DNA from: Candidatus Multivoradales bacterium
Lineage (GTDB): Bacteria > Acidobacteriota > Thermoanaerobaculia > Multivoradales > Multivoraceae
Direction: 5' to 3'
NCBI GenBank assembly: GCA_965223325.1
Contig: CBDCWI010000002.1
Span: forward strand, 3,488,850-3,552,849
Length of the DNA stretch: 64,000 nt
The notes beneath the pieces were generated by a model. It did not search any database. It was given only the letters and a program-made list of their open reading frames with translations, and was not told the origin of the DNA. Made by a program: the position numbers and the translations under genes. How positions within the stretch are numbered: position 1 is the stretch's first letter; the number at the start of each line of letters is the position of its first letter. Shown piece after piece: positions 1-64,000 of this stretch.

Positions 1-729
1 GGGCTGCTCCTCATCGCTGTCTTCCTTGAGAGTGGCGTAGTAAGCACTTGGCCACACTGACAACTCGATGGCTGCGATGTCTACGACTCTCGGGAGTTCG
101 TAGAGCGAGTACGCCCCCGCCGGGTCCGATGTCTGCGACACCGCAACGCACAGAAGCTCTTGCTCACGGCGATTATCCCAGTCCGGAATGTCGATGTAGT
201 TGAAACCGGCATGTCCAAGAACCCAGCGATCGGCCATCGGGTCCCAATTCACCGTTGGTTCCCCTGCAGAGGTCGTGCAAGGACCGGTCGCCCAGAGATC
301 ACTCAGCGAAAAGGGCCCGACGAGAAGCTCCCCCGTCTTCGAATAGATCGCGACGCCTTCTGGGCTGACTACCTGAACGTAGTGGTTAGGCCCGACGTCA
401 CCCCGAGGGTCGGGCGTAGGGCACTCTACGCATGTCCCCTCCGCGCTCATCCCCTCCCACGAAAAGGGTCGGCCTGCGCGGACTCCGCGGCGGGCAGTTT
501 CGAAGTCCGGTTCGAGATCAACGAGGGGCGAACCGGCACCTTCAAGCGCGCGCATCGACGGGAGCGTGTCCACGCGCGGGCTGACCTTAACGGAAAGCAG
601 AAATCCACCGCACGGGTGAGGGTGGTTTGCCGATGCACTGCCGACGGCCAAAGCCAGCGCGAGGATGGCCGCGCCCGATGTCCGCCCGGTTCGGGAAGAG
701 GGCTGACGCTTGGAGAGAAACCGTGACAT
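1..729 (-). CDS. Hypothetical secreted protein, 5' part (gene runs off the left edge). It is not in the ORF track because there is no in-window stop.
   Basis: My translation of the minus strand from ATG at 729-727 reads MSRFLSKRQPSSRTGRTSGAAILALALAVGSASANHPHP... as one uninterrupted frame down to position 1. The N-terminus is signal-peptide-like (basic n-region, Ala/Leu h-region). The residue composition is protein-like, unlike the Arg-rich plus-strand ORF 160..726 covering the same DNA. Confidence 0.5.
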   Translation of the reverse strand, partial: MSRFLSKRQPSSRTGRTSGAAILALALAVGSASANHPHPCGGFLLSVKVSPRVDTLPSMRALEGAGSPLVDLEPDFETARRGVRAGRPFSWEGMSAEGTCVECPTPDPRGDVGPNHYVQVVSPEGVAIYSKTGELLVGPFSLSDLWATGPCTTSAGEPTVNWDPMADRWVLGHAGFNYIDIPDWDNRREQELLCVAVSQTSDPAGAYSLYELPRVVDIAAIELSVWPSAYYATLKEDSDEEQP

Positions 730-1020
730 AAAGGCCGAAAAGGATGAGAACCCAAGGGCAAGGGGACCCGCCTGGTCGCCCGCTAGAGTTTATCAGGCCA
801 CTGTTCTCTCAACACCGCCGGTTAGAGGCAGGCGTACGGTCCAGCCGATCCGTCGTCCAACTCAAGCCCCCCTGGGTACCGGCAGGGTTGTTCCACCTTG
901 GGCACCCGACGAGCGCTGCCGCCGGTCTCAGTTACTCGCGTCTTCTCTCGCTGGGCTTTTTCGAGCACCCGAGGCCTAGCTCATGACGACACCCCCGGGC
1001 GTCTATTGACTCCCTACGAA

Positions 1021-2430
1021 CTAGTCCTCGTCGACGTAGCCGAGGGCTTCGAGCTGCTCGCGGACCTCGTCGGGCATGGTTGCGACATCGCGGAGCTTCG
1101 AAGCCAAGCCGCGGCGCTCCTTTCGCAGTCGATCAATCGTCTCTAGGTGCTCTGCGGCACCAGCAGGTTCCCCGGAGACGAGTTCACCGTTCAAGAGGTT
1201 GTAGGTCGTCTTCGAGCCAACGCGGGTGTCCCACACCACGTGTCGCGGTTCCGGACTGAGGGAGGACACTGCCATCAGGCCGCCGTAGGAGGAGTAGGAA
1301 ACCCTTGTGCCCCCCTGGCGTGATGTCCCATCACAGATCGAACGAACCCCGCACTGTCCATCCCAGGCCTTCTCGGCAGGCACCTCCGCGATCGCCGCCA
1401 GAACGGGCGCGATGTCGACCTGCGGACACAGGCCATCTTCTACAACGCCCGTCGGCTCCCACGAACGGTGATAGAGAAGCGGAACTTTGACCAGTTCTGG
1501 CTCGAGACCTTTTCCGTGCCCCAAGCGACCGTGCTCCAGGAAAAGGTCGCCGTGGTCTCCGGTGACGACAACAACGAAGCGCTCGCTAGAGGTCTCAGCG
1601 AGCTGCACAACCCTTTCGACAAGGGAGTCCACGTAGCGTATCCCCGCATCGTAGAGGTCAACCATGTATTGGAGGTCGGTCTCTGAAACGCGCTCCGGCG
1701 GAACACCGTTGCGATAGCGATCCACCCCCTTCGCACCGACAAACATCTCGCGAAACTCGCGCGGCGGCCAGTAGGGATTGTGTACATCCATGAAGTGGAG
1801 GTACGCGAACCAGGGTCGCTGGGGCGGATCTCGCTGCGTCCAGGCCTCGAAGGCTCGCACGACCGTTTCACCCTTCGCATATGCGATCTTCTTGCGGCGC
1901 CCCTCCTCACGATGGCTGTCGAGCTCCAGCTGGGCAACCTCGAACAGCTCCGGGTAGCCCGAGCCGTCGGCCATGTGAGGGTTCGTCAGCACCGCGAACG
2001 TCTCGTAGCCTGCGCTGGCGAATGCTCCGGGGAGGGTCTCGGAGATCGGGACTAAGGACGAACGCCGCTCGGTGCCTGAGGAGGTGGCGACCACCGGGGG
2101 AGGCGACATACTGGTCAGCAGGGCAGCGGTCGAGAGGAAGGTCTGAGAGCCATGGGAGAGCCCGACGCGACAGCTGACGCTCCGTGAGGCTAGCTGGTCG
2201 AGGAAGGGGCTGACGGGACGCTGATACCCGGCAAACCCGAGGTGGTCGCCACGAAGCGCATCGATATTGATGAGGAGGATGTTCGGGGCCCTCTTCTCGC
2301 CCGTTTCTTCGCCCACTGGGTTCGAAGCAGACGAATGGCCAGCTGGGTCCGGAGAGCACGAGCCGAGCGTGACCGCCGCAGAGACGACCAGGACAACGAG
2401 AATCTCGTGGCATCCGCGGGGAATGGTCAT
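1021..2430 (-). CDS. Sulfatase-family (alkaline-phosphatase superfamily) protein with N-terminal signal peptide; possible lipoprotein. Paralog 1.
   Basis: ORF 1021..2469, probable start at internal ATG 2430 (MTIPRGCHEILVVLVVSAAVTLGSCS...). The metal-site block NILLINIDALRGDHLGFAGY and the rest of the sequence are typical of the sulfatase / phosphotransferase fold. No canonical C-x-P-x-R formylglycine motif was seen. The C-terminal tail is ...EQLEALGYVDED. Confidence 0.7.
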   Translation of the reverse strand: MTIPRGCHEILVVLVVSAAVTLGSCSPDPAGHSSASNPVGEETGEKRAPNILLINIDALRGDHLGFAGYQRPVSPFLDQLASRSVSCRVGLSHGSQTFLSTAALLTSMSPPPVVATSSGTERRSSLVPISETLPGAFASAGYETFAVLTNPHMADGSGYPELFEVAQLELDSHREEGRRKKIAYAKGETVVRAFEAWTQRDPPQRPWFAYLHFMDVHNPYWPPREFREMFVGAKGVDRYRNGVPPERVSETDLQYMVDLYDAGIRYVDSLVERVVQLAETSSERFVVVVTGDHGDLFLEHGRLGHGKGLEPELVKVPLLYHRSWEPTGVVEDGLCPQVDIAPVLAAIAEVPAEKAWDGQCGVRSICDGTSRQGGTRVSYSSYGGLMAVSSLSPEPRHVVWDTRVGSKTTYNLLNGELVSGEPAGAAEHLETIDRLRKERRGLASKLRDVATMPDEVREQLEALGYVDED

Positions 2431-2641
2431 TTGGCTGGGCTCCGGCTCGTTGGTTTCGCAAAGAGGCAAGAACCTAACAGCTCGAAGCTACACGTTCCAA
2501 GCCGAAGCGCCCGAGTCTGAGGAGCCCTGCCAATGGAGTACCGCAGCTGGCAGCACACGGGTACAAACGGAAGGGCCACCCGAGGGTGGCCCTTTCTATT
2601 GCCAGACTTCGCAGTCTCGCGTTCTTCTGGCTAGGCGCTGC

Positions 2642-3289
2642 TCAGGGGCTGAGCGTGCGAAACGACACGAAATCGTCGAAGTAGTGTGAGCCGACCGTAC
2701 CGGCATCCACACTGCTCGCCAAGAGACCGACCTTCACATTCTTGACGCCCTGGGAGGCGGTGGGGATTTCCGTCTGCTCCCGGATGGTCGCATCGTCGAC
2801 CATGATCCGCAGCAGACCATCCGTGGCACCGGCTGACGCTGCCGCGCGGAACTCGATCGTGATCTTGTGGGCCTGGTTCGGCTGCAGGTCGATGACGCCA
2901 GTCTTGCGGCGCTTGGTTCCGCCCGTCGCCTGGTACAGGGCGCGGATGTCGTAGCCGCTGCCGCCAGCCTTGCGGCGGAGCTGAGCCGAAACCACGCGAT
3001 TCCCGTTGTTGGAGTCGTTCGTGGTGCTGAAGATGATGTGACGGGCGCCGATGTCCATCGTCATGTTGTTGACGTTGAACATGAAGGAGGCGGAGTAGAC
3101 CGGCTCCTGGGCCGGGGTGTCGTCCTGGACGAAAGCATTCGTCTGGGATCCGTCTGCGGTTACCTCGAGGCCGAAGTTCCCGGCCATTGCAGCGTTGCCG
3201 TTGACGTCAAGGGACGAGTCCGCAACTGCTGCCCCGGCAAGACAGAGCAGGCCCGAAAGGGCGATGGTCATAGTTCTCTGAAGTTTCAC
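2642..3289 (-). CDS. Secreted hypothetical protein (Asn/Thr/Gly-rich; fold prediction is inference)
   Basis: ORF 2642..3340. AGGAGA lies 6 nt upstream of GTG at 3289, giving VKLQRTMTIALSGLLCLAGAAVA... as a signal peptide. The gene sits 10 bp downstream of the anti-sigma gene on the same strand. I recognised no catalytic motif. Confidence 0.55.
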   Translation of the reverse strand: MKLQRTMTIALSGLLCLAGAAVADSSLDVNGNAAMAGNFGLEVTADGSQTNAFVQDDTPAQEPVYSASFMFNVNNMTMDIGARHIIFSTTNDSNNGNRVVSAQLRRKAGGSGYDIRALYQATGGTKRRKTGVIDLQPNQAHKITIEFRAAASAGATDGLLRIMVDDATIREQTEIPTASQGVKNVKVGLLASSVDAGTVGSHYFDDFVSFRTLSP

Positions 3290-3350
3290 GTTTCTTCTCC
3301 TTTGGGCTTCAGCCCGGGCGGGCCGGGTCCTTGAATCCATTGTTGGGTTG

Positions 3351-3842
3351 TTACTGTTGGGTTGAGTCTTCCGAGATCGTCAGCCGCGCCGCCGGGCCCA
3401 GCTCGCCGTCTTCGAAGTCAAAGGTCGAGAGTGGCACCGCCTCTACTCCTGCAACTGTTGGGTTGGCATCCGGACCCCCTGCCTCTATCAGCGAATCAAA
3501 CGCACCTCCCGCGGCGGCGAGAATGCCTGAGAGTGCGAGCACACAGGCTGCTGCGGCCAGAGGAATTCTGGCCTTGGCCGTCACCTCGGCGGATGGAGCC
3601 ACGGTCGCCAGGTCCCAACTCACGGCTTCGACCAGCTCGCGGCATTCGGCACAGGAAGCAACGTGCCGCTCCACTGATTCAGAAACACATGATTTGCCAT
3701 TTCTTGCGCCGAGTGCGTGCTCGACAAGGGCGTCTGCATCAGGATGCTGGTCGAGCGCCTTGAGCACCTGAGCGAAGGCCGTCTCGGCACCTTGGGGGAC
3801 AGCGTTTGCGGCTTTGTCGAAGTCTAGGGTTGAGTGACTCAT
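3351..3842 (-). CDS. Putative anti-sigma factor (zinc-binding H-x3-C-x2-C motif, single TM helix)
   Basis: HVASCAECREL matches the ZAS-type HxxxCxxC motif. There is one hydrophobic segment IPLAAAACVLALSGILAAAGGAF. The gene lies directly downstream of an ECF sigma gene on the same strand. Confidence 0.55.
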   Translation of the reverse strand: MSHSTLDFDKAANAVPQGAETAFAQVLKALDQHPDADALVEHALGARNGKSCVSESVERHVASCAECRELVEAVSWDLATVAPSAEVTAKARIPLAAAACVLALSGILAAAGGAFDSLIEAGGPDANPTVAGVEAVPLSTFDFEDGELGPAARLTISEDSTQQ

Positions 3843-4010
3843 CTGGGGTTCCTCTGGCCTCGGGCTCCCTGCCCGGTTGCTCTATAGTCGAGCGCCCGTG
3901 GCTTTTGTTACCGACTTTCTTGAGGTGCCCACAAGACGTCCCGATTCTCGGCCTTCCCCGTGCGAGAAGCGTAGCCGCCGGTCGACCCCCCGGTCGTTGC
4001 CGCTCTCAGA

Positions 4011-4559
4011 CTACTTGGCGCCTGGACCCTCTTCAAACAATCGCGCCCGTACCCCGAGGGCAGCCTTCCGACACCGGCTGATTCGCACCCTCAATGCCCC
4101 CTCTTTGATGCCCAGGGCGGCTGCCATCTGCGTGTAGTCCTGACCCAGCGCGACCCGGCGCAGCAGCTCCAGGCACTCGGGCTTCAGCTCCTCCTCCAGC
4201 GCCCGGAGCAGGCGGTCGGTGTCGGCGGCACCGAGTTCTGCGGCTCGAGGGTCCTCGCCCGCGATCTCCGTTGCCTCATCACCAAGGGACTCGCTGGGCC
4301 TGCGACCCCGAAGCCTCACGCGGTCGATGCACTTGTAGTGCGCGATGCGGCGGGCGTAGCTCGCCAAGGTGCTTTCGCCGCGAAAGCGACCCTCTCGAAC
4401 CGCAATCAGTAGGGCCGAAAGGGAGTCCTGCTCGACGTCTTCGAGGTCGCCTGCGGCAAGGCTGTGGGCGGAGAAGGCGACGCGGATGGCTCGCCGTACC
4501 GCCGCGACAACCTCGGCGTCACCGGCGAGGAAGCGCGCGCCGTCGCTCTTCTCGGTCAT
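4011..4559 (-). CDS. ECF-type RNA polymerase sigma factor (sigma-70 regions 2 and 4)
   Basis: ORF 4011..4721. The real start is most likely ATG 4559 (MTEKSDGARFL...), which forms an ATGA overlap with the stop (4558-4556) of the upstream 1080-aa gene. Region 2 is LLIAVREGRFRGESTLASYARRIAHYKCIDRVR. The region-4 HTH is LGQDYTQMAAALGIKEGALRVRISRCRKAL. Confidence 0.8.
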   Translation of the reverse strand: MTEKSDGARFLAGDAEVVAAVRRAIRVAFSAHSLAAGDLEDVEQDSLSALLIAVREGRFRGESTLASYARRIAHYKCIDRVRLRGRRPSESLGDEATEIAGEDPRAAELGAADTDRLLRALEEELKPECLELLRRVALGQDYTQMAAALGIKEGALRVRISRCRKAALGVRARLFEEGPGAK

Positions 4560-7500
4560 GCACTTGCCCGGCCCGCAGCCCTCGACTGCTGTCCGAGGAC
4601 GCGGAGTTCGGAGGCTGCGGCTGCTTCGATGGTGAAGCGGGCAGCGATTCGCTGCCCGCGAGCTGCGAGTAGCTTGCGCAGGTCCCCGTCCTCGACCAGG
4701 CGCTGGAGGGCAGACAGGCAAGCACTCCGATCGGCTGTGTCAACGACCAGAGCGGTGTCGCCATCGATCGCGTACTCACTGGCGCCGCCAGCCTTCGGAA
4801 CGATGACGGCGCAGCCGCAGGCCATCGCCTCGAGGCCAGTGCGGCCGAAAGCCTGGTAGTGCGAAAGGTCGACGAACACGTCGGAGCGTTGCAGGAGCCC
4901 GGCCACGCCCTCCCGTGTCATAACGCCGCATCGTTCGAATGTGCCGTCGGTAGCAGCCTCATAGATCGGGTCATCGACTGGCAAGCCAAACGTCAGAACT
5001 TCTACGCCCGAAGGGTACTCGCGAGCGATCGCGCGAAGTACCTCGAGCGTGCCTTCGGCGTTGCGCCGCGGAGTGCTCGGCCGGAGCATCGCAGCAACAC
5101 GGACCGCTCCGGTGGCTGGCTCGCGGCCCCGGGGGTTGTAGACCGAGTGGTCGATGCTGGGCGTCACCTTGGCCACCGGAACGCCATGCTCCTCGAACAC
5201 CTTGGCGCGAATCCAATCGGTCTTGGCGAACAGCTGCGACCGCGGGACCCGAGAGTAGGACAGCCGCGCCTCGCGCTCGAGATTCGGATCGTGCGCCACG
5301 ATCCTCGGTTCGTAGTCCTGGACGTAGTACCCCAAACCGAGGTCAGGAAAGCTGCGCGACAGCTGCTCGAGGAGCTTGACGGAGGTAAAAATCGTGGCGA
5401 CGGCATGGGTCGCCTGGCGTGCGAGCCGGGCCAACTCATCAATCCCCTGAAAGCCGACGAAAAGGTCCGCCGGAACAGATGGGTAGTTGTCGAGGAACCA
5501 ATGGCGGTGCTGCTTGGGAACCGCGATGCGTGCCGCAGCCCCTAGCGCGCGCATGCCCAGCGCCTCCTGAACGATCGAATGCACGCCGCCGCCGCCGCGA
5601 CTGACCGGAAGAATAAAGAGAACCGACATGGCCTCGGGATCTGGGTCGACACCTGCTCCGGCGATGGGCGCTGCACGATCGATTCGGCCGAGGGCCTCCT
5701 GAATCCGAGCTCGCACCTTCGCCATCTCAGGGTTGTGGCGCATGAACTCGCTCGCCTGCTTGATCACCTCTGCGCCGTGCTTCTCGTCGAAGGCCTGACG
5801 GCTGCTGCTGGCGAGCTCGCGCCGGCGCTCGTGGCTGTAGCTCTTCGATTTGGCGTGGAAGACGAAGACGTCGTCGACCACCGCAAGTTCGAATCCTTCT
5901 GCCCGCGCGCGCAGGCAGTAGTCGTTCTCTTCGCCGTAGCCACGCGGGAAGGACTCTTCGTCGAGCAACCCGATCCGGTCGAGAAGCTCGCGCCGGATCA
6001 TGAAGCAGAAGCCGTTGAGAAACGGCATACGCGGCCGTGCACGGGCCGACGCCCGCTTCACCACGTCGTCCATTCCGTTGACACCGAGACCCTCGGGCAA
6101 CTCGTTGACGGCCCAGTCGCCCGCTTCGTCGAAGCGCTTGGGTACCGACTGGTAGCTCGCCGCGTTCGACAGTGGCCCGACGACGCCCAGCTTGCCGCTC
6201 GAAGCACCGGCTTCCACCATCCGATCGAGCCAGCCGAAAGGCACAACGACGTCGCTGTTGAGCAATACCACCCAGTCGGCCTCGCTCGCTCGCAGGCCAC
6301 GATTAGCGGCCCGGGTGTAGCCGGTGGCCCGGTCGCTTCGCAGCAGTTGGCTCTCGTGCCTGGTTGCAAAACCTCGCAGGTACTCGGCCGTTTCCATGTC
6401 CGAACCGTCATCGACGATATAGAGCGTGTACTGTCGCCGGGTGTTGCGAACCAGCGATTCGAGACAAGCTGTCACATCCTCGAGGGCGTTGTGAACACAT
6501 ACCACGACGTCGACGGTGAGTTCGTCGACCGACCTGGCGCCGGCGATGCTTTCCGGCGCAACTCTGGGCCCGGGAGCAGTGGCTGTAGATGTGGATGTGG
6601 ATGTGGATGTGGATGCGGGCGCCACGCTCAGCGGGCGAAAAAGGCCTTGGACCCGATTGCGAAGGCCCCTGAGCTTCCCGATCAGAAGCCAGCTGCGCGA
6701 CTCGTAGATCGCCCGCAGCTGCTGCTCGAGCCGGCGCTCTTTCCCCTTTCTGCGCTCATAGGCTTTTGAGTACTCGCTCTTCTCGCGACGCACCTTGCGA
6801 AGCGCGCGGGCAGCGAGCCGGTGACGGTCGATGTACTCCTCGAGTTCGCGCTTCTGTCTCTGGAGCTTCTCGTTGGCCGCGGCCAGGGCGGCTCTGAGTT
6901 CGCGCTCGTCCTCTCGGCGGCTGGCAAGCTCGTCGGCCAGCTGTCGCAAGATGCGCCGCATATCGGTATCGCGAACCGCTATCTCCTTGGAGTCGGCCGC
7001 CATCTGCTCGCGCCGCTGCCGTTCGCGCTGACGGCCGATTTCAACCCGAATCCTTTCGGACTCGATGGTTTCGATAATCGCCTCGCGCGTTTCCCTGCTA
7101 TCGAGCCGTTCGGCAAAGGCTGCCAGTGCCGGCGATGTACGAAGGCGCTCCTCGGGCAGGAGGACGGCGAGGCCATGAAGGCCACGCACGACCCGGAACC
7201 GAATGTCGCACTGTGTTCCCGCCAGGAAATCCTCGACCGCGGTGAGGACACCGTTCCTCTCGCCGCCTTCGACTGCCGCGTGGTGAAGGTGACCGTTAAG
7301 ACCGCCGGCATCAACCAGTAAGGGATGGTCCGGGTGCACACCGCGCCGGGCAAAGGGTTGCCTGTCGAGTTCTGGAATGCGGTCGGGCTCGTAGTAGAGG
7401 TCTCGCCGCCCGTAGGGCCAGCCGACGTCATGGAGCAAGACCACCGGAAACGGAACGCCTGCGCGCTGGCTGATCTCGTGCAGAAGGCGAAGCTCGTGAA

Positions 7501-7798
7501 AGACGGTGTACCAGTTGTGGTCTCCGTCGACCAGCGCCACGTCACACGCCGGGAGACCGGGAAGGACGTCGTGGCTCGTGCCTCGGTGAAAAACGAGCGC
7601 CGGGCCCCACTCCTGCTGCCACTCGTCGACGTCGTACTTCGGCAGCGGGTCGATGACGTGCAGCGTTGCGGCGTTCTGGCGGCAGTATCCGAGCAGCTCC
7701 CGCGTTTGCAGACCGCCGTCAGAACCGATTTCAACCAGAACTTTGGGCGACGTCGCCTCGAGCAGCGGCTCGGTGACGGTCTTCCAGAACCTTCTCAT
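4556..7798 (-). CDS. Multidomain glycan synthase with five segments in one chain. Residues ~15-215: class I SAM-dependent (O-)methyltransferase-like domain. Residues ~232-385: coiled coil. Residues 396-406: (ST)n linker. Residues ~428-650: GT2 glycosyltransferase. Residues ~725-1070: GT4 glycosyltransferase. Domain labels rest on motif reading only.
   Basis: Methyltransferase-like N-terminus: VLVEIGSDGG...HVIDP...DVALVDGDH...LLHDVGWPYG. Coiled coil: a heptad-like charged stretch REAIIETIESERIRVEIGRQRERQRREQ...LQRQKRELEEYIDRHRLAARALRKVRREKSEY...LEQQLRAIYESRS. Linker: STSTSTSTSTA. GT2: VVVCVHNALEDV...YIVDDGSD...LLNSDVVV...GFCFMIRRELLDRIG...GEENDYCLRA. GT4: GRTGLEAMACGCAVIV...E-rich C-terminal block. 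The gene lies in the same locus as wzm/wzt. Confidence 0.85.
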   Translation of the reverse strand: MRRFWKTVTEPLLEATSPKVLVEIGSDGGLQTRELLGYCRQNAATLHVIDPLPKYDVDEWQQEWGPALVFHRGTSHDVLPGLPACDVALVDGDHNWYTVFHELRLLHEISQRAGVPFPVVLLHDVGWPYGRRDLYYEPDRIPELDRQPFARRGVHPDHPLLVDAGGLNGHLHHAAVEGGERNGVLTAVEDFLAGTQCDIRFRVVRGLHGLAVLLPEERLRTSPALAAFAERLDSRETREAIIETIESERIRVEIGRQRERQRREQMAADSKEIAVRDTDMRRILRQLADELASRREDERELRAALAAANEKLQRQKRELEEYIDRHRLAARALRKVRREKSEYSKAYERRKGKERRLEQQLRAIYESRSWLLIGKLRGLRNRVQGLFRPLSVAPASTSTSTSTSTATAPGPRVAPESIAGARSVDELTVDVVVCVHNALEDVTACLESLVRNTRRQYTLYIVDDGSDMETAEYLRGFATRHESQLLRSDRATGYTRAANRGLRASEADWVVLLNSDVVVPFGWLDRMVEAGASSGKLGVVGPLSNAASYQSVPKRFDEAGDWAVNELPEGLGVNGMDDVVKRASARARPRMPFLNGFCFMIRRELLDRIGLLDEESFPRGYGEENDYCLRARAEGFELAVVDDVFVFHAKSKSYSHERRRELASSSRQAFDEKHGAEVIKQASEFMRHNPEMAKVRARIQEALGRIDRAAPIAGAGVDPDPEAMSVLFILPVSRGGGGVHSIVQEALGMRALGAAARIAVPKQHRHWFLDNYPSVPADLFVGFQGIDELARLARQATHAVATIFTSVKLLEQLSRSFPDLGLGYYVQDYEPRIVAHDPNLEREARLSYSRVPRSQLFAKTDWIRAKVFEEHGVPVAKVTPSIDHSVYNPRGREPATGAVRVAAMLRPSTPRRNAEGTLEVLRAIAREYPSGVEVLTFGLPVDDPIYEAATDGTFERCGVMTREGVAGLLQRSDVFVDLSHYQAFGRTGLEAMACGCAVIVPKAGGASEYAIDGDTALVVDTADRSACLSALQRLVEDGDLRKLLAARGQRIAARFTIEAAAASELRVLGQQSRAAGRASA
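6585..6614. repeat. Hexanucleotide microsatellite (GTGGAT)n, about 4-5 units. It lies inside the synthase gene and encodes the (ST)n linker.
   Basis: Plus strand reads gtagat gtggat gtggat gtggat gtggat. The minus-strand reading ACATCC repeats gives TSTSTS. The repeat is in frame, since 6 is a multiple of 3. Confidence 0.85.
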
Positions 7799-7807
7799 GC
7801 CACGGTT

Positions 7808-9265
7808 CTACTCGACATAGCCGAGCGCCTCGAGTTCGCGGCGCTCCTCTTCGGAGTAGTCGCGTCCTGTATTGTCGCGGACCGTCACCGACGGCTTCCC
7901 CATTTCTTGATGGATGAACGCGAGGTCGCGCTTGAAAGCTGTTTCGAGATCTTGATCCCCTCCGGGGAGTCCCAGTAGTTGCTGACCATCCATGTGCGCC
8001 AGTTGTGAGGCATGGGGAACCTCATACTGGAAAATCACTTGCCGATCCTCGCGCAGCAGCGTGACTCCCGAAACCCAGGTCGGGTCGTGCCGAACATGCT
8101 CGGAGATCGCGAAAGGGGGATCTCCGTTGTCAGGGGTCGGTGGAGCCAGGAAGAGAGCCGTTTGGTCGACACCGTCGAGACCATCCGGAACTTCTATGTC
8201 GGCAAGGGTTCCGAGGGTGGGGAACAGATCGATCTGCTCGATGATGGTCTCCTCGAATCGCGGCCCGGCGCCCATGTTTCGAGCCCGAAGCGCCACGGGC
8301 AAGCGCACGACCAGGGGTATGCGCACGACTTCTTGGTGAAGTGAATGGCCGTGCGCCCAGCCACCGCGGTCATAGAGCTCTTCGCCGTGATCGGCCGTCA
8401 CGATGATCAGAAAGTCGTCGAACTGCCCGGCGTCCCGCAACGTTTCGAAGAGGTGCGCAACATGGTCACCGTCGAAATAGGCGAGTTCTGTGTCATAAAG
8501 CGCCCGCGCCTCTTCAATGTCAGCGGGAGTGAGATCGCTCCGCTTCTTGTAGGTGAGCACGCTGAAGTCGACCGTGCTGTCGGTCGTCGGAAAACGGTCC
8601 CGGTAATGCGCGGCCTTGCCCTTCTTGATCACGTAAGGGTCGTGCGGCCCGATGAAGTGAACGTAAGCGAAAACCTTGTCGGCTTCGTCGAGGTCGCTGA
8701 ACCACTTTCGAAAGTGGCGTGCCGCTGGCTTGAGGCGGCCGTAGACTTCGAACCCTCGGCCGAAGCCTTGTTGTTCCGAGATGTGCGAGTTTTCGACAAA
8801 GCCAGCGGTCCTCCAGCCCGCATCTGTGAACGCCTGGCCAAGGCTCGGCACGTCGCTCGGAAAGCTCACCGTGCGCTCCTCTTTCGTGCCATCAGGAAGC
8901 ACCATGTGCCGGCCGACGGTGACGCCGTGGTGGCGCGGGTAGAGCCCCGAAAAAAGCGAAGCGACCGAGGGCTTGGTCCAGTTCGCCTGGGCAAATGCGC
9001 GCGTAAAGACGACTCCCTCGGCTGCCAACGCGTCGATTGTCGGAGTGGTTGGCCGCGGATAGCCATACACGCCGAAGTGATCTGGCCGCGCGCAGTCGAT
9101 CGACACCAGGAGGATTTTCTCGACCGGGCTCTCGATTTGGGCAGCCGGCTCTACCATCCCCCGCCCTTCTCCCGCAGGCGGCGCCGGCGAGCAGGCCAGC
9201 GGGAGCGAGGCCATCGCAACCAACAGGCCAGTGGACCGCGGGCGGCTGAAGAAGCGGGGGATCAC
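7808..9265 (-). CDS. Sulfatase-family (alkaline-phosphatase superfamily) protein with N-terminal signal peptide. Paralog 2.
   Basis: GTG start at 9265 gives MIPRFFSRPRSTGLLVAMASLPLACS. The block KILLVSIDCARPDHFGVYGYPRPTTPTIDALAAEG is sulfatase-fold like. Overall architecture and length match paralog 1. The C-terminal tail ...RELEALGYVE is nearly identical to paralog 1. Confidence 0.7.
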   Translation of the reverse strand: MIPRFFSRPRSTGLLVAMASLPLACSPAPPAGEGRGMVEPAAQIESPVEKILLVSIDCARPDHFGVYGYPRPTTPTIDALAAEGVVFTRAFAQANWTKPSVASLFSGLYPRHHGVTVGRHMVLPDGTKEERTVSFPSDVPSLGQAFTDAGWRTAGFVENSHISEQQGFGRGFEVYGRLKPAARHFRKWFSDLDEADKVFAYVHFIGPHDPYVIKKGKAAHYRDRFPTTDSTVDFSVLTYKKRSDLTPADIEEARALYDTELAYFDGDHVAHLFETLRDAGQFDDFLIIVTADHGEELYDRGGWAHGHSLHQEVVRIPLVVRLPVALRARNMGAGPRFEETIIEQIDLFPTLGTLADIEVPDGLDGVDQTALFLAPPTPDNGDPPFAISEHVRHDPTWVSGVTLLREDRQVIFQYEVPHASQLAHMDGQQLLGLPGGDQDLETAFKRDLAFIHQEMGKPSVTVRDNTGRDYSEEERRELEALGYVE

Positions 9266-9348
9266 GGGGGTCCTATCGGGACGTTTGCCCGATGCATTGG
9301 GGGCGTCTTGACGGATTCTGGATGGAAGCAGCAGGGCCAGGACTGTGG

Positions 9349-10665
9349 CTAGCCAGCCGAAAGCAAGGAAAAATACTGCGCCGCCATGCTAGCGCAGTCC
9401 TCCAGTTCGATGCGCTGAACTCGCTCGACGCCAGTCAGCCACTTCTCCCGATTGCCAACAAGCGACTTGATCTGTGCAAGCACATCCTCAGGAGCCGTTG
9501 GGGATACCGTCCACCCTCCGCCGGTTTCGATGATGCGTTCACCGACCGCCCCACGATCACTGGCGAGCACGGGGACGCCGAGGGCTAAGACTTCTGTCAG
9601 TGTGTGGCTCCAGGTTTCGGACCAGATGGGGAGAAGAATCGCCAGGCTGGGCTGAATCCGCTCCACCAGCCCGGGAAGTTCTGTCGGCGCATAGGGCCCG
9701 TGCTCCACCATAACGCCATGGGCGGCGTAGCGGCTGAGCTCTTCACAGTGCGGGCCGAGGTGGTGAAGAACCAGCTTCGGGCCGCCGCGCAGGCTTTCCT
9801 CTAGAACCGCCGCCAACTCGTTGCTGCCCTTGTGTCGATCGAGCTTCCCTAGGGTCACGATCCGGATGGTCTCGCCCGCTACCGGTGGCGCCGCGAGATC
9901 GTGGCGCTCGAGATCGCGGCCATGCGGAATCCGGTGGATACGATCGGCGAGCGACGGCAGGCTGCGGGCAAGAATCTCTTGCGACGACCATGAGGTCACA
10001 ACAACCGCCGAAACCTGCGCGAGGGCTTCCTCTACTTCCTGGACCCACTGTGCCCGGTAGCCCGACTTGAGAACCGGCAACCCTTCGAGCCAGGGCACCG
10101 GAAGTTGGCACTGGCCTCGCCCTTCGGTGCACTGACCACCGCAATCCCTGGCCTGGTCGTCGAGCAATACGAAGCTCGGACACACCAGATAGTGGTCGTG
10201 GGCCGACACGACGACGCGCACCCCGCGCTCGGCGCACAGGTCGAGCAGGTCGAAGGTGTGCGCGAGCAGGTGCCTGAGGTGCACCGCGTTGGGCCTTGTG
10301 GCATCGAGAACCCCACGGTAGAGCTCGCGAAAATCGGCGCGGCGATGGTCCGTCGCCTGCCAGGGTCGTCGATGGTGGAAGGCTCGATCAACCGCGCGAC
10401 CCTTACTGTCGGAGCCTTCGAGGACCATGCGAAAGGGGTCGGCCCGCAACACTGAAGCGTCGAGTCTCGTTCCCAGTGCGGCCAACAGGTCGCGGCTGGT
10501 TCTGTCGACCCCACCCGGCGCATCGTGGAGAACGGTGAGCACGCGCAGCGCATCCTTCTCGGCCCCAACCATCTGTGGCCGGAAATCGCGCTCTCGGCCA
10601 AGGAGCGTCTCGCGCAGCCTGCGCGCAAAGCGGTGCCGGCGACTTCCCCAGGCGAGCAGGTCCAC
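9349..10665 (-). CDS. GT4-family (group 1) glycosyltransferase
   Basis: LRVLTVLHDAPGGVDR N-terminus. GT4-type C-terminal half (...LGPHCEELSRYAAHGVMVEHGPYAPTELPGLV..., E-x7-E-like region). The start may instead be ATG 10572 (MVGAEKDALRVLTVL). Confidence 0.75.
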   Translation of the reverse strand: MDLLAWGSRRHRFARRLRETLLGRERDFRPQMVGAEKDALRVLTVLHDAPGGVDRTSRDLLAALGTRLDASVLRADPFRMVLEGSDSKGRAVDRAFHHRRPWQATDHRRADFRELYRGVLDATRPNAVHLRHLLAHTFDLLDLCAERGVRVVVSAHDHYLVCPSFVLLDDQARDCGGQCTEGRGQCQLPVPWLEGLPVLKSGYRAQWVQEVEEALAQVSAVVVTSWSSQEILARSLPSLADRIHRIPHGRDLERHDLAAPPVAGETIRIVTLGKLDRHKGSNELAAVLEESLRGGPKLVLHHLGPHCEELSRYAAHGVMVEHGPYAPTELPGLVERIQPSLAILLPIWSETWSHTLTEVLALGVPVLASDRGAVGERIIETGGGWTVSPTAPEDVLAQIKSLVGNREKWLTGVERVQRIELEDCASMAAQYFSLLSAG

Positions 10666-10666
10666 G

Positions 10667-11512
10667 CTAGTGCCCGGAGAGTTGGGTCTGAAGGTGGGCG
10701 CGCAGCCCTGCGAGGGGGTCGGCTTCGAGGAACTGCGAGACGCTTCCCAGGTAGTCCGGGTGCCGCACTTTCAGGACCCTCAGGCCGCGCCACAACAACC
10801 AGCGCTTCTTCCAACCGATCGAGCGCGACCCATGGTGGAAGACATAGACCGAGTCAGCGAGGACATGACGCATCCCGAGCGCGGTCGCTCGCACGCAGAA
10901 ATCGTTCTCTTCGCCCGCACCCTCCGGAAACGCCTTCTCGTCAAAGCTACCCACTGCCGCGAGCGCCGCTCGGCGCACGAAGAGACAGAAGCCGTGGCCG
11001 GTGGGGACTTCGGGAGAAAGCCCTGGGCTCCACTTCGCCACCAACGCCGCCATGCGCGCGTCGTCTATCGAAATGTTCGGAGCCGGCCCGTCGTAGGGCA
11101 CCGAAAAGGGGCCGGCGTTGTTCGACAGCGGGGTGACGGTAGCGATCTTCGGATCGGTCGCAGCCACCGCAACGATTCCGGCCAGCCACCCCTTCGTTAC
11201 CCGAGTGTCGCTGTTGAGCAGCACCACATCGCGGTCGCGAGCGAGGGCGCATCCTGCATTGATGGTGGCGGTATAGCCACGCCGCTGCGGATGAATGTGG
11301 AGCGCCCAGCCTGGGTTGCGGCGCCTGGCTTCTTCGAGTTGTGGTCGCGTCGAGTCATCGCGGCTCGCATCGTCGATGAGAAGAACCTGCTCGCCCTCGG
11401 CATGGCGTTCGAGCGCAGCGATACACTCCGCCACAACCCCCGGGGCGCCGTGGACTGGTACGACCACCGTCGTGTTGGCTACAGATGGGCTGCCTGATGA
11501 ATCTGAGGGCAT
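10667..11512 (-). CDS. GT2-family glycosyltransferase
   Basis: ORF 10667..11941. I trimmed the start to ATG 11512 (MPSDSSGSPSVANTTVVVPVHGAP...) because the longer N-terminus overlaps wzm and is low-complexity. GT2 motifs: LLIDDASRD, LLNSDTRV, GHGFCLFVRRAAL, EENDFCVRA. Confidence 0.7.
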   Translation of the reverse strand: MPSDSSGSPSVANTTVVVPVHGAPGVVAECIAALERHAEGEQVLLIDDASRDDSTRPQLEEARRRNPGWALHIHPQRRGYTATINAGCALARDRDVVLLNSDTRVTKGWLAGIVAVAATDPKIATVTPLSNNAGPFSVPYDGPAPNISIDDARMAALVAKWSPGLSPEVPTGHGFCLFVRRAALAAVGSFDEKAFPEGAGEENDFCVRATALGMRHVLADSVYVFHHGSRSIGWKKRWLLWRGLRVLKVRHPDYLGSVSQFLEADPLAGLRAHLQTQLSGH

Positions 11513-11515
11513 GGA

Positions 11516-12274
11516 GTGCGCCGCCTCACCGACCTGATCCTCTACAAGACCTACGCTGACCTGAAGTCGGAGTCCGAGCGGACCTACGTCGGTTTCCTGT
11601 GGTGGGCTATCGAACCGGTCATCGCGATGGCGGTGTACTACGTGGTCTTCGAGCTGGTCTTCCAGCGCGACGTGCCCAACTATGTCACCTTCCTTTTCGT
11701 GGGTCTGGTGCCGTGGCGCTGGTTCAACACCAGCGTGATGCGCGGGGCGAATTCGATCATCGGCGCGCGGGGCCTGATCCAGCAGGTTTACGTGCCGAAG
11801 GTGGTCTTCCCGCTGACCAACTTCGTCGTCGACACCATCAAGTTCCTCGTCGTTCTCCTCTTGGTGTTGATCGTCGTTCGCGTCGGCGACTTTCCCATCG
11901 GTGCGCCGTACCTCGCGTTTCCCGTGTTGCTTCTGGTCCAAGGATTGTTTGTTGTGTCGCTAACCCTCCTCATCGCCGCAGTCGCTCCCTTTCTTCCAGA
12001 CGTTCGGATCGTGATCGAGAACGTCATGCGGCTCCTTTTCTTCCTCTCCGGCGTCTTCTACGACATCGGCGACATGTCCCCCCGCATGCAGGCCTGGTTT
12101 CGAATCAACCCGATGACGACCATCATCGAGGCTTACCGCGACATCCTCATGCACGACGAATGGCCGGCTTTCGGAGCGCTGGCTGTCATCACCGTCTTGT
12201 CGCTCATGATTCTGGCGCTTGCTGTCTGGCTGCTCCGGCGGCTCGACTTCGCCTACGCCAAGATCGCCCTCTAG
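11516..12274 (+). CDS. wzm: ABC-2 type polysaccharide export permease (Wzm-like)
   Basis: LILYKTYADLKSESERTYVGFLWWAIEPVIAMAVYYVVF matches the conserved Wzm N-terminal block. About six hydrophobic segments. GTG start. The ATP-binding partner follows immediately. Confidence 0.8.
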   Translation: MRRLTDLILYKTYADLKSESERTYVGFLWWAIEPVIAMAVYYVVFELVFQRDVPNYVTFLFVGLVPWRWFNTSVMRGANSIIGARGLIQQVYVPKVVFPLTNFVVDTIKFLVVLLLVLIVVRVGDFPIGAPYLAFPVLLLVQGLFVVSLTLLIAAVAPFLPDVRIVIENVMRLLFFLSGVFYDIGDMSPRMQAWFRINPMTTIIEAYRDILMHDEWPAFGALAVITVLSLMILALAVWLLRRLDFAYAKIAL

Positions 12275-12290
12275 AGTGTCTGAATCCGTC

Positions 12291-13097
12291 ATGCCTGACA
12301 CCGAACTCAATGCGGACAGGGACTCCCCGGCGCCCGTGGTCGGCGAAACCCCTCACGGGCGGCCCATCCTGTCGCTCGAAGAAGTTGGCGTGTCGTATCG
12401 CCGCCGGCGGGGGCTCTTTTCGCGCCCGACCGATCTGTGGGCAGTGCGCTCAGTAACGATGGACATCTACGAAGGCGAAACCGTTGGCGTGATCGGCCGC
12501 AACGGTGCGGGCAAGAGCACTCTTCTCAAGGTGCTCGCCGGGATCATCAAGCCTGACCGCGGACACCTCGAGGTCCACACAGACCATCGGGTGTCCCTGT
12601 TGTCACTCCAGGTGGGTTTCTTGCAGTACCTGTCGGGGCGCGAGAACGTCTATCTGAGCGGTCTCCTGCTCGGTATGACCCGCCGCGAGCTCGACGCCAA
12701 GATCGACGACATCATCGCCTTCGCAGAGCTCGATCAGTTCATCGATGAACCGATTGGCACTTACTCGGCGGGCATGCGCGCGCGGCTCGGGTTCTCGACC
12801 GCCTTTCACGTCGATCCCGAGATCCTCCTGGTCGATGAGGTGCTGGGCGTCGGAGACGCCGAGTTCGTCGCCAAGTCACAAGCCGTTATGCGCGAGCGCA
12901 TCCGGTCCGATAAGACGGTGGTTCTGGTCTCGCACAGCGCCGCCTCGATCCGCGAGCTTTGCGATCGCGCCGTGTGGATCGACAAGGGGCGCTCTATGGC
13001 TTCTGGCCCAACCGAAGACGTTCTCGTCGCCTACATCGAGTCAACCAAGAAGGCCAAGACCAAGCCACCCGAAGAAGAAACCAAAGAACCGGGCTAG
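12291..13097 (+). CDS. wzt: ABC transporter ATP-binding protein (Wzt/KpsT-like; short form without C-terminal carbohydrate-binding domain)
   Basis: ATG 12291 (MPDTELNAD...) lies 17 nt after the wzm stop. Walker A GRNGAGKST, signature YSAGMRARLGF, Walker B ILLVDE. Only 268 aa, so there is no room for a C-terminal carbohydrate-binding module. Confidence 0.85.
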   Translation: MPDTELNADRDSPAPVVGETPHGRPILSLEEVGVSYRRRRGLFSRPTDLWAVRSVTMDIYEGETVGVIGRNGAGKSTLLKVLAGIIKPDRGHLEVHTDHRVSLLSLQVGFLQYLSGRENVYLSGLLLGMTRRELDAKIDDIIAFAELDQFIDEPIGTYSAGMRARLGFSTAFHVDPEILLVDEVLGVGDAEFVAKSQAVMRERIRSDKTVVLVSHSAASIRELCDRAVWIDKGRSMASGPTEDVLVAYIESTKKAKTKPPEEETKEPG

Positions 13098-13108
13098 AGG
13101 GTTGGGCA

Positions 13109-14128
13109 ATGCCTCGAAGTGAACGAGCGCCCGCGGCCGGCTGGACGATCGTCATCCCAACCCACGACACCCGAGAGCTCACCCTCGCGTGTCTCACAAG
13201 GGTTATGGAGGAAGCGCCTCAGGCGACCGTCGTCGTTGTCGACGATGGCAGTCGCGACGGCACGAGCGAAGCGATCGCGGTGGATTTTCCTTCTGCCCTG
13301 GTGCTGCGCAACGAAGAGGCACTTGGCTACACCGGTGCGGTGAACCGGGCGCTCGAGGGCGCCGCGGGTGACTACGTTCTGCTCCTGAATTCGGACGCCG
13401 TGCTGCTTTCTGGTTCGCTCGCCGCCGCTGCCGATGCCTTCGCGCGCGATCCTCGGCTGGGGATCATCGGCGCAGCACTCGAGAATGCCGATGGCAGCCC
13501 ACAGTGGAGCGGCGGCCGGAAGCCGTCAGCGCTGTGGCTATTCGCCCTCGCCTCTGGCCTAGCGAAGCGCCTTGGGCAGAGCGGGCTCTACCGAAGGCTT
13601 CGGCCGCCCGGCGGTTGGAAGCGTGAGGCTGTTCCTGGGGCCGATAAAACGGCGCCTGTCGACTGGGTCTCCGGGGCGGCGATGGCGATTCGCCAGCCGG
13701 TGCTCACGGCGCTTGGACCCCTTCCCGATGTCTACCGGTTCTTCTGCCAGGACCTCGAATACTGCCTTCGGGCCGGGGTCTCTGGTTGGCGTGTGGCCCT
13801 GGTGCCAGCGTTTCGCGTACGCCACCACCTCGGCGCCAGCTCGGTCGCCGAGCTCGCCTCGGATGGCGGTCTGACTGGCGAGCCTGATGAGGATGCTCTG
13901 CGCTTTTCGATCCTCCTCGAAGACCTGGTTCGCTTCTCTGGTCGTGACCTCGGAGGCCCCGGCCCGCAGCAGGCGCAGCGCGCGCTGGCCGCCGGCCTGC
14001 GTTTACGCGGGCTGCTCGAGGTGTTCTTGGGGCCGACTCCGGGGTTCGAGAACGCGGAACTGGATGTCATCGACCTGGCGTGGCGCCTCCGAACCATTGC
14101 CGAGAACGGCGCCGCGACAGGGAGCTGA
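13109..14128 (+). CDS. GT2-family glycosyltransferase
   Basis: ATG 13109 (MPRSERAPAAGWTIVIPTHD...). Motifs VVVVDDGSRDGT, LLLNSDAVL and a DxD-like region. Confidence 0.75.
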   Translation: MPRSERAPAAGWTIVIPTHDTRELTLACLTRVMEEAPQATVVVVDDGSRDGTSEAIAVDFPSALVLRNEEALGYTGAVNRALEGAAGDYVLLLNSDAVLLSGSLAAAADAFARDPRLGIIGAALENADGSPQWSGGRKPSALWLFALASGLAKRLGQSGLYRRLRPPGGWKREAVPGADKTAPVDWVSGAAMAIRQPVLTALGPLPDVYRFFCQDLEYCLRAGVSGWRVALVPAFRVRHHLGASSVAELASDGGLTGEPDEDALRFSILLEDLVRFSGRDLGGPGPQQAQRALAAGLRLRGLLEVFLGPTPGFENAELDVIDLAWRLRTIAENGAATGS

Positions 14129-14225
14129 CAGACGCCCCAGAGGCCTCTCAAGGTGGGCCTCGGCCGGAGAGCGGCCGGTCGCCTTCGGCTAGAATACATA
14201 TGGGAACGCGCGCCCGCGGCAATTC

Positions 14226-15248
14226 GTGAGGCGCCTCATTGTGATGACTTCGCGTCCCCTTAGGACTCTGCCGAATCTCATGGATCTGCGCCAGGCACCC
14301 ATCTTCAGCCACTTCAGCCGCGAGCACATCGTGGTCCTGGGCAAATGCGGTACCCGGCGGCGCTATGCCGCCGGCGAACGCCTCCTGCCTGCTGAAGACG
14401 GAACCGTTATGGCGCACGTGATCTTGCGCGGGCGCGTACGCTTTCACCGCGAAACGCCCTACGGGCCCTTCGAGCTCACCACCATTGGGGCGGGAAACAT
14501 GGTCGGCGAGATCGCCTTTCTCGACCCCACGATGATGTCGCTCGACGTCAGCGCCGAGACTGACGTCGACTGCCTGGTTCTCGACACGGCCAAGGTTCAA
14601 GAAGAAATGAAGAACGACAAGTTCTTCGACGTCGCCGTCTACTGGACGGCCTGGAAGAGCCTGTCGCTCAAGCTCCGCGACACCAACGCCAAACTGATGC
14701 GCTTCTTCTCGATCGGAGGTCCGATTCCCGAAGAAGAAAAAACGCCCCAGGATCTCTCCGGCGAATTCCGCATCGATATCGAAGCCAAGCGTGCGGTCTT
14801 CCGCGAGCAGAAACTCTCCAACATGGAGATCAACTTCCTTGCGTCGCTTTCGAAGGCGCGGCGGTTAGCGCCCAACGAGGTCATCTTTCGCGAGGGCGAC
14901 CCCGGCGACCGCATGTACCTGGTCGTCGACGGCCGCGTGATGATCAGCAAGGACATCCCGGGCGCCGGTGAAGAAGCCTTGGCGTTTCTCGAGCGTGGTG
15001 AGATCCTCGGCGAGATGGCGTTGATCGACGACGCCCCGCGTTCGGCCGACGCCAAGGCCGACGAGAACGGCGCCATTGTTCTCTCTGTACGCAAAGAGGT
15101 CCTCGAGAAGCTTCTCAACATCGAGAAGGTCTCCTCGTCGCGCCTGCTGCGCGTCTTGTGCCTCTTGATCTCGCGTCGCTTGCGTGACGCGCACGAGAAA
15201 ATCGTCGGCTGGTACATCCTCTCCGGCGGCACCCACGCCTCCGCCTAA
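14226..15248 (+). CDS. Protein with two tandem cyclic-nucleotide-binding (CAP/CRP-like effector) domains and no recognisable output domain
   Basis: Domain 1 contains GNMVGEIAFLDP. Domain 2 contains FREGDPGDRMYLVVDGRVMI...GEILGEMALIDDAPRSADAKA. No HTH or enzymatic motif is visible. Alternative starts at 14244 and 14280. Confidence 0.7.
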   Translation: MRRLIVMTSRPLRTLPNLMDLRQAPIFSHFSREHIVVLGKCGTRRRYAAGERLLPAEDGTVMAHVILRGRVRFHRETPYGPFELTTIGAGNMVGEIAFLDPTMMSLDVSAETDVDCLVLDTAKVQEEMKNDKFFDVAVYWTAWKSLSLKLRDTNAKLMRFFSIGGPIPEEEKTPQDLSGEFRIDIEAKRAVFREQKLSNMEINFLASLSKARRLAPNEVIFREGDPGDRMYLVVDGRVMISKDIPGAGEEALAFLERGEILGEMALIDDAPRSADAKADENGAIVLSVRKEVLEKLLNIEKVSSSRLLRVLCLLISRRLRDAHEKIVGWYILSGGTHASA

Positions 15249-15280
15249 GAGGTCTGCGGCGCGCATTCAGACGCCAACAC

Positions 15281-16504
15281 TTAGCGGCTCAAATCTTGGC
15301 GGCTCAGATCTACTGGCTTGGGCCCAACGGCGGCAGCGGCCGCGAGACACTTACCGACCATCGCAGCAAGCGGAAGCGAAGCGAGGTCTTCTTCGCTCGC
15401 CCAAACGGCCTCGTAGGGAACCTCGGCGACATCAGATCCTCCCGTCGTCCTGTCGGCAGACCACACCGCGGTGCATATCTCGTAAGTGATCTTGTGATTG
15501 GTGATCGAGTGCCGGGCTTCTGGTAGCCGCCGTATCGTCTCGCTACCTTCGGAGCGCCCTACGGCGCAGAAGCTGAACTTGCCGCCAACCCGACGTGCGA
15601 GGCGTTCGGCTGTTTCCTCGCTCGGCCAGAGACGTTCGGCCGCGACCTCAACGTTGGGCAGCTCCCACATCCCCGCTGCGACGCCCTTCTGACGGCCCCC
15701 GCGAGCCGCCCGTTCCCGCGCTAGCAGGTACCGGCCGCTCTTGTCACGCACCAGAGCCACAACGCGACGCACGAGTTTGGGTTCCGCGCGCTGTGGGCGT
15801 AGCGGATACTGGTCCACCGCCCCGATCTCGAAGGCGCGGCAGTCCTCCTTCAGCGGACATCGCCCGCAACGCGCCTTCTTCGGCCGGCAGATGGTCGCCC
15901 CGAGCTCCATCATCGCCTGCACGCTGTCGCCAGAACGTTTCCGGTCCAGAAGCCCGGTCGCCACCTCCTCGATGACGCGGCGACCGACCGCGCGCTTGGG
16001 GTTCTCATCGAGCGCCACCAGTCGTGCGATGACACGCTCTACGTTCCCGTCGATCGCAGCGACTGGTTCGTTCCAGCAGATGCTGGCGACGGCAGCAGCG
16101 GTGTACGCACCGACGCCCGGCAGCTCGCGCAATACCGCAACGCTACGAGGAAAACCGCCGCGCGCCACCAACTCACGCGCCGCTGCATGAAGCATTCGCG
16201 CTCGACGGTAGTAGCCGAGGCCCGACCACTCCGTCAGCACGTCGTCTTCAGTTGCCGTCGCCAGCGCGGCGGGATCGGGAAAGCGCTTCATGAACGATTC
16301 GAAGCGTTCGATCACGACTTCGACGCGCGTTTGTTGGAGCATCACTTCGGATACAAGAACCGGCCATGGTTCTCGCGACGCGCGCCACGGAAGTTCGCGT
16401 TGGTGCTTCAGGTACCAAGTGAGAAGCTTGGCGCTACTAGCGTCGACTCGCTTGTTCAAACCCGTCGATACTCCTCGCAACGTGATCTCTGACGGTCGTG
16501 ACAA
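15281..16504 (-). CDS. mutY: A/G-specific adenine DNA glycosylase
   Basis: LTWYLKHQRELPWRASREPWPVLVSEVMLQQTRVEVVIERFESFMKRFP...LGYYRRARMLHAAAR aligns closely with the MutY N-terminus. There is a HhH-GPD region, a 4Fe-4S Cys cluster C-x6-C-x2-C-x5-C (ICRPKKARCGRCPLKEDC), and a NUDIX-like C-terminal domain. There is no ATG at the 5' end, so the exact TTG or GTG start is uncertain. Confidence 0.85.
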   Translation of the reverse strand: MSRPSEITLRGVSTGLNKRVDASSAKLLTWYLKHQRELPWRASREPWPVLVSEVMLQQTRVEVVIERFESFMKRFPDPAALATATEDDVLTEWSGLGYYRRARMLHAAARELVARGGFPRSVAVLRELPGVGAYTAAAVASICWNEPVAAIDGNVERVIARLVALDENPKRAVGRRVIEEVATGLLDRKRSGDSVQAMMELGATICRPKKARCGRCPLKEDCRAFEIGAVDQYPLRPQRAEPKLVRRVVALVRDKSGRYLLARERAARGGRQKGVAAGMWELPNVEVAAERLWPSEETAERLARRVGGKFSFCAVGRSEGSETIRRLPEARHSITNHKITYEICTAVWSADRTTGGSDVAEVPYEAVWASEEDLASLPLAAMVGKCLAAAAAVGPKPVDLSRQDLSR

Positions 16505-16725
16505 GTCGACCCGCGGCCATCCTTGCGCACCCGCAAACTTTTTTTTGCTGACTCGGATCGCGTAAGTTTCCGTGCTGCGTCACCTTACGCCGAACGACAA
16601 GTGCACCTGGGATAATTTCTCTCTTCAAGACGTTCCCACGCCGTGCATCGCGTGGTATGTTGCCCCTCCTTCGCGGCGCATCCATTGATTCAGTTTGGGG
16701 AGTCGGTAGGTAACCGACAAAATCG

Positions 16726-16758
16726 TTTTTCCGCATTGAGGAAAACTCTGTGGAAAAA
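16726..16758. promoter_or_regulatory. DnaA-box-like 9-mers upstream of dnaA: TTTTCCGCA at 16727-16735 and TGTGGAAAA at 16749-16757
   Basis: These are 7/9 and 8/9 matches to TTATCCACA / TGTGGATAA. A T8 run at 16539-16546 is the most AT-rich spot in the mutY-dnaA spacer. Confidence 0.35.
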
Positions 16759-16774
16759 GACAGGTGGGGTGTAC

Positions 16775-18085
16775 ATGGCTGATTCGACGTGGATTGACCT
16801 CCTCGAGGTCATCCAGGACGAAGTACCTGCAGACGAGTTCAAGACGTGGTTTCGGCCCCTGGCCGTTGAGCACGAAGACCCGAACCGGTTGATCGTTCGA
16901 ACTCCCAGTCGACGCTTTCGCAACGTGCTCGAAGAAAGCTACCGACCGCTGGTCAACCGCGCGATTGCGGGTGTCAAGGGCCAGGCCTACGAGGTCTTGT
17001 TCTCGGTCCAGGAAGAGCCGGAACGGCGCAGTGCCGCACGGCCGAGAAGCCGAAAGGCACATGCACCGACGACCCGCTTCAACTCCAAGTACAGCTTTGA
17101 ATCGTTCGTGGTCGGTTCGTCCAATCAGTTTGCCCACGCCGCGGCGCGAGCCGTCGCAGAGAGTCCCGGTCAAAGCTACAACCCGCTCTTTCTCTACGGC
17201 GGAGTAGGACTCGGCAAGACTCACCTCCTGCACGCTGCGGGACAGGAAGTGCTGCGACGCAACCCTGGCACGCGCATTCTGTACCTGCCGGCCGAACAGT
17301 TCGTCAACGAGCTGATCAACTCGATCCGCTTTGACCGCATGCCGAAGTTCCGCGATCGCTATCGCACGATCGACGTTCTCCTGCTCGACGATGTGCAGTT
17401 CCTGGCCAACAAGGAACGTACCCAGGAAGAGTTCTTCCATACCTTCAACACGCTCTATACGAGCCAGAAGCAGATCATCCTGTCTTCGGACTCGTCGCCA
17501 CGGGACATCCCGATGCTCGAGGAGCGGCTGCGAAGTCGCTTCGAGTGGGGCTTGATCGCCGACATTCAATCTCCCGATCTGGAAACTCGAGTCGCGATCC
17601 TGCGCCGCAAGGCCGATCTGGATGGCATCGAGATGCCGCATGACCTGGCCTTGTTCATCGCCCAGCAGGTGCGCAGCAACATCCGTGAGCTCGAGGGATT
17701 GCTCAATCGGGTCGTTGCTTTCGCGTCTCTGACCGGTCGCAAGATCGATATCGAGCTGGCGCGAGAGACCTTGAAGGACATCCTGCCGCAGACCGATCAC
17801 CGAGTCACTGCCGCCAACGTCATCAAGACCGTTGCGCATCACTATGGCTTGAAGGTGCGCGAGATCAAGAGCAAGAACAACTCTCGCCAGATCGCCTTTC
17901 CGCGTCAGGTGGCGATGTTCCTGTGCAAGCGCCTCACCGACCTTTCCTTCCCGGAGATCGGTCGGCAGTTCAACGACAAGCACCACTCGACGGTGATGTA
18001 TTCGGTCGAGAAGATCGAAAAGCTGCGACAGGAAGACCGTGACCTCGACCGCACGCTCGAGCGCCTGACGCGGCAACTCGCCTAG
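16775..18085 (+). CDS. dnaA: Chromosomal replication initiator protein DnaA
   Basis: ORF 16643..18085. I trimmed it to ATG 16775, which is preceded by AGGTGGGG. Walker [12 protein letters not shown]. Domain IV signature [46 protein letters not shown]. Confidence 0.95.
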
Positions 18086-18424
18086 CTCGCGCCACCCGAA
18101 GGTGATCTCGCCAACCCTCGCTGCTGCCGGGGCCGCCCAACCCTTGAGGCTGGGCCGCGCCTCAGCGCATCCACCGCCGCGGTAAAGGTGGTGGAAAGCC
18201 TGTTGATAAAAGGGTCGGGCTGCGGAGGGCCTCAGCAATCCACATTCCTTCCGCATTTCATCCGCTCGTTCTCCGCAGGCTCTCCGCTGCCGGGTAAACA
18301 GTTCGCCCCTCGCTCAACTCACTCAGCCGGCGGTTCTTGCAGGATCGCTCCGAACTCTCCACCGCACCTACTCCTCCTACTACGACTACCTATATAGTCC
18401 CGTTCACTGAAAGGAGAGGGACCC
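18086..18424. other. dnaA-dnaN intergenic region, candidate oriC or part of it
   Basis: TGTTGATAA at 18201-18209 (8/9 to TGTGGATAA). CAATCCACA at 18236-18244 (7/9 to TTATCCACA). CATCCACCG at ~18169. A short AT-richer patch ctacctatatag near 18388-18399. The position between dnaA and dnaN is the classical oriC site in many bacteria. Confidence 0.35.
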
Positions 18425-19522
18425 ATGGAACTGCGGATCGATCGAGCCGAATTGCTCACCGAGCTCGCCCCGATGCAGGGAGTCGTGGAGCGTAAATCGA
18501 CGATTCCCGTTCTGTCTCACCTGCTGCTGCGGGTGCGCGACGGCAAGCTGCACCTGGCTGCCACTGACCTGGACGTGTCGCTGACGTCCTGGTGTGAGGC
18601 AGACGCCCAGAGCGAAGGAGCTGTTGCAGTTCAGGCTCGCAAGCTGGTCGAGATCGTGCGCGCAATGGCCGGCGACCAGATCCATCTGGCGCTCGAAGAC
18701 GGCAACCAGCTGCGTATTCGTTCCGGTGCTTCGGATTTTCGGATTCACGGGCTGTCTGCTGATGATTTTCCAAGCCTGCCCGAGGTGGGTGATGGCCCCG
18801 CGTTCAGTATTCCGGGCGTCGAGTTCAAGCGCCTGGTGTCGAAGATCTTGTTTGCGGTCTCGGCAGAGGAGTCACGCTTCCAGCTCAACGGTGCGCTCCT
18901 CAAGCTCAAGGGCGGTGGCGTTGAGATGGTGGCCACCGACGGTCACCGGCTGGCGCTCGTTGAAGCCGCCGAGGATGGCGCCAAAGAAGCCGAGGGGGTT
19001 CTGGTGCCGCGCAAGGCGCTTCAGGAGTTACAGCGCTTCGAGAGTGGCGAAGACGTGACCTTCCGGCGTTCTGAGCATCACCTTTCGTTCGCCGTCGGTC
19101 GCCGCGAGTTGATTTGTCGCATCCTCGAAGGCACCTTCCCGGACTACGAGAAGGTGATCTCAAAGGACAACGAACACATCGCCGTGTTCGAGAAGAGTTC
19201 GCTGGCCGACGTCGTCAGCCGCGTGGCGCTTCTGACCGGCGATCGGGCGCGAGCTGTACGCCTGCGCTTCGGTGAAGGTCAGCTCCAGGTTTCGGCACAG
19301 AATCCCGACCTCGGCGAGGCAAAAGAGGAGCTCGAGTGCAGCTACTCCGGGCCCGAGATCGAAATCGGCATCAACCCGGACTATCTGGGCCAGTTCCTCC
19401 AGGCCGTCGAGACGGACAAGGTCGAACTGCAGCTCAAGGACGAGCAGTCACAGTGCGTCGGCGTGCCGGTCGAAGGCGCGGATGCGCGCTACCTGTGCGT
19501 CATCATGCCCATGCGCATCTGA
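18425..19522 (+). CDS. dnaN: DNA polymerase III beta sliding clamp
   Basis: MELRIDRAELLTELAPMQGVVERKSTIPVLSHLLL... is a classic DnaN N-terminus. RBS GAAAGGAGAGGG. Gene order dnaA-dnaN-recF. Confidence 0.95.
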   Translation: MELRIDRAELLTELAPMQGVVERKSTIPVLSHLLLRVRDGKLHLAATDLDVSLTSWCEADAQSEGAVAVQARKLVEIVRAMAGDQIHLALEDGNQLRIRSGASDFRIHGLSADDFPSLPEVGDGPAFSIPGVEFKRLVSKILFAVSAEESRFQLNGALLKLKGGGVEMVATDGHRLALVEAAEDGAKEAEGVLVPRKALQELQRFESGEDVTFRRSEHHLSFAVGRRELICRILEGTFPDYEKVISKDNEHIAVFEKSSLADVVSRVALLTGDRARAVRLRFGEGQLQVSAQNPDLGEAKEELECSYSGPEIEIGINPDYLGQFLQAVETDKVELQLKDEQSQCVGVPVEGADARYLCVIMPMRI

Positions 19523-19610
19523 TTCACACGCCTCCCCTTCCAGACCACGCGAGCGCGGCAGTGACTTCGGTGCAAGATGACCGGAGTCTCGGAGCGGACG
19601 GTGGGTTCGA

Positions 19611-20720
19611 ATGGCGCGCGTTGACGCCCTGACGGTCCGCGGGGTGCGCAACCTCGCCGACCAGGAGTGGCAGCCGGGTGCCGGTGTCCAGCTGCTGCTC
19701 GGTGGAACCGGAGCGGGCAAGACGAGCCTCCTCGAGGCTCTCTACATCGTCGCCACGACCCGGAGCTTCCGGGCACAGCGTCTAGCCGACGTCCAGCGGC
19801 GCGAAGGCGCCCAGGAAGCGCCAACTTCGGAGCAGCAACCGGCAGAAGGCCTCTTTGTGCGTGCCGAGGTCCACGACGTCGGTCGGCGTACACGTCTCGA
19901 GACGGGCTGGAGCCGCAGAGCGGGTCTCGTGCGGTCGGTCAATGGGGACTCCTCGACCCTGGCTGAGCACCTGGCGGTCCTGCCGGTGCTCTGCTGGACC
20001 TCGGCCGATTCCGAAACCCTCACCGGCGAACCCGAGCTGCGTCGGCGGCTCATGGACCGTGGAGTGGTCAACAAGCGCCCCCTTGATCTTGAACTGCTCG
20101 GTCGCTACCGGACGGTGCTTCAGCACAAACGCGGACTGCTCGAGCAACGCGGAGGCGGTCTGGAGGCCTGGAACGGCGTTTTCGCCTCGGCTGCGTCTGC
20201 TCTGGTGGCAGCGCGCGCGGCATATGTTGCAGACCTCGAGCGAGCGTTCTCCGGCGTTCTGGCTGCCACCTCGTTGGGGTGGGATCCCATGCAGTTCGAG
20301 TATCAACCCTCGCCTCGCGAGGCGCTCGACGGCGAAGAGGCGCTTCTGGCAGCTCTGGAAGCCGCGGCGGGCCGCGAGCGCGACGAGCGCCGGCCGCTCC
20401 TCGGGCCGCATCGAGACCGCCTCAAGCTGGTCTGGAAGGGCGAAGAGCTGCGCCGAGTGGCCTCGGCGGGAGAGCGCAAAGGAATCGGCCTCCTGCTTCT
20501 GGCAGCCCAGGCGCGGCTACTCCGGGAAGCCCAGCGGACCCCCATCCACCTCCTGGATGACGCCGATACCGAGCTCGACCGCGACTCCCTCGAGGCCCTC
20601 TGGCAGGTGGTCACCGAGGCCGATCAGACCTTCGTCACATCGAACCGCGGAGGGGTCTGGAAGGGGCTTTTGACGGCGCAGACCTGGAGGGTCGAAAAAG
20701 GGCGAATTTCAGGGGAATAA
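19611..20720 (+). CDS. recF: DNA replication and repair protein RecF
   Basis: Walker A LLLGGTGAGKTSLLEALY. SMC-like signature and a D-loop near the C-terminus (IHLLDDADTELD). Confidence 0.9.
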   Translation: MARVDALTVRGVRNLADQEWQPGAGVQLLLGGTGAGKTSLLEALYIVATTRSFRAQRLADVQRREGAQEAPTSEQQPAEGLFVRAEVHDVGRRTRLETGWSRRAGLVRSVNGDSSTLAEHLAVLPVLCWTSADSETLTGEPELRRRLMDRGVVNKRPLDLELLGRYRTVLQHKRGLLEQRGGGLEAWNGVFASAASALVAARAAYVADLERAFSGVLAATSLGWDPMQFEYQPSPREALDGEEALLAALEAAAGRERDERRPLLGPHRDRLKLVWKGEELRRVASAGERKGIGLLLLAAQARLLREAQRTPIHLLDDADTELDRDSLEALWQVVTEADQTFVTSNRGGVWKGLLTAQTWRVEKGRISGE

Positions 20721-20732
20721 CCCCTTTGTTTT
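20711..20732 (+). terminator. Weak intrinsic-terminator-like hairpin at the recF stop
   Basis: aggggAATAAcccct followed by ttgtttt. The TAA stop is in the loop. Confidence 0.3.
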
Positions 20733-20747
20733 CAAGCACTTAAACCC

Positions 20748-20777
20748 TTGTAAAACAGCAGTTTCACGTGCTAGAAT
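20748..20777 (+). promoter_or_regulatory. Candidate sigma-70-type promoter for gyrB: TTGTAA - 18 bp - TAGAAT
   Basis: ttgtaa at 20748-20753 and tagaat at 20772-20777 lie in the AT-richer recF-gyrB spacer, about 290 bp upstream of the gyrB ATG. Confidence 0.35.
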
Positions 20778-20933
20778 AGGGGCCTACCTCGAGCGGGCTC
20801 AAACGGGTCTCGGAAGGGTCGATCCGGGGCCTTCTGGGGTCTCAAAAGCGGTGGTCTCAAGGGCGCCCTGGAGCTCTGGGCGAACCTCCCATCGATGGCT
20901 TCTCCAGGCATTGGGGAGGTCGAAGAATCCTAG

Positions 20934-23555
<2,622 letters not shown>

Positions 23556-23558
<3 letters not shown>

Positions 23559-23584
23559 TTCTTGTGGTGAAACCACAAGAATCA
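23556..23584 (+). terminator. Perfect 13-bp-stem hairpin overlapping the gyrB stop codon: tgattcttgtggt-gaa-accacaagaatca
   Basis: The two arms are exact reverse complements. The downstream sequence atatgtcttt is only weakly U-rich. The 3' arm is also the first 13 nt of repeat copy 1. Confidence 0.4.
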
Positions 23585-23763
23585 GATATGTCTTTCCCCC
23601 CCAGCCCCCGAATGGGGGGCCCGGAGTTCACTTCGTCGCGCCTTCTTTTGGTGGTGAGTCCTTGAATGTTTGATGGGTTCCAAGTTCGTTCGGCGTGCAA
23701 CCACAAGAATCAGATGCGTCTTTCCCCCCCAGCCCCTATAAGGGGGCCCGGAGTTCACTTCGT
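23571..23763 (+). repeat. Two copies (23571-23636 and 23698-23763) of a ~66-bp element, each with an internal C-run/G-run hairpin. A third accacaag seed lies at ~23797.
   Basis: Copy 1: aaccacaagaatcagatatgtctttcccccccagcccccgaatggggggcccggagttcacttcgt. Copy 2: caaccacaagaatcagatgcgtctttcccccccagcccctataagggggcccggagttcacttcgt. Period 127 bp. The copies differ mainly in the hairpin loop (gaat versus tataa). The shadow ORFs 23518..23706 and 23582..23803 share EVNSGPP.RG.GGK because of this repeat. Confidence 0.8.
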
Positions 23764-23811
23764 GGCCACCCATCAGAACCCTCTTTCCCACCACCTTGAC
23801 CACAAGCCCTT

Positions 23812-26367
23812 ATGAGCGAATCTGACGCTAAGGATCCTTCGGGATCGCCCCCACCTGAACCTCCCCTCGAGACGACGATCCCTGTCGATCTCGAGGATGA
23901 GATGAAGCGTAGTTATCTCGACTATGCGATGTCGGTCATCGTCGGTCGGGCGTTGCCTGATGTGCGCGATGGGTTGAAGCCGGTTCATCGCCGGGTGCTG
24001 TTCGGTATGTGGGAGCAGGGCAATCTGGCGAATCGGCCGTACAAGAAGTCGGCGCGCATCGTTGGTGATGTCATGGGTAAGTACCACCCGCATGGCGACA
24101 ACGCGATCTACGACACGGTGGTGCGTATGGCGCAAGACTTCTCGCTGCGCTATCCGATGGTCGATGGGCAGGGCAACTTCGGGTCGGTGGACGGTGACAA
24201 CCCGGCGGCTATGCGCTACACCGAAGTGCGCATGACGCGCCTGGCGCAGGAGCTTCTGCGCGAGGACATCGACAAAGAGACCGTCGACTGGATTCCGAAC
24301 TACGACGGCTCGGAGCAGGAGCCCGCGGTTCTGCCGGCGCGCTTTCCGAGCCTCCTGGTCAATGGGTCGGCGGGTATTGCGGTGGGCATGGCCACCAACA
24401 TTCCGCCCCACAACCTCACCGAAGTCATTGCGGCGCTCAAGTTGATGATCGAGAACCCGCAGGTGACGCTCAAGGAGTTGATGGAGGCTCTGCCGGGGCC
24501 CGACTTTCCGACCGGCGGCACGATCAGCGGTGCGGCGGGTATTCAGAGCGCCTACGCCACCGGTCGCGGCACGGTGATCATTCGCTCGAAGGCGCACTTC
24601 GAGGAGCGGAAGGGCGACCGGGAGTCGATCGTCGTCACCGAGATCCCCTACCAGGTCAACAAGGCGCGCCTGATCGAGAAGATCGCCGACCTGGTGCGCG
24701 ACAAGCGCATCGAGGGCATCTCCGACCTGCGCGACGAGTCAGACCGCGATGGCATGCGCATCGTCATCGAGCTCAAGCGTGGTGTGATCGCCGATGTCAT
24801 CCTCAACCAGCTCTACAAGATGAGCCAGCTGCAGGTCTCGTTCGGCATGAACATGTTGGCGATCGTCGACGGCCAGCCCAAGCTGCTTGCCTTGCCAGAC
24901 TTCTTGCGGCACTTCCTCGACCACCGCAAGACGGTGGTCATTCGGCGGGCACGCTACGACCTTAGAAGAGCCGAGGAGCGCGCCCACATCTTGGAAGGGC
25001 TGCTCAAGGCGCTCGACCACATCGACGAGATCATCACCACGATTCGCCAGAGCGCCACTCCGCCCGAGGCCAAGGAAAGCCTCATCGAGCAGTTCGCGTT
25101 CAGCGCGGTTCAGGCGCAGGCGATTCTCGAAATGCGTTTGCAGCGCCTGACCGGTCTCGAGCGCGATAAGTTGCTCGAGGAGTTCCAGACCCTTATGGCC
25201 GAGATCGAGCGACTACGCGCCATTCTCGGATCCGACCAGCTGGTGCTCGAGGAGATCAGCCGCGAGCTCGACGAGATCCTCGAGGCCTACGGCGACGAAC
25301 GGCGATCCGAGATCGTTGCGACGACCGACGAGATCACCATCGAAGACATGATCGCCGACGAAGACATGGTGGTCACGGTCTCGAACTCGGGCTATATCAA
25401 GCGCACGGCGCTCTCCGAGTACCGCGCCCAGGGGCGCGGTGGCAAGGGTCGCAAGGGCATGCAAACCAGGGATGAGGACTTCGTCGCCCACGTCTTTGTC
25501 GCTTCGGCGCACAGCTACCTCCTCGTGATTACCGACCGCGGTCAGATCTACTGGCTCAAGGTCCATCGCATTCCCGAGGTCGGGCCGGCGGCGCGCGGCA
25601 AGGCGATCGTCAACCTGCTGCAGCTCGACGAGGAGAAGCTCGCTGCCGTCGTCGCGGTCAAGGAGTTTCCCGAAGATCGCTACCTCGTGTTTGCGACCGA
25701 GAAAGGCACGATCAAGAAGACCCCGCTCTCGGCCTACTCGCGACCGCGCCCGAGTGGAATCATCGCCATCCGCATTGACGACGACGACTCGCTTCTCAGC
25801 GTGCGCGTAGCCGATGGAGGTACCGACGTCTTCATGGCCACTGCGGCAGGCTACTCGGTGCGTTTCCCCGAAGACGACACCCGCGCCATGGGCCGCGTCG
25901 CGCGGGGTGTGCGCGGCATCAAGCTGCGCGAAGGCGACCGGGTGGTGTCGATGGAGGTGCTCGAGGCCGAGGGCGACATTCTGACCGTTACCGAGAACGG
26001 TTACGGAAAGCGCACCCTCATGAGCGAGTACCGGCGCCAGGGTCGTGGTGGCCTGGGAATCATCAACCTCAAGGTCTCCGAAAAGACCGGGCAGGTTGTT
26101 GGCGCACGACAGGTCCTCGAGGAACAAGGCGCCATGCTGATCACCGAGGAAGGAAAGATCATTCGCATTACCGCGAGCGACGTTTCGAGGATCGGGCGCT
26201 CGACCCAGGGCGTCAAGGTCATGGACCTCGATGAGGGCGACACCCTGGTGGCGATGGCGAAGATTCCGGAGACCGAAGACGAAAACGAGGAAGGTTCTTC
26301 CGAGGAGCGTGCTTCCGAGGAGGGCGCGCCAGACGCTCCCAACGAGCCCGACGAACCGGTCAACTAG
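23812..26367 (+). CDS. gyrA: DNA gyrase subunit A
   Basis: The QRDR-region block [20 protein letters not shown], the active-site Tyr context ([10 protein letters not shown]) and the C-terminal beta-pinwheel repeats are present. Confidence 0.95.
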
Positions 26368-26458
26368 CGGCGCCTTGGCGCTCCCGGCCAGCCTGAGGCC
26401 CTGATACCCTCGGCTCCGTTCCTCCCATGTCCAGACAACCGAAGGAGACGGAGACCAA

Positions 26459-27115
26459 GTGCTCTTCTTTCTCGACACTGCGGATCTTGAAGAAATCGAG
26501 ACCGGCCTCTCCTGGGGCATGGTCGACGGCATCACGACCAACCCGAGCCTGATCGCCAAACAGGGCAAGCCCTATCTGCCGACCGTCAAGGCGATCACCG
26601 AACTCGTGCCCGGCCCGGTCAGTGGCGAGGTGCTGGCGACCGACGAGGAAGGCATGCTCGACCAGGGCCGTCGGCTGGCGGGGCTTGCCGACAACGTGGT
26701 CGTCAAGCTGCCCCTTGGGCCGGTGGGCTTGAAGGTCGCTCAGCAGCTGCACGAAGAGGGCGCGAGAACCAACGTGACGCTCTGTTTCTCGGCCAACCAA
26801 GCGCTCCTGGCAGCCAAAGCCGGTGCAACCTACATTTCGCCCTTCGTCGGTCGTCTCGATGACGTTGGCCACGACGGAATGGAGCTGATTCGCGAGATCG
26901 TCCAGATCTACTCGAACTACAACTACCCAACGCAGGTCCTGGTGGCCTCGGTGCGCAACCCGCTGCACGTCACCCAGGCAGCCCTGATGGGCGGCGACGT
27001 GGTGACCATCCCGTTCAAGGTCCTCTCACAGCTCTACAAGCACCAGCTCACCGACCTCGGGCTCGACCGCTTCCTCGCCGACTGGGAGAAGACCGGCCGC
27101 AGCTTCGACGACTGA
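26459..27115 (+). CDS. tal: Short-form transaldolase / fructose-6-phosphate aldolase family protein
   Basis: GTG start preceded by GAAGGAGACGGAG. LFFLDTADLEEI N-terminus. Schiff-base lysine context VVVKLPL. About 218 aa. Confidence 0.8.
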   Translation: MLFFLDTADLEEIETGLSWGMVDGITTNPSLIAKQGKPYLPTVKAITELVPGPVSGEVLATDEEGMLDQGRRLAGLADNVVVKLPLGPVGLKVAQQLHEEGARTNVTLCFSANQALLAAKAGATYISPFVGRLDDVGHDGMELIREIVQIYSNYNYPTQVLVASVRNPLHVTQAALMGGDVVTIPFKVLSQLYKHQLTDLGLDRFLADWEKTGRSFDD

Positions 27116-27123
27116 CGAGAACC

Positions 27124-27846
27124 TTGATGGAAGCGCACGAGCGCTTCGAAGGCGGCCAGCTCTATCGCGCGGCCTGGGTCTTCTACCTGCTGCTGGCGAC
27201 TGCCGGGATCGTCTGGGTCGGCCTGCGCGAGGGCCCGATTCCAGTCGAGCTCTTCTTCGACTCGTCTCGTTGGTGGATCGACCTGGCGCTCGGTGTTCTC
27301 GTCGGCGCTCTTCTCATCGGCTTCTCGTGGGGTGCGGAAGCCGTCGTGCCCGCCGCGCGCGGGCTGCGCGACATGCTGGTCGCGCGGCTGGGCCGGCTTC
27401 CTTCCGACGAGGTCCTCGGCATCGCCGTGCTCTCCGGTTTCGCCGAAGAACTCTTCTTTCGGGGCGCCGTACAGGGGTCGCTCGGGTTATTGTGGGCGAC
27501 GCTTCTGTTCGCCGTGCTACACGCCGGTCCCGGCCGCGGCATGGTCGCGTGGGCGCTCTTTGCAGCCGTCGCAGGCTTGGCCTTCGGTGGCATCATGGAG
27601 TGGACGGGCAACCTGCTTGCCCCGGTCACGGCCCACATGCTGGTCAACGCAGTGGGCCTGTGGCGCCTGGGCCGGCTGGCCGAGGAAGGCGTATCGCCCG
27701 AGGGCGCGGCGGAGTTCCCAGAGGCAGGGCCCTCGGAGACGGAACCTTCGGACACAGAACCCTCGGAGAGGGCACCCTCGGAGAACGGGAGAGAGGGCGA
27801 GAACACGACTTCGAGACAGGGAGAGGCCGATGACAGAGACCCATGA
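27124..27846 (+). CDS. CPBP-family (CAAX protease / Abi-like) intramembrane metalloprotease with a Glu/Pro/Ser-rich repetitive C-terminal tail
   Basis: Motifs EELFFRG (EExxxR), LFAVLHAGP (FxxxH) and HMLVN. Multiple TM segments. The tail reads PSETEPSDTEPSERAPSENGREGE. Confidence 0.75.
   Translation: MMEAHERFEGGQLYRAAWVFYLLLATAGIVWVGLREGPIPVELFFDSSRWWIDLALGVLVGALLIGFSWGAEAVVPAARGLRDMLVARLGRLPSDEVLGIAVLSGFAEELFFRGAVQGSLGLLWATLLFAVLHAGPGRGMVAWALFAAVAGLAFGGIMEWTGNLLAPVTAHMLVNAVGLWRLGRLAEEGVSPEGAAEFPEAGPSETEPSDTEPSERAPSENGREGENTTSRQGEADDRDP
27730..27789 (+). repeat. Four tandem 15-bp units (ccctcggagacggaa / ccttcggacacagaa / ccctcggagagggca / ccctcggagaacggg) encoding the CPBP C-terminal tail
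   Basis: Direct reading of the sequence. The repeat is in frame (15 = 5 codons). Confidence 0.8.
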
Positions 27847-29227
27847 CATCCTCGAACGGCTCGCGGGCCACGAAGAGCAGCACCTCGAGACGCTCCTCGA
27901 CTACCTTCGTATTCCCTCTGTCTCGACGGATCCGGCCTACCGAGACGACGTTCGCCGCTGTGCTGGTTTCGTTCGTGACCAGATGATCGCCGCCGGGCTC
28001 GAGGCGCGCATCATCGAAGCCTCCGAGGCGGGAGTGCCCGAGGGGCACCCGCTCGTCTACGGTGAGTGGATGGGCGCACCCGGGAAGCCAACGCTCCTGT
28101 TCTACGGCCACTACGACGTGCAGCCGCCCGACCCTCTCGATGCGTGGGACAGCCCGCCCTTCGAGCCAACCATCACCGACGGCCGGATCGTTGCTCGCGG
28201 CGCGACCGACGACAAGGGGCAGTCGCTGACCCACGTCCTGGCGGTGGGCGAGTTGCTGTCGGCGCGCGGTGAGTTGCCAGTCAACGTGCGCTTCCTGGTC
28301 GAGGGCGAAGAAGAGGCCGGCGGCGAGACCATCGAAGCCTGGGTGCGTGGAGCCGGTCGCGACCGCCTCGAGGCCGATGCGGTCGTGGTTTCCGACACCT
28401 CAATGCTCGCTCCCGGCTGGCCGTCGCTCATCTACGGCCTGAAAGGCATGCTCTACACCCAGATCGACGTACGCGGGCCGAACCGGGACCTGCATTCGGG
28501 TAGCTTCGGAGGGGCGGTACAGAACCCCGGTAACGCCCTTGCGACGATCGTCGGCGCCTTGCGCGACCCGCACACCGGCCGCGTCCAGATCCCCGGCTTT
28601 TATGACGACGTTCTGCCGCTCGAAGACTGGGAGCGCGAAGGCTTTTCTGCCATCGAGTTCGACGAGGAGGCCTACTGCGCCGAGATCGGTATACCGGTTG
28701 CTACCGGCGAACGCGGCTACAGCACGCGCGAGCGCGCCTGGGCGCGGCCGACCTGTGACGTCAACGGCATGTGGGGTGGGTACTCGGGCGAAGGTGCCAA
28801 GACAATCATCCCGGCAAGCGCCGGCGCCAAGGTGTCGATGCGGCTCGTTCCCGGTCAAGACCCAGAGAAGATCGAGCGCCTCTTTCGCTCCTACGTCGAA
28901 GCGTTGACACCTGACGGCGTAGAAGTCGAGGTGACGGCGCTTTCGGCGGCCGAAGCGGTGCTCGTCGACGTCCAGGGGCCGATCGCCGAGGCCGCTCTTT
29001 CCGCCCTCGAAGACGAATGGGGGCGCGCCCCGGCGAAGGTTCGCGAAGGCGGCTCGATTCCGATCGTCGGCGACTTTGCACGCGAACTCGAAGCACCTGT
29101 CTTGCTGATGGGCTTCGGCCTTTCCGACGATCGACTGCATGCGCCCAACGAGAAGTTCGAGGTCGCGCACTTTCACGCCGGGATTCGCACCATCGCGCGC
29201 TTTATCGATCGGGTTGGTGCTCTCTGA
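27830..29227 (+). CDS. M20-family metallopeptidase (dipeptidase / succinyl-diaminopimelate-desuccinylase-like)
   Basis: ORF 27293..29227. I trimmed it to ATG 27830 (MTETHDILERL...). The RBS is GGGAGAGG. There is a 17-bp overlap with the CPBP gene. M20 metal ligands: HYDVQP, GATDDKG, EGEEEAGG, SIP...H. Confidence 0.8.
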   Translation: MTETHDILERLAGHEEQHLETLLDYLRIPSVSTDPAYRDDVRRCAGFVRDQMIAAGLEARIIEASEAGVPEGHPLVYGEWMGAPGKPTLLFYGHYDVQPPDPLDAWDSPPFEPTITDGRIVARGATDDKGQSLTHVLAVGELLSARGELPVNVRFLVEGEEEAGGETIEAWVRGAGRDRLEADAVVVSDTSMLAPGWPSLIYGLKGMLYTQIDVRGPNRDLHSGSFGGAVQNPGNALATIVGALRDPHTGRVQIPGFYDDVLPLEDWEREGFSAIEFDEEAYCAEIGIPVATGERGYSTRERAWARPTCDVNGMWGGYSGEGAKTIIPASAGAKVSMRLVPGQDPEKIERLFRSYVEALTPDGVEVEVTALSAAEAVLVDVQGPIAEAALSALEDEWGRAPAKVREGGSIPIVGDFARELEAPVLLMGFGLSDDRLHAPNEKFEVAHFHAGIRTIARFIDRVGAL

Positions 29228-29246
29228 GTCGCCGAGGAAGACGCTC

Positions 29247-29846
29247 GTGGTAGGCGACGGCGATGCGGCAGGGCCCCAAGGAACAGCGGTCGAGCGTGAG
29301 CTCAAGATCGCAGTTGCACACGTCGACACGGTTCGCGCCGCGGTCGAGGCGGCGGGTGGCGAGTACCTGCACGGCCCGAGTTTCGAAGACAACGTGATCT
29401 TCGATCGCGACAGCCGGCTCTACTCGCGCAGCGAGGTCTTGAGATTGCGCACCGACGACCGAGGCTCACGCCTGGCCTGGAAGGGCGCGGCGCACTTCGA
29501 GGACGGGGTCAAGGTCCGCGATGAGCACGAGGTGGCGCTCGATGACCCGGACGCGATCACTGCCATTCTCATCGCCATTGGCTACCAGCCGGTGCGTCGT
29601 TATCAGAAGATTCGCGACGAGTGGCTTCTAGGCGGCTGTCACGTGGCCCTCGACCAGACGCCCATGGGCCACTACGTCGAGGTCGAAGGCGACGAGCCGG
29701 GCGCGGTCTTCGAACTCCTGGGCCTCGATCCAGAGCAGGCCGAGCCGCGTAGCTACCTCAGCCTCTGGAACGACCACCGCAAAGAAAACCCCGAGGAGGG
29801 TGAAGACATGCTCATGCCCGAGCCACCGGCGAGGGGTGCCTCATGA
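29247..29846 (+). CDS. CYTH-domain protein (class IV adenylyl cyclase / triphosphate tunnel metalloenzyme-like)
   Basis: GTG 29247 after GAGGAAG. ERELKIAVAH... is the EhE-type start of CYTH folds. About 199 aa. Confidence 0.6.
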   Translation: MVGDGDAAGPQGTAVERELKIAVAHVDTVRAAVEAAGGEYLHGPSFEDNVIFDRDSRLYSRSEVLRLRTDDRGSRLAWKGAAHFEDGVKVRDEHEVALDDPDAITAILIAIGYQPVRRYQKIRDEWLLGGCHVALDQTPMGHYVEVEGDEPGAVFELLGLDPEQAEPRSYLSLWNDHRKENPEEGEDMLMPEPPARGAS

Positions 29847-30898
29847 GCCGCGCCCCGTACCGAGTCCGGGGCATCGTGGTCGCCGGAGCGGCGGGTCGCC
29901 GCCTCGAGCCGCTCACCAGTTTCGTGCCACCGCTCCTCCTGCCAATTACCGGCGGTCCGGCAATTCGATTTACCCTGCGGGCACTCGAGCGTGCCGGAGT
30001 CGAGCGTGCGACCCTCGTCCTCGGTCCGGAGGGCGAGCGCGTCGAGCGCGTGCTCGGCGACCATTTCGGAGAGCTACCGCTCGACTACAGTCACCGCGAG
30101 ACCGCCGTTGGTTCGTTCGAGGCGTTCAAGGAACTGCCGGACGGTGCGGCAGCGGCCGACGCTCTGGTGGTCGTCGATGCCACGGCGCTTTGCCGCTGGC
30201 CGCTCAAACGCATGTTGCGTCGCCACCGCAAGCGCGAGGCCGATGCGACCCTGCTGCTTTCGAAGCGCGCACGGCCCGCGGAAGAGTCTGGTGTCGTGAC
30301 CGTCGGCCAGAAGGGGCAGATCCTCGCCCTCCGTGACGCCGACCTCGATCTCGAGGCCGGCGAGAAAACCCGCCGGCTGGTGTTTGCGGGTGCCCAGGTG
30401 CTGTCGCCAAAGCTGGTTGCCCAGGGAGGGCCGCGCGGAGACCTCATGCGTGATCTCTACGAGCCACTGATGATTGGCGGCGGCAGGCTGCAGACGGTTA
30501 CAACCGGGCGGCATTGGCACCGCGTCACCAGCATCCGGCGCTACCGCGAGGCAGCGTGGGACTGGGCACACGGCCGTTGGCCACTGCGCGCCTTTCGCTC
30601 GCGCTGGATCGCCTCGGAGGCACGTCTCGGCAACCGCGTCCGCATTCGGCAGAGCGTTCTCGAGGGTGGCGTCGAGGTCGGCGACCGTGCCCGCATCGAT
30701 CGCAGTTCGGTTCTTCCGGGAGCGCGCATTGGCGCCGGTAGTCGGGTCGAGGGGTCGATCATCGCGCCGGGAGTCGAGCTCCCCGAGTCGACACGCGTCT
30801 CGGGTCGCCTGGTCACGCCGCTGACAGCGGGGCGCGACCCCGGCGCCAACGACTCGGTCGTTGGCAAGCTCGTCTATACGCCGATCGGAAAGCGCTGA
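29843..30898 (+). CDS. Sugar-phosphate nucleotidyltransferase (NTP_transferase fold plus C-terminal left-handed beta-helix hexapeptide repeats)
   Basis: GIVVAGAAGRRLEPLT...P is the G-x-G-x-R-L motif. The C-terminus has repeated [LIV]-G-x-x-x-x-[LIV] hexapeptides (RVRIRQSVLEGGVEVGDRARIDRSSVLPGARIGAGSRVEGSIIAPG). Confidence 0.7.
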   Translation: MSRAPYRVRGIVVAGAAGRRLEPLTSFVPPLLLPITGGPAIRFTLRALERAGVERATLVLGPEGERVERVLGDHFGELPLDYSHRETAVGSFEAFKELPDGAAAADALVVVDATALCRWPLKRMLRRHRKREADATLLLSKRARPAEESGVVTVGQKGQILALRDADLDLEAGEKTRRLVFAGAQVLSPKLVAQGGPRGDLMRDLYEPLMIGGGRLQTVTTGRHWHRVTSIRRYREAAWDWAHGRWPLRAFRSRWIASEARLGNRVRIRQSVLEGGVEVGDRARIDRSSVLPGARIGAGSRVEGSIIAPGVELPESTRVSGRLVTPLTAGRDPGANDSVVGKLVYTPIGKR

Positions 30899-30899
30899 G

Positions 30900-31562
30900 G
30901 TGGCAAGACCCCACCTCGTGGTCTTCGACTGGGACGGCACCCTCTCCGACTCGGTCGGAGCGATCGTTGGCTGCGCTCAGGAGGCATTGGCGGCCGCCGG
31001 GCTCACCGGCCGCGACGAAGACATCCGTCAGACCATTGGCCTGGGCCTCGATGTCTCGGTGCCGCGCTGGAGCCCGGGCATCAGCGAGGCCGACCAGGCC
31101 AGGGTGCTGGCTGCCTATCGTTCGCGTTGGATCGGCCATTGGTCTGCCACTGGAGGCTTGTTCGAGTTCGCCCCCACCCTCCTCGCCGCGCTCGCAGAAG
31201 ACGGCCACCTGTTGGCGATTGCTACCGGCAAGAGCCGCGCTGGCCTGGTTCGCGACCTCGACAAAGCCGAACGGGTCGGAACGCCCGTCCGGCGAATGTT
31301 TGCCGGCTCGCGCACCGTCGACGAAGCGCCAGCGAAACCGGCGCCCGGCATGCTGATCGAGCTCATGGATGAGCTCGGGGCGCGGCGCGAGACAACGATC
31401 ATGGTCGGCGATACGACGCATGACCTCGAAATGGCGCGTGCCGCAGGCTGTGTTTCCGTCGGCGTCCTCTCGGGTGCGATGGAGAGCGAAGAACTCGCCC
31501 CCCTTGCCGACGAAGTGCTTCCCGATGCCGCGGGGCTCTTGCAGTGGCTGGCGAGGCGGTGA
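30900..31562 (+). CDS. HAD-superfamily hydrolase (phosphatase, phosphoglycolate-phosphatase-like subfamily)
   Basis: GTG 30900 directly after the upstream stop. Motif I VVFDWDGTL. Motif IV MVGDTTHDLEMARAAG. Confidence 0.75.
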   Translation: MARPHLVVFDWDGTLSDSVGAIVGCAQEALAAAGLTGRDEDIRQTIGLGLDVSVPRWSPGISEADQARVLAAYRSRWIGHWSATGGLFEFAPTLLAALAEDGHLLAIATGKSRAGLVRDLDKAERVGTPVRRMFAGSRTVDEAPAKPAPGMLIELMDELGARRETTIMVGDTTHDLEMARAAGCVSVGVLSGAMESEELAPLADEVLPDAAGLLQWLARR

Positions 31563-32638
31563 CCACTCCGCGCATTCTCGGCGTGGCGCACGCGTTGCCC
31601 GAGCACTACTACGACCAGGAAACGCTTCTCGCCCGTCTCGAAAAGGAATGGCAGGCGAAACACTACAACCCCGATCGACTACGCCGCTTGCATGAAAACG
31701 TTCTGGTGGGCGGCCGCCATTTGGCACTACCGATTGAGCGTTACGACGCGCTCTCAGGCTTCGGTGCCACCAACGATGCCTGGATCGAAGCGGCGTTGGC
31801 GCTCGGCGAGCGAGCTGTCACCGCCGCTCTCGAGGAAGCCGCGGTTTCAGTGGGCGAGGTTTCGGCAATGTTCTTCGTGTCCGTCACCGGCCTGGCGACT
31901 CCGTCGCTCGACGCCCGCCTGATGAACCGGATCGCCTTCAAACCGGACCTCAAGCGTATCCCGATCTTCGGCCTCGGCTGCCTCGCCGGTGCGGCGGGAA
32001 CCGCGCGCGCCAGCGAGTACGTGCGCGCCTTTCCAGGCGAAGTCGCGGTTCTGCTCTCGGTCGAACTGTGTTCGCTGACCCTGCAGCGCGAAGACCTTTC
32101 GATTCCCAACCTGATTGCGAGCGGCCTGTTCGGCGACGGTGCAGCGGCAGTGGTGCTGGGCGGAGAGAATCGTGCAAGTTCAGAGCACCCGTTAGTCGTC
32201 GACACGGCGTCTTCGTTCTACCGTGACACCGAAGGGGTGATGGGCTGGCAGATCAGCGAGCGCGGTTTTCAAGTGGTGCTGTCGGCCGAGGTTCCGAAGA
32301 TGGTCGACACCCACCTTCGTCGCGACGTCGATGCGTTTCTCGCTCGCCACGGCTTGACCGTTGCGGAGATCGAGCACTGGGTTTGTCACCCCGGTGGACC
32401 GAAGGTTCTAGAAGCCATGGCGCGGACCCTCGAGTTGCCCGCCGCCGCCCTGGAGCGCACCTGGCGTTCGCTACGCGAAGTCGGCAACCTGTCTTCGACC
32501 TCGGTGCTCCTGGTACTTGAAGAAACCCTGCGCGAGGGAGCGGCTCGCCCGGGAGACCACGGCGTGATGCTTGCCATGGGGCCAGGGTTCTCTTCCGAGC
32601 TGGTCCTGCTTCGATGGCCCGGGGAAGAATCGCGATGA
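31544..32638 (+). CDS. Type III polyketide synthase (chalcone/stilbene synthase superfamily)
   Basis: Catalytic Cys in FGLGCLAGAAG, His in HWVCHPGGPKVL, Asn in VGNLSSTSVLLVL. About 360 aa. GTG start at 31544 or 31559, overlapping the HAD stop. Confidence 0.9.
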   Translation: MAGEAVTTPRILGVAHALPEHYYDQETLLARLEKEWQAKHYNPDRLRRLHENVLVGGRHLALPIERYDALSGFGATNDAWIEAALALGERAVTAALEEAAVSVGEVSAMFFVSVTGLATPSLDARLMNRIAFKPDLKRIPIFGLGCLAGAAGTARASEYVRAFPGEVAVLLSVELCSLTLQREDLSIPNLIASGLFGDGAAAVVLGGENRASSEHPLVVDTASSFYRDTEGVMGWQISERGFQVVLSAEVPKMVDTHLRRDVDAFLARHGLTVAEIEHWVCHPGGPKVLEAMARTLELPAAALERTWRSLREVGNLSSTSVLLVLEETLREGAARPGDHGVMLAMGPGFSSELVLLRWPGEESR

Positions 32639-33204
32639 GCGCCTCACAAGTCCTCTTCCTGGCGCTCACGGGCCTTGTAGCCATCGAGCGCCTCGTCGAA
32701 CTACGCGTTTCGACCAAGAACGCACGCCGCGCCCTGGCGCAGGGGGCGGTTGAAACTGGCCGGGGCCACTACCCCTTCATGGTGGCCATGCACACCGCGT
32801 TTCTCGTTGCCGCGCCCCTAGAGGTCCTGCTCCTCGACCGTCCCTTCAGCCCGCTTCCCGCCGCGTTGATGGTAACGCTGGTTCTCCTGGCGCAGGCTCT
32901 GCGCTGGTGGACGATTCACACCCTGGGCGATCGCTGGACGACGCGCATCATCTGCCGCCCGGGGGACCGGGTGGTCAAAGGCGGCCCATTCCGTTTCCTG
33001 CGCCACCCCAACTACCTGGCGGTGGTGATCGAGATGCTCGCACTGCCAATGGTGCACAACGCATTCGTCACGGCGATTCTCTTCTTTGTCCTCAACGGTC
33101 TGGTGTTGCGCGCTCGCGTGGCTGCCGAAGAGGAGGCGCTGGGGCGCCTCACCGATTGGGACTCGGTTTTCAGTGCCGGTCGCGAGCGCGGTAGGGCACA
33201 ATGA
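32614..33204 (+). CDS. Membrane methyltransferase of the isoprenylcysteine carboxyl methyltransferase (ICMT) / phospholipid methyltransferase family
   Basis: RHPNYLAVVIEMLALP and the EE...L C-terminal motif. About five TM segments. The start is probably ATG 32635, giving an ATGA overlap with the PKS stop. Confidence 0.8.
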   Translation: MARGRIAMSASQVLFLALTGLVAIERLVELRVSTKNARRALAQGAVETGRGHYPFMVAMHTAFLVAAPLEVLLLDRPFSPLPAALMVTLVLLAQALRWWTIHTLGDRWTTRIICRPGDRVVKGGPFRFLRHPNYLAVVIEMLALPMVHNAFVTAILFFVLNGLVLRARVAAEEEALGRLTDWDSVFSAGRERGRAQ

Positions 33205-33503
33205 CCGAGGAAACCCGTCGCAGAGCGACCGTATGCGAGATCCTGTCCCTTGCCGCTGAGCTGGTTCCGGGCCAGGTAGCGACCGATCTCGAAGAACGAA
33301 TGGAACGCGGTTTACCCTCCGAGGATCTGCGCGTGGTTGAAGACCTCGGCCTCGACTCCGTCACGCTCCTGACCCTCGCTGTCGAGGTCGAAGATCATTT
33401 CAAGGTCTGCCTCGACGCCGATGACGAGGAGGCCATCGTGACCCTCGGCGATCTCGCCGACATAGTCTTGAGAAGAAAGTCTTCGACCGGCACCACTCTC
33501 TGA
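33201..33503 (+). CDS. Acyl carrier protein (phosphopantetheine-binding)
   Basis: LGLDSVTLLTL matches the DSL-type phosphopantetheine attachment site. About 100 aa, acidic. ATGA overlap with the upstream gene. Confidence 0.75.
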   Translation: MTEETRRRATVCEILSLAAELVPGQVATDLEERMERGLPSEDLRVVEDLGLDSVTLLTLAVEVEDHFKVCLDADDEEAIVTLGDLADIVLRRKSSTGTTL

Positions 33504-33509
33504 GGCCCC

Positions 33510-35363
33510 ATGACCATCTCCCGAACACTGACCGCTGCCCTCTATGACGCGGGCCGTTCGCAACGCGGCGCCGAGACCGGCTTGCGCTTTCTCGATCGTC
33601 ACGAGCGCGAAGAACTGGTTACCTGGAACGAAATCTGGAAGCGCGCCCGCGCCTTGCAACAGGCGCTTGCGGGAGAGGGCGGGGCGACCGGGCAGGCCGG
33701 GGTGGTGCCCGGCCAGCGCATCGCGATCATCTACCCGACCGTGCCAGGCTTCTTCGACGCCTTTTTAGGTGTCTTGATGGCCGGGGCGATTCCGGTGCCG
33801 CTTTATCCGCCCGTGCGCCTGGGGCGCCTTGACGAGTACCACCGCCGGACCGCACGGATGCTTGATCTGGTCGATGCCACGGGTGTCTTGGCCGACACCG
33901 GTGTGGCACGCCTTCTCGGCGAGACGCTGGCAGCAAGTGCAGCCCGGCCCTGGCTCTTGACGCCACGTGACCTGCGGCCGGTGTCAACTGCCCGCGACAC
34001 GGAGTCCGGCGCCCCACGCTGGCCGCCGCCGATCCATGCCGATGGTGGTGGGTTGGCGATGGTTCAGTTCTCCTCGGGGACGACGCGCGAGCCCAAGCCG
34101 GTGGCGCTCAGCCACCGGGCGGTTCTCGCTCAGGCCCGCATGCTGGCGAGTCATTTTCCAGACGGCGGCCGAGGAGGAGACGCTGGGCGCACCCAGAGCG
34201 GCGTCAGCTGGCTGCCGCTCTACCACGACATGGGTTTGATCGGCTGCGTGTTCACAGCCCTGGTGCGTGCTGCCGACCTCACCCTTTTGCCACCCGAAGC
34301 GTTCCTCGCCCGTCCGGCGCTCTGGCTGCGGGCGATCTCGAAGGCTCGCGCCACCGTTTCGCCGGCGCCAAACTTCGCCTACTCACTGTGTGTCGATCGC
34401 ATTCGCGACGAAGAGCTCGAGGGAGTCGATCTGTCGTCCTGGCAGGTGGCGCTCAACGGTGCCGAAGCGGTCACGCCAGGGGTCTTGCGTCGCTTCAGCG
34501 AGCGCTTTGGCGCCTGGGGCTTCAGGGCCGAAGCTCTAACGCCGGTCTATGGCCTCGCCGAGGCTTCGCTAGCGGTGACGTTTTCTCCCCCCGAGGAGCG
34601 CTTCTTGATCGAACGTTTCGACCAACAGCAACTCGAAACGCGGGGGCTTGCCGAACCGCTTGCGGCGGGCTCGGAAGAGTCGGCGGTCGAGCTGGTCTCG
34701 GTTGGTCGCCCCGTGCCGGGCTTCGACCTCGAGATTCGAAGCGAAGAAGGCAGGCAGCTGCCCGAGGGTGAGGTCGGCGAGATCTACACGCGCGGCCCGT
34801 CGCTCATGGCTGGCTACCTGGGAATGCCCGAAGAGACCGAGCAGGCGCTCGAAGACGGCTGGCTGCGAACAGGGGATGAAGGCTTCGTCTTTGGCGGCGA
34901 CCTCTATGTCACCGGCCGCACCCAGGACCTGGTGATCGTTCGTGGTCGCAACCACTCTCCCGAGCTCATCGAAGAGGCTGCTTCGCGGGTCCCGGGTGTG
35001 CGCACGGGGTGTGTCGTTGCGGCCGGTCATCGCTTCGAGGCGCAGGCGACCGAGTCGCTCGTGGTCTTTGCCGAGCGTGCGCGCGGCGAACGTCCGGTTG
35101 ACGCCCTGATCGAGAGCGGCGTTCGAGGCGAGGTGCTTTCTGCGGTGGGGCTCGAACCCGGCGAGGTGATTCTGCTCGAGCCCGGCGTACTGCCGCGGAC
35201 GTCGTCGGGCAAGCTCCGGCGCCGAGAGGCCCTCAAGCAACACCTCCAGGGGCAGCTCGAGGCGCGGCCCGGCCTGTCGCCGGTGCGGCTGGCGCTTGCT
35301 TTGTGGCGTTCGGCGCGCGCTCGCCGAATTCTGTCCCGAAGCCTGCCGCGCGAGCGCTCGTGA
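33510..35363 (+). CDS. Fatty acyl-AMP ligase / acyl-CoA synthetase-like adenylating enzyme
   Basis: AMP-binding motifs VQFSSGTTREPK, YGLAEAS, TGD...GR and the SGK of the A10 region (PRTSSGKLRRRE). An insertion typical of FAAL-type enzymes. Confidence 0.85.
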   Translation: MTISRTLTAALYDAGRSQRGAETGLRFLDRHEREELVTWNEIWKRARALQQALAGEGGATGQAGVVPGQRIAIIYPTVPGFFDAFLGVLMAGAIPVPLYPPVRLGRLDEYHRRTARMLDLVDATGVLADTGVARLLGETLAASAARPWLLTPRDLRPVSTARDTESGAPRWPPPIHADGGGLAMVQFSSGTTREPKPVALSHRAVLAQARMLASHFPDGGRGGDAGRTQSGVSWLPLYHDMGLIGCVFTALVRAADLTLLPPEAFLARPALWLRAISKARATVSPAPNFAYSLCVDRIRDEELEGVDLSSWQVALNGAEAVTPGVLRRFSERFGAWGFRAEALTPVYGLAEASLAVTFSPPEERFLIERFDQQQLETRGLAEPLAAGSEESAVELVSVGRPVPGFDLEIRSEEGRQLPEGEVGEIYTRGPSLMAGYLGMPEETEQALEDGWLRTGDEGFVFGGDLYVTGRTQDLVIVRGRNHSPELIEEAASRVPGVRTGCVVAAGHRFEAQATESLVVFAERARGERPVDALIESGVRGEVLSAVGLEPGEVILLEPGVLPRTSSGKLRRREALKQHLQGQLEARPGLSPVRLALALWRSARARRILSRSLPRERS

Positions 35364-36619
35364 CCACAGCGGCCAGCGGCCCGCAGGTGGTGGTGGTGGG
35401 CGCTGGACCAACCGGCCTGGCTGTGGCCATTGGTCTTGCGCGCTCAGGAGTTCGCGTTCGGGTTCTCGAGCGCCGGCGCCTGGCCGAACCGGGCGCTGGC
35501 CTCGACAAGCCCTGCGGCGAGGGGTTGATGCCCGACGCGGTGGCTCATCTCGAGCAACTGGGCGTCGATCTACGGCGGTTACCCAGGGCGCCGTTCGGGG
35601 GCATTCGATGGTTCGATACCGAATCGGGCGCGTCGGTCGAAGGGCGCTTTCCCGGGGGGCCGGGCCTGGGCGTCCGGCGAACGGTGCTCTATCGTGCGCT
35701 GATTGAGCGGGCGCAAGAAGTGGGCGTCGGGGTTTCGTACGGCGAACGAGGCGTGCGGTTGATCGAGCAGAGCCCGAACCGTTATGCGTTGGTGACCGAC
35801 GCGCGGCGGTACGAGCCGGCGGCGATCGTGGGCGCCGATGGCCTACGCTCGCGGCTGCGAAGCGATGCGGGTCTCCTGGGGCGATCTCGTTTCCAGACAG
35901 AGCGATTTGGAATCAGGCAGCACTTCAGCCTGCCGCAGCCATGGTCGAAGAAAGCCCGACCGGCGGTCGAAGTGTTCTGGGCCGACCGGGCCGAGGCCTA
36001 CGTAACACCGGTCGGGCCGTCTGAGATCGGCATCGCATTGCTGTTCGAGAAGGCGGCACCCGGAGCGGCGCCAACTACGGGCGAACCACCCTTTCAGCGT
36101 CACATGGCGCGTTTCCCGGCCCTTGTCAAAAGGCTCGAAGGTGCCACCCCGGTGTCGAAAGCGCTCGGGACCGGACCGCTGGCCCAATCCGCCCGTGCGG
36201 TGGCCGTACGCAATCTGTTCCTGGTTGGAGATGCTGCCGGCTATGTCGACGCCATCACCGGCGAAGGCCTGGCGGTTGGTTTCGGGGAAGCGCATCACCT
36301 GGCCGGCTGCTTGGCACCGCTGGCTGGTTGTTCAAGCAATGCGCATGAGATCATTGCCGGCGCCCGTCGCGAGTACCCGGTGCACTCGCGGCGAACTCGC
36401 AGGCGCCCCGAGCTCCTGACGCATGCCGCCCTCCGTTTGTCGCGCTCGCGCAGGCTTCGGCGTAGCGTCATCCGCGGCCTGGCTCGCCGGCCTGTCGCCT
36501 TTGACCGGATCCTGGCGCTGCACGTTGGCGAAGGAAAACCATCGGACGCGCTCGGAGAGCTCCTCCCCATCGTCCCCACGCTTGCCCTCGCCCTGTTGCG
36601 GCGACGCTCGCGGAGCTGA
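35303..36619 (+). CDS. FAD-dependent monooxygenase (aromatic-ring hydroxylase type)
   Basis: Probable GTG start at 35360 (GTGA overlap with the upstream stop). GxGxxG VVVVGAGPTGLAVAIGLARSG. GD motif LVGDAAGYVDAITGEGL. Confidence 0.8.
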   Translation: MAFGARSPNSVPKPAARALVTTAASGPQVVVVGAGPTGLAVAIGLARSGVRVRVLERRRLAEPGAGLDKPCGEGLMPDAVAHLEQLGVDLRRLPRAPFGGIRWFDTESGASVEGRFPGGPGLGVRRTVLYRALIERAQEVGVGVSYGERGVRLIEQSPNRYALVTDARRYEPAAIVGADGLRSRLRSDAGLLGRSRFQTERFGIRQHFSLPQPWSKKARPAVEVFWADRAEAYVTPVGPSEIGIALLFEKAAPGAAPTTGEPPFQRHMARFPALVKRLEGATPVSKALGTGPLAQSARAVAVRNLFLVGDAAGYVDAITGEGLAVGFGEAHHLAGCLAPLAGCSSNAHEIIAGARREYPVHSRRTRRRPELLTHAALRLSRSRRLRRSVIRGLARRPVAFDRILALHVGEGKPSDALGELLPIVPTLALALLRRRSRS

Positions 36620-36625
36620 TTTGAC

Positions 36626-36645
36626 ATGCAACCTTAGGGTTGCAT
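36626..36645. promoter_or_regulatory. Inverted repeat ATGCAACC-ttag-GGTTGCAT immediately upstream of the ArsR-family gene, overlapping a TTGACA hexamer (36621-36626)
   Basis: The arms are exact reverse complements. It sits 1 bp upstream of the ATG. Metalloregulator operators are typically such dyads, used for autoregulation. Confidence 0.4.
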
Positions 36646-36975
36646 ATGGTCTCTGCCATCGTGAACCAAGTGTTCGAGGCCATTGCAGATCCGACGCGGC
36701 GACAGATTCTGGGCTACATCCAGGAGTCGGGCCCGCTGTCGGTCAACGAAGTTGCCGAGCCCTTCTCGATCAGTCGCCAGGCGGTCACCAAGCACCTCGA
36801 TGTGCTTTCGAGGGCCGGCCTTGTGCACGTCGAGCGCAGCGGTAGACATCGACTGCACCACGTCGACCCCGCGCCGCTCCGCGCTGTGGCCGAGTGGCTA
36901 GAGCCGTACTCGGCGGCATGGGACGAGCGGTTAGCGCGCCTCGAGAAGTTCCTCGACGACCACCCGGAGGGATAG
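36646..36975 (+). CDS. ArsR/SmtB-family HTH transcriptional regulator
   Basis: ADPTRRQILGYIQESGPLSVNEVAEPFSISRQAVTKHLDVLSRAGLV is a canonical ArsR winged-helix block. Confidence 0.8.
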   Translation: MVSAIVNQVFEAIADPTRRQILGYIQESGPLSVNEVAEPFSISRQAVTKHLDVLSRAGLVHVERSGRHRLHHVDPAPLRAVAEWLEPYSAAWDERLARLEKFLDDHPEG

Positions 36976-36982
36976 AGACGAA

Positions 36983-37402
36983 ATGGACCGAAACGTCATC
37001 GAAAAGAGGCTCGAGCTCGAAGCCTCGCCCGAGCGAGTATGGAAGGCGATCACCGACCCAGAAGAGGTCAAGCAGTGGTTCGGTGACGGCTGCTCGTGGA
37101 AGCTCGAGCCGGGCCACAACGGGTATCTGTCGTGGCAGAAGTACGGGCGTTTCGCGGTACGCATCGAAGCGGTCGAGGCGCCCAGGAGCCTTGCGTGGCG
37201 GTGGACGAGCCGCGCCGATACGCCGATCGAGGCCGACAACTCGACCCTGGTGGAGTGGGAGCTCCGCCCGCGAGACGACGGCGGAACCACATTGTTGCTG
37301 CGCGAGAGTGGGTTCCAGACTCCCGAAAGCTGGAAGGAGAACAACGAGGGTTGGGACGAAGAGCTCGGCGAGCTGTGCGTTTTGCTTGGCGCGCAGGCCT
37401 GA
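36983..37402 (+). CDS. SRPBCC-superfamily protein (AHSA1 / activator-of-Hsp90-ATPase-homologue-like)
   Basis: The beginning reads WKAITDPEEVKQWFG. About 139 aa. The ArsR + AHSA1-like pair is a frequent gene couple. Confidence 0.65.
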   Translation: MDRNVIEKRLELEASPERVWKAITDPEEVKQWFGDGCSWKLEPGHNGYLSWQKYGRFAVRIEAVEAPRSLAWRWTSRADTPIEADNSTLVEWELRPRDDGGTTLLLRESGFQTPESWKENNEGWDEELGELCVLLGAQA

Positions 37403-37405
37403 GGG

Positions 37406-38902
37406 TCAGGCCAGCACCGAGAGCTCGGTCTGGCAGCGCGGTAGCCGGCTGGCGGTGCCCGTCAGGTACTCGTCGATAGCGGCAGCCGCCCCGCGGCCTT
37501 CGTTGATTGCCCAGACCACGAGGCTCTGCCCGCGGCGGCAGTCGCCGGCGGCGAAGACTCCTTCGGCCGAGGTGTTGAAGCGCCCGTACGGGGCGCTGAT
37601 GTTTGAGCGCTCGTCGGTTTCGAGACCAAAGGCCGCAGCGAGGGTCGCTTCGGGGCCGAGAAACCCCATCGCCAAGAGCACAAGGTCTGCCTCGAACGTT
37701 TCGTTGCTACCGGGCACTTCCTGCATCGCGAAGCGACCGCCGGCGCCCTTCGTCCATTCCACCCGAACGGTTTCGATGCCGGTGACATGACCGTTGTCAT
37801 TGCCGATGAAGCGCTTCGAGAGCACGTTGTACTCCCGTGGATCCCGGCCGAAGCGCGCCTCGGCTTCGCTGTGACCGTAGTCGACCCGAAAGATGCGTGG
37901 CCACAACGGCCACGGGTTGTCGGCAGCGCGCTCCTCAGGTGGACGATCGAGCAGTTCGAAGTTGACCATCGACCGGCAGCCGTGGCGAATCGACGTGCCG
38001 ATGCAGTCGGTACCCGTGTCGCCGCCACCGATCACCACGACCCTTCTGCCTTCGGCAGAAAAGAATCCCGCGCTGGGCTCTCTATCGAGCAACGAGCGCG
38101 TGTTCTCGGTCAGGAAGTCCATCGCGAAGTGAATGCCGTCGAGATCGCGACCAGGGATCTCGAGGTCGCGCGGCCTGGTCGCACCGCAGGCCAGAAGAAG
38201 TGCGTCGTGGTTCTGCCGGAGCGCCTCTGGGTCGACGTTCACGCCAACGTCCGCGCCAGTCTCAAAGGTCACGCCTTCGGCCTCCATCAGATTCAACCGG
38301 CGTTCGACGACGCGACGCTTGTCGAGCTTCATATTGGGAATGCCATACATCAGAAGCCCGCCCGGGCGGTCCTCGCGTTCAAAGACGGTCACTGTGTGGC
38401 CGGCGCGATTGAGTTGGTCTGCAGCCGCAAGGCCCGCCGGGCCGGAGCCAACGATCGCTACCGTCTTGCCAGAACGTTCGTGCGGCGGCCGCGGCTCGAC
38501 CCAGCCTTCGGCGAAACCGCGGTCGATGATCGCGTTCTCGATGTTCTTGATCGTCACCGGCGGCGAGGTGATGCCGAGGACACAGGAACCCTCGCAGGGT
38601 GCTGGGCACACGCGGCCGGTGAACTCGGGGAAGTTGTTGGTGCGGTGGAGTCGGTCGAGAGCAGTCTTCCAGCGCCCGCGATAGATCAGGTCGTTCCATT
38701 CGGGAATCAGATTGTCGACCGGGCAGCCGGTATCTGACTGGCAGAAGGGAACGCCGCAGTCCATGCAGCGCGCTCCCTGGCCACGTAGATGTTCCTCCGC
38801 AACCGGCTCGTAGAACTCGCGCCAATGTTCAATGCGCCGCAGCGGATCGGCGTACGGCACAGTCTGCCGATCGATCTCGAGAAACCCCGTCTTCTTGCCC
38901 AT
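37406..38902 (-). CDS. gltD: Glutamate synthase (NADPH) small subunit
   Basis: ORF 37406..39157. I trimmed it to ATG 38902 ([13 protein letters not shown]...). Fe-S Cys clusters: [21 protein letters not shown](P)-binding [11 protein letters not shown] and [10 protein letters not shown]. Confidence 0.9.
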
Positions 38903-38907
38903 CGTCG

Positions 38908-41900
38908 CTACGCCGCCTGTCGGTTCTTGCCGCGAGTCTCTTCGAGAACGCGACGGTAGTCGGTGGGCATGACCTGGACAAACTGGTCTAGAACCGTGCG
39001 CCAGGCGGCTAGGAGCTGTTCGCCGAGCACCGAGCCCGTCCAGGCGGTGTGCCGCTCGACCAGTCGGCGGAGCTCTGGCAGAAACTCCTCGGCGACCGGT
39101 TCGAGACCGACCATGTCGTGATTGGTGTTCGACTGCAGGCGCCCTTCCGGGTCCCACACCCAGGCGATGCCGCCACTCATGCCGGCGGCGAAGTTGCGTC
39201 CCGTTGGCCCCAGAACCACGATCCGGCCGCCGGTCATGTACTCACAACCGTGGTCGCCAATGCCCTCGATCACCGCTCGTGCTCCCGAGTTGCGGACCGC
39301 GAAACGTTCCGCCGCCCGCCCGCGGAAGTAGGCCTCGCCCGAGGTGGCTCCATACAATGCGACGTTCCCGATCAGGATGTTTTCCTCGGCGAGGAACGGG
39401 CTTTCTTCGGGTGGCCTGACGGTGACGATGCCGCCCGAGAGTCCCTTGCCGACATAGTCGTTGGCGTCGCCTTCGAGCTCGAGAGTGATTCCGGGTGCCA
39501 GGAAGGCGCCGAAACTCTGCCCCGCTGAGCCTTCGAACCGAAAGTGAATCGTGCCGTCAGGGAGCCCCTTGGCGCCGTGGGCCTTCATGACCTCGTTCGA
39601 GAGCATGGTGCCCACCGCGCGACAGGTGTTCGAGATCTCGATCTCGTGCGAGGCCTTCTTGCCGTGCTCGAGCGCTGGCCTGGCGCGCTCGATCAACTGG
39701 TGATCGAGCGCCAGCTCGAGGCCGTGGTCCTGCGCTCGCGAGTGCGTGACCAGAACCCCCTCGTGGTGGGGGATCGCCGGAGCAAGGAGCGCGCCGAGGT
39801 CCAGGCCGTCGGTCTTCCAGTGGTCCTCGGCCACCTTGCCGTCGATCAGATCGACCCGGCCGACCAGCTCGTCGATCGAGCGCACGCCGAGGCGCGCCAT
39901 GAAGATTCGCGCGTCTTCAGCGACCATGAATAGGTAGTTGACGACGTGTTCGGGTTTGCCGGCGAAACGCCGCCGGAGTTCCTTGTCCTGGGTGGCAATG
40001 CCAACCGGGCAGGTGTTCAGGTGGCACTTGCGCATCATGATGCAGCCAAGGGTGATGAGCGGTGCGGTCGAAAAGCCGAACTCCTCGGCACCGAGCATCG
40101 CCGCGATGACGACGTCGCGGCCGGTCTTGAGCTGCCCGTCGGTCTGCAAAACGACGCGCGAGCGCAGGTCGTTGAGCACCAGGGTCTGATGGGTCTCAGC
40201 CAGCCCGAGCTCCCACGGTAGGCCGGCGTGCTTGATGCTGGTCAGGGGCGAAGCGCCCGTGCCACCATCGTGACCAGAGATCAGAATGTGCTCGGCATGC
40301 GCCTTGGCGACCCCCGCGGCCACAGTTCCCACACCAACTTCCGAAACCAGCTTGACCGAAATGCGCGCCTCGCGGTTGGCGTTCTTGAGGTCGTGAATGA
40401 GCTGGGCGAGATCCTCGATGGAGTAGATGTCGTGGTGGGGTGGCGGCGAAATGAGGCCAACGCCGGGCGTTGAATAGCGCGTCGCGGCGATCACGTCGTC
40501 GACCTTGTGACCGGGCAGTTCACCGCCCTCACCGGGCTTGGCACCCTGGGCGATCTTGATCTGGAGCTCGTCGGCGTTGGTGAGGTACCAGCTGGTGACG
40601 CCGAAGCGACCCGAGGCCACCTGCTTGATCGCCGAGCGTTTCGAGTCGCCGTTGGGAAGCGTCTTGAAGCGCTCCGGGTCTTCGCCACCTTCACCGGTGT
40701 TGGACTTCCCGCCCAGCCGGTTCATTGCGATCGCCAGTGTCTCGTGAGACTCGGCCGAAATCGAACCGAAGCTCATCGCTCCCGTACAGAACCGTCGCAC
40801 GATGTCTTGTGCCGGCTCGACTTCGTCGAGGGGCACCAGGTAGTCGTCATCGGGGCGCTCATCACAGCTCAGGCGCAGGAGCCCACGCAGTGTGCAGGCA
40901 CGAGTGGATTGGCTGTCGGCGGCGCGCGCGAAACGAAAGTAGGCGTCGCGCTCGCCCGAGCGCGCCGCGTGTTGCAAGAGGGCGATGCTCGGCGGCGACC
41001 ACATGTGCTTCTCGCCTCCGGCGCGCCAATGGAACTCGCCGTTGTTGGCCAGGTCATTGCCGACCAGCGAGGTTCTTTCGTTGAGCGGCGGATAGCCGAG
41101 CCCATGCCGGCGGAGAGACTCCTCGGCCAGGACCTCGAAGTCGACGCCTTGCAGGCGGCTGGCGGTGCTGGTGAAGCAGCGCTCGATGACCGTGTCGCGA
41201 AGGCCGACCGCCTCGAAAATCTGCGCACCCTTGTAGCTTTGCAGGGTCGAGATCCCCATCTTGCCCATGACCTTGAGCATGCCCTTCTTGACCCCGGTGC
41301 GATAGCGACGCACGATTTCCTCGTCGGTGGTGTTGGGTTCGGCAGGGCCGGTGCGCCCGCCGCGCCAGAGAGCCTCGAAGGCCAGGTAGGGGTTGATGGC
41401 GTCGGCGCCGTAACCCACCAGCAGGCAGTGGTGGTGAACCTCGCGAGCCTCGCCACTCTCGAGGACCAGGGCAGAGCGCGTGCGCTTTCGCACCTTCAAA
41501 AGGTGTTGGTGAACTGCCCCGCAGGCAACGAGGCTCGGGACCGGAACGCGTTCGGCTGAAACGGCCCGATCTGAAAGCACCAGAAAGCCTGCCCCCTCGT
41601 CGACCGCCGCTTCGGCTTCACGGCAGAGCTCTTCCAAACGGGCCTCCAGACCGGCCGGGCCGAGGGCCACATCCCAGGTCATGTCGAGAACGGTCGAGCT
41701 CCAAGGCTCGCCGTCGAGCTGCAGGATCGCCTGCAGCTCGCGGTTGTCGAGGACCGGATGCGGAACCCGAAGCCGCCGGGCGTGTCGCCCTTCGACCTCG
41801 CAGAGGTTGCCCTCCGGGCCGATCGGGCACTCGAGCGACATGATCACCGCCTCGCGGATGGCGTCGATCGGAGGGTTGGTGACCTGCGCGAAGAGCTGCT

Positions 41901-43503
41901 TGAAGTAGTCGTAGACCAGGCGTGGCTGATCAGACAGACAGGCGAGTGCCGAGTCGTTGCCCATCGAGCCCAGCGGGTCGCGACGTTCACGGATGAGCGG
42001 CCGCAACATGAACTGCATGGTTTCGGTGGTGTAGCCGAAGGTGCGCATGCGTGGAATGACGGTCTCGGTGTCGAGGGTCGGGATCGGCCCGGAGGCTGGC
42101 AGCTTGCGCAGCTCGACGCGGTTCTGCTGCAGCCAGCGACCGTAGGGCTTGCGGTGGGCGAAGTCGTGCTTGACCTCTCTGTCGTCGACGATGCGACCCT
42201 CTTCGAAGTCGACCAGGAACATGCGTCCAGGCTCGAGCCGGCCTTTTGCGACCACGCGCTCGGGGGCGACGCGTACAACGCCAACCTCAGAAGCCATGAT
42301 CACCAGGTCGTCATCGGTGACGTAGTAGCGACTGGGGCGCAGGCCGTTGCGGTCGAGGATCGCACCGATCCAATGGCCGTCGGTAAAGGCGATTGAGGCT
42401 GGACCATCCCAGGGCTCCATCAGGTGCGAGTAGAAGTCGTAGAAGGCCTTCTTCTCGCGATCCATCCCATGATGGTTCTGCCATGCCTCGGGAACCATCA
42501 TCATGATTGCTTCCTGGAGGGTGCGGCCCGTCATCAGCAGAAACTCGAGCACGTTGTCGAACGATCCCGAGTCCGAGCAGTCGGGCTCGACGACCGGAAA
42601 GCACTTGTCGAGCTGGTCACCGAAGAGCTTGCTCTTTGCCACCCCCTGGCGGGCGTGCATCCAGTTCATGTTGCCGCGCACGGTGTTGATTTCGCCGTTG
42701 TGGCTCATGAAGCGGTTGGGTTGGGCGCGGTCCCAAGAGGGAAAGGTGTTGGTCGAAAAGCGCGAGTGAACCATCGCCAGGTGGCTCATGAAGTCGGCTT
42801 CGGCGAGATCGGGGAAGAACGGCACCAGTTGACCCGGGGTCAACATGCCCTTGTAGACGATCACCCGTGTCGAAAGCGAACAGGAATAGAACATCTGACC
42901 GTTCGAACCGTCGAGGCCCAGACGCCCCCGGAGGGCGGCCGACGCCTGCTTGCGAATCAGGTAGAGCCGACGCTCGAAAGCCGCCTGCGGGTCGGAGTCA
43001 CCGGTCTCTTCTCCGCCGGAGCCGACGAACAGCTGTTCGATGACGGGCATGGCGGCGCGCGCCGTCGGGCCGATGTCGGCGTCGTCGGGTGCGATTGGAA
43101 CCGGGCGCCAGCCGAGCAGTCGCTGACCTTCTTCCTCGATGATCCGATTCACCTCGGTGCGCGCCTTCTCGCGCCGCGCATCGTCGGTGGGCAGAAAGAT
43201 GAGGCCGGCGGCGTAGCGACCGGGCTCGGGAAGCTCGATTCCCAGATCGCTCTGTGCGACGCGGGCGAGGAAAGCATGCGGCAGTGCCGTGAGCATGCCG
43301 GCGCCGTCGCCGGTATTGGGTTCACAGCCGCAGGCGCCGCGGTGATCCATGCGCTGCAACATCACATCGGCGTCTTCGACCAGGCGGTGCGACGCCTCGC
43401 CCTTGATGTGCGCTATGAAACCCACGCCGCAGGCGTCGCGCTCGTGCACCGGGTCGTAAAGGCCGCGGGCGGAGGGGCGCTGGTTTCGGGCTTTAGGGGT
43501 CAT
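38908..43503 (-). CDS. gltB: Glutamate synthase large subunit
   Basis: N-terminal Ntn amidotransferase start [13 protein letters not shown]/3Fe-4S central domain. C-terminal GXGXG beta-helix. 1531 aa. Confidence 0.95.
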
Positions 43504-43531
43504 GGCGGAAGTTCTCTTATCGACTCGTGGG

Positions 43532-44494
43532 TCAGACGTTGGGCGGGACAGAGGAGGTGGCGGCGAGCGGAGTCTCGGCCGCCGCAGCGGTTGCGTCGTC
43601 GGGCAGTGGGCCGGCGTGCTGCGCCAGAAAGCCCAGCAGTGCCTGGGCGCCCGGCGAGAGACTGCGACCGCGCGCCCAGACGATGCCCAGCGGGCGCAGC
43701 AGCTCGGGCTCGAGCGCCAGGGCGGCGAGCGTTCCAGCTTCGACTTCGCGCAGAACCGTGCGCTGCGGGAGAATGGCCACCTTGCCGGTTGCCGCCACGA
43801 CGTTCTTCATCGTGTCGATGTTGTCGACGGCCTGCACGAGCCCCGGCGACACCTTCTGGCTCTTGAGGTAGCGGCGCACCGAGCGCGCAACCGGAAGGTC
43901 GGCCTCGAAGCCAACCATTTCGAGACCTCCGAGCGCGCTTGCATGGAGCGAACGCCTGGCTGCCATCGCATGCCCGGCCGAGCACACGACGCACATGCGT
44001 TCATCGCGTAGCGCGCGCACGGCAAGCCCCTTCCAGGTGCGCGGGTAGGAGACGATGCCAAGTTCGCAGCGGCCGTCGCTGACCGCCGCGGCGACCTTCT
44101 CCGGGCGGCGATACTCCAGCACCACCTCGAGCCCAGGGTGCTGCTCCTGGAACAAGTCACGCAGTCGCTCGAGCAAACCGATTCCAGCGGAATAGATCGC
44201 GTCGAGCCGAACGGCCCCGCGCAGCTCCATCGCCTCGGGGCTTCCAGCGCGTGCGACCTTTCGAACCAGATTGTCGTAGCGACTCACCACGTCGGCCGCC
44301 TCGCGCGCTAGAACCTCACCCGCGGCTGTCAATCCGACGGGTCGCACGCTGCGGTCGAGCAGCTGAACGCCAAACTTGGACTCGAGCTGACGAATGCGTT
44401 GAGACGCAGCAGACTGCGTGATCGAGTGCACTTCCGCGGCCCGGCTGAGGTTGCGCAGTGCCGCAACATCACAGAAAAGTCGAAGGTTCTGCAT
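43532..44494 (-). CDS. LysR-family transcriptional regulator
   Basis: N-terminal HTH LRLFCDVAALRNLSRAAEVHSITQSAASQRIRQLE. LysR substrate-binding fold. The gene ends 28 bp upstream of the gltB start on the same strand. Confidence 0.85.
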   Translation of the reverse strand: MQNLRLFCDVAALRNLSRAAEVHSITQSAASQRIRQLESKFGVQLLDRSVRPVGLTAAGEVLAREAADVVSRYDNLVRKVARAGSPEAMELRGAVRLDAIYSAGIGLLERLRDLFQEQHPGLEVVLEYRRPEKVAAAVSDGRCELGIVSYPRTWKGLAVRALRDERMCVVCSAGHAMAARRSLHASALGGLEMVGFEADLPVARSVRRYLKSQKVSPGLVQAVDNIDTMKNVVAATGKVAILPQRTVLREVEAGTLAALALEPELLRPLGIVWARGRSLSPGAQALLGFLAQHAGPLPDDATAAAAETPLAATSSVPPNV

Positions 44495-44610
44495 GGGGAG
44501 CAGGACGGTATCATAAGGGGCGCTAATCGAACGCGAGAGGCATAAGCGAGACTAATAGTTCCGGCTAGTGGCCGGCTGCGAAGACGAGCGGGGCGCCCGG
44601 TTTTCTCTCT

Positions 44611-45942
44611 TTACTGCAGGAGATGGGCGCGCAAGGCCGCCGCTTCAGGTGCCAGAGCGACGATCGTCTCGGCCTGGTCGAGCGTGCGGGCGATGGCGCG
44701 AGGTACGGGTGGCTCCTTGCCGGTGGCTTCGGCAACCGTGTCGGCGAACTTGGCCGGGTGAGCGGTCGCCAGAACCAATCCAACGGCGCCAGGCCTGGCT
44801 TCGAGGGCCCGGCGCAAACCGAGCCAGCCGACGGCGGTGTGGGGGTCGAGGACGTAACCGGTGCGGGCCTCGACTTCGCGCATTGCGGTCAGGGTGTCGT
44901 CGTCAGTGAAGGCATGGCCCTCGAGGTCGTGTTGCAGAGGCTCGATGTCTCCGCCGTAGAGGTGTTCAATGCGCGAGAAGTTCGAGGGGTTGCCTACGTC
45001 CATGGCGTTCGAGAGCGTGCGTTCCGAAGGTCGCGGTTTGAAACGACCCGTCGTCAGATACTCCGGCACCACGTCATTGACATTGGTGGCTGCTACGAAC
45101 CGATCCGCACCCAGGCCCAGTCGCTGCGCCATGAGGCCGGCGGTGAGGTTGCCGAAGTTGCCCGACGGCACGGCGATGCGCAGCGGCCGCTCCCGTAGCC
45201 CTCGTCGAGCGAGCAGCGCCCGGGCGTGGAAGTAGTAGAAGATCTGCGGCACCAGGCGGCCGAGGTTGATCGAGTTCGCCGATGCCAGAGCCCGCTGGCC
45301 GCGCAGCTCGCGGTCGCTGAAAGCCGCCTTTACCATCCGTTGGCAGTCGTCGAACGAGCCGTCGACCTCGAGCGCCGTGACGTTCTCTCCCAGGGTTGTA
45401 AAGAGGCGCCTCTGTGCCTCGCTGACCTGGCCTCGTGGGTAGAGCACTCGCACTTCGAAACCCGGTTGGCGCCAGAACGCCTGGGCAACTGCGCTTCCCG
45501 TGTCACCGCTGGTGGCCGCCAGAATGCACATCGGTGCTCCCGGTTGGAGTAGACCTGCTGCCTCCGGTGACTGGTTGATGAAGTGCTTCATCAGCTCCGC
45601 CAGAAAGCGCGCCCCGACGTCCTTGAAGGCCAGCGTTGGTCCGTGAAAGAGCTCGAGAGTGAACTGGTCGTCTTCGATCTCGACCAGCGGCACGTCGAAG
45701 TCGAGGGCGGCTGGCAGCATCTGCACCAGAACGTCGTCAGAGAGAGCACCGCCGAAAAGATGACGAGCGATGCGCAGGCCAATCTGTGGCAGCGAAAGCG
45801 AATCGAGCTCTTCGGCCATCGACGGCGCCAACGGCTGGATCGCGTCAAAGGTCCACAGGCCCCCGTCGGGCGCCAGGCCGGAGAAGATCGCTTCGGCCAG
45901 GCCAACCGGCTCTGAGCCGCCGTTGGTCGAAACCAGCTTCAT
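44611..45942 (-). CDS. thrC: Threonine synthase (long form)
   Basis: FHGPTLAFKDVGARF contains the PLP-lysine motif. About 443 aa. ATGA overlap with the thrB stop. Confidence 0.9.
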   Translation of the reverse strand: MKLVSTNGGSEPVGLAEAIFSGLAPDGGLWTFDAIQPLAPSMAEELDSLSLPQIGLRIARHLFGGALSDDVLVQMLPAALDFDVPLVEIEDDQFTLELFHGPTLAFKDVGARFLAELMKHFINQSPEAAGLLQPGAPMCILAATSGDTGSAVAQAFWRQPGFEVRVLYPRGQVSEAQRRLFTTLGENVTALEVDGSFDDCQRMVKAAFSDRELRGQRALASANSINLGRLVPQIFYYFHARALLARRGLRERPLRIAVPSGNFGNLTAGLMAQRLGLGADRFVAATNVNDVVPEYLTTGRFKPRPSERTLSNAMDVGNPSNFSRIEHLYGGDIEPLQHDLEGHAFTDDDTLTAMREVEARTGYVLDPHTAVGWLGLRRALEARPGAVGLVLATAHPAKFADTVAEATGKEPPVPRAIARTLDQAETIVALAPEAAALRAHLLQ

Positions 45943-46928
45943 GCCGATGCGGTAGCGGCAACCGGTTCGTCGTCGTTGCCGCTACCTTCGAGAATGTAGG
46001 CACCGCGCGAACCAACCGGCGAGACCCAGGAATCGACGCCTCGCCCAGTGGACTCGAAGGCGTCGACCATCGCGGCTCTAACCGCGGCGCCGGTCGCCTC
46101 GTCGCGGCAAATCGCAAACAGCGCCGGACCACTTCCCGACAGCGAACAGCCGAGCGCACCATTTCCTATCGCGGCCTCGCGTGCAGGCTGAAAGCCCGGC
46201 ACCAGATCACGTCGAACAGGCTCGGCGATGGCGTCGTGAAGCGACCGTGAAAGTAGCTCCATGTCCGAGCGAAAGAGGGCCGCCACCAGCGCTGCGGTAT
46301 TCGCCCACTGGGTCACCGCCGACGCCAGGGGCACGCGATCGCCGAGGAGCGCGCGCGCGGAATGAGTTTCCACGGCGATCGAGGGGCGAACTACCGCGGC
46401 GGTCAAGCCGGCTGGCACCGGCAGCGCGACAATGTCGGGCCGAGGGCGCAGGGCCCGCACCAGGACGAACCCGCCGTAGAGCGACGGCGCAAGGTTGTCG
46501 CCGTGCTCGCCACCACTGGCGAGTACCTCGCCCTCGAGCGCCGAGAGCAACAGTTCTTCTCGAGGGAGCTCTGTCTCGAGCAAGGCGTCGACGGCGATCG
46601 CTGCGGCGACGGCGCTCGCAGCGCTCGACCCCAGCCCACTGGCGAGCGGCATGCGCTTGTTGATGTGAAGCGCAACGCCCGAAGATGAACCGGAGCGTTC
46701 GAGCACCGCCTGCGCGGCCAGGCCCGCGGTGTTGCGGTCGGCCTCTCGCGGGAGCGCGCCACCGTCTCCTTCGATCGCGACGATCGTGACGCCCGCCGTT
46801 TCGGCAAAGGACGCCTCGACCTCGTCACCGGGACCCTCGATGGCAAACCCGAAGGCGTCGAAGCCACAGGCGACGTTCGAAACCGAGGCCGGTGCGAAAG
46901 CACGAAAGGAATCGCGGGGGGTGCTCAT
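45939..46928 (-). CDS. thrB: Homoserine kinase (GHMP kinase)
   Basis: GHMP motif PLASGLGSSAASAVAAAIA. ATGA overlap with the asd stop. Confidence 0.85.
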   Translation of the reverse strand: MSTPRDSFRAFAPASVSNVACGFDAFGFAIEGPGDEVEASFAETAGVTIVAIEGDGGALPREADRNTAGLAAQAVLERSGSSSGVALHINKRMPLASGLGSSAASAVAAAIAVDALLETELPREELLLSALEGEVLASGGEHGDNLAPSLYGGFVLVRALRPRPDIVALPVPAGLTAAVVRPSIAVETHSARALLGDRVPLASAVTQWANTAALVAALFRSDMELLSRSLHDAIAEPVRRDLVPGFQPAREAAIGNGALGCSLSGSGPALFAICRDEATGAAVRAAMVDAFESTGRGVDSWVSPVGSRGAYILEGSGNDDEPVAATASA

Positions 46929-48094
46929 GTCGGGGTCGCTTCACGAACCGCGCCAAGCCCGACCTCGCCTAGAACACCGCGGGCGACAGCCAATTCGGCG
47001 GCGAGCAGCGCGCCGCCGGCGGCGCCGCGCAGGGTGTTGTGCGAAAGGGTGACGTAGCGGAAGTCGAGAAGCGGGCAGGCGCGCAGGCGCCCGACCGAAG
47101 CCGCCATGCCGCCCTCGAGCTCGCGATGCAGTCGCGGCTGGGGTGCGGCCAGTTCGTTGAGCACATGAACCGGTTGGCGAGGGGCCGAAGGCAGCGCGAG
47201 CTCTTGCGGCAAGGCGTGAAACTCCTCCCAGGCCCTGCGCACGTCGTCGGCCGAGGCCTTGGTGCCAAGCGCGAGCGAGACGCAAAGGGTATGACCGTCG
47301 ATCACCGGAACGCGGTTACATTGGGCGCTGATCGTGGCGCCGTGCGGTTCGATCCCGCTGGCTGTGAGGGTGCCGAGGATCTTGTGCGGCTCCATCTCGA
47401 GCTTCTCCTCCTCGCCACCGATGTATGGCACGACGTTGTCGGCGATGCGGTAGCTCGCGACACCGGGTAGGCCGGCGCCCGAGATCGCCTGGAGCGAGAC
47501 CACCGATACCGCCTTCACGCCAAACGCGTGCACCAGTGGCGCGAGCGTCAGAACAAGCCCGATGGACGCACAGTTGGGGTTGGTGACGATCGCACCGCCG
47601 GTCTTCTGCGCCTGCCGGCTGGCGAGCTCGAGGTGGTCGGGGTTGACCTCGGGAACGAGCAGGGGAACCTCGGGTGCCATGCGATGGGAGCGGGCATTCG
47701 ACACCACGAGGTGGCCGCGCGCCGCCAGCGCCGCTTCGATGGGACCGGCGACCGAAGCGTCGAGCGCCGAAAGCACCAGCGGACAATGGTCGATGTTCTC
47801 GCCCTCGCCGAGGCTGCTCGCCTGTGCCTCGGCGACGGTTTTTTCGGCGGCTGCGACGGGAATCGGAGCGTCTTGAATCCAGTCGACTGCCTCACGGTAG
47901 GGCTTGCCCGCCGAGCGCGCCGAAGCCAGGAGGGCCTCGGCCCGAAACCAGGGATGGTCTTCGAGCAGCCGAATAAAGCGCTGGCCTACCGTTCCGGTTG
48001 CACCGAGGACGGCCACCGGGATTCTCCCTGCTGCATCTCCCGGGGCGGCGAGGTGCCCGTACCCGAGGGACTCGAGGCTCGGAGGGGTACTCAT
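46925..48094 (-). CDS. asd: Aspartate-semialdehyde dehydrogenase
   Basis: N-terminal VAVLGATGTVGQRF Rossmann motif. Active-site Cys context NPNCASIG. C-terminal dimerisation domain. Confidence 0.85.
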   Translation of the reverse strand: MSTPPSLESLGYGHLAAPGDAAGRIPVAVLGATGTVGQRFIRLLEDHPWFRAEALLASARSAGKPYREAVDWIQDAPIPVAAAEKTVAEAQASSLGEGENIDHCPLVLSALDASVAGPIEAALAARGHLVVSNARSHRMAPEVPLLVPEVNPDHLELASRQAQKTGGAIVTNPNCASIGLVLTLAPLVHAFGVKAVSVVSLQAISGAGLPGVASYRIADNVVPYIGGEEEKLEMEPHKILGTLTASGIEPHGATISAQCNRVPVIDGHTLCVSLALGTKASADDVRRAWEEFHALPQELALPSAPRQPVHVLNELAAPQPRLHRELEGGMAASVGRLRACPLLDFRYVTLSHNTLRGAAGGALLAAELAVARGVLGEVGLGAVREATPT

Positions 48095-48174
48095 CGCCTG
48101 CTACTCCAACGTACTTGTTCTGGGACTTGCTCCGTTGCGAAGGCAGGGTCGCCTTCGGTTGGGATCGCCGGGCG

Positions 48175-50718
48175 CTAGGCCTGAGAGGCCCACGGGCCCT
48201 CGACGAGCGGGTCGCGCACCGACTCCGCGTGGGCGCGGAGAATATCAGCGAACAGGCCTCCGGCGGTGACTTCACGCCCAGCGCCGGGCCCGATCACCAC
48301 CAGCGGGCGGCTGTTGTAGAAGCGCGAAGTGAAGATAAAGACGTTGTCGGTACCGTCGAGGTTGGCGGCCGGGTGACCCGGTTCCACCTCGCGCCAGCCG
48401 ACGGAACCCGCCGTCTTTCCGTCCTCGGCCACCGACAAGGTCGCCAGGTAGACCGGGACCCGCCCGTTCGAGCGCGCTGTCTCGATCCGTGCTGCCATAG
48501 CCTCATCCTGCTCGGGCAAGCGCTTCCAGAAGTCCGCCAGAGAGAGCCCGTCGAGGGCCGGGTCACAGAGCGCCTCGACCTCGAGATCTCCCAGTTCGAG
48601 CGCCGGCGCATCGCTCTCGCCGAGCGGCCGGAGGTCGCGCGCTAGGACCAACAGCTTGCGCGCCACATCCATGCCCGAGAGATCCTCGCGCGGGTCGGGC
48701 TCGGTGTAGCCGAGCTCGTGCGCCTTCTTGACCACTGAGCTCCAGGACTGGCCGGTGCGTATCGCCCCGAAAACGTAACCGAGGGTTCCAGAGAACACGC
48801 CTTCGATGCGCTCGACGCCATCTGCGGCGCGTACCATGCCTTGCAGGGTCCGCACGACCGGAAGGCCCGCTCCGACCGTCGCCTCGTAGTAGAGCCCCCG
48901 ACCATCGGCTGGCGCCCTTTTTCGCGGATCGTTCTCGATGGGGCCAGCAAACGGTCGCTTGTTGGCGGTCACTACCGAACAGTGTCCTTCGAGCAATCGC
49001 CTATAGAGGGCAGGTACCGCATCGCTGGCGGTGCAGTCGACTAGCGCCCTCGGGCCCACCTGCCGTTCCAGGAACCTGCTGACGGTCGAAAGGTCTGCCG
49101 CCTCGCCCGAACTCTCGAGCCACGACCGCCAGTCGCCGTCAGGAGGGCCCGCAATGCCGTCAGCATCGAGGCGCATGAAACGTGAGCTCACCACTCCGGA
49201 GAGGCGGACATCGATGCCTCGCTCTTTCGCCAGGCGCCTCTTGGTTTCCTCGAGCTGGTCGAGGAAGGCTCCGCCGACTCCGCCGACCCCGGCCACCACC
49301 ACCTTGAGTGTCCGGTCGTGCCAGCGGAAAAACGAGTCGTGAATCGCCTGCAGCGCTTCGACCTCGTCGTCTCGGGCAAGCGCGATGGAGATGTTGCGTT
49401 CCGAGGAGCCCTGCGCGATGGCGTGCACCGAGATGCCGCGCCGGCCGAGCAAGCGAAAGAGGCGCCCCGAAATGCCGGCACGGTGACGCATGCCCTCGCC
49501 GACGACGGCAACCACGCACTGGTCGTCTTCGATCACCAGTGGCTTGACGGTTCCAGCGGCGATCTCAGACGCGAATCGTGTGTTGACGGCGTCTGCTGCG
49601 CAAGCCGCTGAGGCGGGATCGATCGCGACGCAAATCGAGTGCTCACTCGAGGCCTGCGAAATCAAGATGACGTTGGTGTCGCAGCCGGCGAGCGCTTCGA
49701 ACATCCGCGCGGCAACGCCAGGGACTCCGATCATGCCCGGGCCTTCGAGGCGCAGAAGCGTCACTTCGTTGATCGACGCGATGCCGGTGATCGGCCTTTC
49801 GTCGAACGATCTGTCATCGCCGACCGAGCTCACCCGTGTGCCTGGGAACGACGGGTTCAAGGTGTTCTTGATCAACAGCGGAATGCCACGATCCCTTGCC
49901 GGCTGAACCGCCGCCGGAAAAACGACCTTGGCGCCGAAGTGTGAGAGCTCCATCAGCTCTTCGTAGCGCAACCGCTCGAGCGAAAAGGCGTCGGGCACAA
50001 CCCGTGGATCGGCACTCATGACGCCGTCGACATCGGTCCAGATTTCGACTACCGAGGCGTCGAGCGCCGCACCCACCAGCGCCGCGGTGTAGTCGGAGCC
50101 CGAGCGGCCGAGAGTCGTGGTTTTGCCATCGGGACCCGAAGCGATGAAGCCGGTAACGACCTGGGTGGCGGTGCGTTCTTCGAACCAGGCGCGAGTCAGG
50201 CGACGGGTCTCGTCAAGGTCGACGTAGGCGTGACCGTGTCGATCGTCGGTGCGAATGAACTGTCGCGCATCGGCATCCTCGGCAGCCACCTCCAGCTTTC
50301 TCAGCGCGCCAGCCATGATCATCGACGACAACCGTTCGCCTACGCTCACCACGCGGTCGCGACTACGCGGTGAGCACTCGCCCACCAAGGCGATGCCCGA
50401 AAGCAGCTCGCGAAGGTCGGCCAGGACGGCATCGAAGCGGGCCTCGAGCTCTCTGACCTCGGATGCTCTGGCGGCGACCGTTGCCGCCTCCCGATGGCGA
50501 AGGGCAATCGCATCGACGGCAGCTCCGACTACTGGCTCGGCAGAGGACCCCTGGCAGGCCGTGTCGGCCGCCGCTAGCAGGTCGTCAGTAGTACCTCCCA
50601 GGGCCGAGACCACGACAACGATCGGCCCGGCCGCGACCGCCTCGGCGGCAATTCCCGCTGCTCTCTCAATACGCTCTCCGTCACCGAGAGAGCTGCCGCC
50701 GAACTTGATCACGCGCAT
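48175..50718 (-). CDS. thrA: Bifunctional aspartokinase / homoserine dehydrogenase
   Basis: ORF to 50763. I trimmed it to ATG 50718 (MRVIKFGGSSLGD...). It has an amino-acid kinase domain, two ACT-like regions, and a C-terminal homoserine dehydrogenase domain (VVVAGVGGVGGAFLDQL). Confidence 0.85.
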   Translation of the reverse strand: MRVIKFGGSSLGDGERIERAAGIAAEAVAAGPIVVVVSALGGTTDDLLAAADTACQGSSAEPVVGAAVDAIALRHREAATVAARASEVRELEARFDAVLADLRELLSGIALVGECSPRSRDRVVSVGERLSSMIMAGALRKLEVAAEDADARQFIRTDDRHGHAYVDLDETRRLTRAWFEERTATQVVTGFIASGPDGKTTTLGRSGSDYTAALVGAALDASVVEIWTDVDGVMSADPRVVPDAFSLERLRYEELMELSHFGAKVVFPAAVQPARDRGIPLLIKNTLNPSFPGTRVSSVGDDRSFDERPITGIASINEVTLLRLEGPGMIGVPGVAARMFEALAGCDTNVILISQASSEHSICVAIDPASAACAADAVNTRFASEIAAGTVKPLVIEDDQCVVAVVGEGMRHRAGISGRLFRLLGRRGISVHAIAQGSSERNISIALARDDEVEALQAIHDSFFRWHDRTLKVVVAGVGGVGGAFLDQLEETKRRLAKERGIDVRLSGVVSSRFMRLDADGIAGPPDGDWRSWLESSGEAADLSTVSRFLERQVGPRALVDCTASDAVPALYRRLLEGHCSVVTANKRPFAGPIENDPRKRAPADGRGLYYEATVGAGLPVVRTLQGMVRAADGVERIEGVFSGTLGYVFGAIRTGQSWSSVVKKAHELGYTEPDPREDLSGMDVARKLLVLARDLRPLGESDAPALELGDLEVEALCDPALDGLSLADFWKRLPEQDEAMAARIETARSNGRVPVYLATLSVAEDGKTAGSVGWREVEPGHPAANLDGTDNVFIFTSRFYNSRPLVVIGPGAGREVTAGGLFADILRAHAESVRDPLVEGPWASQA

Positions 50719-50895
50719 GTCGAAGTCTCGCCCCGAAGTGTTCGGGAAGGGAACGCGGATCATTCCACAACTGTCGCTGTGGTGTCGTTCTCCCTTCCGA
50801 AGCCCTTCACCGGCTTGACCAAGAGGTCATCCGTCGCGAGGGGCTTTGTGAGGAGGCCCTTCGTGCGCTTCCAGGGCTCTTCCGTCGAAAGCCTC

Positions 50896-51564
50896 TCAGG
50901 GCTCGGGAACGGCGGTCGGCTCGTGCATGGCGTCCATGCCGCGGGCAACAAACTCATTGACCTTCTGGGCGTGGGCCTGGATGAGCTTCACCACGTAGGG
51001 GTCGTCAGAGGTTTCGGTGACTCGAACTCCGTCTTCGAGAAGTTCCGTCTTCACGACGATCTTGTCGGCGTGGTTGAAGATCTCGACGAACAGGGGGTCC
51101 CAGTGGCGGATACTGCCACCGTTCTCGACTAGCGCGACCATCTGCCCGACATGGGTTTGGAGGGTTTCGACGAGCTCCGGTTCGTCGGTTGTGGTGACCG
51201 CGATGATGCCGTATTCAATGTTCTCCACCGCGCGGTGGATCGAACGATGGTTATCCATCAGGCCATGGATGTTGCCCATGAGCGCCCGATGGTCGCCGCC
51301 TCTGCGCCCGTGCTCGCCCTGGCCCTTCCGGTGGCCTCTTCCCGTACGGCCCTCGCCGTGCTTCGCACCGTCGGCGTTCCTATGAGGGCACTCCATTCCG
51401 CCCTTTTCGCCGGCGCTGTCCCTCATCATCGGACAGCCTGCGTGCTCCCCTTCTGCCTTGGCACCATGAGCGTGGCCCTCCTGAGCTACAGCCGGCGCCA
51501 GGAGCCCGGAGAACAGGATGAGGATGCTGGTGATCGCAAGCCTGGTTCGGTTTTCATAAGTCAT
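50896..51564 (-). CDS. Secreted His/Gly-rich protein, possible periplasmic metal-binding protein
   Basis: Signal peptide MTYENRTRLAITSILILFSGLLAPAVAQ. The mature N-terminus is rich in H-x-G and G-E-H (HAHGAKAEGEHAGCPMM...HGEGRTGRGHRKGQGEHGRRGGDH). It is followed by a folded C-terminal domain. Confidence 0.55.
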   Translation of the reverse strand: MTYENRTRLAITSILILFSGLLAPAVAQEGHAHGAKAEGEHAGCPMMRDSAGEKGGMECPHRNADGAKHGEGRTGRGHRKGQGEHGRRGGDHRALMGNIHGLMDNHRSIHRAVENIEYGIIAVTTTDEPELVETLQTHVGQMVALVENGGSIRHWDPLFVEIFNHADKIVVKTELLEDGVRVTETSDDPYVVKLIQAHAQKVNEFVARGMDAMHEPTAVPEP

Positions 51565-51615
51565 GAGGTTCTGCTTCCCTGGAATGTTGAGCGGGTGGGC
51601 TTCTGGGCGCGAGGC

Positions 51616-52047
51616 TCAGGCGGCCGAAACGGTTTCGACGACTTCGAGAAGAGATGCGCGGACCTCGCGGCCGACTTCGGCGAGCTCGGTGTTGTCGAGC
51701 ATCTCCATGACCGGCTGAGGGTTCATGGCGCGCACCATGGTCTTGCCGTCTTCGACCGAAAGGGTGACGTTGCAGGGCAGAAAGACACCGACCGAAGGGG
51801 CCGCTCCGATCGCCTTGTAGGCCGACGGAGGGTGGCACGCGCCGAGGATGACGTAGGGCTCCATCTCGACGTCCAGCTTCTTACGAAGCGTTGCCTGGAT
51901 GTCGATCTCGGTGAGAACTCCGAAACCGCGTTCTGCCAGCGCCTTGCGTGCAGCGGCAACGGCGTCGCCGAAAGGTAGAGCACTCTCGGCTTCGAGGGCC
52001 ACCATCGATTCCTTGATCTGGGGTGTGGCTGTTTGGCGATCGGCCAT
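51616..52047 (-). CDS. DUF302-family protein
   Basis: About 143 aa with the characteristic GACHPPSAYK / FLPCNVTL blocks of DUF302. Confidence 0.65.
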   Translation of the reverse strand: MADRQTATPQIKESMVALEAESALPFGDAVAAARKALAERGFGVLTEIDIQATLRKKLDVEMEPYVILGACHPPSAYKAIGAAPSVGVFLPCNVTLSVEDGKTMVRAMNPQPVMEMLDNTELAEVGREVRASLLEVVETVSAA

Positions 52048-52182
52048 GGTCGTAAGATCCCTTCGCTTCGGTGGATTGGAGAGACGCGAGTCGAGTCCCG
52101 TTCAAGAGATGCAGGAACGGCGCGATTGGTCACAACCTCAGCAGCCAAACGGGCAGCGCCCGACCCCCCGATTCGATTCGTC

Positions 52183-52776
52183 TCAGGCGGATTGCGGCAG
52201 CCACTGGCCGAGTTGAGAGCGCAGAGCCTGGCGGGCCCGTGAGAGGCGCATCTTGACCGCCGACTCGCCGATCTCGAGAGCATCGGCTGTTTCTCGGGTG
52301 CTCAGTCCCTCGACGTCGCGCAGAAGGAACGTGATGCGCTCTTCGCGAGAAAGAGTCCGCGTGGCCCGCGCCAGCTGGCGGCGGAACTCGGCTCGCTCGG
52401 CCGCATCGCGTGGCAGGTCGCCCCATGCCGGCGAGCGGTCGAGCTGAACCCCGAGCCAGTCGCGATCGGAGAGCTCCTCGAGCTGAACCTCGGGCCCCGG
52501 CGGGTTTTGACGTCTGGTCATCAGGCACTGATTCGCCACGACGCGAAACAGCCAAGCGCGGATCGCCCGCGGGTCGCGCAGTTGCGACAGTCCCTGAAAG
52601 ACACGCAGCAGGGTCTCCTGGTAGACGTCTTCGGCGTCGGCATTCGGGCCGCACTGCCGGCGCCCGAAGCCGCGAATCATCGCGCCATAGCGGTCGACGA
52701 ACGCGTCGAAAGCACCGGCCTCCTGGCGCTGGACGGCCTCGAGCAGGCGTGCGTCGTGGTGAGCTCGAGAGGGCAT
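52183..52776 (-). CDS. ECF-type RNA polymerase sigma factor
   Basis: Region 2 is EDVYQETLLRVFQGLSQLRDPRAIRAWLFRVVANQCL. Region 4 is LSTRETADALEIGESAVKMRLSRARQAL. Confidence 0.8.
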   Translation of the reverse strand: MPSRAHHDARLLEAVQRQEAGAFDAFVDRYGAMIRGFGRRQCGPNADAEDVYQETLLRVFQGLSQLRDPRAIRAWLFRVVANQCLMTRRQNPPGPEVQLEELSDRDWLGVQLDRSPAWGDLPRDAAERAEFRRQLARATRTLSREERITFLLRDVEGLSTRETADALEIGESAVKMRLSRARQALRSQLGQWLPQSA

Positions 52777-53234
52777 GATCCATTATGTGCCAGTGCCGCA
52801 GTCGCCGTCTGGCCCCGACCGCCGGGCCCCGGCCGCTAGAGCAACCACACGATCTCACGGCATGGGGAAGAGCGCCTCGAGCAGGTCTCCCTCGCTCATC
52901 AACTCAATCTCACCAACTACGTGCCGAGCCCGCAGCTTGCGTTGGTGTTCGCGCAGGTCTTCGAAACCCCGACCGACGCAATCTTTGAACTGGAGACGAA
53001 GACGTGAGTTTCCTGAACCGCCTGGTTCGACGAGCGCTTCCTGGCCCATCGCCGACGCTCGACAGCGCTCGCCGGCCAAGCACCTTCTCGAACCGAACGC
53101 CCTGCTATCCCACCATTGGACTGATGGCATCAAGGGTTTTCTGTACGGCTTCGATCGCCCTGATGCTTTGTGGGGTCTGGAAGGGCGGTCGGGCGAGGCA
53201 GGTCGAGGGCCTGGTGCCCTCGCGCCCTCGCCCG

Positions 53235-55634
53235 TCAGTCGGAGCGCAGTGCGGCACTTGGGTCCGCGCGGGTCGCCCTGAGTGCGGGAGCAACAGAAGC
53301 CAGAAAGGCAACCGTGAGGAGCACCGCCGGCGTCACCAGAAAGGTCGCGGGATCAAGCGCCTCGACGCCGTAGAGCAGGGAACCGAGAAAGCGGGTCAGA
53401 GCCAGGGCGCCGGCCAGCCCGATGAGGATTCCTGCCAGCGTCAGCGCCAGGCCCTGTCCTACTACCAGGCGCAAGATGTCGCGCCTCTCGGCGCCGAGCG
53501 CGCTCCGAATGCCGAATTCACGGCTTCGGCAGCTGACCGAGTAGCGCAAGACACCGTAGAGACCCATCGCGGCGAGGAGGAGCGCGCCGAGGCCCAGGCC
53601 CCCCACTCCGCCGATTCCCATCATCCATGGCCCGAGCCATGTCGCGATCACCTGGTTCATGCCGCGCACGTTCTCGAGCGGTAGGTTCGGGTCGATCGAC
53701 GTGATGGCTGCCTTGATGGCCGGCCACGAGCTGGTTGGGCTGCTGGCAGTGCGCGCGACGACGAAACGGCGGCCGGTCGACGACTGGCGCTGCGGATAGA
53801 ACACCATCATGCCCGGCTCCTCGTCGAGCTCGAAGTAGCGAGCAGATTCGACCACTCCGACCACTTCGCGGCGCGTACCGCGGATCTCGATCTGTTGGCC
53901 GAGTGCACCCTGCTCCGGCCAGAGCCGCGTCTCCATGTCGTGGTTGACGATCACCACCGGCGGACTGTCGGGGCCGTCGAACTGGTTGAAGGAGCGCCCG
54001 GAAAGGAGTGCAGTTCCGGCGACCTCGAACCAGTCACCGCTGATCCACATACTGCTGGCGAAGAGCTGCTCGTCGGCGGGTTGGCCAGGCACCGAGAAGC
54101 CCGTACCGGGCCGCTCGTGGTTGAGCGGCAAGGGGTAGATCGACGCCACCGCTTCTACACTCGGGACATTTCGGATGCGTTCCGTGGCCGCTTCAAAGTA
54201 CTGCCTTTCCTGCGCGTCGTCGGGGTAGCTCGACTTCGGAAGTTTCACTTCGAATGTCAGGAGCCGGGCGGGCTCGAAGCCAAGATCGACGCTGCGCAAC
54301 GTTTGCAATGTCTTGACCATCAGCCCAGCACCGACCACCAGGAGCACCGCTAGCGACACCTGCGCAACGACGAAGGTGTTGCGCAGCCGCCGACTTCGCT
54401 GCGCGTCACTGTTTCCCGAACCGCCGCTGCGGACTGCCTCGGCAAGTTGAACGGCGGTCGTCGAAAAGGCCGGGACGAGGCCGAAAACGGCGACACACGA
54501 GAGTGAAACCAGGAGCGTAAAGCCAAGGGTGGCGAGGTCGACGTCGACCTGCCCTACCCGATAGAGCTCGCCGGGCAATGCGCGGTCGAGAACCTGACAG
54601 GCCCAGGTTGCGACCACCACGCCGAGGGCTCCACCGACGACCGCCAACAGAGCGTTCTCGGTCAGTAGCTGGCGCACCAGGCGCTTGCGGGGTGCTCCCA
54701 GGGTCAGCCGGAAGGCGATCTCGCGCTCGCGGTCCTGTCCGCGGGCGAGAAGGAGATTGGCGAGGTTGGCGCAGACGATCAGAACGACAAAGGCGACCGC
54801 CAGGAGCAGAACGGGAAACACCACCGAGAAGATGTCCCAGGTAAAGAGTAGCTGCGAGCGCAGGTCAACGACGTTCGCACCGACCCGATCGTTGGTCGCT
54901 GCATGCTCGCGCTCGAGATCCTTCATCAACGAGTCCAACTCCGCCTGCCCGGTGCTTGGCGATTCGCCGTCTGCAAGGCGGCCCACGACTAGAAGCGGCC
55001 CATTCCTGTCTCGCTGGTCGCGGTAGGGCTCGAGTGACAGCGGAGTCCAGAGGTCCATCCGGTTGAATGGAAAAACGAAGCTCTCGGGCATCACACCGAC
55101 GACGGTGTACGGCTTGTTGTCGAGCAGCAGTTGTTCGCCCACAATGTCACCTCGCCCGCCGAAACTGCGCCGCCAGAAGCCGTGACTGAGAAGCACGACC
55201 GCGTCATTCTCGCTGTCATCCTCATCGAACGCACGCCCGATCATCGGCGGCACACCGAGCAGGTCGAGCAGGTTCGGCGTCAGCCAAGTGGCATCGAGGG
55301 TCTCGGCTTCGGCACCTCCGGTGCGCACGAAGGAACCGTAGAAGTAGCCGCCCATGTCCGAGAACGTTCGCGAGCTCCGGCGCAGATCTTCGTAGTTCGG
55401 TACCGACATGCGTGCCGCGTCGTAGTCGATCTTGCCGTCGGTCTGCCAGATGTGAACCAGCCGGTCGGGATCCTCGAAGGGCATCGGGCGCAGCAGGAAC
55501 GCGTTGACCAGGCTGAAGACCGCTGTGATCAGCCCGATGCCGAGCCCCAGGGTGACGATGCTCACCAGGGAAAAGGCCGGGCTGCGCCGAAGGATCCGCA
55601 GTCCGAACTTCAGGTCGTCGAAAAACCGTGTCAT
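53235..55634 (-). CDS. Duplicated FtsX-domain ABC transporter permease (MacB-like; ADOP-type orphan permease)
   Basis: N-terminal MTRFFDDLKFGLRILRRSPAFSLVSIVTLGLGIG followed by a large periplasmic domain. There are two FtsX 4-TM modules (...IGLAGALALTRFLGSLLYGV...). No adjacent ABC ATPase gene is present. Confidence 0.8.
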   Translation of the reverse strand: MTRFFDDLKFGLRILRRSPAFSLVSIVTLGLGIGLITAVFSLVNAFLLRPMPFEDPDRLVHIWQTDGKIDYDAARMSVPNYEDLRRSSRTFSDMGGYFYGSFVRTGGAEAETLDATWLTPNLLDLLGVPPMIGRAFDEDDSENDAVVLLSHGFWRRSFGGRGDIVGEQLLLDNKPYTVVGVMPESFVFPFNRMDLWTPLSLEPYRDQRDRNGPLLVVGRLADGESPSTGQAELDSLMKDLEREHAATNDRVGANVVDLRSQLLFTWDIFSVVFPVLLLAVAFVVLIVCANLANLLLARGQDREREIAFRLTLGAPRKRLVRQLLTENALLAVVGGALGVVVATWACQVLDRALPGELYRVGQVDVDLATLGFTLLVSLSCVAVFGLVPAFSTTAVQLAEAVRSGGSGNSDAQRSRRLRNTFVVAQVSLAVLLVVGAGLMVKTLQTLRSVDLGFEPARLLTFEVKLPKSSYPDDAQERQYFEAATERIRNVPSVEAVASIYPLPLNHERPGTGFSVPGQPADEQLFASSMWISGDWFEVAGTALLSGRSFNQFDGPDSPPVVIVNHDMETRLWPEQGALGQQIEIRGTRREVVGVVESARYFELDEEPGMMVFYPQRQSSTGRRFVVARTASSPTSSWPAIKAAITSIDPNLPLENVRGMNQVIATWLGPWMMGIGGVGGLGLGALLLAAMGLYGVLRYSVSCRSREFGIRSALGAERRDILRLVVGQGLALTLAGILIGLAGALALTRFLGSLLYGVEALDPATFLVTPAVLLTVAFLASVAPALRATRADPSAALRSD

Positions 55635-55868
55635 GGCTAAGTCCCCCCCGTCAGTGGGTGGTTCCTGGTCGACGGAATTGGAGTACGCAGCAGTCTTTGG
55701 GATAGACGCGAGATCAGCCCGACTGTTTCAGGGCTGGAGCAACCGAGGATGGCAGCGTGGATGTCGGGGCCTAAGGGGGCTACGGTATTCCCAGAGGCCC
55801 ATCGGTGGCGCCAACGCGCTAACCTCTAGCGCTCCATCGCGAAGAACGGAAGAAACCGAACGGACCCT

Positions 55869-56438
55869 TTGTACCCTAGTGGAGTGCGATACCCAATGAC
55901 ACCCAAACACCAGTACCCGCAACCCGCTTCCCTTAGAGACGGTCGTCTCGTGACCCTGCGCCCCTTTGAAGCGGACGACGCCGACGAACTGTTCGATTTT
56001 TTCCAGAGACTGCCGGAGGACACGCGCCGGTTCGCCTGGGACCGTGTCGATCTCAAGGCGACCGCAGAGGGCTGGGCCACCAACATCGACTACGACAAGG
56101 TCTTTCCGCTTCTCGCGCTCGACGGGTCCCGCATCGTCGCCGACGCCACGCTCCATCGCCGCGAGTTCTCTCCGCTACGCCTCGTGGGTCGCATCAAGTG
56201 GTTGATCGACCCGGAGTACCGCAAAGACGGCCTGGGATCGATTCTGGTCAACCGCTTGATCGACCATGGTCGGCAGCACGGGTTACGCCACCTCACCTGC
56301 ATGCTGATTTCGGACCTCGAGGCCGATGCTGTCGAGACGTTGACCGAGCTCGGCTTCAGCAGCTACCAGATTCCTGGCTATGGTGCCGATCCCGATGGCG
56401 GCCAGCACGACATGACGAAGTTGGTCTACAAGTTGTAG
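55869..56438 (+). CDS. GNAT-family N-acetyltransferase
   Basis: The acetyl-CoA-binding block is RKDGLGSILVNRLIDHGRQHG (R/Q-x-x-G-x-G/A pattern). Confidence 0.7.
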   Translation: MYPSGVRYPMTPKHQYPQPASLRDGRLVTLRPFEADDADELFDFFQRLPEDTRRFAWDRVDLKATAEGWATNIDYDKVFPLLALDGSRIVADATLHRREFSPLRLVGRIKWLIDPEYRKDGLGSILVNRLIDHGRQHGLRHLTCMLISDLEADAVETLTELGFSSYQIPGYGADPDGGQHDMTKLVYKL

Positions 56439-56442
56439 CTGG

Positions 56443-56839
56443 CATCGTGGTTTTACGGCCTTTGGGTCGCGACGGGCGAGTGGAAGGCGGTTCAGTTGGG
56501 GGCCTGGGCTCCCTTTTTCGGCGCGCCGTTACCACGACGCCAGCTACCGATCACACTTGCGGCGCAAGCGTAGCGTTGCCGTTGCCGTCATCCCAGGCGA
56601 TCGCCCTGTCACGGCGCCCTGGACCTTCGATGGTCCGTCGCGCGCCGCGGATTCCTGGCTTCGTTGAAACGAAGAGATGCGTGCTGTTTGATCTGAAGGC
56701 CGCTCGGGTGGCATCGTGGTTTTACGGCCTTTGGGTCGCGACGGGCGAGTGGAAGGCGGTTCAGTTGGGGGCCTGGGCTCGCCTTTTCGGCGCGCCGTTA
56801 CCACGACGCCAGCGACCGATCACACTTGCGGCGCAAGCG
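56443..56839. repeat. Two direct copies (56443-56571 and 56709-56839) of a ~130-bp element, ~97% identical, in the spacer between the convergent GNAT and ruvB genes
   Basis: Each copy reads ggcatcgtggttttacggcctttgggtcgcgacgggcgagtggaaggcggttcagttgggggcctgggctc[c/g]c[t]ttttcggcgcgccgttaccacgacgccagc[t/g]accgatcacacttgcggcgcaagcg. The 5' end gcatcgtgg can pair with ccacgacgc near the 3' end (9 of 10 pairs). Each copy ends with a cttgc-ggc-gcaag hairpin. The 137-bp segment between copies contains the hairpin cttcgtt-gaa-acgaag. Confidence 0.85.
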
Positions 56840-56856
56840 GTCCGTGGCGCGACGGG

Positions 56857-57882
56857 CTAGAACAGTCGGCCGCTCTCTCCGGGCCTTGCCGGGGGAGTGA
56901 CCCCGAGGTGCTCCCACGCTCTTCGGGTGGCGACGCGGCCTCGTTGGGTGCGCTTCAGGAATCCCTCCTGAATCAAGTAGGGCTCGTAGAGGTCTTCGAG
57001 GGTGCCTTCGTCTTCTCCCACCGAGGCGGCGATGGCCTTCAACCCTGCGGGGCCGCCGTCGTAGTGCTCGATCAGGACCTTGAGCAGCTTGCGGTCGACT
57101 TCGTCGAAGCCGTTCTTGTCGACTTCCAGTTTGTCGAGAGCGCTACTGGCGGCGGCGGTGGTGATGACGCCGTCGCCTTCGACCTGTGCGAAGTCGCGCA
57201 CTCGACGCAGCAATCGGTTGGCGATGCGCGGGGTGCCGCGACTACGGCGGGCGATCTCCTGGGCGCCGCCATTGTCGCATTGGATCTCGAGCAGGCGGGC
57301 AGAGCGCTCAACGATCGAGGCGAGGTGTTCGGGCGAGTAGAAGTCGAGACGGTGCACGATGCCGAAGCGGGCGCGCAGAGGCGGTGTGATCAAACCGGCG
57401 CGCGTGGTGGCGGCGACGAGGGTGAAGTGCGGCAGCGGCAGGCGCACCGTGCGGGCGGCGGGGCCCTGGCCGATCACCAGGTCGAGCTCGTAGTCCTCGA
57501 GTGCGGGGTAGAGGATCTCTTCGATGGTCGGGCCGAGGCGATGAATCTCGTCGATGAACAGGACTTCGCCGGCTTCGAGGTTGGTGAGAATCGCCGCCAG
57601 GTCACCGGCGCGTTCGAGGACCGGGCCTGAGGTCGACCGCAGTGGAGCCCCCATTTCGTTGGCGATGATGTGGGCGAGGGTGGTCTTGCCGAGACCGGGA
57701 GGGCCGAAGAGCAGCACGTGGTCGAGTGGTTCGTTGCGGTTGCGAGCCGCCTCGAGAAAAACCCGCATCTTGTCGGTGATGCCCTCCTGGCCGACGTAGT
57801 CATCGAGGGTCTTGGGGCGCAATGCGGGCTCGAAGTTGGTGTCGTCCGGGCTGGGCGCCGCCGTGAGGATGCCTTCTTTCAT
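56857..57882 (-). CDS. ruvB: Holliday junction branch migration ATPase RuvB
   Basis: Walker [23 protein letters not shown]. Sensor and arginine finger regions. Winged-helix C-terminal domain. Confidence 0.95.
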
Positions 57883-57970
57883 TGGCCTGGCGCCCCGCAG
57901 CCTGAGATCACGAAAGGCGGCTACGGGGGCTCGAGCGGCATCTTACTCCGCCGCAGTTGCGCCTGCCGGT

Positions 57971-58585
57971 CTAGGCCCGCGAGAGGCGCTTGAGGCTGCG
58001 GCGCAAGAGTTCCTGAAACGCTTGGCTCGGCTCTTCCTCCGAGGCGGCGGCAACTGCACGTTCGGCTTCTTTGGCGCGGTAGCCCAGGTTGAGAAGCGCT
58101 TCGATGACGTCGCGCTCGGCGCTCGAAGGCAGCTCTGGCGCGACACTCTCGGGGTCGGTTTCCATCAGCTCGCGCGCCTTGTCGCGCAGCTCGAGAATCA
58201 TCCGCTCGGCGGTTTTCTTGCCGACCCCCGGGATGCGCGTGAGCTTGGCGATATTCGAAGACGCGAGAGCCCCGAGTACTTCCTCGGGGGGCATGCCCGA
58301 GAGAATCACCTGCGCCAGGCGCGGGCCGATTCCCGAAACCGCGATCAGCTTCTCGAACAAGGCCTTTTCCTGCGCGCTGTCGAAACCGAAGAGTTCGAGC
58401 GCGTCATCGCGCACGTGGGTGTGGACGAGTAGAGAAACGTCATCGGGGGTGTCGGCGCGCCAAACGGCGTCGAGTTTGTAGAAGGTCGGCAGCGCGATGC
58501 GCACCGAGTAACCGACGCCGCCAACCTCGATGAGGGCGAGGTCGGGTCCAAGCGCTTTGACCCGGCCGCGTAACGATCCGATCAT
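57971..58585 (-). CDS. ruvA: Holliday junction DNA helicase subunit RuvA
   Basis: MIGSLRGRVKALGPDLALIEVGGVGYSV is a classic RuvA N-terminus. HhH motifs (IPGVGKKTAERMILEL). About 204 aa. Confidence 0.9.
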   Translation of the reverse strand: MIGSLRGRVKALGPDLALIEVGGVGYSVRIALPTFYKLDAVWRADTPDDVSLLVHTHVRDDALELFGFDSAQEKALFEKLIAVSGIGPRLAQVILSGMPPEEVLGALASSNIAKLTRIPGVGKKTAERMILELRDKARELMETDPESVAPELPSSAERDVIEALLNLGYRAKEAERAVAAASEEEPSQAFQELLRRSLKRLSRA

Positions 58586-58616
58586 CGCCTCTCGAGGGCG
58601 CGCTCGAGCACTTTGG

Positions 58617-60587
58617 TCAGCTGCCGGCCGCCTGCGGGTCGATGTCGAAGGATTCGAGAAACGCAGGACTGTAGGTCACGCCCAGCTCGTCGCGTCGCTC
58701 ACGGATGACCGACTCGAGAATCTGTTGGGCGCGCTGCCCTTCGAGTTGCAGGCGAGTCTGTTCTTTCTCGGTGGCGAACTTGATGACATCGAACTTCTCG
58801 CGCTCGGTGACTTCGAAGATGACCGCTCCGCCCGTCGTTTTGAATGGCCCACCCACATCGCCTACCTCGGCTGCCAGGGCAGCCTGGGCGATCTCGGGTG
58901 CGCTTCCCAGGCCGGTGATCGCGCCGTTGGACGTAAACAGGCCAGACTCGGTCGCCGACAGGCCAAGGGATTCTGCAATCTCGTCGACGGTGCTCTCGGC
59001 CGCTCGCAAGGACGCGGCGTACTCTCTGAGCCGCTCGAGGGCGAGCTCTTCTTGTTTGCTGGCGAGAACCTCGGCCCTCACCTCGTCTCGCACTTCATCA
59101 ACCTCGGGAACGCGCGGCGCGAGCACTTCGAGGGTGACGGGAAGTGCCCAGCCAGTCGCGATCTGAACGGGCTCGCCAAGCGTGCCCACCTCGTTGGCGA
59201 ACACTGCTTCTGCGAACGGGGTGCCGCGCCCGATCGACGGAATGTTGTCGCTCTTAGCGAACGGTTCGGGACTCTCGTAGCCGACTCCCATGCCCTGCGC
59301 AGTCTCACCGACGGCCGCACCGTTGGCGAACTCCTGCCCTTCGAGCTCGGCGTAGATCTCTCTGGCACGCTCTTCGGCCCGCGCTCGCGCCTGGGAGTTC
59401 TTGAGGTTGACGCGGATGCGGTTCATCACCGCGCCTTCGAAGGGCTGCAGGCCGCCGGGGTCTTTCGCCATGACCTGAACGAGGTGCATGACCTCGCGGG
59501 TACCGAGGGTGGTTGCGTAGGGACCCACGAGGTCGCCCGCTTCGGCTGCGAACACCGGTTCCTCGAACGCTGGGGTGTAGCTGCCGGCGGTGAATGGGCC
59601 GAGGTCACCGCCACGTACCTTGGTCACCTGGTCTTCGGAGTACTCACTGGCGAGCGCGCCGAAATCTTCGCCCGCCTCGATACGCCCGCGCAGTTCCTCG
59701 AGAAGTGCTCGCGCCTCGTCGGGCGTACGGTCCTCATCGGTAAACAGCAGAATCTGGCGCGCCGTGGCCTGGGCCGGACGGGTGAACTGCTCAGGATTGG
59801 CGTCGTACTCGGCGCGCAGCTCGTCGTCGGTCGGTTCGATTTCGGCACGAATCTGATTGACGTTGACCGAGAGATAGCCGGCGCGTCGCTGTTCGGGACG
59901 GCGATAGTTCTCGCGTCGCTCGGCATACCAGCTCTCGATTTCGGAGTCGGTGACGTCGATTTGTTCGTTCAGTGCGCTGCCCGAGAGCTGGACGAAGCGG
60001 ATGTTGGCCTTCTCGGCGGTCTCGCGTGCCTGTCGCTCGACTTCCTCGTCGGAGACCCAGACCGAGTCGCCGATGACCGAACCCACCATCTGTAGGGTGA
60101 GCTGGCGACGGATGTCGGCTACCAGAGTCTCCTCGCTCAGCCCGTTGAGTTGCAGAATCCGCTTGTATTCGTCGACCCCTACGAAATTGCCATCGGCGTC
60201 CTGGAGCGCCGGCGTGGCGAAGATGGATTCCTTGATCGCTTCGTCTGAGGGCTGGATTCCGAGGCGCTCGGCTTCGGCAAGCAAGATGCGGTTGGTAATC
60301 AAGCCGTTCATGGCGCGGATCGGCAGTCCCATTTGCTGCGCGAGTTGGTCATTCCAGGCCTCGCCATAGATCTGCCGCATCTGGTTTTCGTTGTTTCGGT
60401 ATTCGGTACGGAACTCGGCAAAGGTGATCTTCTCGCCGCCGACTGTCGCGGCGGTCGACATCGGCCCGTTGGCCCCATCGCCCGCACTGCGACCGAACAT
60501 CCCGAACTCGATTGCGATGAAGGCCAGGATGACCAGCCACAGCACCCAGTGGAACTGCTTCAGGTTTTCGCGAAAGGTTTTCAGCAT
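58617..60587 (-). CDS. ppiD: Periplasmic chaperone / peptidyl-prolyl isomerase of the PpiD/SurA type with N-terminal membrane anchor
   Basis: ORF to 60851. I trimmed it to ATG 60587 (MLKTFRENLKQFHWVLWLVILAFIAIEFGMF...). It has a SurA-like N-domain and a parvulin-like region. About 657 aa. Confidence 0.7.
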   Translation of the reverse strand: MLKTFRENLKQFHWVLWLVILAFIAIEFGMFGRSAGDGANGPMSTAATVGGEKITFAEFRTEYRNNENQMRQIYGEAWNDQLAQQMGLPIRAMNGLITNRILLAEAERLGIQPSDEAIKESIFATPALQDADGNFVGVDEYKRILQLNGLSEETLVADIRRQLTLQMVGSVIGDSVWVSDEEVERQARETAEKANIRFVQLSGSALNEQIDVTDSEIESWYAERRENYRRPEQRRAGYLSVNVNQIRAEIEPTDDELRAEYDANPEQFTRPAQATARQILLFTDEDRTPDEARALLEELRGRIEAGEDFGALASEYSEDQVTKVRGGDLGPFTAGSYTPAFEEPVFAAEAGDLVGPYATTLGTREVMHLVQVMAKDPGGLQPFEGAVMNRIRVNLKNSQARARAEERAREIYAELEGQEFANGAAVGETAQGMGVGYESPEPFAKSDNIPSIGRGTPFAEAVFANEVGTLGEPVQIATGWALPVTLEVLAPRVPEVDEVRDEVRAEVLASKQEELALERLREYAASLRAAESTVDEIAESLGLSATESGLFTSNGAITGLGSAPEIAQAALAAEVGDVGGPFKTTGGAVIFEVTEREKFDVIKFATEKEQTRLQLEGQRAQQILESVIRERRDELGVTYSPAFLESFDIDPQAAGS

Positions 60588-60894
60588 GGTCGAGAGCTCC
60601 GAGCTCTGAGGTTGATCGGCGAAGGCGATGGGCGGCGTCCACCTGGCGGGTGGTAGGCGGCAGGCTGATCGCGTCGCGAGAGAAACGGCGGTCGACGAGG
60701 CATCCTCGGGCCGCCCGGAAAGCACGGAATCTAGCACAGGGCAGGCCTTTGCGCCTGCACGGAGCGGTCGCCGGCAAACCCACGTTTTCCCAGATTTTAT
60801 GGTATAACAGGGGGTCGGTCTCGGGCCGTCAACGGCCCACGATCGGGCCACCTGCGCCCACCTCCCCCAACTCCACGGCGAGCTTCAACCCTTC

Positions 60895-62325
60895 ATGGTC
60901 AGTGCCGCGAACCCCCCGTCGTCGCCGGAGACGCGCGACTGGTACAGCATCAGCTTCGATTCCCTGCGGGTCGTACTCGGGGCGTTGGTGCTGCTCGTTT
61001 GCCTCGGCCTGGTGGCTTGGGGGGGGATCTCATTCCAGGGCCACCGCCAGGAACAGCGTGCTGCCGAGCTGATCGCCAATGCGCGCAGCCTGGTGGGTCA
61101 GTTGCGCAACAACCAGGAGGTCGAGCGCCATCAGGAGTCGTTCGATCGCGGGGCGTCGCTGCTCGCCGAAGCGGAGGCCTCTCTCGAGAGCGGTGACTAC
61201 AGTCGGGCGACCGATGTCGGCGAAGAGAGCTTCCAGTTGCTCTCCGACATTCTGGACCGGCTGGTCAATGACGGTGAAGGTGGAATCGCCTGGTTCGTCA
61301 ACGTCGAGGGCGACGTTCAGTACCGCCGTGGCGAGTCAGGACGCTGGATTCGGGCAGTCGCGCGCGACTTCGTCTATGACGGCTACTACGTGCGGTCGGC
61401 TTCGAACGCCTCGGCGGAGCTCTACTTCCATTACGACGAGACTCGATTCACCATCCGTCCGGGCACCTTCTTCAAGGTCTCCAGCCGCGAGGCCCTGGAA
61501 CAAGGCAATCTCGGTTTCATGGAGTATGGCTACGTCGACCTCGACACCTCGCAGACCTCGAGTGGCGTGTCGACGCGCTACTCCGAGATCACCGTGGCGA
61601 GCAACACTCGCGCTTCGGTCGACGTCAACAAGAGCGGTGAGTCGCGCATTGTGGTCGAGACCGGCGAGGCGGCGGTTCGCTCGGGCGACGGTACGACCAG
61701 ACGGGTTGGCGAACGCCAACAGCTGGAAGGCCGCGGCTCGAGTCTTGGCGACGTCAAGACGCTGCCCGGCGCGCCAGCTCTGGCGGCGCCACCGGACAAC
61801 TTCAATATCGATATCGACGTGACGCGGCGGGTGACCCTGGAGTGGCAGCCGGCCCCCGATGCGGTGACCTATGCCTTGCAGGTCTCTCGCAGCCGGCTCT
61901 TCGGCGAGTCGGTGATTGACGCTCAGAATCGTCCGGAGACCACCGCCACCCTCGGGCTGCGTGCGATAGGCAGTTACGTCTGGAGGGTTGCGGCGATCGA
62001 CGCAAAAGGGGCGCGAGGCCCGTGGAGCGAACCGCGCAAGTTCCGCGTCGAGTCGTTTCGCGGCCTGGCACTCGATCGCGACGACACGCCGCCGCCGCTC
62101 GACGTCAACGTGCTGATGAACGGTCGCATCGCCATCCTGCGCGGCGAGACTGAACCCGGGGCACGCGTCGAACTCGACGGACGACCGGTGCGCGTTGGCG
62201 CGGACGGCAGCATTCAGACCTCCGAGACCCTTGCCGGTTCCGGCCGCACCATCATCCGCCTCCGGGCCATCGACCAGGCGGGGAACGCGCAAGAGGTCAA
62301 GAAGATCGTATTCCTGCCCGAGTAG
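60895..62325 (+). CDS. Single-pass membrane protein with FecR-like and Ig/FN3-like extracytoplasmic domains (hypothetical)
   Basis: TM helix VVLGALVLLVCLGLVAWGGI. The stretch ...IRPGTFFKVSSREALE...ASVDVNKSGESRIVVETGEAAVRSGDG... resembles FecR-type beta folds. VTLEWQPAPDAVTYALQVSR resembles an FN3-type repeat. Confidence 0.5.
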   Translation: MVSAANPPSSPETRDWYSISFDSLRVVLGALVLLVCLGLVAWGGISFQGHRQEQRAAELIANARSLVGQLRNNQEVERHQESFDRGASLLAEAEASLESGDYSRATDVGEESFQLLSDILDRLVNDGEGGIAWFVNVEGDVQYRRGESGRWIRAVARDFVYDGYYVRSASNASAELYFHYDETRFTIRPGTFFKVSSREALEQGNLGFMEYGYVDLDTSQTSSGVSTRYSEITVASNTRASVDVNKSGESRIVVETGEAAVRSGDGTTRRVGERQQLEGRGSSLGDVKTLPGAPALAAPPDNFNIDIDVTRRVTLEWQPAPDAVTYALQVSRSRLFGESVIDAQNRPETTATLGLRAIGSYVWRVAAIDAKGARGPWSEPRKFRVESFRGLALDRDDTPPPLDVNVLMNGRIAILRGETEPGARVELDGRPVRVGADGSIQTSETLAGSGRTIIRLRAIDQAGNAQEVKKIVFLPE

Positions 62326-62402
62326 GCCCCGAGAAGGGCCCTTTCTCCGCAACGGTGCCGACCGGCCTTCCGGTGCCGCCACTGCAAGACCGCATCAAGT
62401 TC

Positions 62403-62424
62403 GGCGGAAAACGCCTATTTTTCT
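62403..62424 (+). terminator. Terminator-like hairpin plus U-run in the spacer upstream of mreB
   Basis: ggcg-gaaaa-cgcc followed by tatttttctg. Confidence 0.3.
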
Positions 62425-62426
62425 GA

Positions 62427-63533
<1,107 letters not shown>

Positions 63534-63714
63534 ATAGTGATCTGTCGAGGAGTGACAACACAGAGGTCGCGTGCGAGGGCCGCTCAGACGCTAGGCGCCT
63601 TCGCTGGTACGGAGTACCAGGGAGGCAACTGGCCCACCCGGCCGCCGTCCGTTTCGAGATACAGGACGTGTTGAAACCACCCCCAGAACCGTTCTCTAGC
63701 ACTCCGTGGGCGCC

Positions 63715-64000
63715 GTGACGGAACGCCGCAGCGCCCTCTTGCTCGCCGTCGTGTTGCTGATGCATCTGGTCGCGCTCAGTGCGCAGACCACGAGCCCGAC
63801 TGGTGAGACTGGCCTCGAGCGCGCCGGCCTGCTGGCCGTTCGCCCGTTGCTGTGGAGTCTCGACGAGGCTTTCGATGCCGGCGCTCGTCTGCGCCGTTCG
63901 CTTTACCGCCGAACCCGCCTGCAGCGCGAAAACCAGGAGCTGCGCGCCGAGAACCACGCGCTCGCTCTCGACCTGGCGCGTTTGCGGGGTGTGGAGCAGG
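63715..64000 (+). CDS. mreC: Rod shape-determining protein MreC, 5' part (runs off the right edge)
   Basis: My translation from GTG 63715 gives VTERRSALLLAVVLLMHLVALSAQTTSP... (TM anchor) followed by a coiled-coil-like LQRENQELRAENHALALDLARLRGVEQ. It lies directly downstream of mreB. Confidence 0.6.
   Translation, partial: MTERRSALLLAVVLLMHLVALSAQTTSPTGETGLERAGLLAVRPLLWSLDEAFDAGARLRRSLYRRTRLQRENQELRAENHALALDLARLRGVEQ

Follow-up and report, generated by a model that had tools for sequence, protein, structure and literature searches.

A glycan assembly and export locus adjoining a conserved sigma/anti-sigma cassette with an apparently split sensor domain

Why should a polysaccharide gene cluster carry an ECF sigma factor, an anti-sigma factor and two sulfatase-like enzymes? 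Positions 1-14128 of the 64-kb stretch of DNA analysed here (the window) raise this question. All of the genes that an earlier note on this DNA had listed were found by Pfam searches and translation, in the order and on the strands described, and the Pfam and NCBIfam matches were well above chance (Sulfatase, 8e-44 and 5e-33; GT2, 6e-21; ABC_tran, 5e-22; Wzt-type, 1e-55). Three products of the locus are identical to predicted proteins in a public 4.55-Mb contig. The longest ORFs are too long for GT2a, wzt, GT2b, the sigma factor and the secreted protein, and the starts used agree with the gene calls of the sister strain L003. Some gaps between the genes are short or overlapping, as the note had said of all, but there are also gaps of 83 bp between GT4 and S2, 168 bp between the sigma and anti-sigma genes, 172 bp between the secreted-protein gene and S1, and 291 bp between S1 and the last gene. 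This last gene (1..729, minus strand; start at 729, 3' end beyond the window edge) encodes, by six-frame translation, a secreted protein with the signal peptide MSRFLSKRQPSSRTGRTSGAAILALALAVGSASA; it has no Pfam family, and its homologs were absent from every fetched locus. We lean towards a joint explanation of the region as two joined modules, one for glycan assembly and export and the other an accessory periplasmic cassette. The glycan locus itself is largely ordinary, and the conserved regulatory cassette with its apparently split sensor domain appears to be the unusual part.

The reading of the region as an ABC-transporter-dependent glycan locus is borne out by Wzm, Wzt, the accessory glycosyltransferases and one large fused polymerase, which by family assignment constitute a module of glycan assembly and export. 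The wzm gene (11516..12274, plus strand) encodes an ABC-2 type permease (ABC2_membrane, 1.2e-14; galactan Wzm/RfbD and KpsM models), and wzt (12291..13097, plus strand) encodes the 268-aa nucleotide-binding subunit (ABC_tran, 5e-22; Wzt/RfbE, 9.7e-56; TagH, 5e-49). Next to wzt lies GT2b, a 339-aa GT2 glycosyltransferase (13109..14128, plus strand; Glycos_transf_2, 5.1e-19). The GT2 glycosyltransferase GT2a (10667..11512, minus strand; 281 aa; Pfam, L003 gene call and tblastn) is divergent from wzm, their starts being 3 bp apart, and is followed by the GT4 glycosyltransferase (9349..10665, minus strand; 438 aa; Pfam). The fused synthase (4556..7798, minus strand; 1080 aa; Pfam, composition scan and homologs) contains Methyltransf_24 (aa 22-124), GT2 (aa 430-656) and GT4 (aa 900-1065) domains by Pfam, a Pro/Gly-poor helical spacer of ~150 aa (about aa 225-375) detected by the composition scan and an (ST)n linker at aa 394-408. 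The layout of methyltransferase, spacer, GT2 and GT4 is common to 968 homologs, some of which are annotated 'O-antigen biosynthesis protein'.

From these assignments, GT2a, GT4 and GT2b would serve to make or decorate a lipid-linked primer, the repeat would be polymerised by the GT2 and GT4 domains of the synthase, and the polymer would be exported by Wzm and Wzt. The helical spacer would keep the N-terminal methyltransferase apart from the polymerase, and by analogy with WbdD, WbbB and Klebsiella O7 ORF6 the methyltransferase probably O-methylates the chain and thereby caps or marks it. In K. pneumoniae, O7 ORF6 and O12 WbbB are single proteins that combine terminator, coiled-coil ruler and polymerase for ABC-transporter-dependent O antigens (PMC11231755). 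Compared by layout, the window synthase shares with them an N-terminal modifying domain (a methyltransferase also in O7 ORF6), a long helical spacer and then two glycosyltransferase modules, and as in the O7/O12 loci its gene lies beside wzm/wzt and small accessory glycosyltransferase genes. Unlike O7 ORF6, however, it has no room for the 223-aa kinase domain, and its C-terminal modules are GT2 and GT4 instead of two GT2. A chain-terminating role of the methyltransferase domain is uncertain, because the window Wzt lacks the C-terminal carbohydrate-binding module that is present in Wzt of all characterised terminator-dependent systems (PMC11231755); Wzt has 266 aa in L003 and 241 aa in the L001 locus. 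Neither a priming transferase nor a ligase was found in the window, so that the polymer may be an O antigen, a capsule or a glycoprotein glycan.

Comparison with L003 located the border between a conserved and a variable arm. DNA identity between the two strains is 95.4% over 9511-19272 and 77.6% over 4047-7798 (blastn), and the breakpoint at about 9511 falls within the last ~55 codons of GT4, where the sliding protein identity of 96-100% drops to 24% at the C-terminus. GT2a and GT2b are 100% and 97% identical in L003, the anti-sigma factor 36% and the secreted protein sec232 34%. On these alignments, the accessory arm from the GT4 3' end outward is variable between strains, as serotype-determining regions are. 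The arrangement of two sulfatase-like enzymes around the synthase holds for the window strain and not for its 95%-identical sister, where S2 is absent from its position (blastn).

S1 (1021..2469, minus strand; Pfam Sulfatase, 4.9e-33) and S2 (7808..9265, minus strand; Pfam Sulfatase, 8.3e-44; alignment to PDB 4uph, AF2 and Foldseek) had been described as two paralogous sulfatase-family enzymes. Both belong to Pfam Sulfatase, although at 25% identity (BLASTP E = 2e-33) the paralogy is distant, and because each has its own orthologs elsewhere they are, judging from alignment, members of two old subfamilies and not recent duplicates. S1 has a likely start at 2430, the lipobox L-G-S-C and the C-terminus LEALGYVDED; the nucleophile position is Thr in 'SHGSQTFLST', the metal ligands D..T..DH are kept (alignment A1), and orthologs with the same SHGS[QH]T motif occur in L003 (50%), L001 (36%) and L088/89 (35%). 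In S2, Thr97 lies within the invariant N-W-T-K-P-S, the ligands D57, D292 and H293 are kept, and the C-terminus is LEALGYVE. The family alignments of S1 and S2 show an invariant Asp/Thr/Asp-His metal site, an invariant nucleophile Thr together with several invariant His residues, and a lipobox Cys conserved in the consensus. Thus, S1 and S2 are probable lipoproteins, predicted to be membrane-anchored periplasmic enzymes of the alkaline-phosphatase superfamily.

By both sequence and fold, the nearest relatives of S1 and S2 are true sulfatases and phosphonate monoester hydrolases, not LtaS; the S2 model, of moderate quality (AF2 pLDDT 69.7), matched formylglycine sulfatases with Foldseek E values of 1e-21 to 1e-23 and a TM of about 0.6, and the two-domain fold and the calcium-site Asp residues are shared with these enzymes (SulfAtlas S1). 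Their active-site signature [CS]-x-[PA]-x-R, in contrast, corresponds to T-K-P-S-V in S2 and T-F-L-S-T in S1, confirming the absence of C-x-P-x-R reported before; the signature Arg is replaced by Val or Thr, and the G-K of the second signature is missing from both. Sulfatases need Cys or Ser at this position, and formylglycine cannot be made from Thr (PMC5066984). Desulfation is not supported because Thr sits at precisely this position, and S1 and S2 were rejected as desulfating enzymes on this ground and for lack of the signature Arg and Lys. Of the post-polymerisation modifications suggested in the note, sulfation/desulfation accordingly falls away, and the phospho-substituent alternative is the plausible one left.

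It is very improbable that S1 and S2 are unrelated to the polymer and act as true sulfatases or as housekeeping phosphatases for phosphate scavenging. Apart from the Pfam Sulfatase and NCBIfam arylsulfatase/choline-sulfatase matches, such a role would agree with sulfotransferase domains in related loci (L004 and the N-terminus of the L088 synthase), which point to sulfated glycans in the neighbourhood. However, every NCBIfam match is far under its cut-off (e.g., 94 vs 481 bits), the residues just described are replaced or missing, and a housekeeping role is at odds with the conserved synteny that links S1 and S2 to sec232, the sigma pair and glycan genes in unrelated organisms. We have slightly more sympathy, though still very little, for a role of S1 and S2 as non-catalytic sensors of glycolipid or glycan that, like the periplasmic domain of PbgA/YejM, inform the anti-sigma factor. 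A weak NCBIfam match to LapC/YejM/PbgA (2.8e-5) and the constant company of the sigma/anti-sigma pair are consistent with it, but the invariant Thr nucleophile, Asp/Asp-His ligands and His residues favour catalysis.

As enzymes, S1 and S2 would most likely act on a phosphate-linked group of the exported polymer or of its carrier, either by hydrolysis or by transfer. Linkage of sulfatase-like genes to glycan loci was seen in several organisms, and an exported rhamnose polysaccharide of streptococci receives glycerol phosphate from the Thr enzyme GacH (bioRxiv 10.1101/337519). S1 and S2 share with GacH, LtaS and EptA the alkaline-phosphatase-superfamily fold, the Thr nucleophile and the acidic/Thr/Asp-His metal site, and with GacH-type enzymes a gene inside a glycan cluster and action outside the cytoplasm. 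They differ in ending with a family-specific L-x-A-L-G-Y-[VI]-[ED] motif and, as probable lipoproteins, in lacking the multi-span membrane domain that every characterised phospho-substituent transferase (LtaS, GacH, EptA) has.

The regulatory genes lie between the synthase and S1. The 182-aa ECF sigma factor (4011..4559, minus strand) matched TIGR02937 with 47.4 bits (cut-off, 42.9) and Pfam Sigma70_r2/r4_2 weakly. Its ATG overlaps the stop codon of the synthase gene (ATGA), so that the two proteins would be produced together; L003 shows this 4-nt overlap as well. The anti-sigma factor (3351..3842, minus strand), for which a Pfam search gave no match, was recognised by reading the sequence and by aligning six anti-sigma factors; its features are a zinc-type motif H-x3-C-x2-C (HVASCAEC) on the cytoplasmic side, a single transmembrane helix and a tail of 47 aa in the periplasm. 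In the 168-bp gap between the two genes, 43 nt upstream of the anti-sigma ATG, lies the ECF-type promoter-like motif GTAAC-N16-CGACTA (3885..3911, minus strand), the sole exact match in 64 kb. In L003, L108/109, L115 and L118 a copy with the same 16-nt spacing immediately precedes the anti-sigma gene, and in L121 one precedes a sec232 homolog, which makes four to five independent other loci; the intergenic DNA around the motif is not conserved between loci. This predicted promoter follows shortly after the sigma gene, and from it the sigma factor would drive the anti-sigma and sec232 genes, and transcription would probably read through into S1. The proposal of one or two transcription units is too simple for a region with a conserved promoter motif between the sigma and anti-sigma genes, and the motif points to a unit of anti-sigma factor, secreted protein and possibly S1 as the target and not to the polymer synthesis genes, so that the proposed envelope-stress regulation of the polymer does not follow from the sequence. 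That the sigma/anti-sigma pair is a dedicated one stands, since many unrelated loci conserve the pair next to the same partners.

A cassette of sigma factor, anti-sigma factor, sec232 and sulfatase-like enzyme is present in the window, L003, L088/89, L093, L094, L096, L108/109, L115 and L118. A sulfatase-family ORF stands beside sec232 in 16 of the 20 non-redundant metagenome loci of at least 3.5 kb, and sec232 was found beside none of 80 generic sulfatase-like loci. The 232-aa secreted protein, which the note had treated as incidental, is the best-conserved partner of the anti-sigma factor and the sulfatase-like genes. It is a secreted beta-jelly-roll protein (2642..3271, minus strand; 209 aa, the ORF reaching 3340 with 232 aa) of PL20/PL7-lyase-like or CBM4/9-like fold, and would be a domain that binds glycan. 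RfbC-like synthases flank the cassette in the window, L003, L001, L088/89, L093 and L096, and wzm/wzt do so in four loci.

The structures closest to sec232 are the uronate polysaccharide lyases PL20, PL7, PL14 and PL18, and S2 has its closest relatives, in sequence as in fold, among carbohydrate sulfatases. The cassette could then be a sensing-and-degradation unit for an external acidic polysaccharide, foreign or environmental, in the style of a polysaccharide-utilisation locus, and would adjoin the biosynthesis genes only because the two share a variable region. The strain variability of the arm, an ISL3 transposase in the L003 arm and the lack of a synthase or wzm/wzt within reach in L090, L099, L102, L104, L110 and L118 would fit. 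We consider this unlikely, since translation of the sigma gene is coupled to that of the synthase in two strains, synthases and wzm/wzt flank the cassette in several loci, and the window cassette has no accompanying transporter or sugar-catabolism genes; moreover, the residues that the sec232 family conserves show no recognisable PL7 catalytic motifs (R-x-E-L-R, Q-I-H and Y-F-K-A-G).

The sec232 protein covers positions 20-200 of the complete 205-position domain and lacks the first beta-strand. Wherever a sec232-like domain occurs within a multi-domain protein, [LI]F.DGFE[ST]G.LS.W stands before it in cis; this strand weakly matches the start of the CBM_4_9 profile. With an HMM built from 19 complete domains, the stand-alone sec232 proteins match positions 20-200 only, and the anti-sigma tails match positions 1-16. 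The strand motif is present in nine of nine anti-sigma tails (background, 0.032 per 1000 aa), and S-T-F-D-F-E-D-G-E-L (aa 139-148) is the sole conserved element of the tail among the six aligned anti-sigma factors; the window tail carries a degenerate copy (DFEDGELG, no Trp) and does not score against the domain HMM. The profile matches thus indicate that the periplasmic tail of the anti-sigma factor ends in the strand (DFExG..W) that sec232 is missing. Other secreted proteins encoded in sec232 loci also have the strand tag at their C-terminus (17 of 2333 ORF segments vs 0 of 8333 in control loci).

The most economical reading, from sequence alone, is docking of sec232 to the anti-sigma tail through strand complementation; sec232 would then serve there as a detachable glycan sensor. 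Docking to an anti-sigma factor would not be general to the family, because several sec232 loci, including L001 and L090, have neither an anti-sigma gene nor a tagged ORF upstream. The position of the tag at the extreme C-terminus of unrelated secreted proteins might instead indicate a sorting or processing signal, or the DGFExG..W peptide might be a functionless relic of gene fission, without docking in either case. Exosortase genes adjoining S2-clade homologs in L085-L087 point to dedicated sorting systems in such neighbourhoods, and the degenerate motif of the window tail would be in keeping with a signal or a relic. Both seem improbable to us: the peptide lacks the hydrophobic helix and the basic tail of PEP-CTERM or LPXTG signals, it is in cis always the N-terminal strand of the same domain, its enrichment is confined to loci encoding a strand-less sec232 (17 vs 0), and the anti-sigma tails, which otherwise cannot be aligned, conserve nothing else.

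Strand complementation would have a familiar logic. In E. coli RpoE-RseA-RseB and C. thermocellum SigI-RsgI, the outer part of the anti-sigma factor is occupied by, or fused to, a reader of surface or external glycan. Docked sec232 would be comparable to RseA-bound RseB or to the carbohydrate-binding modules that RsgI carries as fusions, and the order of sigma factor, anti-sigma factor and periplasmic partner is common to the RpoE system and the window. The partner, however, is a PL7/PL20-like jelly roll and not RseB, it is separate where the module of RsgI is covalent, and the predicted sigma-dependent promoter follows the sigma gene instead of preceding it as in the RpoE and SigI systems. 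Unlike in RseB and RsgI, sec232 seems to supply the domain body and the anti-sigma factor its first strand. In this respect the interaction, which we infer only from sequence, recalls donor-strand complementation in chaperone-usher pili and cohesin-dockerin pairing, where a short peptide likewise completes or plugs the beta-sandwich of a partner, although no relation to pilins or cohesins exists in sequence or fold. As in cohesin-dockerin scaffolding, several different proteins of one locus carry the same tag.

Open reading frame listing, translation and scans against Pfam and NCBIfam recovered every gene of the locus named in the earlier note, in the order it gave. On the minus strand these are the glycosyltransferase genes GT2a (10667-11512) and GT4 (9349-10665), the gene for the sulfatase-like protein S2 (7808-9265), the fused synthase of 1080 aa (4556-7798), the ECF sigma factor (4011-4559), the anti-sigma factor (3351-3842), the secreted protein sec232 (2642-3271), the second sulfatase-like protein, S1 (1021-2469), and a signal-peptide protein cut off by the start of the window (729-1). 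The plus strand has wzm (11516-12274), wzt (12291-13097) and GT2b (13109-14128). The gene starts used here are supported by the genes called independently on a closely related contig, and a public 4.55-Mb contig has identical sequences of S2, the synthase and sec232. The spacing, described in the note as short or overlapping, is so only in part: the ATG of the sigma gene overlaps the TGA of the synthase gene (ATGA) in the window and in the sister strain L003, but the minus strand also has gaps of 83, 168, 172 and 291 bp, which are not uniformly short. Since Rfam and tRNA scans of the whole window found nothing, no RNA element accounts for these gaps. A scan of positions 1-14300 gave no consensus sigma-70 promoter and 13 terminator-like sites versus 9.5 expected, both rated at or below chance. 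The divergent start codons of GT2a and wzm are just 3 bp apart (11512-11516), as they are in L003, so each promoter must lie within the coding sequence of the neighbouring gene.

Wzm matches an ABC-2 permease (ABC2_membrane, 1.2e-14) and Wzt matches the models Wzt/RfbE (9.7e-56, under the equivalog cut-off) and TagH (5e-49). With three GT2/GT4 genes and the fused synthase beside this transporter, the locus joins the ABC-transporter-dependent glycan systems as a new member; taken by itself, it is one further example of a well-understood pathway. Pfam placed Methyltransf_24 at aa 22-124, GT2 at aa 430-656 and GT4 at aa 900-1065 of the synthase. Between the methyltransferase and the two glycosyltransferase domains, the composition scan found a stretch of about 150 aa (225-375) that is nearly devoid of Pro and Gly, rich in E, R, K, Q, A and L, and followed by an (ST)n linker. 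This layout is common to 968 database proteins from many phyla. The synthase is presumably also related to RfbC of Myxococcus xanthus, which has a methylated disaccharide O antigen, a relation that we did not use as evidence. ORF6 of Klebsiella pneumoniae O7, which consists of a methyltransferase, a coiled coil and two glycosyltransferase modules, has the same domain order, and the layout of WbbB is conceptually the same (PMC11231755). All characterised terminated systems carry a carbohydrate-binding module on Wzt (PMC11231755), whereas in the Wzt of the window (268 aa) Pfam and NCBIfam detected the nucleotide-binding domain only and no C-terminal module of this kind; for this reason we go no further than to infer that the methyltransferase domain of the synthase caps the chain. 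The ORFs of the 64-kb window that were scanned with Pfam included no priming phosphoglycosyl transferase, ligase (WaaL) or other acceptor enzyme, and the priming transferase and the ligase may be encoded elsewhere.

Identity between S1 and S2 is 25% (E 2e-33), and Pfam Sulfatase matches S2 at 8e-44 and S1 at 5e-33; all NCBIfam sulfatase matches were far under the cut-offs. Pfam, Foldseek and the alignments agree on the two-domain fold of the alkaline phosphatase superfamily with an Asp-rich metal site. The AF2 model of S2, which is of moderate quality (pLDDT 69.7), is nearest to two-domain sulfatases and phosphonate monoester hydrolases, and its top Foldseek matches are S1-type (SulfAtlas) sulfatases and phosphonate monoester hydrolases. 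Sulfatases are defined by the signature [CS]-x-[PA]-x-R, in which the Cys or Ser is converted to formylglycine and the Arg stabilises it, and a second signature carries the sulfate-binding Lys (PMC5066984). Neither signature is present. At the position of the first, S2 has T97-K-P-S-V and S1 has T-F-L-S-T; in the alignment with the solved sulfatase-family protein 4uph, Thr97 of S2 occupies the formylglycine position, with the Pro kept and Val in place of Arg. In place of the second signature, G-[YV]-x-[ST]-x2-[IVAS]-G-K, S2 has G-W-R-T-A-G-F-V-E-N and S1 has G-Y-E-T-F-A-V-L-T-N, neither with the G-K. The Thr is invariant in all 20 aligned family members, in which the metal ligands D57/D292/H293 and several His are likewise invariant or nearly so, and a Cys of the lipoprotein-leader type is part of the consensus. 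Because Thr is not convertible to formylglycine, PF00884 matches with Thr should not be named sulfatases (PMC5066984). Thus, although the fold fits, the absence of both catalytic signatures rules out formylglycine-dependent sulfatases (SulfAtlas S1), and the suggestion that the two enzymes sulfate or desulfate the polymer is not supported.

The other class proposed in the note, that of the lipoteichoic acid synthase type, agrees with the active site but not with the architecture. The acidic/Thr/Asp-His pattern of GacH (E488/T530/D711/H712) corresponds to that of S2 (D57/T97/D292-H293), and LtaS shows the same pattern as S1 and S2. LtaS, GacH and EptA have an N-terminal multi-span membrane domain reaching the lipid donor, whereas in S1 and S2 the catalytic domain is preceded only by some 25-40 aa of signal or lipoprotein leader, with no multi-span membrane domain. 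We conclude from these comparisons that S1 and S2 are putative catalytic periplasmic phospho-ester enzymes. They belong to a large uncharacterised Thr-nucleophile family ending in L-x-A-L-G-Y-[VI]-[ED], and provide a clear, citable example of two "sulfatase" annotations in a polysaccharide cluster that are wrong in kind. The C-terminus L-[RKE]-[AQS]-L-G-Y-[VIL]-[EDN] (window 1021-1050 and 7808-7834) occurs in every sulfatase-like family member, with L481, G482 and Y483 invariant, and the AF2 model of S2 is unreliable there. We considered this motif as a docking or PDZ peptide and rejected the idea, since it is conserved family-wide, even in distant members without the regulatory cassette described below. 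S1 has a motif of its own, S-H-G-S-[QH]-T, which is kept by its orthologs in three other loci.

The sigma factor consists of regions 2 and 4 only (TIGR02937, 47.4 bits versus a cut-off of 42.9), and its Pfam r2 and r4_2 matches fall under the gathering scores. The anti-sigma factor has no Pfam match, so its assignment to the class I zinc type rests on our reading of the sequence, which has the H-x3-C-x2-C motif (HVASCAEC, aa 60-67) and a single membrane helix (hydrophobic stretch IPLAAAACVLALSGILAAAGGAF). The 168-bp gap after the sigma gene contains GGTAACAA-N14-CGACTATA, and L003 shares this promoter-like motif although the rest of the gap is unalignable. GTAAC-N16-CGAC occurs only once in the 64 kb. 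Extended to CGACTA and with identical spacing, the motif immediately precedes the anti-sigma gene in the homologous loci L108/109, L115 and L118, and in L121 it precedes the sec232 homolog; the sigma factors of these loci are 36-41% identical to that of the window. We therefore read GTAAC-N16-CGACTA as the candidate target promoter of the locus sigma factor; transcription from it would cover the anti-sigma and sec232 genes and, because no terminator-like site follows, possibly S1 too. An autoregulated promoter would be expected before the sigma gene; the sole copy is downstream of it and upstream of the anti-sigma gene, a placement that we read as giving negative feedback but not the positive autoregulation that is usual. 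Relaxed forms of the motif (two mismatches, or GGAAC...CGTC) matched elsewhere in the window only at chance level, and therefore no further regulon members were assigned.

The order of sigma gene, promoter motif, anti-sigma gene, jelly-roll gene (sec232) and sulfatase-like gene recurs as a cassette in environmental bacteria, in many cases next to glycan genes of the ABC-transporter type. The ECF re-classification paper describes no such cassette and no sulfatase or polysaccharide contexts (PMC7826278), and the sigma factor was assigned to no numbered ECF group. Each part of the ECF pair is canonical; what is unusual is the promoter placement, the coupling to the synthase and the apparent split sensor domain. 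The conserved cassette offers a regulon that can be tested and a possible connection between surface-glycan status and transcription. Another ECF sigma factor, which Pfam matches strongly, is encoded at 52183-52776; no GTAAC-N16-CGACTA motif was found near it, and the 222-aa ORF downstream (50896-51564), which has no family match, is possibly its anti-sigma factor.

No match to sec232 was found in Pfam, NCBIfam or PDB sequences. Its 1389 representative homologs are stand-alone proteins of about 210 aa or repeats within giant proteins. The AF2 model is confident and all-beta (pLDDT 86.6), with the two sheets of a beta-jelly-roll (Concanavalin-A-like; CBM_4_9 / PL7-PL20 fold). This fold would agree with a true polysaccharide lyase, but the PL7 catalytic motifs are absent from the conserved columns of the family, and because no lyase motif is conserved we rejected that assignment and call sec232 only a predicted 'lyase-like / glycan-binding' protein. 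Of the 20 non-redundant metagenome loci with a length of 3.5 kb or more, 16 have a sulfatase-family ORF next to sec232 and about half have an ECF sigma gene there; neighbourhoods of sec232 homologs also include RfbC-like synthases (six loci) and wzm/wzt (four).

Apart from S-x-[FWM]-D-F-E-x-G, the anti-sigma factors have periplasmic tails that cannot be aligned, and more distant tails have a terminal F-V-G-D-F-E-S-G-D-L-S-G-W. In giant multi-domain proteins, [LI]-F-x-D-G-F-E-[ST]-G-x-L-S-x-W stands in cis before every sec232-like domain. With a domain HMM built on 19 complete domains (205 positions), stand-alone sec232 proteins match at positions 20-200 only, and eight of nine anti-sigma tails match at positions 1-16. 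The core motif occurs in all nine tails, against a background of 0.032 per 1000 aa; the tail of the window is the weakest copy (DFEDGELG, no Trp). P0331, a member of the sec232 clade, keeps the strand in cis, and CBM_4_9 is touched only by such a cis N-terminal strand of a sec232 relative, weakly and at the start of the profile (E 0.003). The simplest reading of these complementary matches is that the anti-sigma tail would supply strand 1 of the jelly roll, and sec232 would thus dock on the tail; the peptides PLSTFDFEDGELGPAARL and LLADGFETGDVSQWT would be candidate ligands. This fit suggests a new way in which a sensor domain is attached to an anti-sigma factor and, more broadly, a peptide-tag docking system.

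The tag is not confined to anti-sigma factors. In sec232 loci, [LI]F-A-D-G/S-F-E-S/T-G-..-W is found a few residues upstream of the stop codon in unrelated secreted proteins, and a search for C-terminal tags gave 17 matches in 2333 ORF segments of these loci versus none in 8333 control segments. Tagged secreted proteins include a lactonase-like propeller (L003, 20206-22374), an Ig/fn3 protein (L001, 271-3012) and three proteins in L096 (13085-13465, 15702-16985 and 18738-19862), which suggests a broader client set for the strand-less jelly roll. More tentatively, and with the odds at present against it, sec232 could be the 'catcher' half of an undescribed split-domain docking system that sets the activity of the ECF sigma factor. 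As such, sec232 would be a secreted PL7/CBM4-9-like jelly roll without strand 1, capturing any protein that ends in [LI]F.DGFE[ST]G..S.W, be it an anti-sigma factor, a propeller enzyme or an Ig-domain protein from a neighbouring gene. The result would be a cell-surface complex for glycan binding, glycan processing and signalling, with sigma activity set by whether the anti-sigma tail is occupied.

Comparison with the L003 metagenome contig divides the locus into two arms. DNA identity is 95.4% over window 9511-19272 and 77.6% over 4047-7798, and the sequences are unalignable outside these segments. Protein identity is 95-100% from mutY to GT2a, 82% for GT4, 78% for the synthase and 86% for the sigma factor, and only 36% for the anti-sigma factor, 34% for sec232 and 50% for S1. 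The break falls within the last 55 or so codons of GT4. L003 has no S2 between GT4 and the synthase, and has another sulfatase-like gene of 569 aa and an ISL3 transposase. The drop in identity, together with the absence of S2, indicates that the accessory arm is strain-variable. The ISL3-family transposase (L003 18731-20092) lies between the S1 ortholog and the tagged propeller gene. The final GT4 codons include a terminator-like hairpin with a T tract (window 9375-9398, minus strand). It borders the segment in which S2 is present here and absent from L003, and could be the boundary of an inserted cassette.

In the unrelated organism of L001, homologs of S1, sec232, S2, wzt, wzm, GT4 and the synthase are all clustered, and in a Planctomycetota contig (L006) wzt and wzm adjoin an S2 homolog. 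Elsewhere, members of the S2 clade adjoin exosortase genes and glycosyltransferase fusions: S2 homologs of 40-49% identity (L085 1105-2787 and L087 93-1544) stand next to fused exosortase EpsH/EpsI genes, with methyltransferases and GT2-GT4 fusions also nearby, so that the clade is tied to exosortase-type surface systems as well. No such neighbours were found for 80 more distant sulfatase-like members from genome representatives. In some related loci, the N-terminus of the synthase is a sulfotransferase in place of the methyltransferase, or separate sulfotransferases are encoded nearby (L088 17588-20648; L004 13223-15742 and 19478-20230), and some relatives of the polymer are therefore probably sulfated; the 'sulfatases' adjoining these sulfotransferases also carry the Thr. 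A two-part methyltransferase-like protein of about 490 aa is conserved beside S2-type genes in several loci (L001 11422-12903, L088 14084-15544, L096 3465-4898, L092 2-892, L004 14303-15739 and L003 22665-23219); its counterpart here, if any, would lie beyond position 1 of the window.

On its other side, the locus is followed directly by dnaA, dnaN, recF, gyrB and gyrA (16643-26367), with mutY and a gene for a protein with two cyclic-nucleotide-binding stretches in between. These neighbours place the locus next to the replication origin region, with about 2.5 kb or less between the variable glycan locus and the origin gene set. The G+C content of the window is about 64% and falls to 59% at 16-18 kb. 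Farther downstream (31544-36619), consecutive genes encode a type III polyketide synthase, an ICMT-family methyltransferase, an AMP-binding enzyme and an FAD monooxygenase, a set that resembles phenolic-lipid (alkylresorcinol / alkylquinone) clusters.

Follow-up and report, generated by a model that had tools for sequence, protein, structure and literature searches.

Proteins that join a terminator to a coiled coil are widespread, and their polymerase modules are distributed in various ways (PMC11231755). ORF6 of Klebsiella pneumoniae O7 starts with a methyltransferase(-kinase), continues through a coiled coil and ends in a pair of GT2 modules, an arrangement established by experimental dissection (PMC11231755). 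[quoted passage not shown] All characterised proteins that combine a modifying enzyme with a coiled coil and GT modules are terminators, and in every characterised terminated system the Wzt protein carries a CBM (Wzt_C) (PMC11231755). Here we compare with these systems a fusion gene and its neighbours in a 64,000-nt stretch of DNA (the window).

Domain architecture of the fusion protein

The gene occupies positions 4556..7798 of the minus strand and encodes, from an ATG start, a 1080-aa protein, as established from the ORF list and translation; the plus-strand translation of the same interval is interrupted by many stops. The AlphaFold2 model (built on a 75-sequence alignment; mean pLDDT 86.9) places in order a Rossmann-type domain (residues 1-231), a helix (235-365), a disordered stretch (362-420), a GT-A domain (425-710) and a GT-B domain (722-1075). 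All three catalytic families exceed their Pfam gathering scores. Thus the methyltransferase, GT2 and GT4 domains proposed in a preliminary description of this DNA are supported by both profiles and predicted folds, including the SAM-binding fold of the N-terminal domain.

The N-terminal domain (residues 1-231; 7106..7798, minus strand) is a class I SAM-dependent, COMT-like O-methyltransferase and a putative cap enzyme for the non-reducing end. Methyltransf_24 matches residues 22-124 with 41.9 bits (cut-off 26.3), and the motifs EIGSDGG and VALVDGDH correspond to residues 23-29 and 87-94, respectively. Across 75 fused and 36 stand-alone homologues, the residues of the SAM and metal motifs are invariant or nearly so.

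The GT2 module (residues 425-710; 5669..6526, minus strand) has the GT-A fold of an inverting family. It is recognised by Glycos_transf_2 (residues 431-609; 75.5 bits, 6e-21) and by sequence matches in the PDB to the chondroitin synthase GT-A domain and ppGalNAc-T, and its residues D464, S466 and N514-S515-D516 are invariant across the 75 homologues. The GT4 module (residues 722-1075; 4574..5635, minus strand), which has the GT-B fold of a retaining family, is matched by Glycos_transf_1 (residues 962-1049; 56.5 bits, 3e-15) and Glyco_trans_1_4 (residues 917-1037; 50.3 bits). Its best Foldseek matches are MshA, BshA and PimA (target-normalised TM up to 0.76-0.80), and E990, G1004, G1005 and E1008 are invariant in the homologue alignment. 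As a separate observation, the GT4 domain also gave a weak Pfam match to WsaF_C; WsaF itself acts as a partner enzyme to WsaE.

Between the catalytic domains lies a putative coiled-coil spacer or ruler (6704..7096, minus strand), which DSSP on the AlphaFold2 model (pLDDT 72-88) assigns as a single unbroken helix of 131 residues (235-365). At ~1.5 Å per residue this gives ~195 Å, or ~19-20 nm. Charged residues make up 50% of the helix and hydrophobic ones 22%. A hydrophobic periodicity of 3.5 residues is significant only in residues 270-340, where 0.35% of shuffles match it; it is marginal for the whole 232-392 segment (2.5% of shuffles) and absent from residues 232-300 in the same test. The continuous helix of the preliminary description is therefore retained, at 131 rather than about 150 residues and with a heptad character confined to 270-340. 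With a partial heptad signal, and a monomer model that cannot reveal oligomerisation, a coiled coil is suggested rather than proven. Among homologues the length of the inter-domain segment varies between 160 and 573 residues, with a median of 233, while the catalytic domains are conserved, the pattern expected for a length-setting spacer.

The helix is followed by a low-confidence linker (residues 366-424; 6527..6703, minus strand; pLDDT <50 for residues 362-420) that contains an S-R-S-W-basic motif (367-378) and an (ST)n hinge (~395-407). An S-x-(R/S)-W motif recurs in 23 of 75 fused homologues at the point where the helical spacer ends; no membrane anchor was found, the hydrophobic moment of the S-R-S-W segment being low (0.1-0.47). 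The (ST)n run, proposed earlier as a flexible hinge, does fall inside the disordered stretch and corresponds in the DNA to a hexanucleotide tandem repeat, (TCCACA)6, at 6579-6615 (6.2 copies). A repeat at a domain junction could raise the suspicion that separate genes were joined by an assembly error or frameshift, a reading to which we assign a negligible probability. Since the repeat unit is 6 nt, copy-number slippage would preserve the reading frame, and an independent assembly of a sister strain (locus L081) has the same continuous ORF at 78% identity without the (ST)n run. Together with the same colinear chain in dozens of distant homologues from other phyla, this ORF rules out such an artefact, confirming that the 1080-aa product is a genuine single-chain protein.

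Distribution and variation of the architecture

The DnaN proteins of the two strains are 100% identical and the DNA flanking the fusion gene is 96-100% identical, whereas identity drops to 77.6% in the fusion gene and down to 69% in the linker. Such low identity between highly identical flanks is what strain-variable surface-glycan loci typically show.

Nearly all of the best 120 database matches have the same Pfam set, and the GT2-GT4 core occurs in at least 598 species genomes. The architecture is thus common and, given WsaE and O7 ORF6, has characterised precedents, so that its designation as distinct and unrecognised in the preliminary description is not upheld. In relatives, long helical linkers join the GT2-GT4 core to four kinds of head, namely Sulfotransfer_3 (L017, L018, L023), PS_pyruv_trans (L021, L048), Methyltransf_23/11 (L058) and another Methyltransf_24 (L075). 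Interchangeable end-modifying heads on a constant polymerase argue for a terminator logic. In addition, there are stand-alone proteins that consist of the same methyltransferase head and a helical tail.

Exporter locus and alternative functions

The Wzm/Wzt context noted earlier was confirmed by profile matches. A Wzm-type ABC-2 permease (11516..12274, plus strand; ABC2_membrane, 1.2e-14), kept in the sister-strain locus, precedes a Wzt-type ABC ATPase of ~268 aa with the nucleotide-binding domain only (12291..13097, plus strand; ABC_tran, 4.6e-22), whose ORF spans 12219-13097 and whose start at 12291 was inferred from translation. Both genes lie 3.7 kb upstream of the fusion gene and are divergently transcribed from it. 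Three stand-alone glycosyltransferases complete the cluster: a GT2 downstream of wzt, a candidate adaptor or branch transferase (13109..14128, plus strand; Glycos_transf_2, 4e-19; kept in L081), a GT2 that is the first gene of the minus-strand operon (10667..11512, minus strand; Glycos_transf_2, 1e-15), and a GT4 (9349..10665, minus strand; Glyco_transf_4 and Glycos_transf_1; kept in L081). A longer ORF for the second of these was rejected as an artefact, its true start being near 11512, as indicated by the translation and by the 281-aa L081 gene call, which starts 3 nt from wzm.

The two GT modules might instead add a defined oligosaccharide (an adaptor, a glycolipid or a protein glycan) in a non-processive manner, the proximity of Wzm/Wzt being incidental. 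We consider this improbable. It would agree with the lack of a detectable Wzm within 10 kb at most related loci (present in 24 of 80, and in 2 of 14 loci carrying this Methyltransf_24 head), with Solirubrobacterales orthologues of full architecture where no Wzm was found within 10 kb, and with the window, in which no genes for an initiating phosphoglycosyltransferase, a ligase or sugar-nucleotide synthesis were found. However, the sister strain keeps the Wzm-Wzt-GT cluster together with the fusion gene, wzm-wzt is the next gene pair upstream of the orthologue in the Firmicute loci L001 and L009, and the three further glycosyltransferases could serve the adaptor steps.

Wzt_C is absent from the Wzt protein and the rest of the cluster here, and from the L081 Wzt, in a profile search that readily found the module in control Wzt proteins of L001, L054 and L075; it was also not found on the Wzt adjoining the Firmicute orthologues. 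This absence had escaped the preliminary description. It favours a rival explanation, which we regard as possible but clearly the less likely: the methyltransferase decorates internal or all repeats, as happens in methylated polysaccharides, the helix serves for oligomerisation or as a scaffold only, and length depends on how synthesis is coupled to export, as for CBM-less Wzm/Wzt systems. MeT1, one structural neighbour, methylates a polysaccharide all along the chain, and both the partial heptad signal and the chain-length independence of WsaE in vitro point the same way. In contrast, a decorator has no obvious need for ~20 nm of separation by a conserved, length-variable helix, and the replacement of the methyltransferase by sulfo- or pyruvyltransferase heads on the same polymerase fits an end-blocking chemistry; all characterised proteins of this composition are terminators.

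Proposed role and comparison with characterised systems

A terminator-spacer-polymerase role is the best-supported reading. We consider it rather likely that, within one cytoplasmic chain, the fusion both polymerises and terminates a polysaccharide assembled on a lipid carrier, and that the neighbouring Wzm/Wzt exports this product. The GT2 module (GT-A, inverting) and the GT4 module (GT-B, retaining) would alternate in extending a chain of repeat units at its non-reducing end, until the metal-dependent O-methyltransferase places a methyl group on a hydroxyl of the terminal sugar and extension stops. The 131-residue helix, probably an oligomerised coiled coil, would keep the methyltransferase distant from the polymerase, so that only sufficiently long chains reach it, giving a modal chain length; the disordered S/T/P-rich hinge may allow the polymerase modules to move relative to the spacer. 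We infer capping (as opposed to decoration), oligomerisation, the ruler function and processive polymerisation, as well as the sugar identities. Because the Wzt protein has no module for binding the cap, the cap probably does not control export here, unlike in the characterised systems.

The fusion is an uncharacterised member of a documented design that unites cap, ruler and polymerase in a single chain, and its exact layout is widespread. O7 ORF6, compared from its published description, is likewise one chain with the same order of methyltransferase, coiled coil and two GTs, encoded in a Wzm/Wzt locus. It also contains a kinase domain, which the protein here lacks, together with an Ig-like CBM, and the group that it adds is methyl-phosphate; its methyltransferase resembles CgnL/WbdD rather than the COMT-type Methyltransf_24; its polymerase consists of GT2+GT2 rhamnosyltransferases with a separate ribofuranosyltransferase, compared with GT2+GT4; and the Wzt protein here differs from the O7 system in having no CBM. 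WsaE, likewise compared from its description, shares the capping N-terminal O-methyltransferase and two GT domains in one chain, and the wzm-wzt-wsaE gene order (PMC2943079) resembles that of L001 and L009. However, it builds an S-layer protein glycan (an L-rhamnan), with no coiled-coil ruler role reported.

WbbB of K. pneumoniae O12 and Raoultella terrigena also has an N-terminal terminator, a coiled-coil ruler and a C-terminal two-module polymerase in one polypeptide, but its terminator is a GT99 beta-Kdo transferase, its polymerase is GT102/GT103 and its Wzt has a CBM (PMC11231755). WbdD/WbdA of E. coli O9a and K. pneumoniae O3 (PMC3482155, PMC5082667) share the methyl-type cap and a spacer of similar length, the WbdD ruler measuring ~200 Å (PMC5082667) compared with ~195 Å here. 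WbdD differs in being separate from the polymerase, a format mirrored by the stand-alone head-and-tail proteins, and in its kinase domain, methyltransferase subfamily, trimeric coil, C-terminal membrane-binding region and CBM-bearing Wzt (PMC3482155, PMC5082667). Relative to these characterised systems, the fusion stands apart by its GT2+GT4 polymerase pair, its partial heptad signal and a Wzt protein without Wzt_C, and its putative cap enzyme belongs to a separate, unstudied methyltransferase family and has no kinase.

Domain architecture of the fused glycosyltransferase

The gene at 4556..7798 reads from an ATG start on the minus strand and encodes 1080 aa, according to the ORF listing and its translation. 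The preliminary description was right about the open reading frame itself; the strand had to be corrected to minus, and the central helix shortened from about 150 to 131 residues. On translation the plus strand of 4556-7798 proved to be non-coding, with its frame riddled with stops, and the long plus-strand ORFs within the interval (for example, 5579-6769) are ordinary antisense ORFs of DNA with 64% G+C.

Three Pfam families exceed their gathering scores in the target protein: Methyltransf_24 (PF13578; residues 22-124, 2e-10), Glycos_transf_2 (PF00535; residues 431-609, 6e-21, 75.5 bits), and Glycos_transf_1 (PF00534) / Glyco_trans_1_4 (residues 917-1061, 3e-15, 56.5 bits). NCBIfam returned nothing beyond sub-threshold likeness to named glycosyltransferases. 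The single-chain AlphaFold2 model, built on a 75-sequence alignment (mean pLDDT 86.9), includes a Rossmann-type domain (residues 1-231, pLDDT >90), an unbroken helix of 131 residues (235-365, pLDDT 72-88), a disordered stretch (362-420, pLDDT <50), a GT-A domain corresponding to GT2 (425-710), and a GT-B domain corresponding to GT4 (722-1075). The methyltransferase, GT2 and GT4 calls previously made from the sequence alone are thus confirmed by both profiles and folds. The methyltransferase fold lies ahead of the helix and the GT modules after it, so that the helix separates the putative modifying enzyme, at its far end, from the polymerase modules.

The N-terminal domain has a set of invariant or nearly invariant residues (E23-x-G25-x3-G29, D50, D91-G-D93-H-N95, and D124) in 75 fused and 36 stand-alone homologues. 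These residues directly follow strands 1, 2, 4, and 5 of the model (residues 20-24, 45-49, 87-90, and 119-123, respectively), a placement that supports the SAM-binding fold proposed in the preliminary description. By analogy, they would correspond to SAM-binding and metal-binding positions, namely a glycine-rich SAM motif I, an acidic residue after strand 2, and Asp/Asn ligands after strands 4 and 5. Based on its Pfam match, fold and motifs, the domain is probably a class I, SAM-dependent and metal-dependent O-methyltransferase of the COMT-like type. When PDB sequences were searched with an N-terminal domain profile, no relative emerged. For the GT2 module, PDB sequence and structure searches indicated a resemblance to the GT-A domains of chondroitin synthase and ppGalNAc-transferases; the GT4 module superposes in a structure search on MshA, BshA, and PimA (TM 0.72-0.80, normalised to the target). 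Both modules have catalytic-type residues that are invariant across the 75 homologues.

The central segment is helical in the model, as previously proposed. At ~1.5 Å per residue, its 131 residues would measure about 19-20 nm, which is of the same order as the ~200 Å ruler of WbdD (PMC5082667). The heptad-like character also claimed for it holds for a part of the helix only. A 3.5-residue hydrophobic periodicity is significant in residues 270-340 (reached by 0.35% of shuffles), marginal over 232-392 (2.5% of shuffles), and absent from 232-300. Since the periodicity is confined to the middle of the helix, a coiled coil formed by residues 235-365 of the model is plausible rather than established. 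A stable single alpha-helix of the ER/K type is a possible substitute: 50% of residues in the helix are charged (net charge +10), and there are 19 opposite-charge pairs at i/i+4. Large hydrophobic residues make up 22% of the helix, and the mid-helix periodicity is significant. Among homologues, the spacer between the methyltransferase and GT2 anchors varies from 160 to 573 residues, and it is of equal length in the target and its sister strain; this is indirect evidence that coil length may set the modal glycan length.

A short S-x-(R/S)-W-(R/K/L)-x-G motif, represented by SRSWLLIGKLRG in the target, lies where the helical spacer ends (residues 367-378, ~6665-6700). Its S-x-(R/S)-W-basic core recurs in 23 of the 75 fused homologues and in some stand-alone proteins composed of the methyltransferase and a tail. 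Variants include SRRWRLG and SSRRWRF, and relatives with long linkers sometimes carry two copies. We considered this segment as a membrane-binding amphipathic helix comparable to the C-terminus of WbdD, and rejected this role as unsupported given its hydrophobic moment of only 0.1-0.47 and pLDDT below 50. The disordered stretch also contains an (ST)n run, whose coding DNA is a hexanucleotide repeat of the (TCCACA) type (6579-6615). As the repeat unit is 6 nt, slippage is unable to shift the frame.

Sister strain, locus organization and transporter

An independent metagenomic contig of a sister strain (L081) has an identical DnaN and shares its gene order with the window. The target proteins of the two strains are 78% identical, with 83% identity in the methyltransferase domain, 76% in the helix (of equal length), 80% in GT2, and 81% in GT4. 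The sister gene is a continuous ORF that lacks the (ST)n run, so the fusion is genuine and the run is strain-specific; together with the 6-nt repeat unit, this excludes a frameshift or fusion artefact. At the DNA level (window 4047-19272), the housekeeping flanks and the first GT2 gene are 96-100% identical, wzm and wzt 86-94%, and the 3' end of the GT4 gene 74%, while the target gene is 77.6% identical overall (69-82% along the gene, with 69% in the linker region). Such a sharp mosaic of divergence at equal DnaN looks like recombinational replacement within the glycan locus. The target gene thus belongs to a segment that varies between strains and is prone to recombination, as one would expect of a surface-polysaccharide determinant.

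The target is the last gene of a minus-strand glycosyltransferase operon that starts with a GT2 gene (10667-~11512), followed by a GT4 gene (9349-10665) and a sulfatase-family gene of the alkaline-phosphatase superfamily (7808-9265). The latter was considered as a component of the system and discarded: it is missing from the otherwise syntenic sister locus and is therefore a strain-specific insertion. In its product there is a signal of the lipoprotein type (…LPLACSP…), and the formylglycine motif C/S-x-P-x-R is missing. Divergent from the operon are genes for a Wzm-type ABC-2 permease (ABC2_membrane, 11516-12274), a Wzt-type ABC ATPase (ABC_tran, ~12291-13097, in an ORF from 12219), another GT2 (13109-14128), and a cNMP-binding protein. 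The Wzm/Wzt context noted in the preliminary description is therefore real, and both transporter genes are kept in the sister strain. The starts of the divergent GT2 and wzm genes appear to be only ~3 nt apart (~11512-11516), also in the gene calls of the sister strain, which leaves no intergenic room for two promoters.

The Wzt protein of ~268 aa consists of the nucleotide-binding domain alone, with ABC_tran as its sole Pfam match. The Pfam Wzt_C domain, the cap-reading carbohydrate-binding module (CBM), is absent from the Wzt proteins of the target locus, of the sister strain, and of those adjoining two Firmicute orthologues (L001 and L009), all equally short. As a control, Wzt_C was readily found in Wzt proteins from L001, L054, and L075, the last being a locus in which the core bears a different Methyltransf_24 head. 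The L001 locus (Acetatifactor), which encodes an orthologue of full architecture, has two wzm/wzt pairs (regions 1347-3453 on the minus strand and 7926-9497 on the plus strand); one Wzt carries Wzt_C, and the other is short and encoded directly upstream of the orthologue.

Within the 64-kb window we found no initiating transferase, ligase, or sugar-nucleotide pathway, the sole sugar-nucleotide candidate being one NTP_transferase gene 22 kb off; rRNA, tRNA, and Rfam elements are likewise absent from the entire window. The locus adjoins mutY-dnaA-dnaN-recF-gyrB-gyrA. The genes dnaA-dnaN-recF-gyrB-gyrA stand in a row (16643-26367), with mutY upstream on the opposite strand, placing the window at the chromosomal replication origin region. 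Downstream of the target (2642-4721, minus strand) are genes for an ECF-type sigma factor, a 163-aa protein, and a 232-aa secreted protein without a family, in an order kept in the sister strain. The ORF of the sigma factor overlaps the target by 166 nt, so its true start must be later. The 163-aa protein contains a hydrophobic segment and Cys residues clustered as in a zinc finger; it is possibly an anti-sigma factor. As a mere hint, the sulfatase genes and the ECF sigma factor would be in keeping with a PVC-group bacterium. Further away (31544-36619, plus strand) lies a gene for a type III polyketide synthase resembling chalcone/stilbene synthases. About 0.9 kb downstream of it are adjacent genes for an AMP-binding enzyme and an FAD-dependent monooxygenase, and the three may form a small cluster for a secondary metabolite or of the alkylresorcinol type.

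Taken together, the reading that we favor, and hold to be moderately probable as a whole, is as follows. The GT2 and GT4 modules, acting at the cytoplasmic face, would polymerise a glycan carried on a lipid; the methyltransferase would cap the non-reducing end and halt growth; the helix would be a spacer that biases capping towards chains of a set length; and the product would be exported via the CBM-less Wzm/Wzt. Besides capping and the ruler function, we infer processivity, oligomerisation, and the sugar identities; the folds, their arrangement, conservation, and modularity, and the locus context are observed.

Distribution of the family and exchange of its N-terminal head

The preliminary description did not recognize this architecture and regarded it as distinct. 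The layout is in fact common. Among 8000 scored candidates, 973 proteins matched at E <= 1e-5, and nearly all of the best 120 combine PF13578, PF00535, and PF00534 in 1030-1800 aa. Cyanobacteria, Solirubrobacterales, Hyphomonadaceae, and a large number of metagenomes contribute these best matches, whose names, if any, are generic ('glycosyltransferase', 'O-antigen biosynthesis protein'). In a dataset with one genome per species, relatives were found in at least 598 loci, which span Firmicutes, Actinobacteria, Chloroflexi, Proteobacteria, Verrucomicrobia, Planctomycetes, Acidobacteria, Bacteroidetes, and a candidate-phyla-radiation lineage. In the best 80 of these loci, none of them from the source genome, the GT2-GT4 pair is always present (80/80), and the target's methyltransferase head is found in 14; the nearest GTDB hits of the GT2-GT4 part by identity are from a Chloroflexi MAG (L014, 51%) and a Phycisphaerae MAG (L010, 49%). 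Wzm is detectable within 10 kb in just 24 of the 80 loci, and in 2 of the 14 with the target's head. This scarcity would fit a non-polymerising role for the protein, or a role outside the ABC pathway, an alternative that we consider quite improbable for the target.

Used as the sole query, the methyltransferase domain retrieved 5297 clusters (at 90% identity), many of them stand-alone proteins of 260-400 aa with a helical tail. The surroundings of two such proteins were checked, and both are encoded in glycan loci with many sulfotransferase, methyltransferase, and GT genes. Conversely, the GT2-GT4 core occurs with alternative heads, joined to it by very long coiled-coil-like linkers: Sulfotransfer_3 (L017, L018, and L023), PS_pyruv_trans (L021 and L048), Methyltransf_23/11/12 (L058), and a different Methyltransf_24 (L075). 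In L018, a Wzt-type ABC ATPase (14551-16134, plus strand) has a C-terminal Sulfotransfer_3 domain replacing Wzt_C, and the polymerase in the same locus likewise bears a sulfotransferase head. Putative end-modifying heads that can be exchanged, joined to an unvarying polymerase by a helix of differing length, follow exactly the modular logic of terminator-ruler-polymerase machines. Sulfotransferase and pyruvyltransferase heads on one core suggest sulfate and pyruvate as possible chain-terminating groups.

More tentatively, the Methyltransf_24/helix/GT2-GT4 family might achieve cap-and-ruler length control without a cap-reading CBM on Wzt and with swappable methyl, sulfo, and pyruvyl heads. If true, termination would be uncoupled from export quality control, and sulfate and pyruvate ketals may act as natural chain terminators, for which we know of no experimental demonstration. 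For bacterial glycan assembly the design principle is already established, and the value of the target is practical. Its family, very abundant in multiple phyla and labelled just 'glycosyltransferase' in databases, appears to have no characterised member, and the N-terminal methyltransferase family (>5000 clusters at 90% identity) is without a solved structure or named representative. The compact methyltransferase, helix, and GT2-GT4 protein with a simple, CBM-less transporter would be a convenient model for testing whether ruler control can work without export gating. It could reveal how methyl, sulfate, and pyruvate caps pair with one polymerase core, and could serve glyco-engineering of defined-length polymers.

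Comparison with characterised terminator-polymerase systems

WsaE of Geobacillus stearothermophilus is a trifunctional protein: two rhamnosyltransferase domains elongate the chain, and an N-terminal 2-O-methyltransferase adds the cap. Its gene directly follows wzm-wzt (PMC2943079, PMC3898925). Methylation by WsaE is independent of length in vitro (PMC2943079). This property, along with the CBM-less Wzt and the partial heptad signal of the target, argues for the main alternative, in which the methyltransferase decorates the chain instead of terminating it and the helix is merely a scaffold, a scenario that we regard as unlikely though worth keeping in mind. We retain the capping and spacing reading. 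The interpretation given in the preliminary description is partly supported: the function it proposed is plausible, but its claim of novelty is not supported.

Experimentally studied ORF6 of Klebsiella pneumoniae O7 has a methyltransferase(-kinase) at its N-terminus, two GT2 modules at its C-terminus, and a coiled coil between them; WbbB of K. pneumoniae O12, summarised along with WbdD/WbdA of Escherichia coli O9a, is a single chain with a Kdo-transferase, a coiled coil, and two GTs (PMC11231755). The strategy is widespread: its terminator invariably occupies the distal end, its polymerase modules are flexibly distributed, and the characterised terminated systems all have a cap-reading CBM on Wzt (PMC11231755).

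The target shares with the coiled-coil terminator(-polymerase) kind the Wzm/Wzt genes in the locus, the distal, putative modifying enzyme, and the GT modules in the chain. It differs from the characterised systems in its putative cap enzyme, a COMT-like Methyltransf_24 without a kinase, the GT2 plus GT4 polymerase pair, the recurrent S-x-(R/S)-W-basic motif at the helix foot, and a Wzt that lacks the CBM. WbdD is a stand-alone kinase-methyltransferase whose C-terminal region binds the membrane. In contrast, the methyltransferase of the target is fused to GTs, and the protein has no kinase match, no folded domain left unassigned at residues 231-235, and no strongly amphipathic segment after the helix. 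WbbB combines a GT99 beta-Kdo transferase with GT102/GT103, whereas the N-terminal domain of the target is a methyltransferase fold; PDB sequence searches with the target found no WbbB relative. Given the precedents of WsaE, ORF6, and WbbB (PMC2943079, PMC3898925, PMC11231755), the target is not the 'distinct solution' that the preliminary description had suggested but a further combination within a recognised kind.

Follow-up and report, generated by a model that had tools for sequence, protein, structure and literature searches.

Within the 64-kb stretch of DNA that we analysed (the window), the gene for an ECF sigma factor stands between a gene for a 1080-aa multidomain glycosyltransferase, which an earlier note on this DNA had called a synthase, and genes for an anti-sigma factor, a secreted protein and a sulfatase-family lipoprotein, the minus strand being the coding strand for all genes of the cassette (Table 1). 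The module is a familiar form of bacterial sigma/anti-sigma signalling, and it is the wiring that is unusual. The glycosyltransferase is composed of a Methyltransf_24 domain (residues 22–124), a coiled coil (about 240–370), a GT2 domain (431–656) and a GT4 domain (about 900–1061); its sequence matches in the PDB are to the GT2 domain of chondroitin synthase and to GT4 enzymes, and it has an orthologue with 78% identity at the locus of a related genome (L001). ABC-2 permease and ATPase genes adjoin it, and the operon upstream of the sigma gene is one for glycan assembly of the ABC-transporter type (GT2, GT4, sulfatase and the methyltransferase–coiled-coil–GT2–GT4 protein). Ahead of the glycosyltransferase gene, at a distance of 10 nt, stands the second sulfatase-family gene, which is missing from the corresponding position in the gene map of L001. 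At the other end of the cassette, the lipoprotein sulfatase has a probable start at ATG 2430 and a lipobox-like LGSC. Since the cassette is followed by sulfatases also in L001, L006 and L024, this gene is possibly the last one of the sigma-dependent unit.

Table 1 Features of the sigma factor locus, in window coordinates.
Feature	Position	Strand	Basis
1080-aa multidomain glycosyltransferase (the “synthase” of the earlier note)	4556..7798	−	Pfam and NCBIfam matches
ATGA stop/start overlap, glycosyltransferase/sigma	4556..4559	−	direct sequence reading
ECF sigma factor, 182 aa	4011..4559	−	TIGR02937, PDB matches, homologues
Sigma/anti-sigma spacer, 168 nt	3843..4010	−	
Probable sigma-dependent promoter, GTAAC(3911–3907)-N16-CGACTA(3890–3885)	3885..3911	−	motif comparison
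Anti-sigma factor, 163 aa	3351..3842	−	
Secreted protein, signal peptide and ConA-like beta-jelly-roll	2642..3289	−	
Sulfatase-family lipoprotein	1021..2469	−	PF00884 at 4.9e-33
Second sulfatase-family gene	7808..9265	−	PF00884 at 8.3e-44

The sigma gene and its junction with the glycosyltransferase gene

The earlier assignment of the gene to the ECF sigma factors is borne out by a TIGR02937 score of 47.4 bits (cutoff 42.9; residues 22–165) and by weak but full-length PDB matches to SigE and sigma-E structures (sigma residues 22–170), with the Pfam scores for Sigma70_r2 (22.1, cutoff 24) and r4_2 (19.5, cutoff 25.7) both falling slightly under threshold. Its homologues, at 36–46% identity, form with it a small family whose members come mostly from Thermoanaerobaculia and other Acidobacteriota, with three invariant cysteines (C77, C129 and C163), and in all family loci the sigma gene is followed by a zf-HC2 protein, at a spacing of 168 nt in the window.

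Direct reading of the sequence confirmed the 4-nt overlap that had been described between the sigma and synthase genes: plus-strand 4556–4559 is TCAT, hence ATGA on the coding strand, in which TGA (4558–4556) ends the glycosyltransferase ORF and ATG (4559–4557) begins the sigma ORF. The two genes thereby show the same-strand stop/start overlap of a coupled gene pair, and L001 keeps it in the same GCATGA junction (10001–10004). ATG 4559 is the only workable start of the sigma gene. The in-frame TTG at 4721 was rejected, as it lies 53 codons upstream and within the synthase gene, and so was the next one, TTG at codon 65, with which region 2 would be lost; a start well downstream of 4559 with a promoter of its own, which the earlier note had named as evidence against its reading, was not found. 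The N-terminus (M-x9-FLAGDA) agrees with that of all relatives (M-x8–12-LLAGDA), and the 182-aa product is identical to the recorded protein P0001.

ATGA overlaps of 4 nt are among the commonest layouts for same-strand gene pairs, and their normal meaning is co-transcription. The overlap by itself is therefore not statistically remarkable; the unusual point is the identity of the two genes that are joined, a sigma factor and a giant glycosyltransferase. Because it is present in L001 and missing in all of about 20 more distant family loci, it is lineage-specific as far as these sequences go. The overlap is known from two related genomes only, those of the window and L001. The genes upstream of sigma in the other family loci are unrelated ones, and a general link between sigma and synthase was not borne out.

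Two features of the junction are hints of translational coupling between the synthase and sigma genes: no clear AGGAGG-type Shine-Dalgarno was seen by eye ahead of ATG 4559 (GGGCAAGTGC), and the final 25 codons of the synthase gene show few synonymous changes (4/22 versus a background of 0.43, P = 0.013, in a post hoc comparison of two sequences). This constraint at the 3′ end of the synthase gene could equally mark an internal promoter, as would be expected if the overlap were mere compact packing, with sigma produced mainly from its own promoter in that 3′ end and at a level untied to the synthase. We consider such packing fairly unlikely. It would accord with all the other family loci, where sigma has its own upstream region beside unrelated or divergent genes, and with the TAGGCT/TAGCCT-like -10 hexamers that were seen by eye in the upstream regions of relatives. 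However, no TAGxCT hexamer was visible in the ~50 nt of synthase sequence upstream of the sigma ATG, a crude consensus scan of positions 1–13000, junction and gap included, returned no sigma-70-type promoter and, for junction and gap, no terminator-like site either, and co-transcription is what ATGA overlaps usually entail. Sigma has no viable start other than ATG 4559, which L001 also keeps, so that expression of sigma together with the synthase operon is the simplest reading.

The anti-sigma factor and its secreted partner

The anti-sigma gene follows, as had been reported, after a gap of 168 bp (3843–4010), with its ATG at 3842 and an in-frame TAG just upstream. The protein is oriented N-in/C-out and consists of a single cytoplasmic zf-HC2 unit, one TM helix (residues 93–115, nt 3498–3566, Kyte-Doolittle 2.24) and an outer tail of 48 aa that contains STFDFEDGELG (nt 3396–3428), which confirms the single helix and the short tail (~45 aa) described before. 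The zinc-type motif described with them was found too, as HVASCAEC (H60-x3-C64-x2-C67, nt 3642–3665) with a further histidine, H33, upstream (x26), and its spacing was not lost on realignment, an outcome that the earlier note had said would count against it: L001 reads H-x24-H-x3-C-x2-C. In proteins of the ChrR/RsrA type, an upstream His or Cys ligand stands about 23–26 residues before H-x3-C-x2-C, and the window anti-sigma has both the motif and the upstream ligand of zf-HC2/ZAS proteins. It scored 15.4 bits against PF13490 (gathering 22.2), over the last 13 profile positions only; the 13 syntenic anti-sigmas all pass this profile, and their own profile matches the window protein with 93.7% probability (hhalign, E 1.8e-7), in support of the earlier call of an anti-sigma of the zf-HC2 type. 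A phmmer scan of 1.84 billion proteins returned one true relative and some low-complexity matches, a word-index search for homologues only the protein itself, and a single-sequence AlphaFold model (pLDDT 43.7) was unusable. By these profile comparisons it is a divergent single-repeat zf-HC2 protein, which is predicted to bind sigma and zinc.

Compared with its nearest two-repeat relatives, the window protein is without the first HC2 repeat, its HC2 unit aligning with the second. A first repeat hidden in the 168-nt gap was rejected, as three-frame translation gave no trace of it. The loss of the repeat, the Pfam score under threshold and the identity to L001, which breaks abruptly at the sigma stop from 86% in sigma to 36% in the anti-sigma, would suit a decaying remnant that no longer inhibits, leaving sigma as a simple relay through which a glycan operon that is on turns on the secreted protein and sulfatase. 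To this we attach a very slim probability, given that the ORF is intact and has a Shine-Dalgarno, that neither the window nor L001 has lost any of the four putative zinc ligands, the TM helix or the tail motif, and that single-repeat anti-sigmas are the norm in L007–L014.

From the short tail, the earlier note had concluded that redox or zinc is sensed rather than a ligand, which would make the anti-sigma a ZAS sensor like RsrA or ChrR, paired with a sigma that is translationally coupled to the synthase. ChrR has a cupin domain, and RsrA is a soluble thiol switch, in which zinc-ligand cysteines form a disulphide under thiol stress. Like the ZAS proteins (RsrA, ChrR and RslA; PF13490), the window anti-sigma combines H-x3-C-x2-C with an upstream His at 24–26 residues and is encoded beside an ECF sigma; unlike them, it is membrane-anchored, has a conserved outer tail and stays under the Pfam threshold. 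A redox or zinc sensor would be in keeping with the ATGA overlap as sole sigma start, with the four zinc-type residues in the window and L001 and with a weak N-terminal similarity to ChrR (TIGR02451, E 0.062, profile positions 1–56 of 216), but we judge it quite unlikely. The HxxxCxxC motif is generic to this anti-sigma domain (13/13 syntenic relatives) and therefore no mark of redox sensors, the C-terminal cupin of ChrR is absent from a protein that ends 48 aa past its TM helix, and the strong helix with its outer tail does not fit a soluble protein of the RsrA type. In addition, the short tail has a motif that is kept in about 20 loci and tracks a dedicated secreted partner, and the predicted promoter covers no thiol-stress or metal genes. 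The step from a short tail to redox or zinc sensing was thus not borne out; the tail motif and its co-occurrence with the secreted protein point instead to an anti-sigma that senses outside the membrane, and we infer that its zinc site is structural.

That a secreted, beta-rich protein is encoded next held true, but its spacing of 10 bp did not, being that of the longest ORF (ATG 3340). Translation more likely begins at GTG 3289, which, as in L001, has AAGGAGAAG ahead of it, or else at ATG 3271, which gives the 209-aa recorded product P0014, so that 61–79 nt separate the gene from the anti-sigma gene. The protein has a signal peptide, an all-beta AlphaFold model of moderate confidence and the C-terminal end YFDDFVSFRTLSP. 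The model has the beta-jelly-roll of ConA-like polysaccharide lyases (PL7, PL14, PL18 and similar); sequence identity to lyases is 7–17%, and searches of Pfam and NCBIfam with E up to 10 gave no family. We describe the predicted fold as ConA-like and polysaccharide-lyase-like and do not file the protein as a lyase.

The motif in the anti-sigma tail, F-x-F-E-D-G-x-L-G (FDFEDGELG in the window), is family-wide; the window tail is without the Trp that follows it in most relatives. Motif and secreted protein occur together in nearly all loci, are both absent in L002 and L015, and stand beside an unrelated sigma type in L024. A fusion ORF of anti-sigma and secreted protein in L007 was rejected as a wrong-frame artefact of high GC content. 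The pairing is a candidate for a new extracytoplasmic sensing module in Acidobacteriota, a phylum in which, to our knowledge, almost no signalling systems have been characterised.

A conserved motif between the sigma and anti-sigma genes

The upstream ~100 nt of the 168-nt spacer are unconserved and without significant fold, and the downstream part contains GTAAC-N16-CGACTA, from which the anti-sigma ATG is 42 nt away. With up to 3 mismatches allowed, the window has one copy of the motif, where 0.05 would be expected, and in L001 both blocks and their spacing are kept inside an otherwise unalignable spacer. Across 317 kb of family loci we counted 15 copies versus 0.1 expected, and all 15 either stand where sigma meets anti-sigma or precede an unlinked gene for the secreted protein (twice in L004, once in L005). 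The family form, GTAAC-N16-CGAC(T/A)A, is found between sigma and anti-sigma in every family locus; PWM matches outside the training set (L007–L010, L012 and L014) are at the same position, and four independent metagenome loci (L030, L034, L035 and L036) also have it. The anti-sigma start mostly follows the -10-like block by 18–65 nt; for L007 and L010, whose start codons are uncertain, the figure is 5–6 nt. The sequence between the blocks is variable.

Target promoters of ECF sigma factors carry AAC in the -35 and CGT in the -10 element (PMC8103513); here the AAC of the -35 is present, and the -10-like block is CGAC, not CGT. The motif is probably this sigma's own promoter. Such promoters had been expected upstream of the synthase and sulfatase genes, where none was found: neither a search at up to 3 mismatches nor the PWM gave a second copy ahead of the synthase, sulfatase or GT genes, and the sole strong copy in the 64 kb is that of the gap. 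The PWM gave one other match in the window (score 19.3; 32185–32225, minus strand), which falls within a type III PKS gene in antisense orientation and which we put down to chance. Upstream of sigma itself, the position that positive autoregulation would call for, the PWM scan found no motif in the window, L001 or any of the relatives. With the motif at the sigma/anti-sigma junction and never upstream of sigma, the sigma factor is probably not self-activated, and would drive its inhibitor and the secreted protein.

We regard it as very unlikely that the motif instead serves a different sigma factor or regulator, or that it works as a termination or RNA signal linked to the stop codon of sigma. 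In most relatives the TAA stop of sigma falls within the GTAAC block, so that conservation could be partly positional, and the CGAC of the -10 block departs from the ECF pattern. Yet the motif is kept in the window and L001 at about 100 nt from the sigma stop, three copies precede unlinked secreted-protein genes far from any sigma stop, and L024, which shares the anti-sigma tail and secreted protein with the family but has a sigma of another type, is without it. The gap yielded fold z-scores of 0.04 and 0.62, no terminator-like site in a consensus scan and no Rfam match, so that we rejected a terminator or structured RNA there, and the motif has no dyad symmetry. According to the usual ECF template, sigma and anti-sigma are co-transcribed from a self-activated promoter upstream of sigma, whereas in this family the comparative evidence places the cognate promoter between the two. 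Pipelines that scan only upstream of sigma would therefore miss it and label the group motif-less.

Wiring of the cassette and comparison with known systems

Taken as a whole, the locus is best explained, with moderate probability, as a sigma/anti-sigma/secreted-partner cassette that is appended to a glycan operon, has its promoter in the gap and serves extracytoplasmic, glycan-related sensing. The sigma gene would in this lineage have become the last cistron of the glycan assembly operon; since its only usable start overlaps the glycosyltransferase stop, it would be transcribed with the operon, and it is probably translated by ribosomes terminating on the glycosyltransferase. Free sigma would transcribe the genes for the secreted ConA-like (lyase-like) protein and for its own inhibitor, and perhaps the sulfatase gene as well, a circuit of negative feedback plus output whose input level would be set by the glycan operon, and the signal, which may be glycan-related, would be sensed outside the membrane via the secreted protein. 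With a sigma factor attached to a glycan polymerase gene, the locus offers a testable example in which a pathway would set the dose of the regulator that may monitor it.

A narrower and rather improbable version is that the cassette is a split glycan sensor reporting on the cell's own polymer. Through the ATGA coupling, the amount of sigma would then follow that of the glycan polymerase at a constant ratio, and FDFEDGELG in the anti-sigma tail would act as a beta-strand-like peptide that docks on the lyase-like jelly-roll protein. When that protein binds or cleaves the exported glycan, the tail would become free or exposed and sigma would be released, to switch on no genes other than those for its inhibitor, for the sensor protein and for a sulfatase. 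L024 and the abrupt fall in identity at the sigma stop suggest that the sensor half (tail and secreted protein) could be swapped from one sigma family to another.

The preferred reading, that of a cassette appended to the glycan operon, has a parallel in E. coli, where the rseA P3 promoter lies within rpoE and drives rseA-rseB-rseC (PMC8595263). In both cases, here by prediction, a sigma-dependent promoter transcribes the anti-sigma and its periplasmic or secreted partner and not sigma, and a membrane anti-sigma gene is followed by the gene for that partner (RseB in E. coli, the jelly-roll protein here). The systems differ in that E. coli has a sigma-E-dependent promoter upstream of rpoE, hence positive autoregulation, of which none was found at this locus; in that RseA is not a zf-HC2 protein, whereas the window anti-sigma is; in the partner, which is ConA-like or lyase-like and not RseB-like; and in the attachment of sigma to a biosynthetic operon.

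In the SigI/RsgI systems of Clostridium thermocellum, polysaccharides are sensed by a module that is fused to the membrane anti-sigma RsgI. The window shares with them an alternative sigma factor, a membrane anti-sigma linked outside to a carbohydrate-type beta-sandwich, and a glycan context. Here, however, the outer part of the anti-sigma is no more than a 48-aa tail bearing a short motif, the beta-sandwich is secreted as a protein of its own, and the sigma families differ.

Roughly half of the ECFs are predicted to be autoregulated, and exceptions exist (PMC8103513, PMC7826278). Like the non-autoregulated FecI-like and ECF32-type factors, the sigma gene of the window has no cognate promoter upstream; those factors use FecR/TonB signalling or transcriptional cascades, whereas here the predicted cognate promoter would have been retained and shifted to the anti-sigma side.

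The glycosyltransferase to which sigma is joined also has known counterparts by domain content. WbdD/WbdA and WbbB are coiled-coil chain-terminating and polymerising glycosyltransferases of ABC-transporter-dependent glycan pathways, and the 1080-aa protein resembles them in having a terminal-modification domain, a long coiled coil and two GTs. We know of no regulator gene that overlaps a gene of the WbdD/WbdA or WbbB type. The terminal-modification domain is a methyltransferase in the window protein and a sulfotransferase in its counterparts in L024 and L010.

Sigma gene and synthase junction

By its sequence, the system is one of an ECF sigma factor, a zf-HC2 anti-sigma factor and a putative feedback promoter before the anti-sigma gene; its unusual traits are the attachment of the sigma gene to a glycan polymerase gene (here the synthase) and the pairing of an anti-sigma tail motif with a secreted protein. 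The earlier note's observation that the sigma gene begins within the synthase stop codon, at an ATGA overlap, is confirmed, with two bases common to the synthase TGA and the sigma ATG at 4559. The sigma factor exceeds the cutoff of the NCBIfam ECF superfamily model TIGR02937 (47.4 against 42.9 bits, residues 22–165), falls marginally below the Pfam thresholds for region 2 and region 4, and gives weak, full-length matches to solved ECF sigmas (mycobacterial SigE and E. coli sigma-E). The start at the overlap is correct, as the start codons of the sigma frame are TTG 4721, ATG 4559 and then none before codon 65, the N-terminal residues align one to one with those of all relatives (M-x8-12-LLAGDA), and an identical 182-aa sequence is already recorded as a called protein.

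Genes and other features of the cassette region and the rest of the window
Feature	Position	Strand	Description
Sulfatase-family lipoprotein	1021–2469	−	after the secreted protein
Secreted protein	2642–3289 (likely)	−	beta-jelly-roll ORF
Direct repeat CAACCCAACA	3339–3364, 3454–3465	−	flanks anti-sigma stop codon, recurs within the gene
Anti-sigma	3351–3842	−	163-aa ORF; ATG 3842, 168 nt past sigma stop
Sigma	4011–4559	−	182 aa; opens at ATG 4559, ends at 4011
Synthase	4556–7798	−	1080 aa: N-terminal Methyltransf_24, coiled coil, GT2, C-terminal GT4
Second sulfatase	7808–9265	−	precedes the synthase
Terminator-like hairpin and T-run	9375–9398	−	3' end of GT4 gene
dnaA, dnaN, recF, gyrB, gyrA	16643–26367	+	chromosomal origin gene set
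Type III PKS row	31544–35363	+	type III PKS (chalcone-synthase-like), ICMT-family methyltransferase, acyl carrier protein, AMP-dependent ligase

The one close relative, L001 (an ENA metagenome contig, sigma 86% identical), retains the full arrangement, with a 1072-aa glycosyltransferase, an identical GCATGA junction and a 184-nt gap followed by a 163-aa anti-sigma factor, the secreted protein and then sulfatases. About 20 further loci of the sigma family (36–46% identity) come mostly from MAGs of Thermoanaerobaculia and other Acidobacteriota, plus short metagenome contigs. In none of these more distant loci does the synthase lie upstream of sigma, where the neighbour is instead a divergent gene or encodes a reprolysin-like protease, an Ig-repeat protein or a sulfatase, and in all of them the sigma-to-anti-sigma distance is about −4 to 65 nt; the overlap and the long gap are therefore derived in the lineage of the window and L001.

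A link between sigma and synthase is favoured by the ATGA overlap, the sole usable start codon and the junction kept in L001, and a crude scan of the junction region found no consensus promoter. Given that crudeness, sigma could also have an internal promoter in the 3' end of the synthase. Compared with L001, the final 25 codons of the window's synthase have synonymous differences of 4/22 against 0.43 elsewhere in the gene (P = 0.013, for a stretch picked post hoc in a comparison of two sequences); this too counts in favour of the link, and such low change is equally able to mark an internal promoter. On balance, we consider co-expression of sigma and synthase probable. The gene identities, the start codon and, as a probability, the co-expression proposed in the earlier note stand, whereas its promoter location and its redox or zinc sensing do not.

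Synthase-like neighbours recur elsewhere. In L024 (8252–20648), where the tail and secreted-protein pair lies beside a different ECF sigma type with two sulfatases, a 1270-aa synthase of the same design (Sulfotransfer_3, coiled coil, GT2, GT4) is encoded near the cassette on the opposite strand, and in L010 (11751–13169) a sulfotransferase plus coiled-coil protein comes immediately after the anti-sigma. These neighbours make a functional link between cassette and glycan pathway plausible beyond the window and L001 lineage, unlike the overlap. Sulfate or methyl groups may cap the glycans in question.

The family alignment of the sigma factor also contains three invariant cysteines, C77 (HYKCIDR), C129 (PECLELL) and C163 (SRCRKAAL), a feature unusual for an ECF sigma; these residues could make up a metal or redox site within the sigma factor itself.

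A candidate promoter between sigma and anti-sigma

The sigma/anti-sigma gaps of the window and L001 cannot be aligned apart from two blocks, CGGTAACAA-N13-TCGACTAT, which are identical in sequence and spacing in both. The corresponding motif, GTAAC-N16-CGAC(T/A)A, has 15 matches on the two strands of 317 kb of family loci, where first-order Markov simulations predict 0.1. The sigma/anti-sigma junction holds 12 of the 15, and in most relatives the TAA within GTAAC is the sigma stop codon; the other three lie upstream of secreted-protein copies that are unlinked, 7–10 kb off on the other strand, yet carry the motif (L004 has two such copies in tandem and L005 a single one). A weight matrix from 11 sites recovered six loci outside its training at the same relative position, and also finds the motif in the independent metagenome loci L030, L034, L035 and L036. 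The motif is absent from L024, which pairs the same anti-sigma tail and secreted protein with an ECF sigma of another type.

The motif consists of two conserved blocks around a spacer of variable sequence and constant length, lacks dyad symmetry, has AAC in its upstream block, and mostly stands 18–65 nt before the next start codon (L007 and L010, whose start codons are uncertain, have 5–6 nt). Such a layout is that of an ECF promoter by the hallmarks given in PMC8103513, despite a −10-like block that reads CGAC instead of CGT. The stretch that separates the motif from the sigma stop showed no significant fold, terminator-like site or Rfam match. Our reading is that the motif would be the sigma factor's own promoter. 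An ECF promoter had been expected upstream of the synthase and sulfatase genes; no copy precedes either of these or the GT genes in the window, nor any sigma gene in the family loci and window, and the motif is instead at the sigma/anti-sigma junction. From there, a sigma-dependent promoter would transcribe the genes for the anti-sigma and the secreted protein, leaving sigma without autoregulation; E. coli, however, also has a sigma-E-dependent promoter upstream of rpoE.

A weak weight-matrix match in the window (32185–32225, minus strand; AGAACGAAG-N-CGACGACTAA) scores 19.3 against 30–48 for family sites, lies antisense inside the type III polyketide synthase gene and is probably due to chance. 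In the 100 nt upstream of relatives' sigma genes, TAGGCT, TAGCCT, TAGTCT or TAGGAT hexamers were seen by eye 20–40 nt before the start (L002, L004, L005, L007–L009 and L013), and could represent the −10 elements of housekeeping promoters.

Anti-sigma tail and secreted protein

Upstream of the anti-sigma ATG are a Shine-Dalgarno sequence, GAGGAA, and a TAG in the same frame. The product of the gene has H33, H60-x3-C64-x2-C67, one strongly hydrophobic helix (residues 93–115) and a 48-aa tail. It scores below the cutoff of Pfam zf-HC2 (15.4 against 22.2 bits; ChrR model, E 0.062), and matches a profile of 13 syntenic anti-sigmas of relatives, all of which pass PF13490 (best E 7.5e-14), with 93.7% probability (E 1.8e-7). 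The HxxxCxxC spacing is retained on realignment. Several relatives (L002, L004–L006 and L015) have a tandem pair of HC2 units; the proteins of the window and L001 correspond to the inter-repeat segment and second unit in the alignment and lack the first (LLPWLLNGSL...HLxxCxxC), of which the 168-nt gap encodes no trace. Single-unit anti-sigmas are normal in L007–L014. HxxxCxxC is the family signature of the zf-HC2 domain and no evidence for redox sensing; the redox or zinc sensing deduced from the short tail is not supported, and the co-occurrence described below points to extracytoplasmic sensing. The direct repeat at the anti-sigma stop codon suggests no function.

The outer tails of family anti-sigmas terminate in the motif h-h-F-x-x-G-F-E-x-G-x-L-x-x-W, present once or twice and represented by STFDFEDGELG in the window and SMDFEDGTLGEW in L001. 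The Trp after FEDG, present in most relatives' tails, is missing from the window tail. By secreted-protein HMM, a homologue directly follows the anti-sigma in the window, L001, L006–L009, L011, L013, L014, L016, L024–L026, L030 and L036; L027 has a homologue with only a fragment upstream. L002 and L015, whose anti-sigmas are without the tail motif, have no homologue by HMM, and the sole exception is L010, where the motif is present and no homologue was found. This co-occurrence holds across two sigma types, which argues that tail and secreted protein act jointly. In that case sensing would take place outside the cytoplasm and relate to glycans, and the tail may physically contact the secreted protein.

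The product that the earlier note rightly placed after the anti-sigma as secreted has a signal peptide; the note's 10-bp spacing applies to the longest ORF only, which begins 10 nt past the anti-sigma stop. More credible starts are GTG 3289 (after AAGGAGAAG, as in L001) or ATG 3271 (the recorded protein), at a spacing of 61–79 nt. Because the protein has no sequence-family match and 7–17% identity to lyases, we describe it as ConA-like or lyase-like and do not class it as a lyase. Longer homologues carry extra C-terminal domains, namely SLH in L009 (11159–12475) and FG-GAP repeats in L008 (11382–12959), and that of L013 (11230–12591) is, by eye, similar to the SLH-bearing one; the SLH and FG-GAP forms suggest anchoring or location in the cell envelope.

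Identity break and glycan neighbourhood

DNA identity between window and L001 is 70–93% across the GT genes and the greater part of sigma, drops through the final ~60 nt of sigma and is 30–50% from the sigma stop (4011) on (window 2600–5500 against L001 9050–12000). Protein identities are 92% for GT2, 82% for GT4, 78% for the synthase and 86% for sigma, against 36% for the anti-sigma, 35–38% for the secreted protein and 51% for the sulfatase, and the window's secreted protein has its nearer counterpart in L024 (47%), not in L001. The drop has the look of a recombination break or of a sensor half that evolves fast, and the sequences suggest that this half may have been exchanged or be evolving very fast, sigma staying with the glycan genes.

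GT4 and GT2 genes lie further upstream, divergent from an ABC-2 permease, an ABC ATPase and another GT2, a layout that is that of an ABC-transporter-dependent glycan pathway. The second sulfatase, between GT4 and synthase, is missing at that position in L001. Given the terminator-like hairpin at the 3' end of GT4, the sulfatase-synthase-sigma unit may be transcribed separately from GT2-GT4. The divergent ABC-2 permease and GT2 start codons are only about 3 nt apart (L001 4533–4537; window about 11513–11516), so their promoters must be inside each other's coding sequence. The origin gene set lies ~3–5 kb from the glycan cluster, and the type III PKS row is an alkylresorcinol/alkylpyrone-type lipid cluster.
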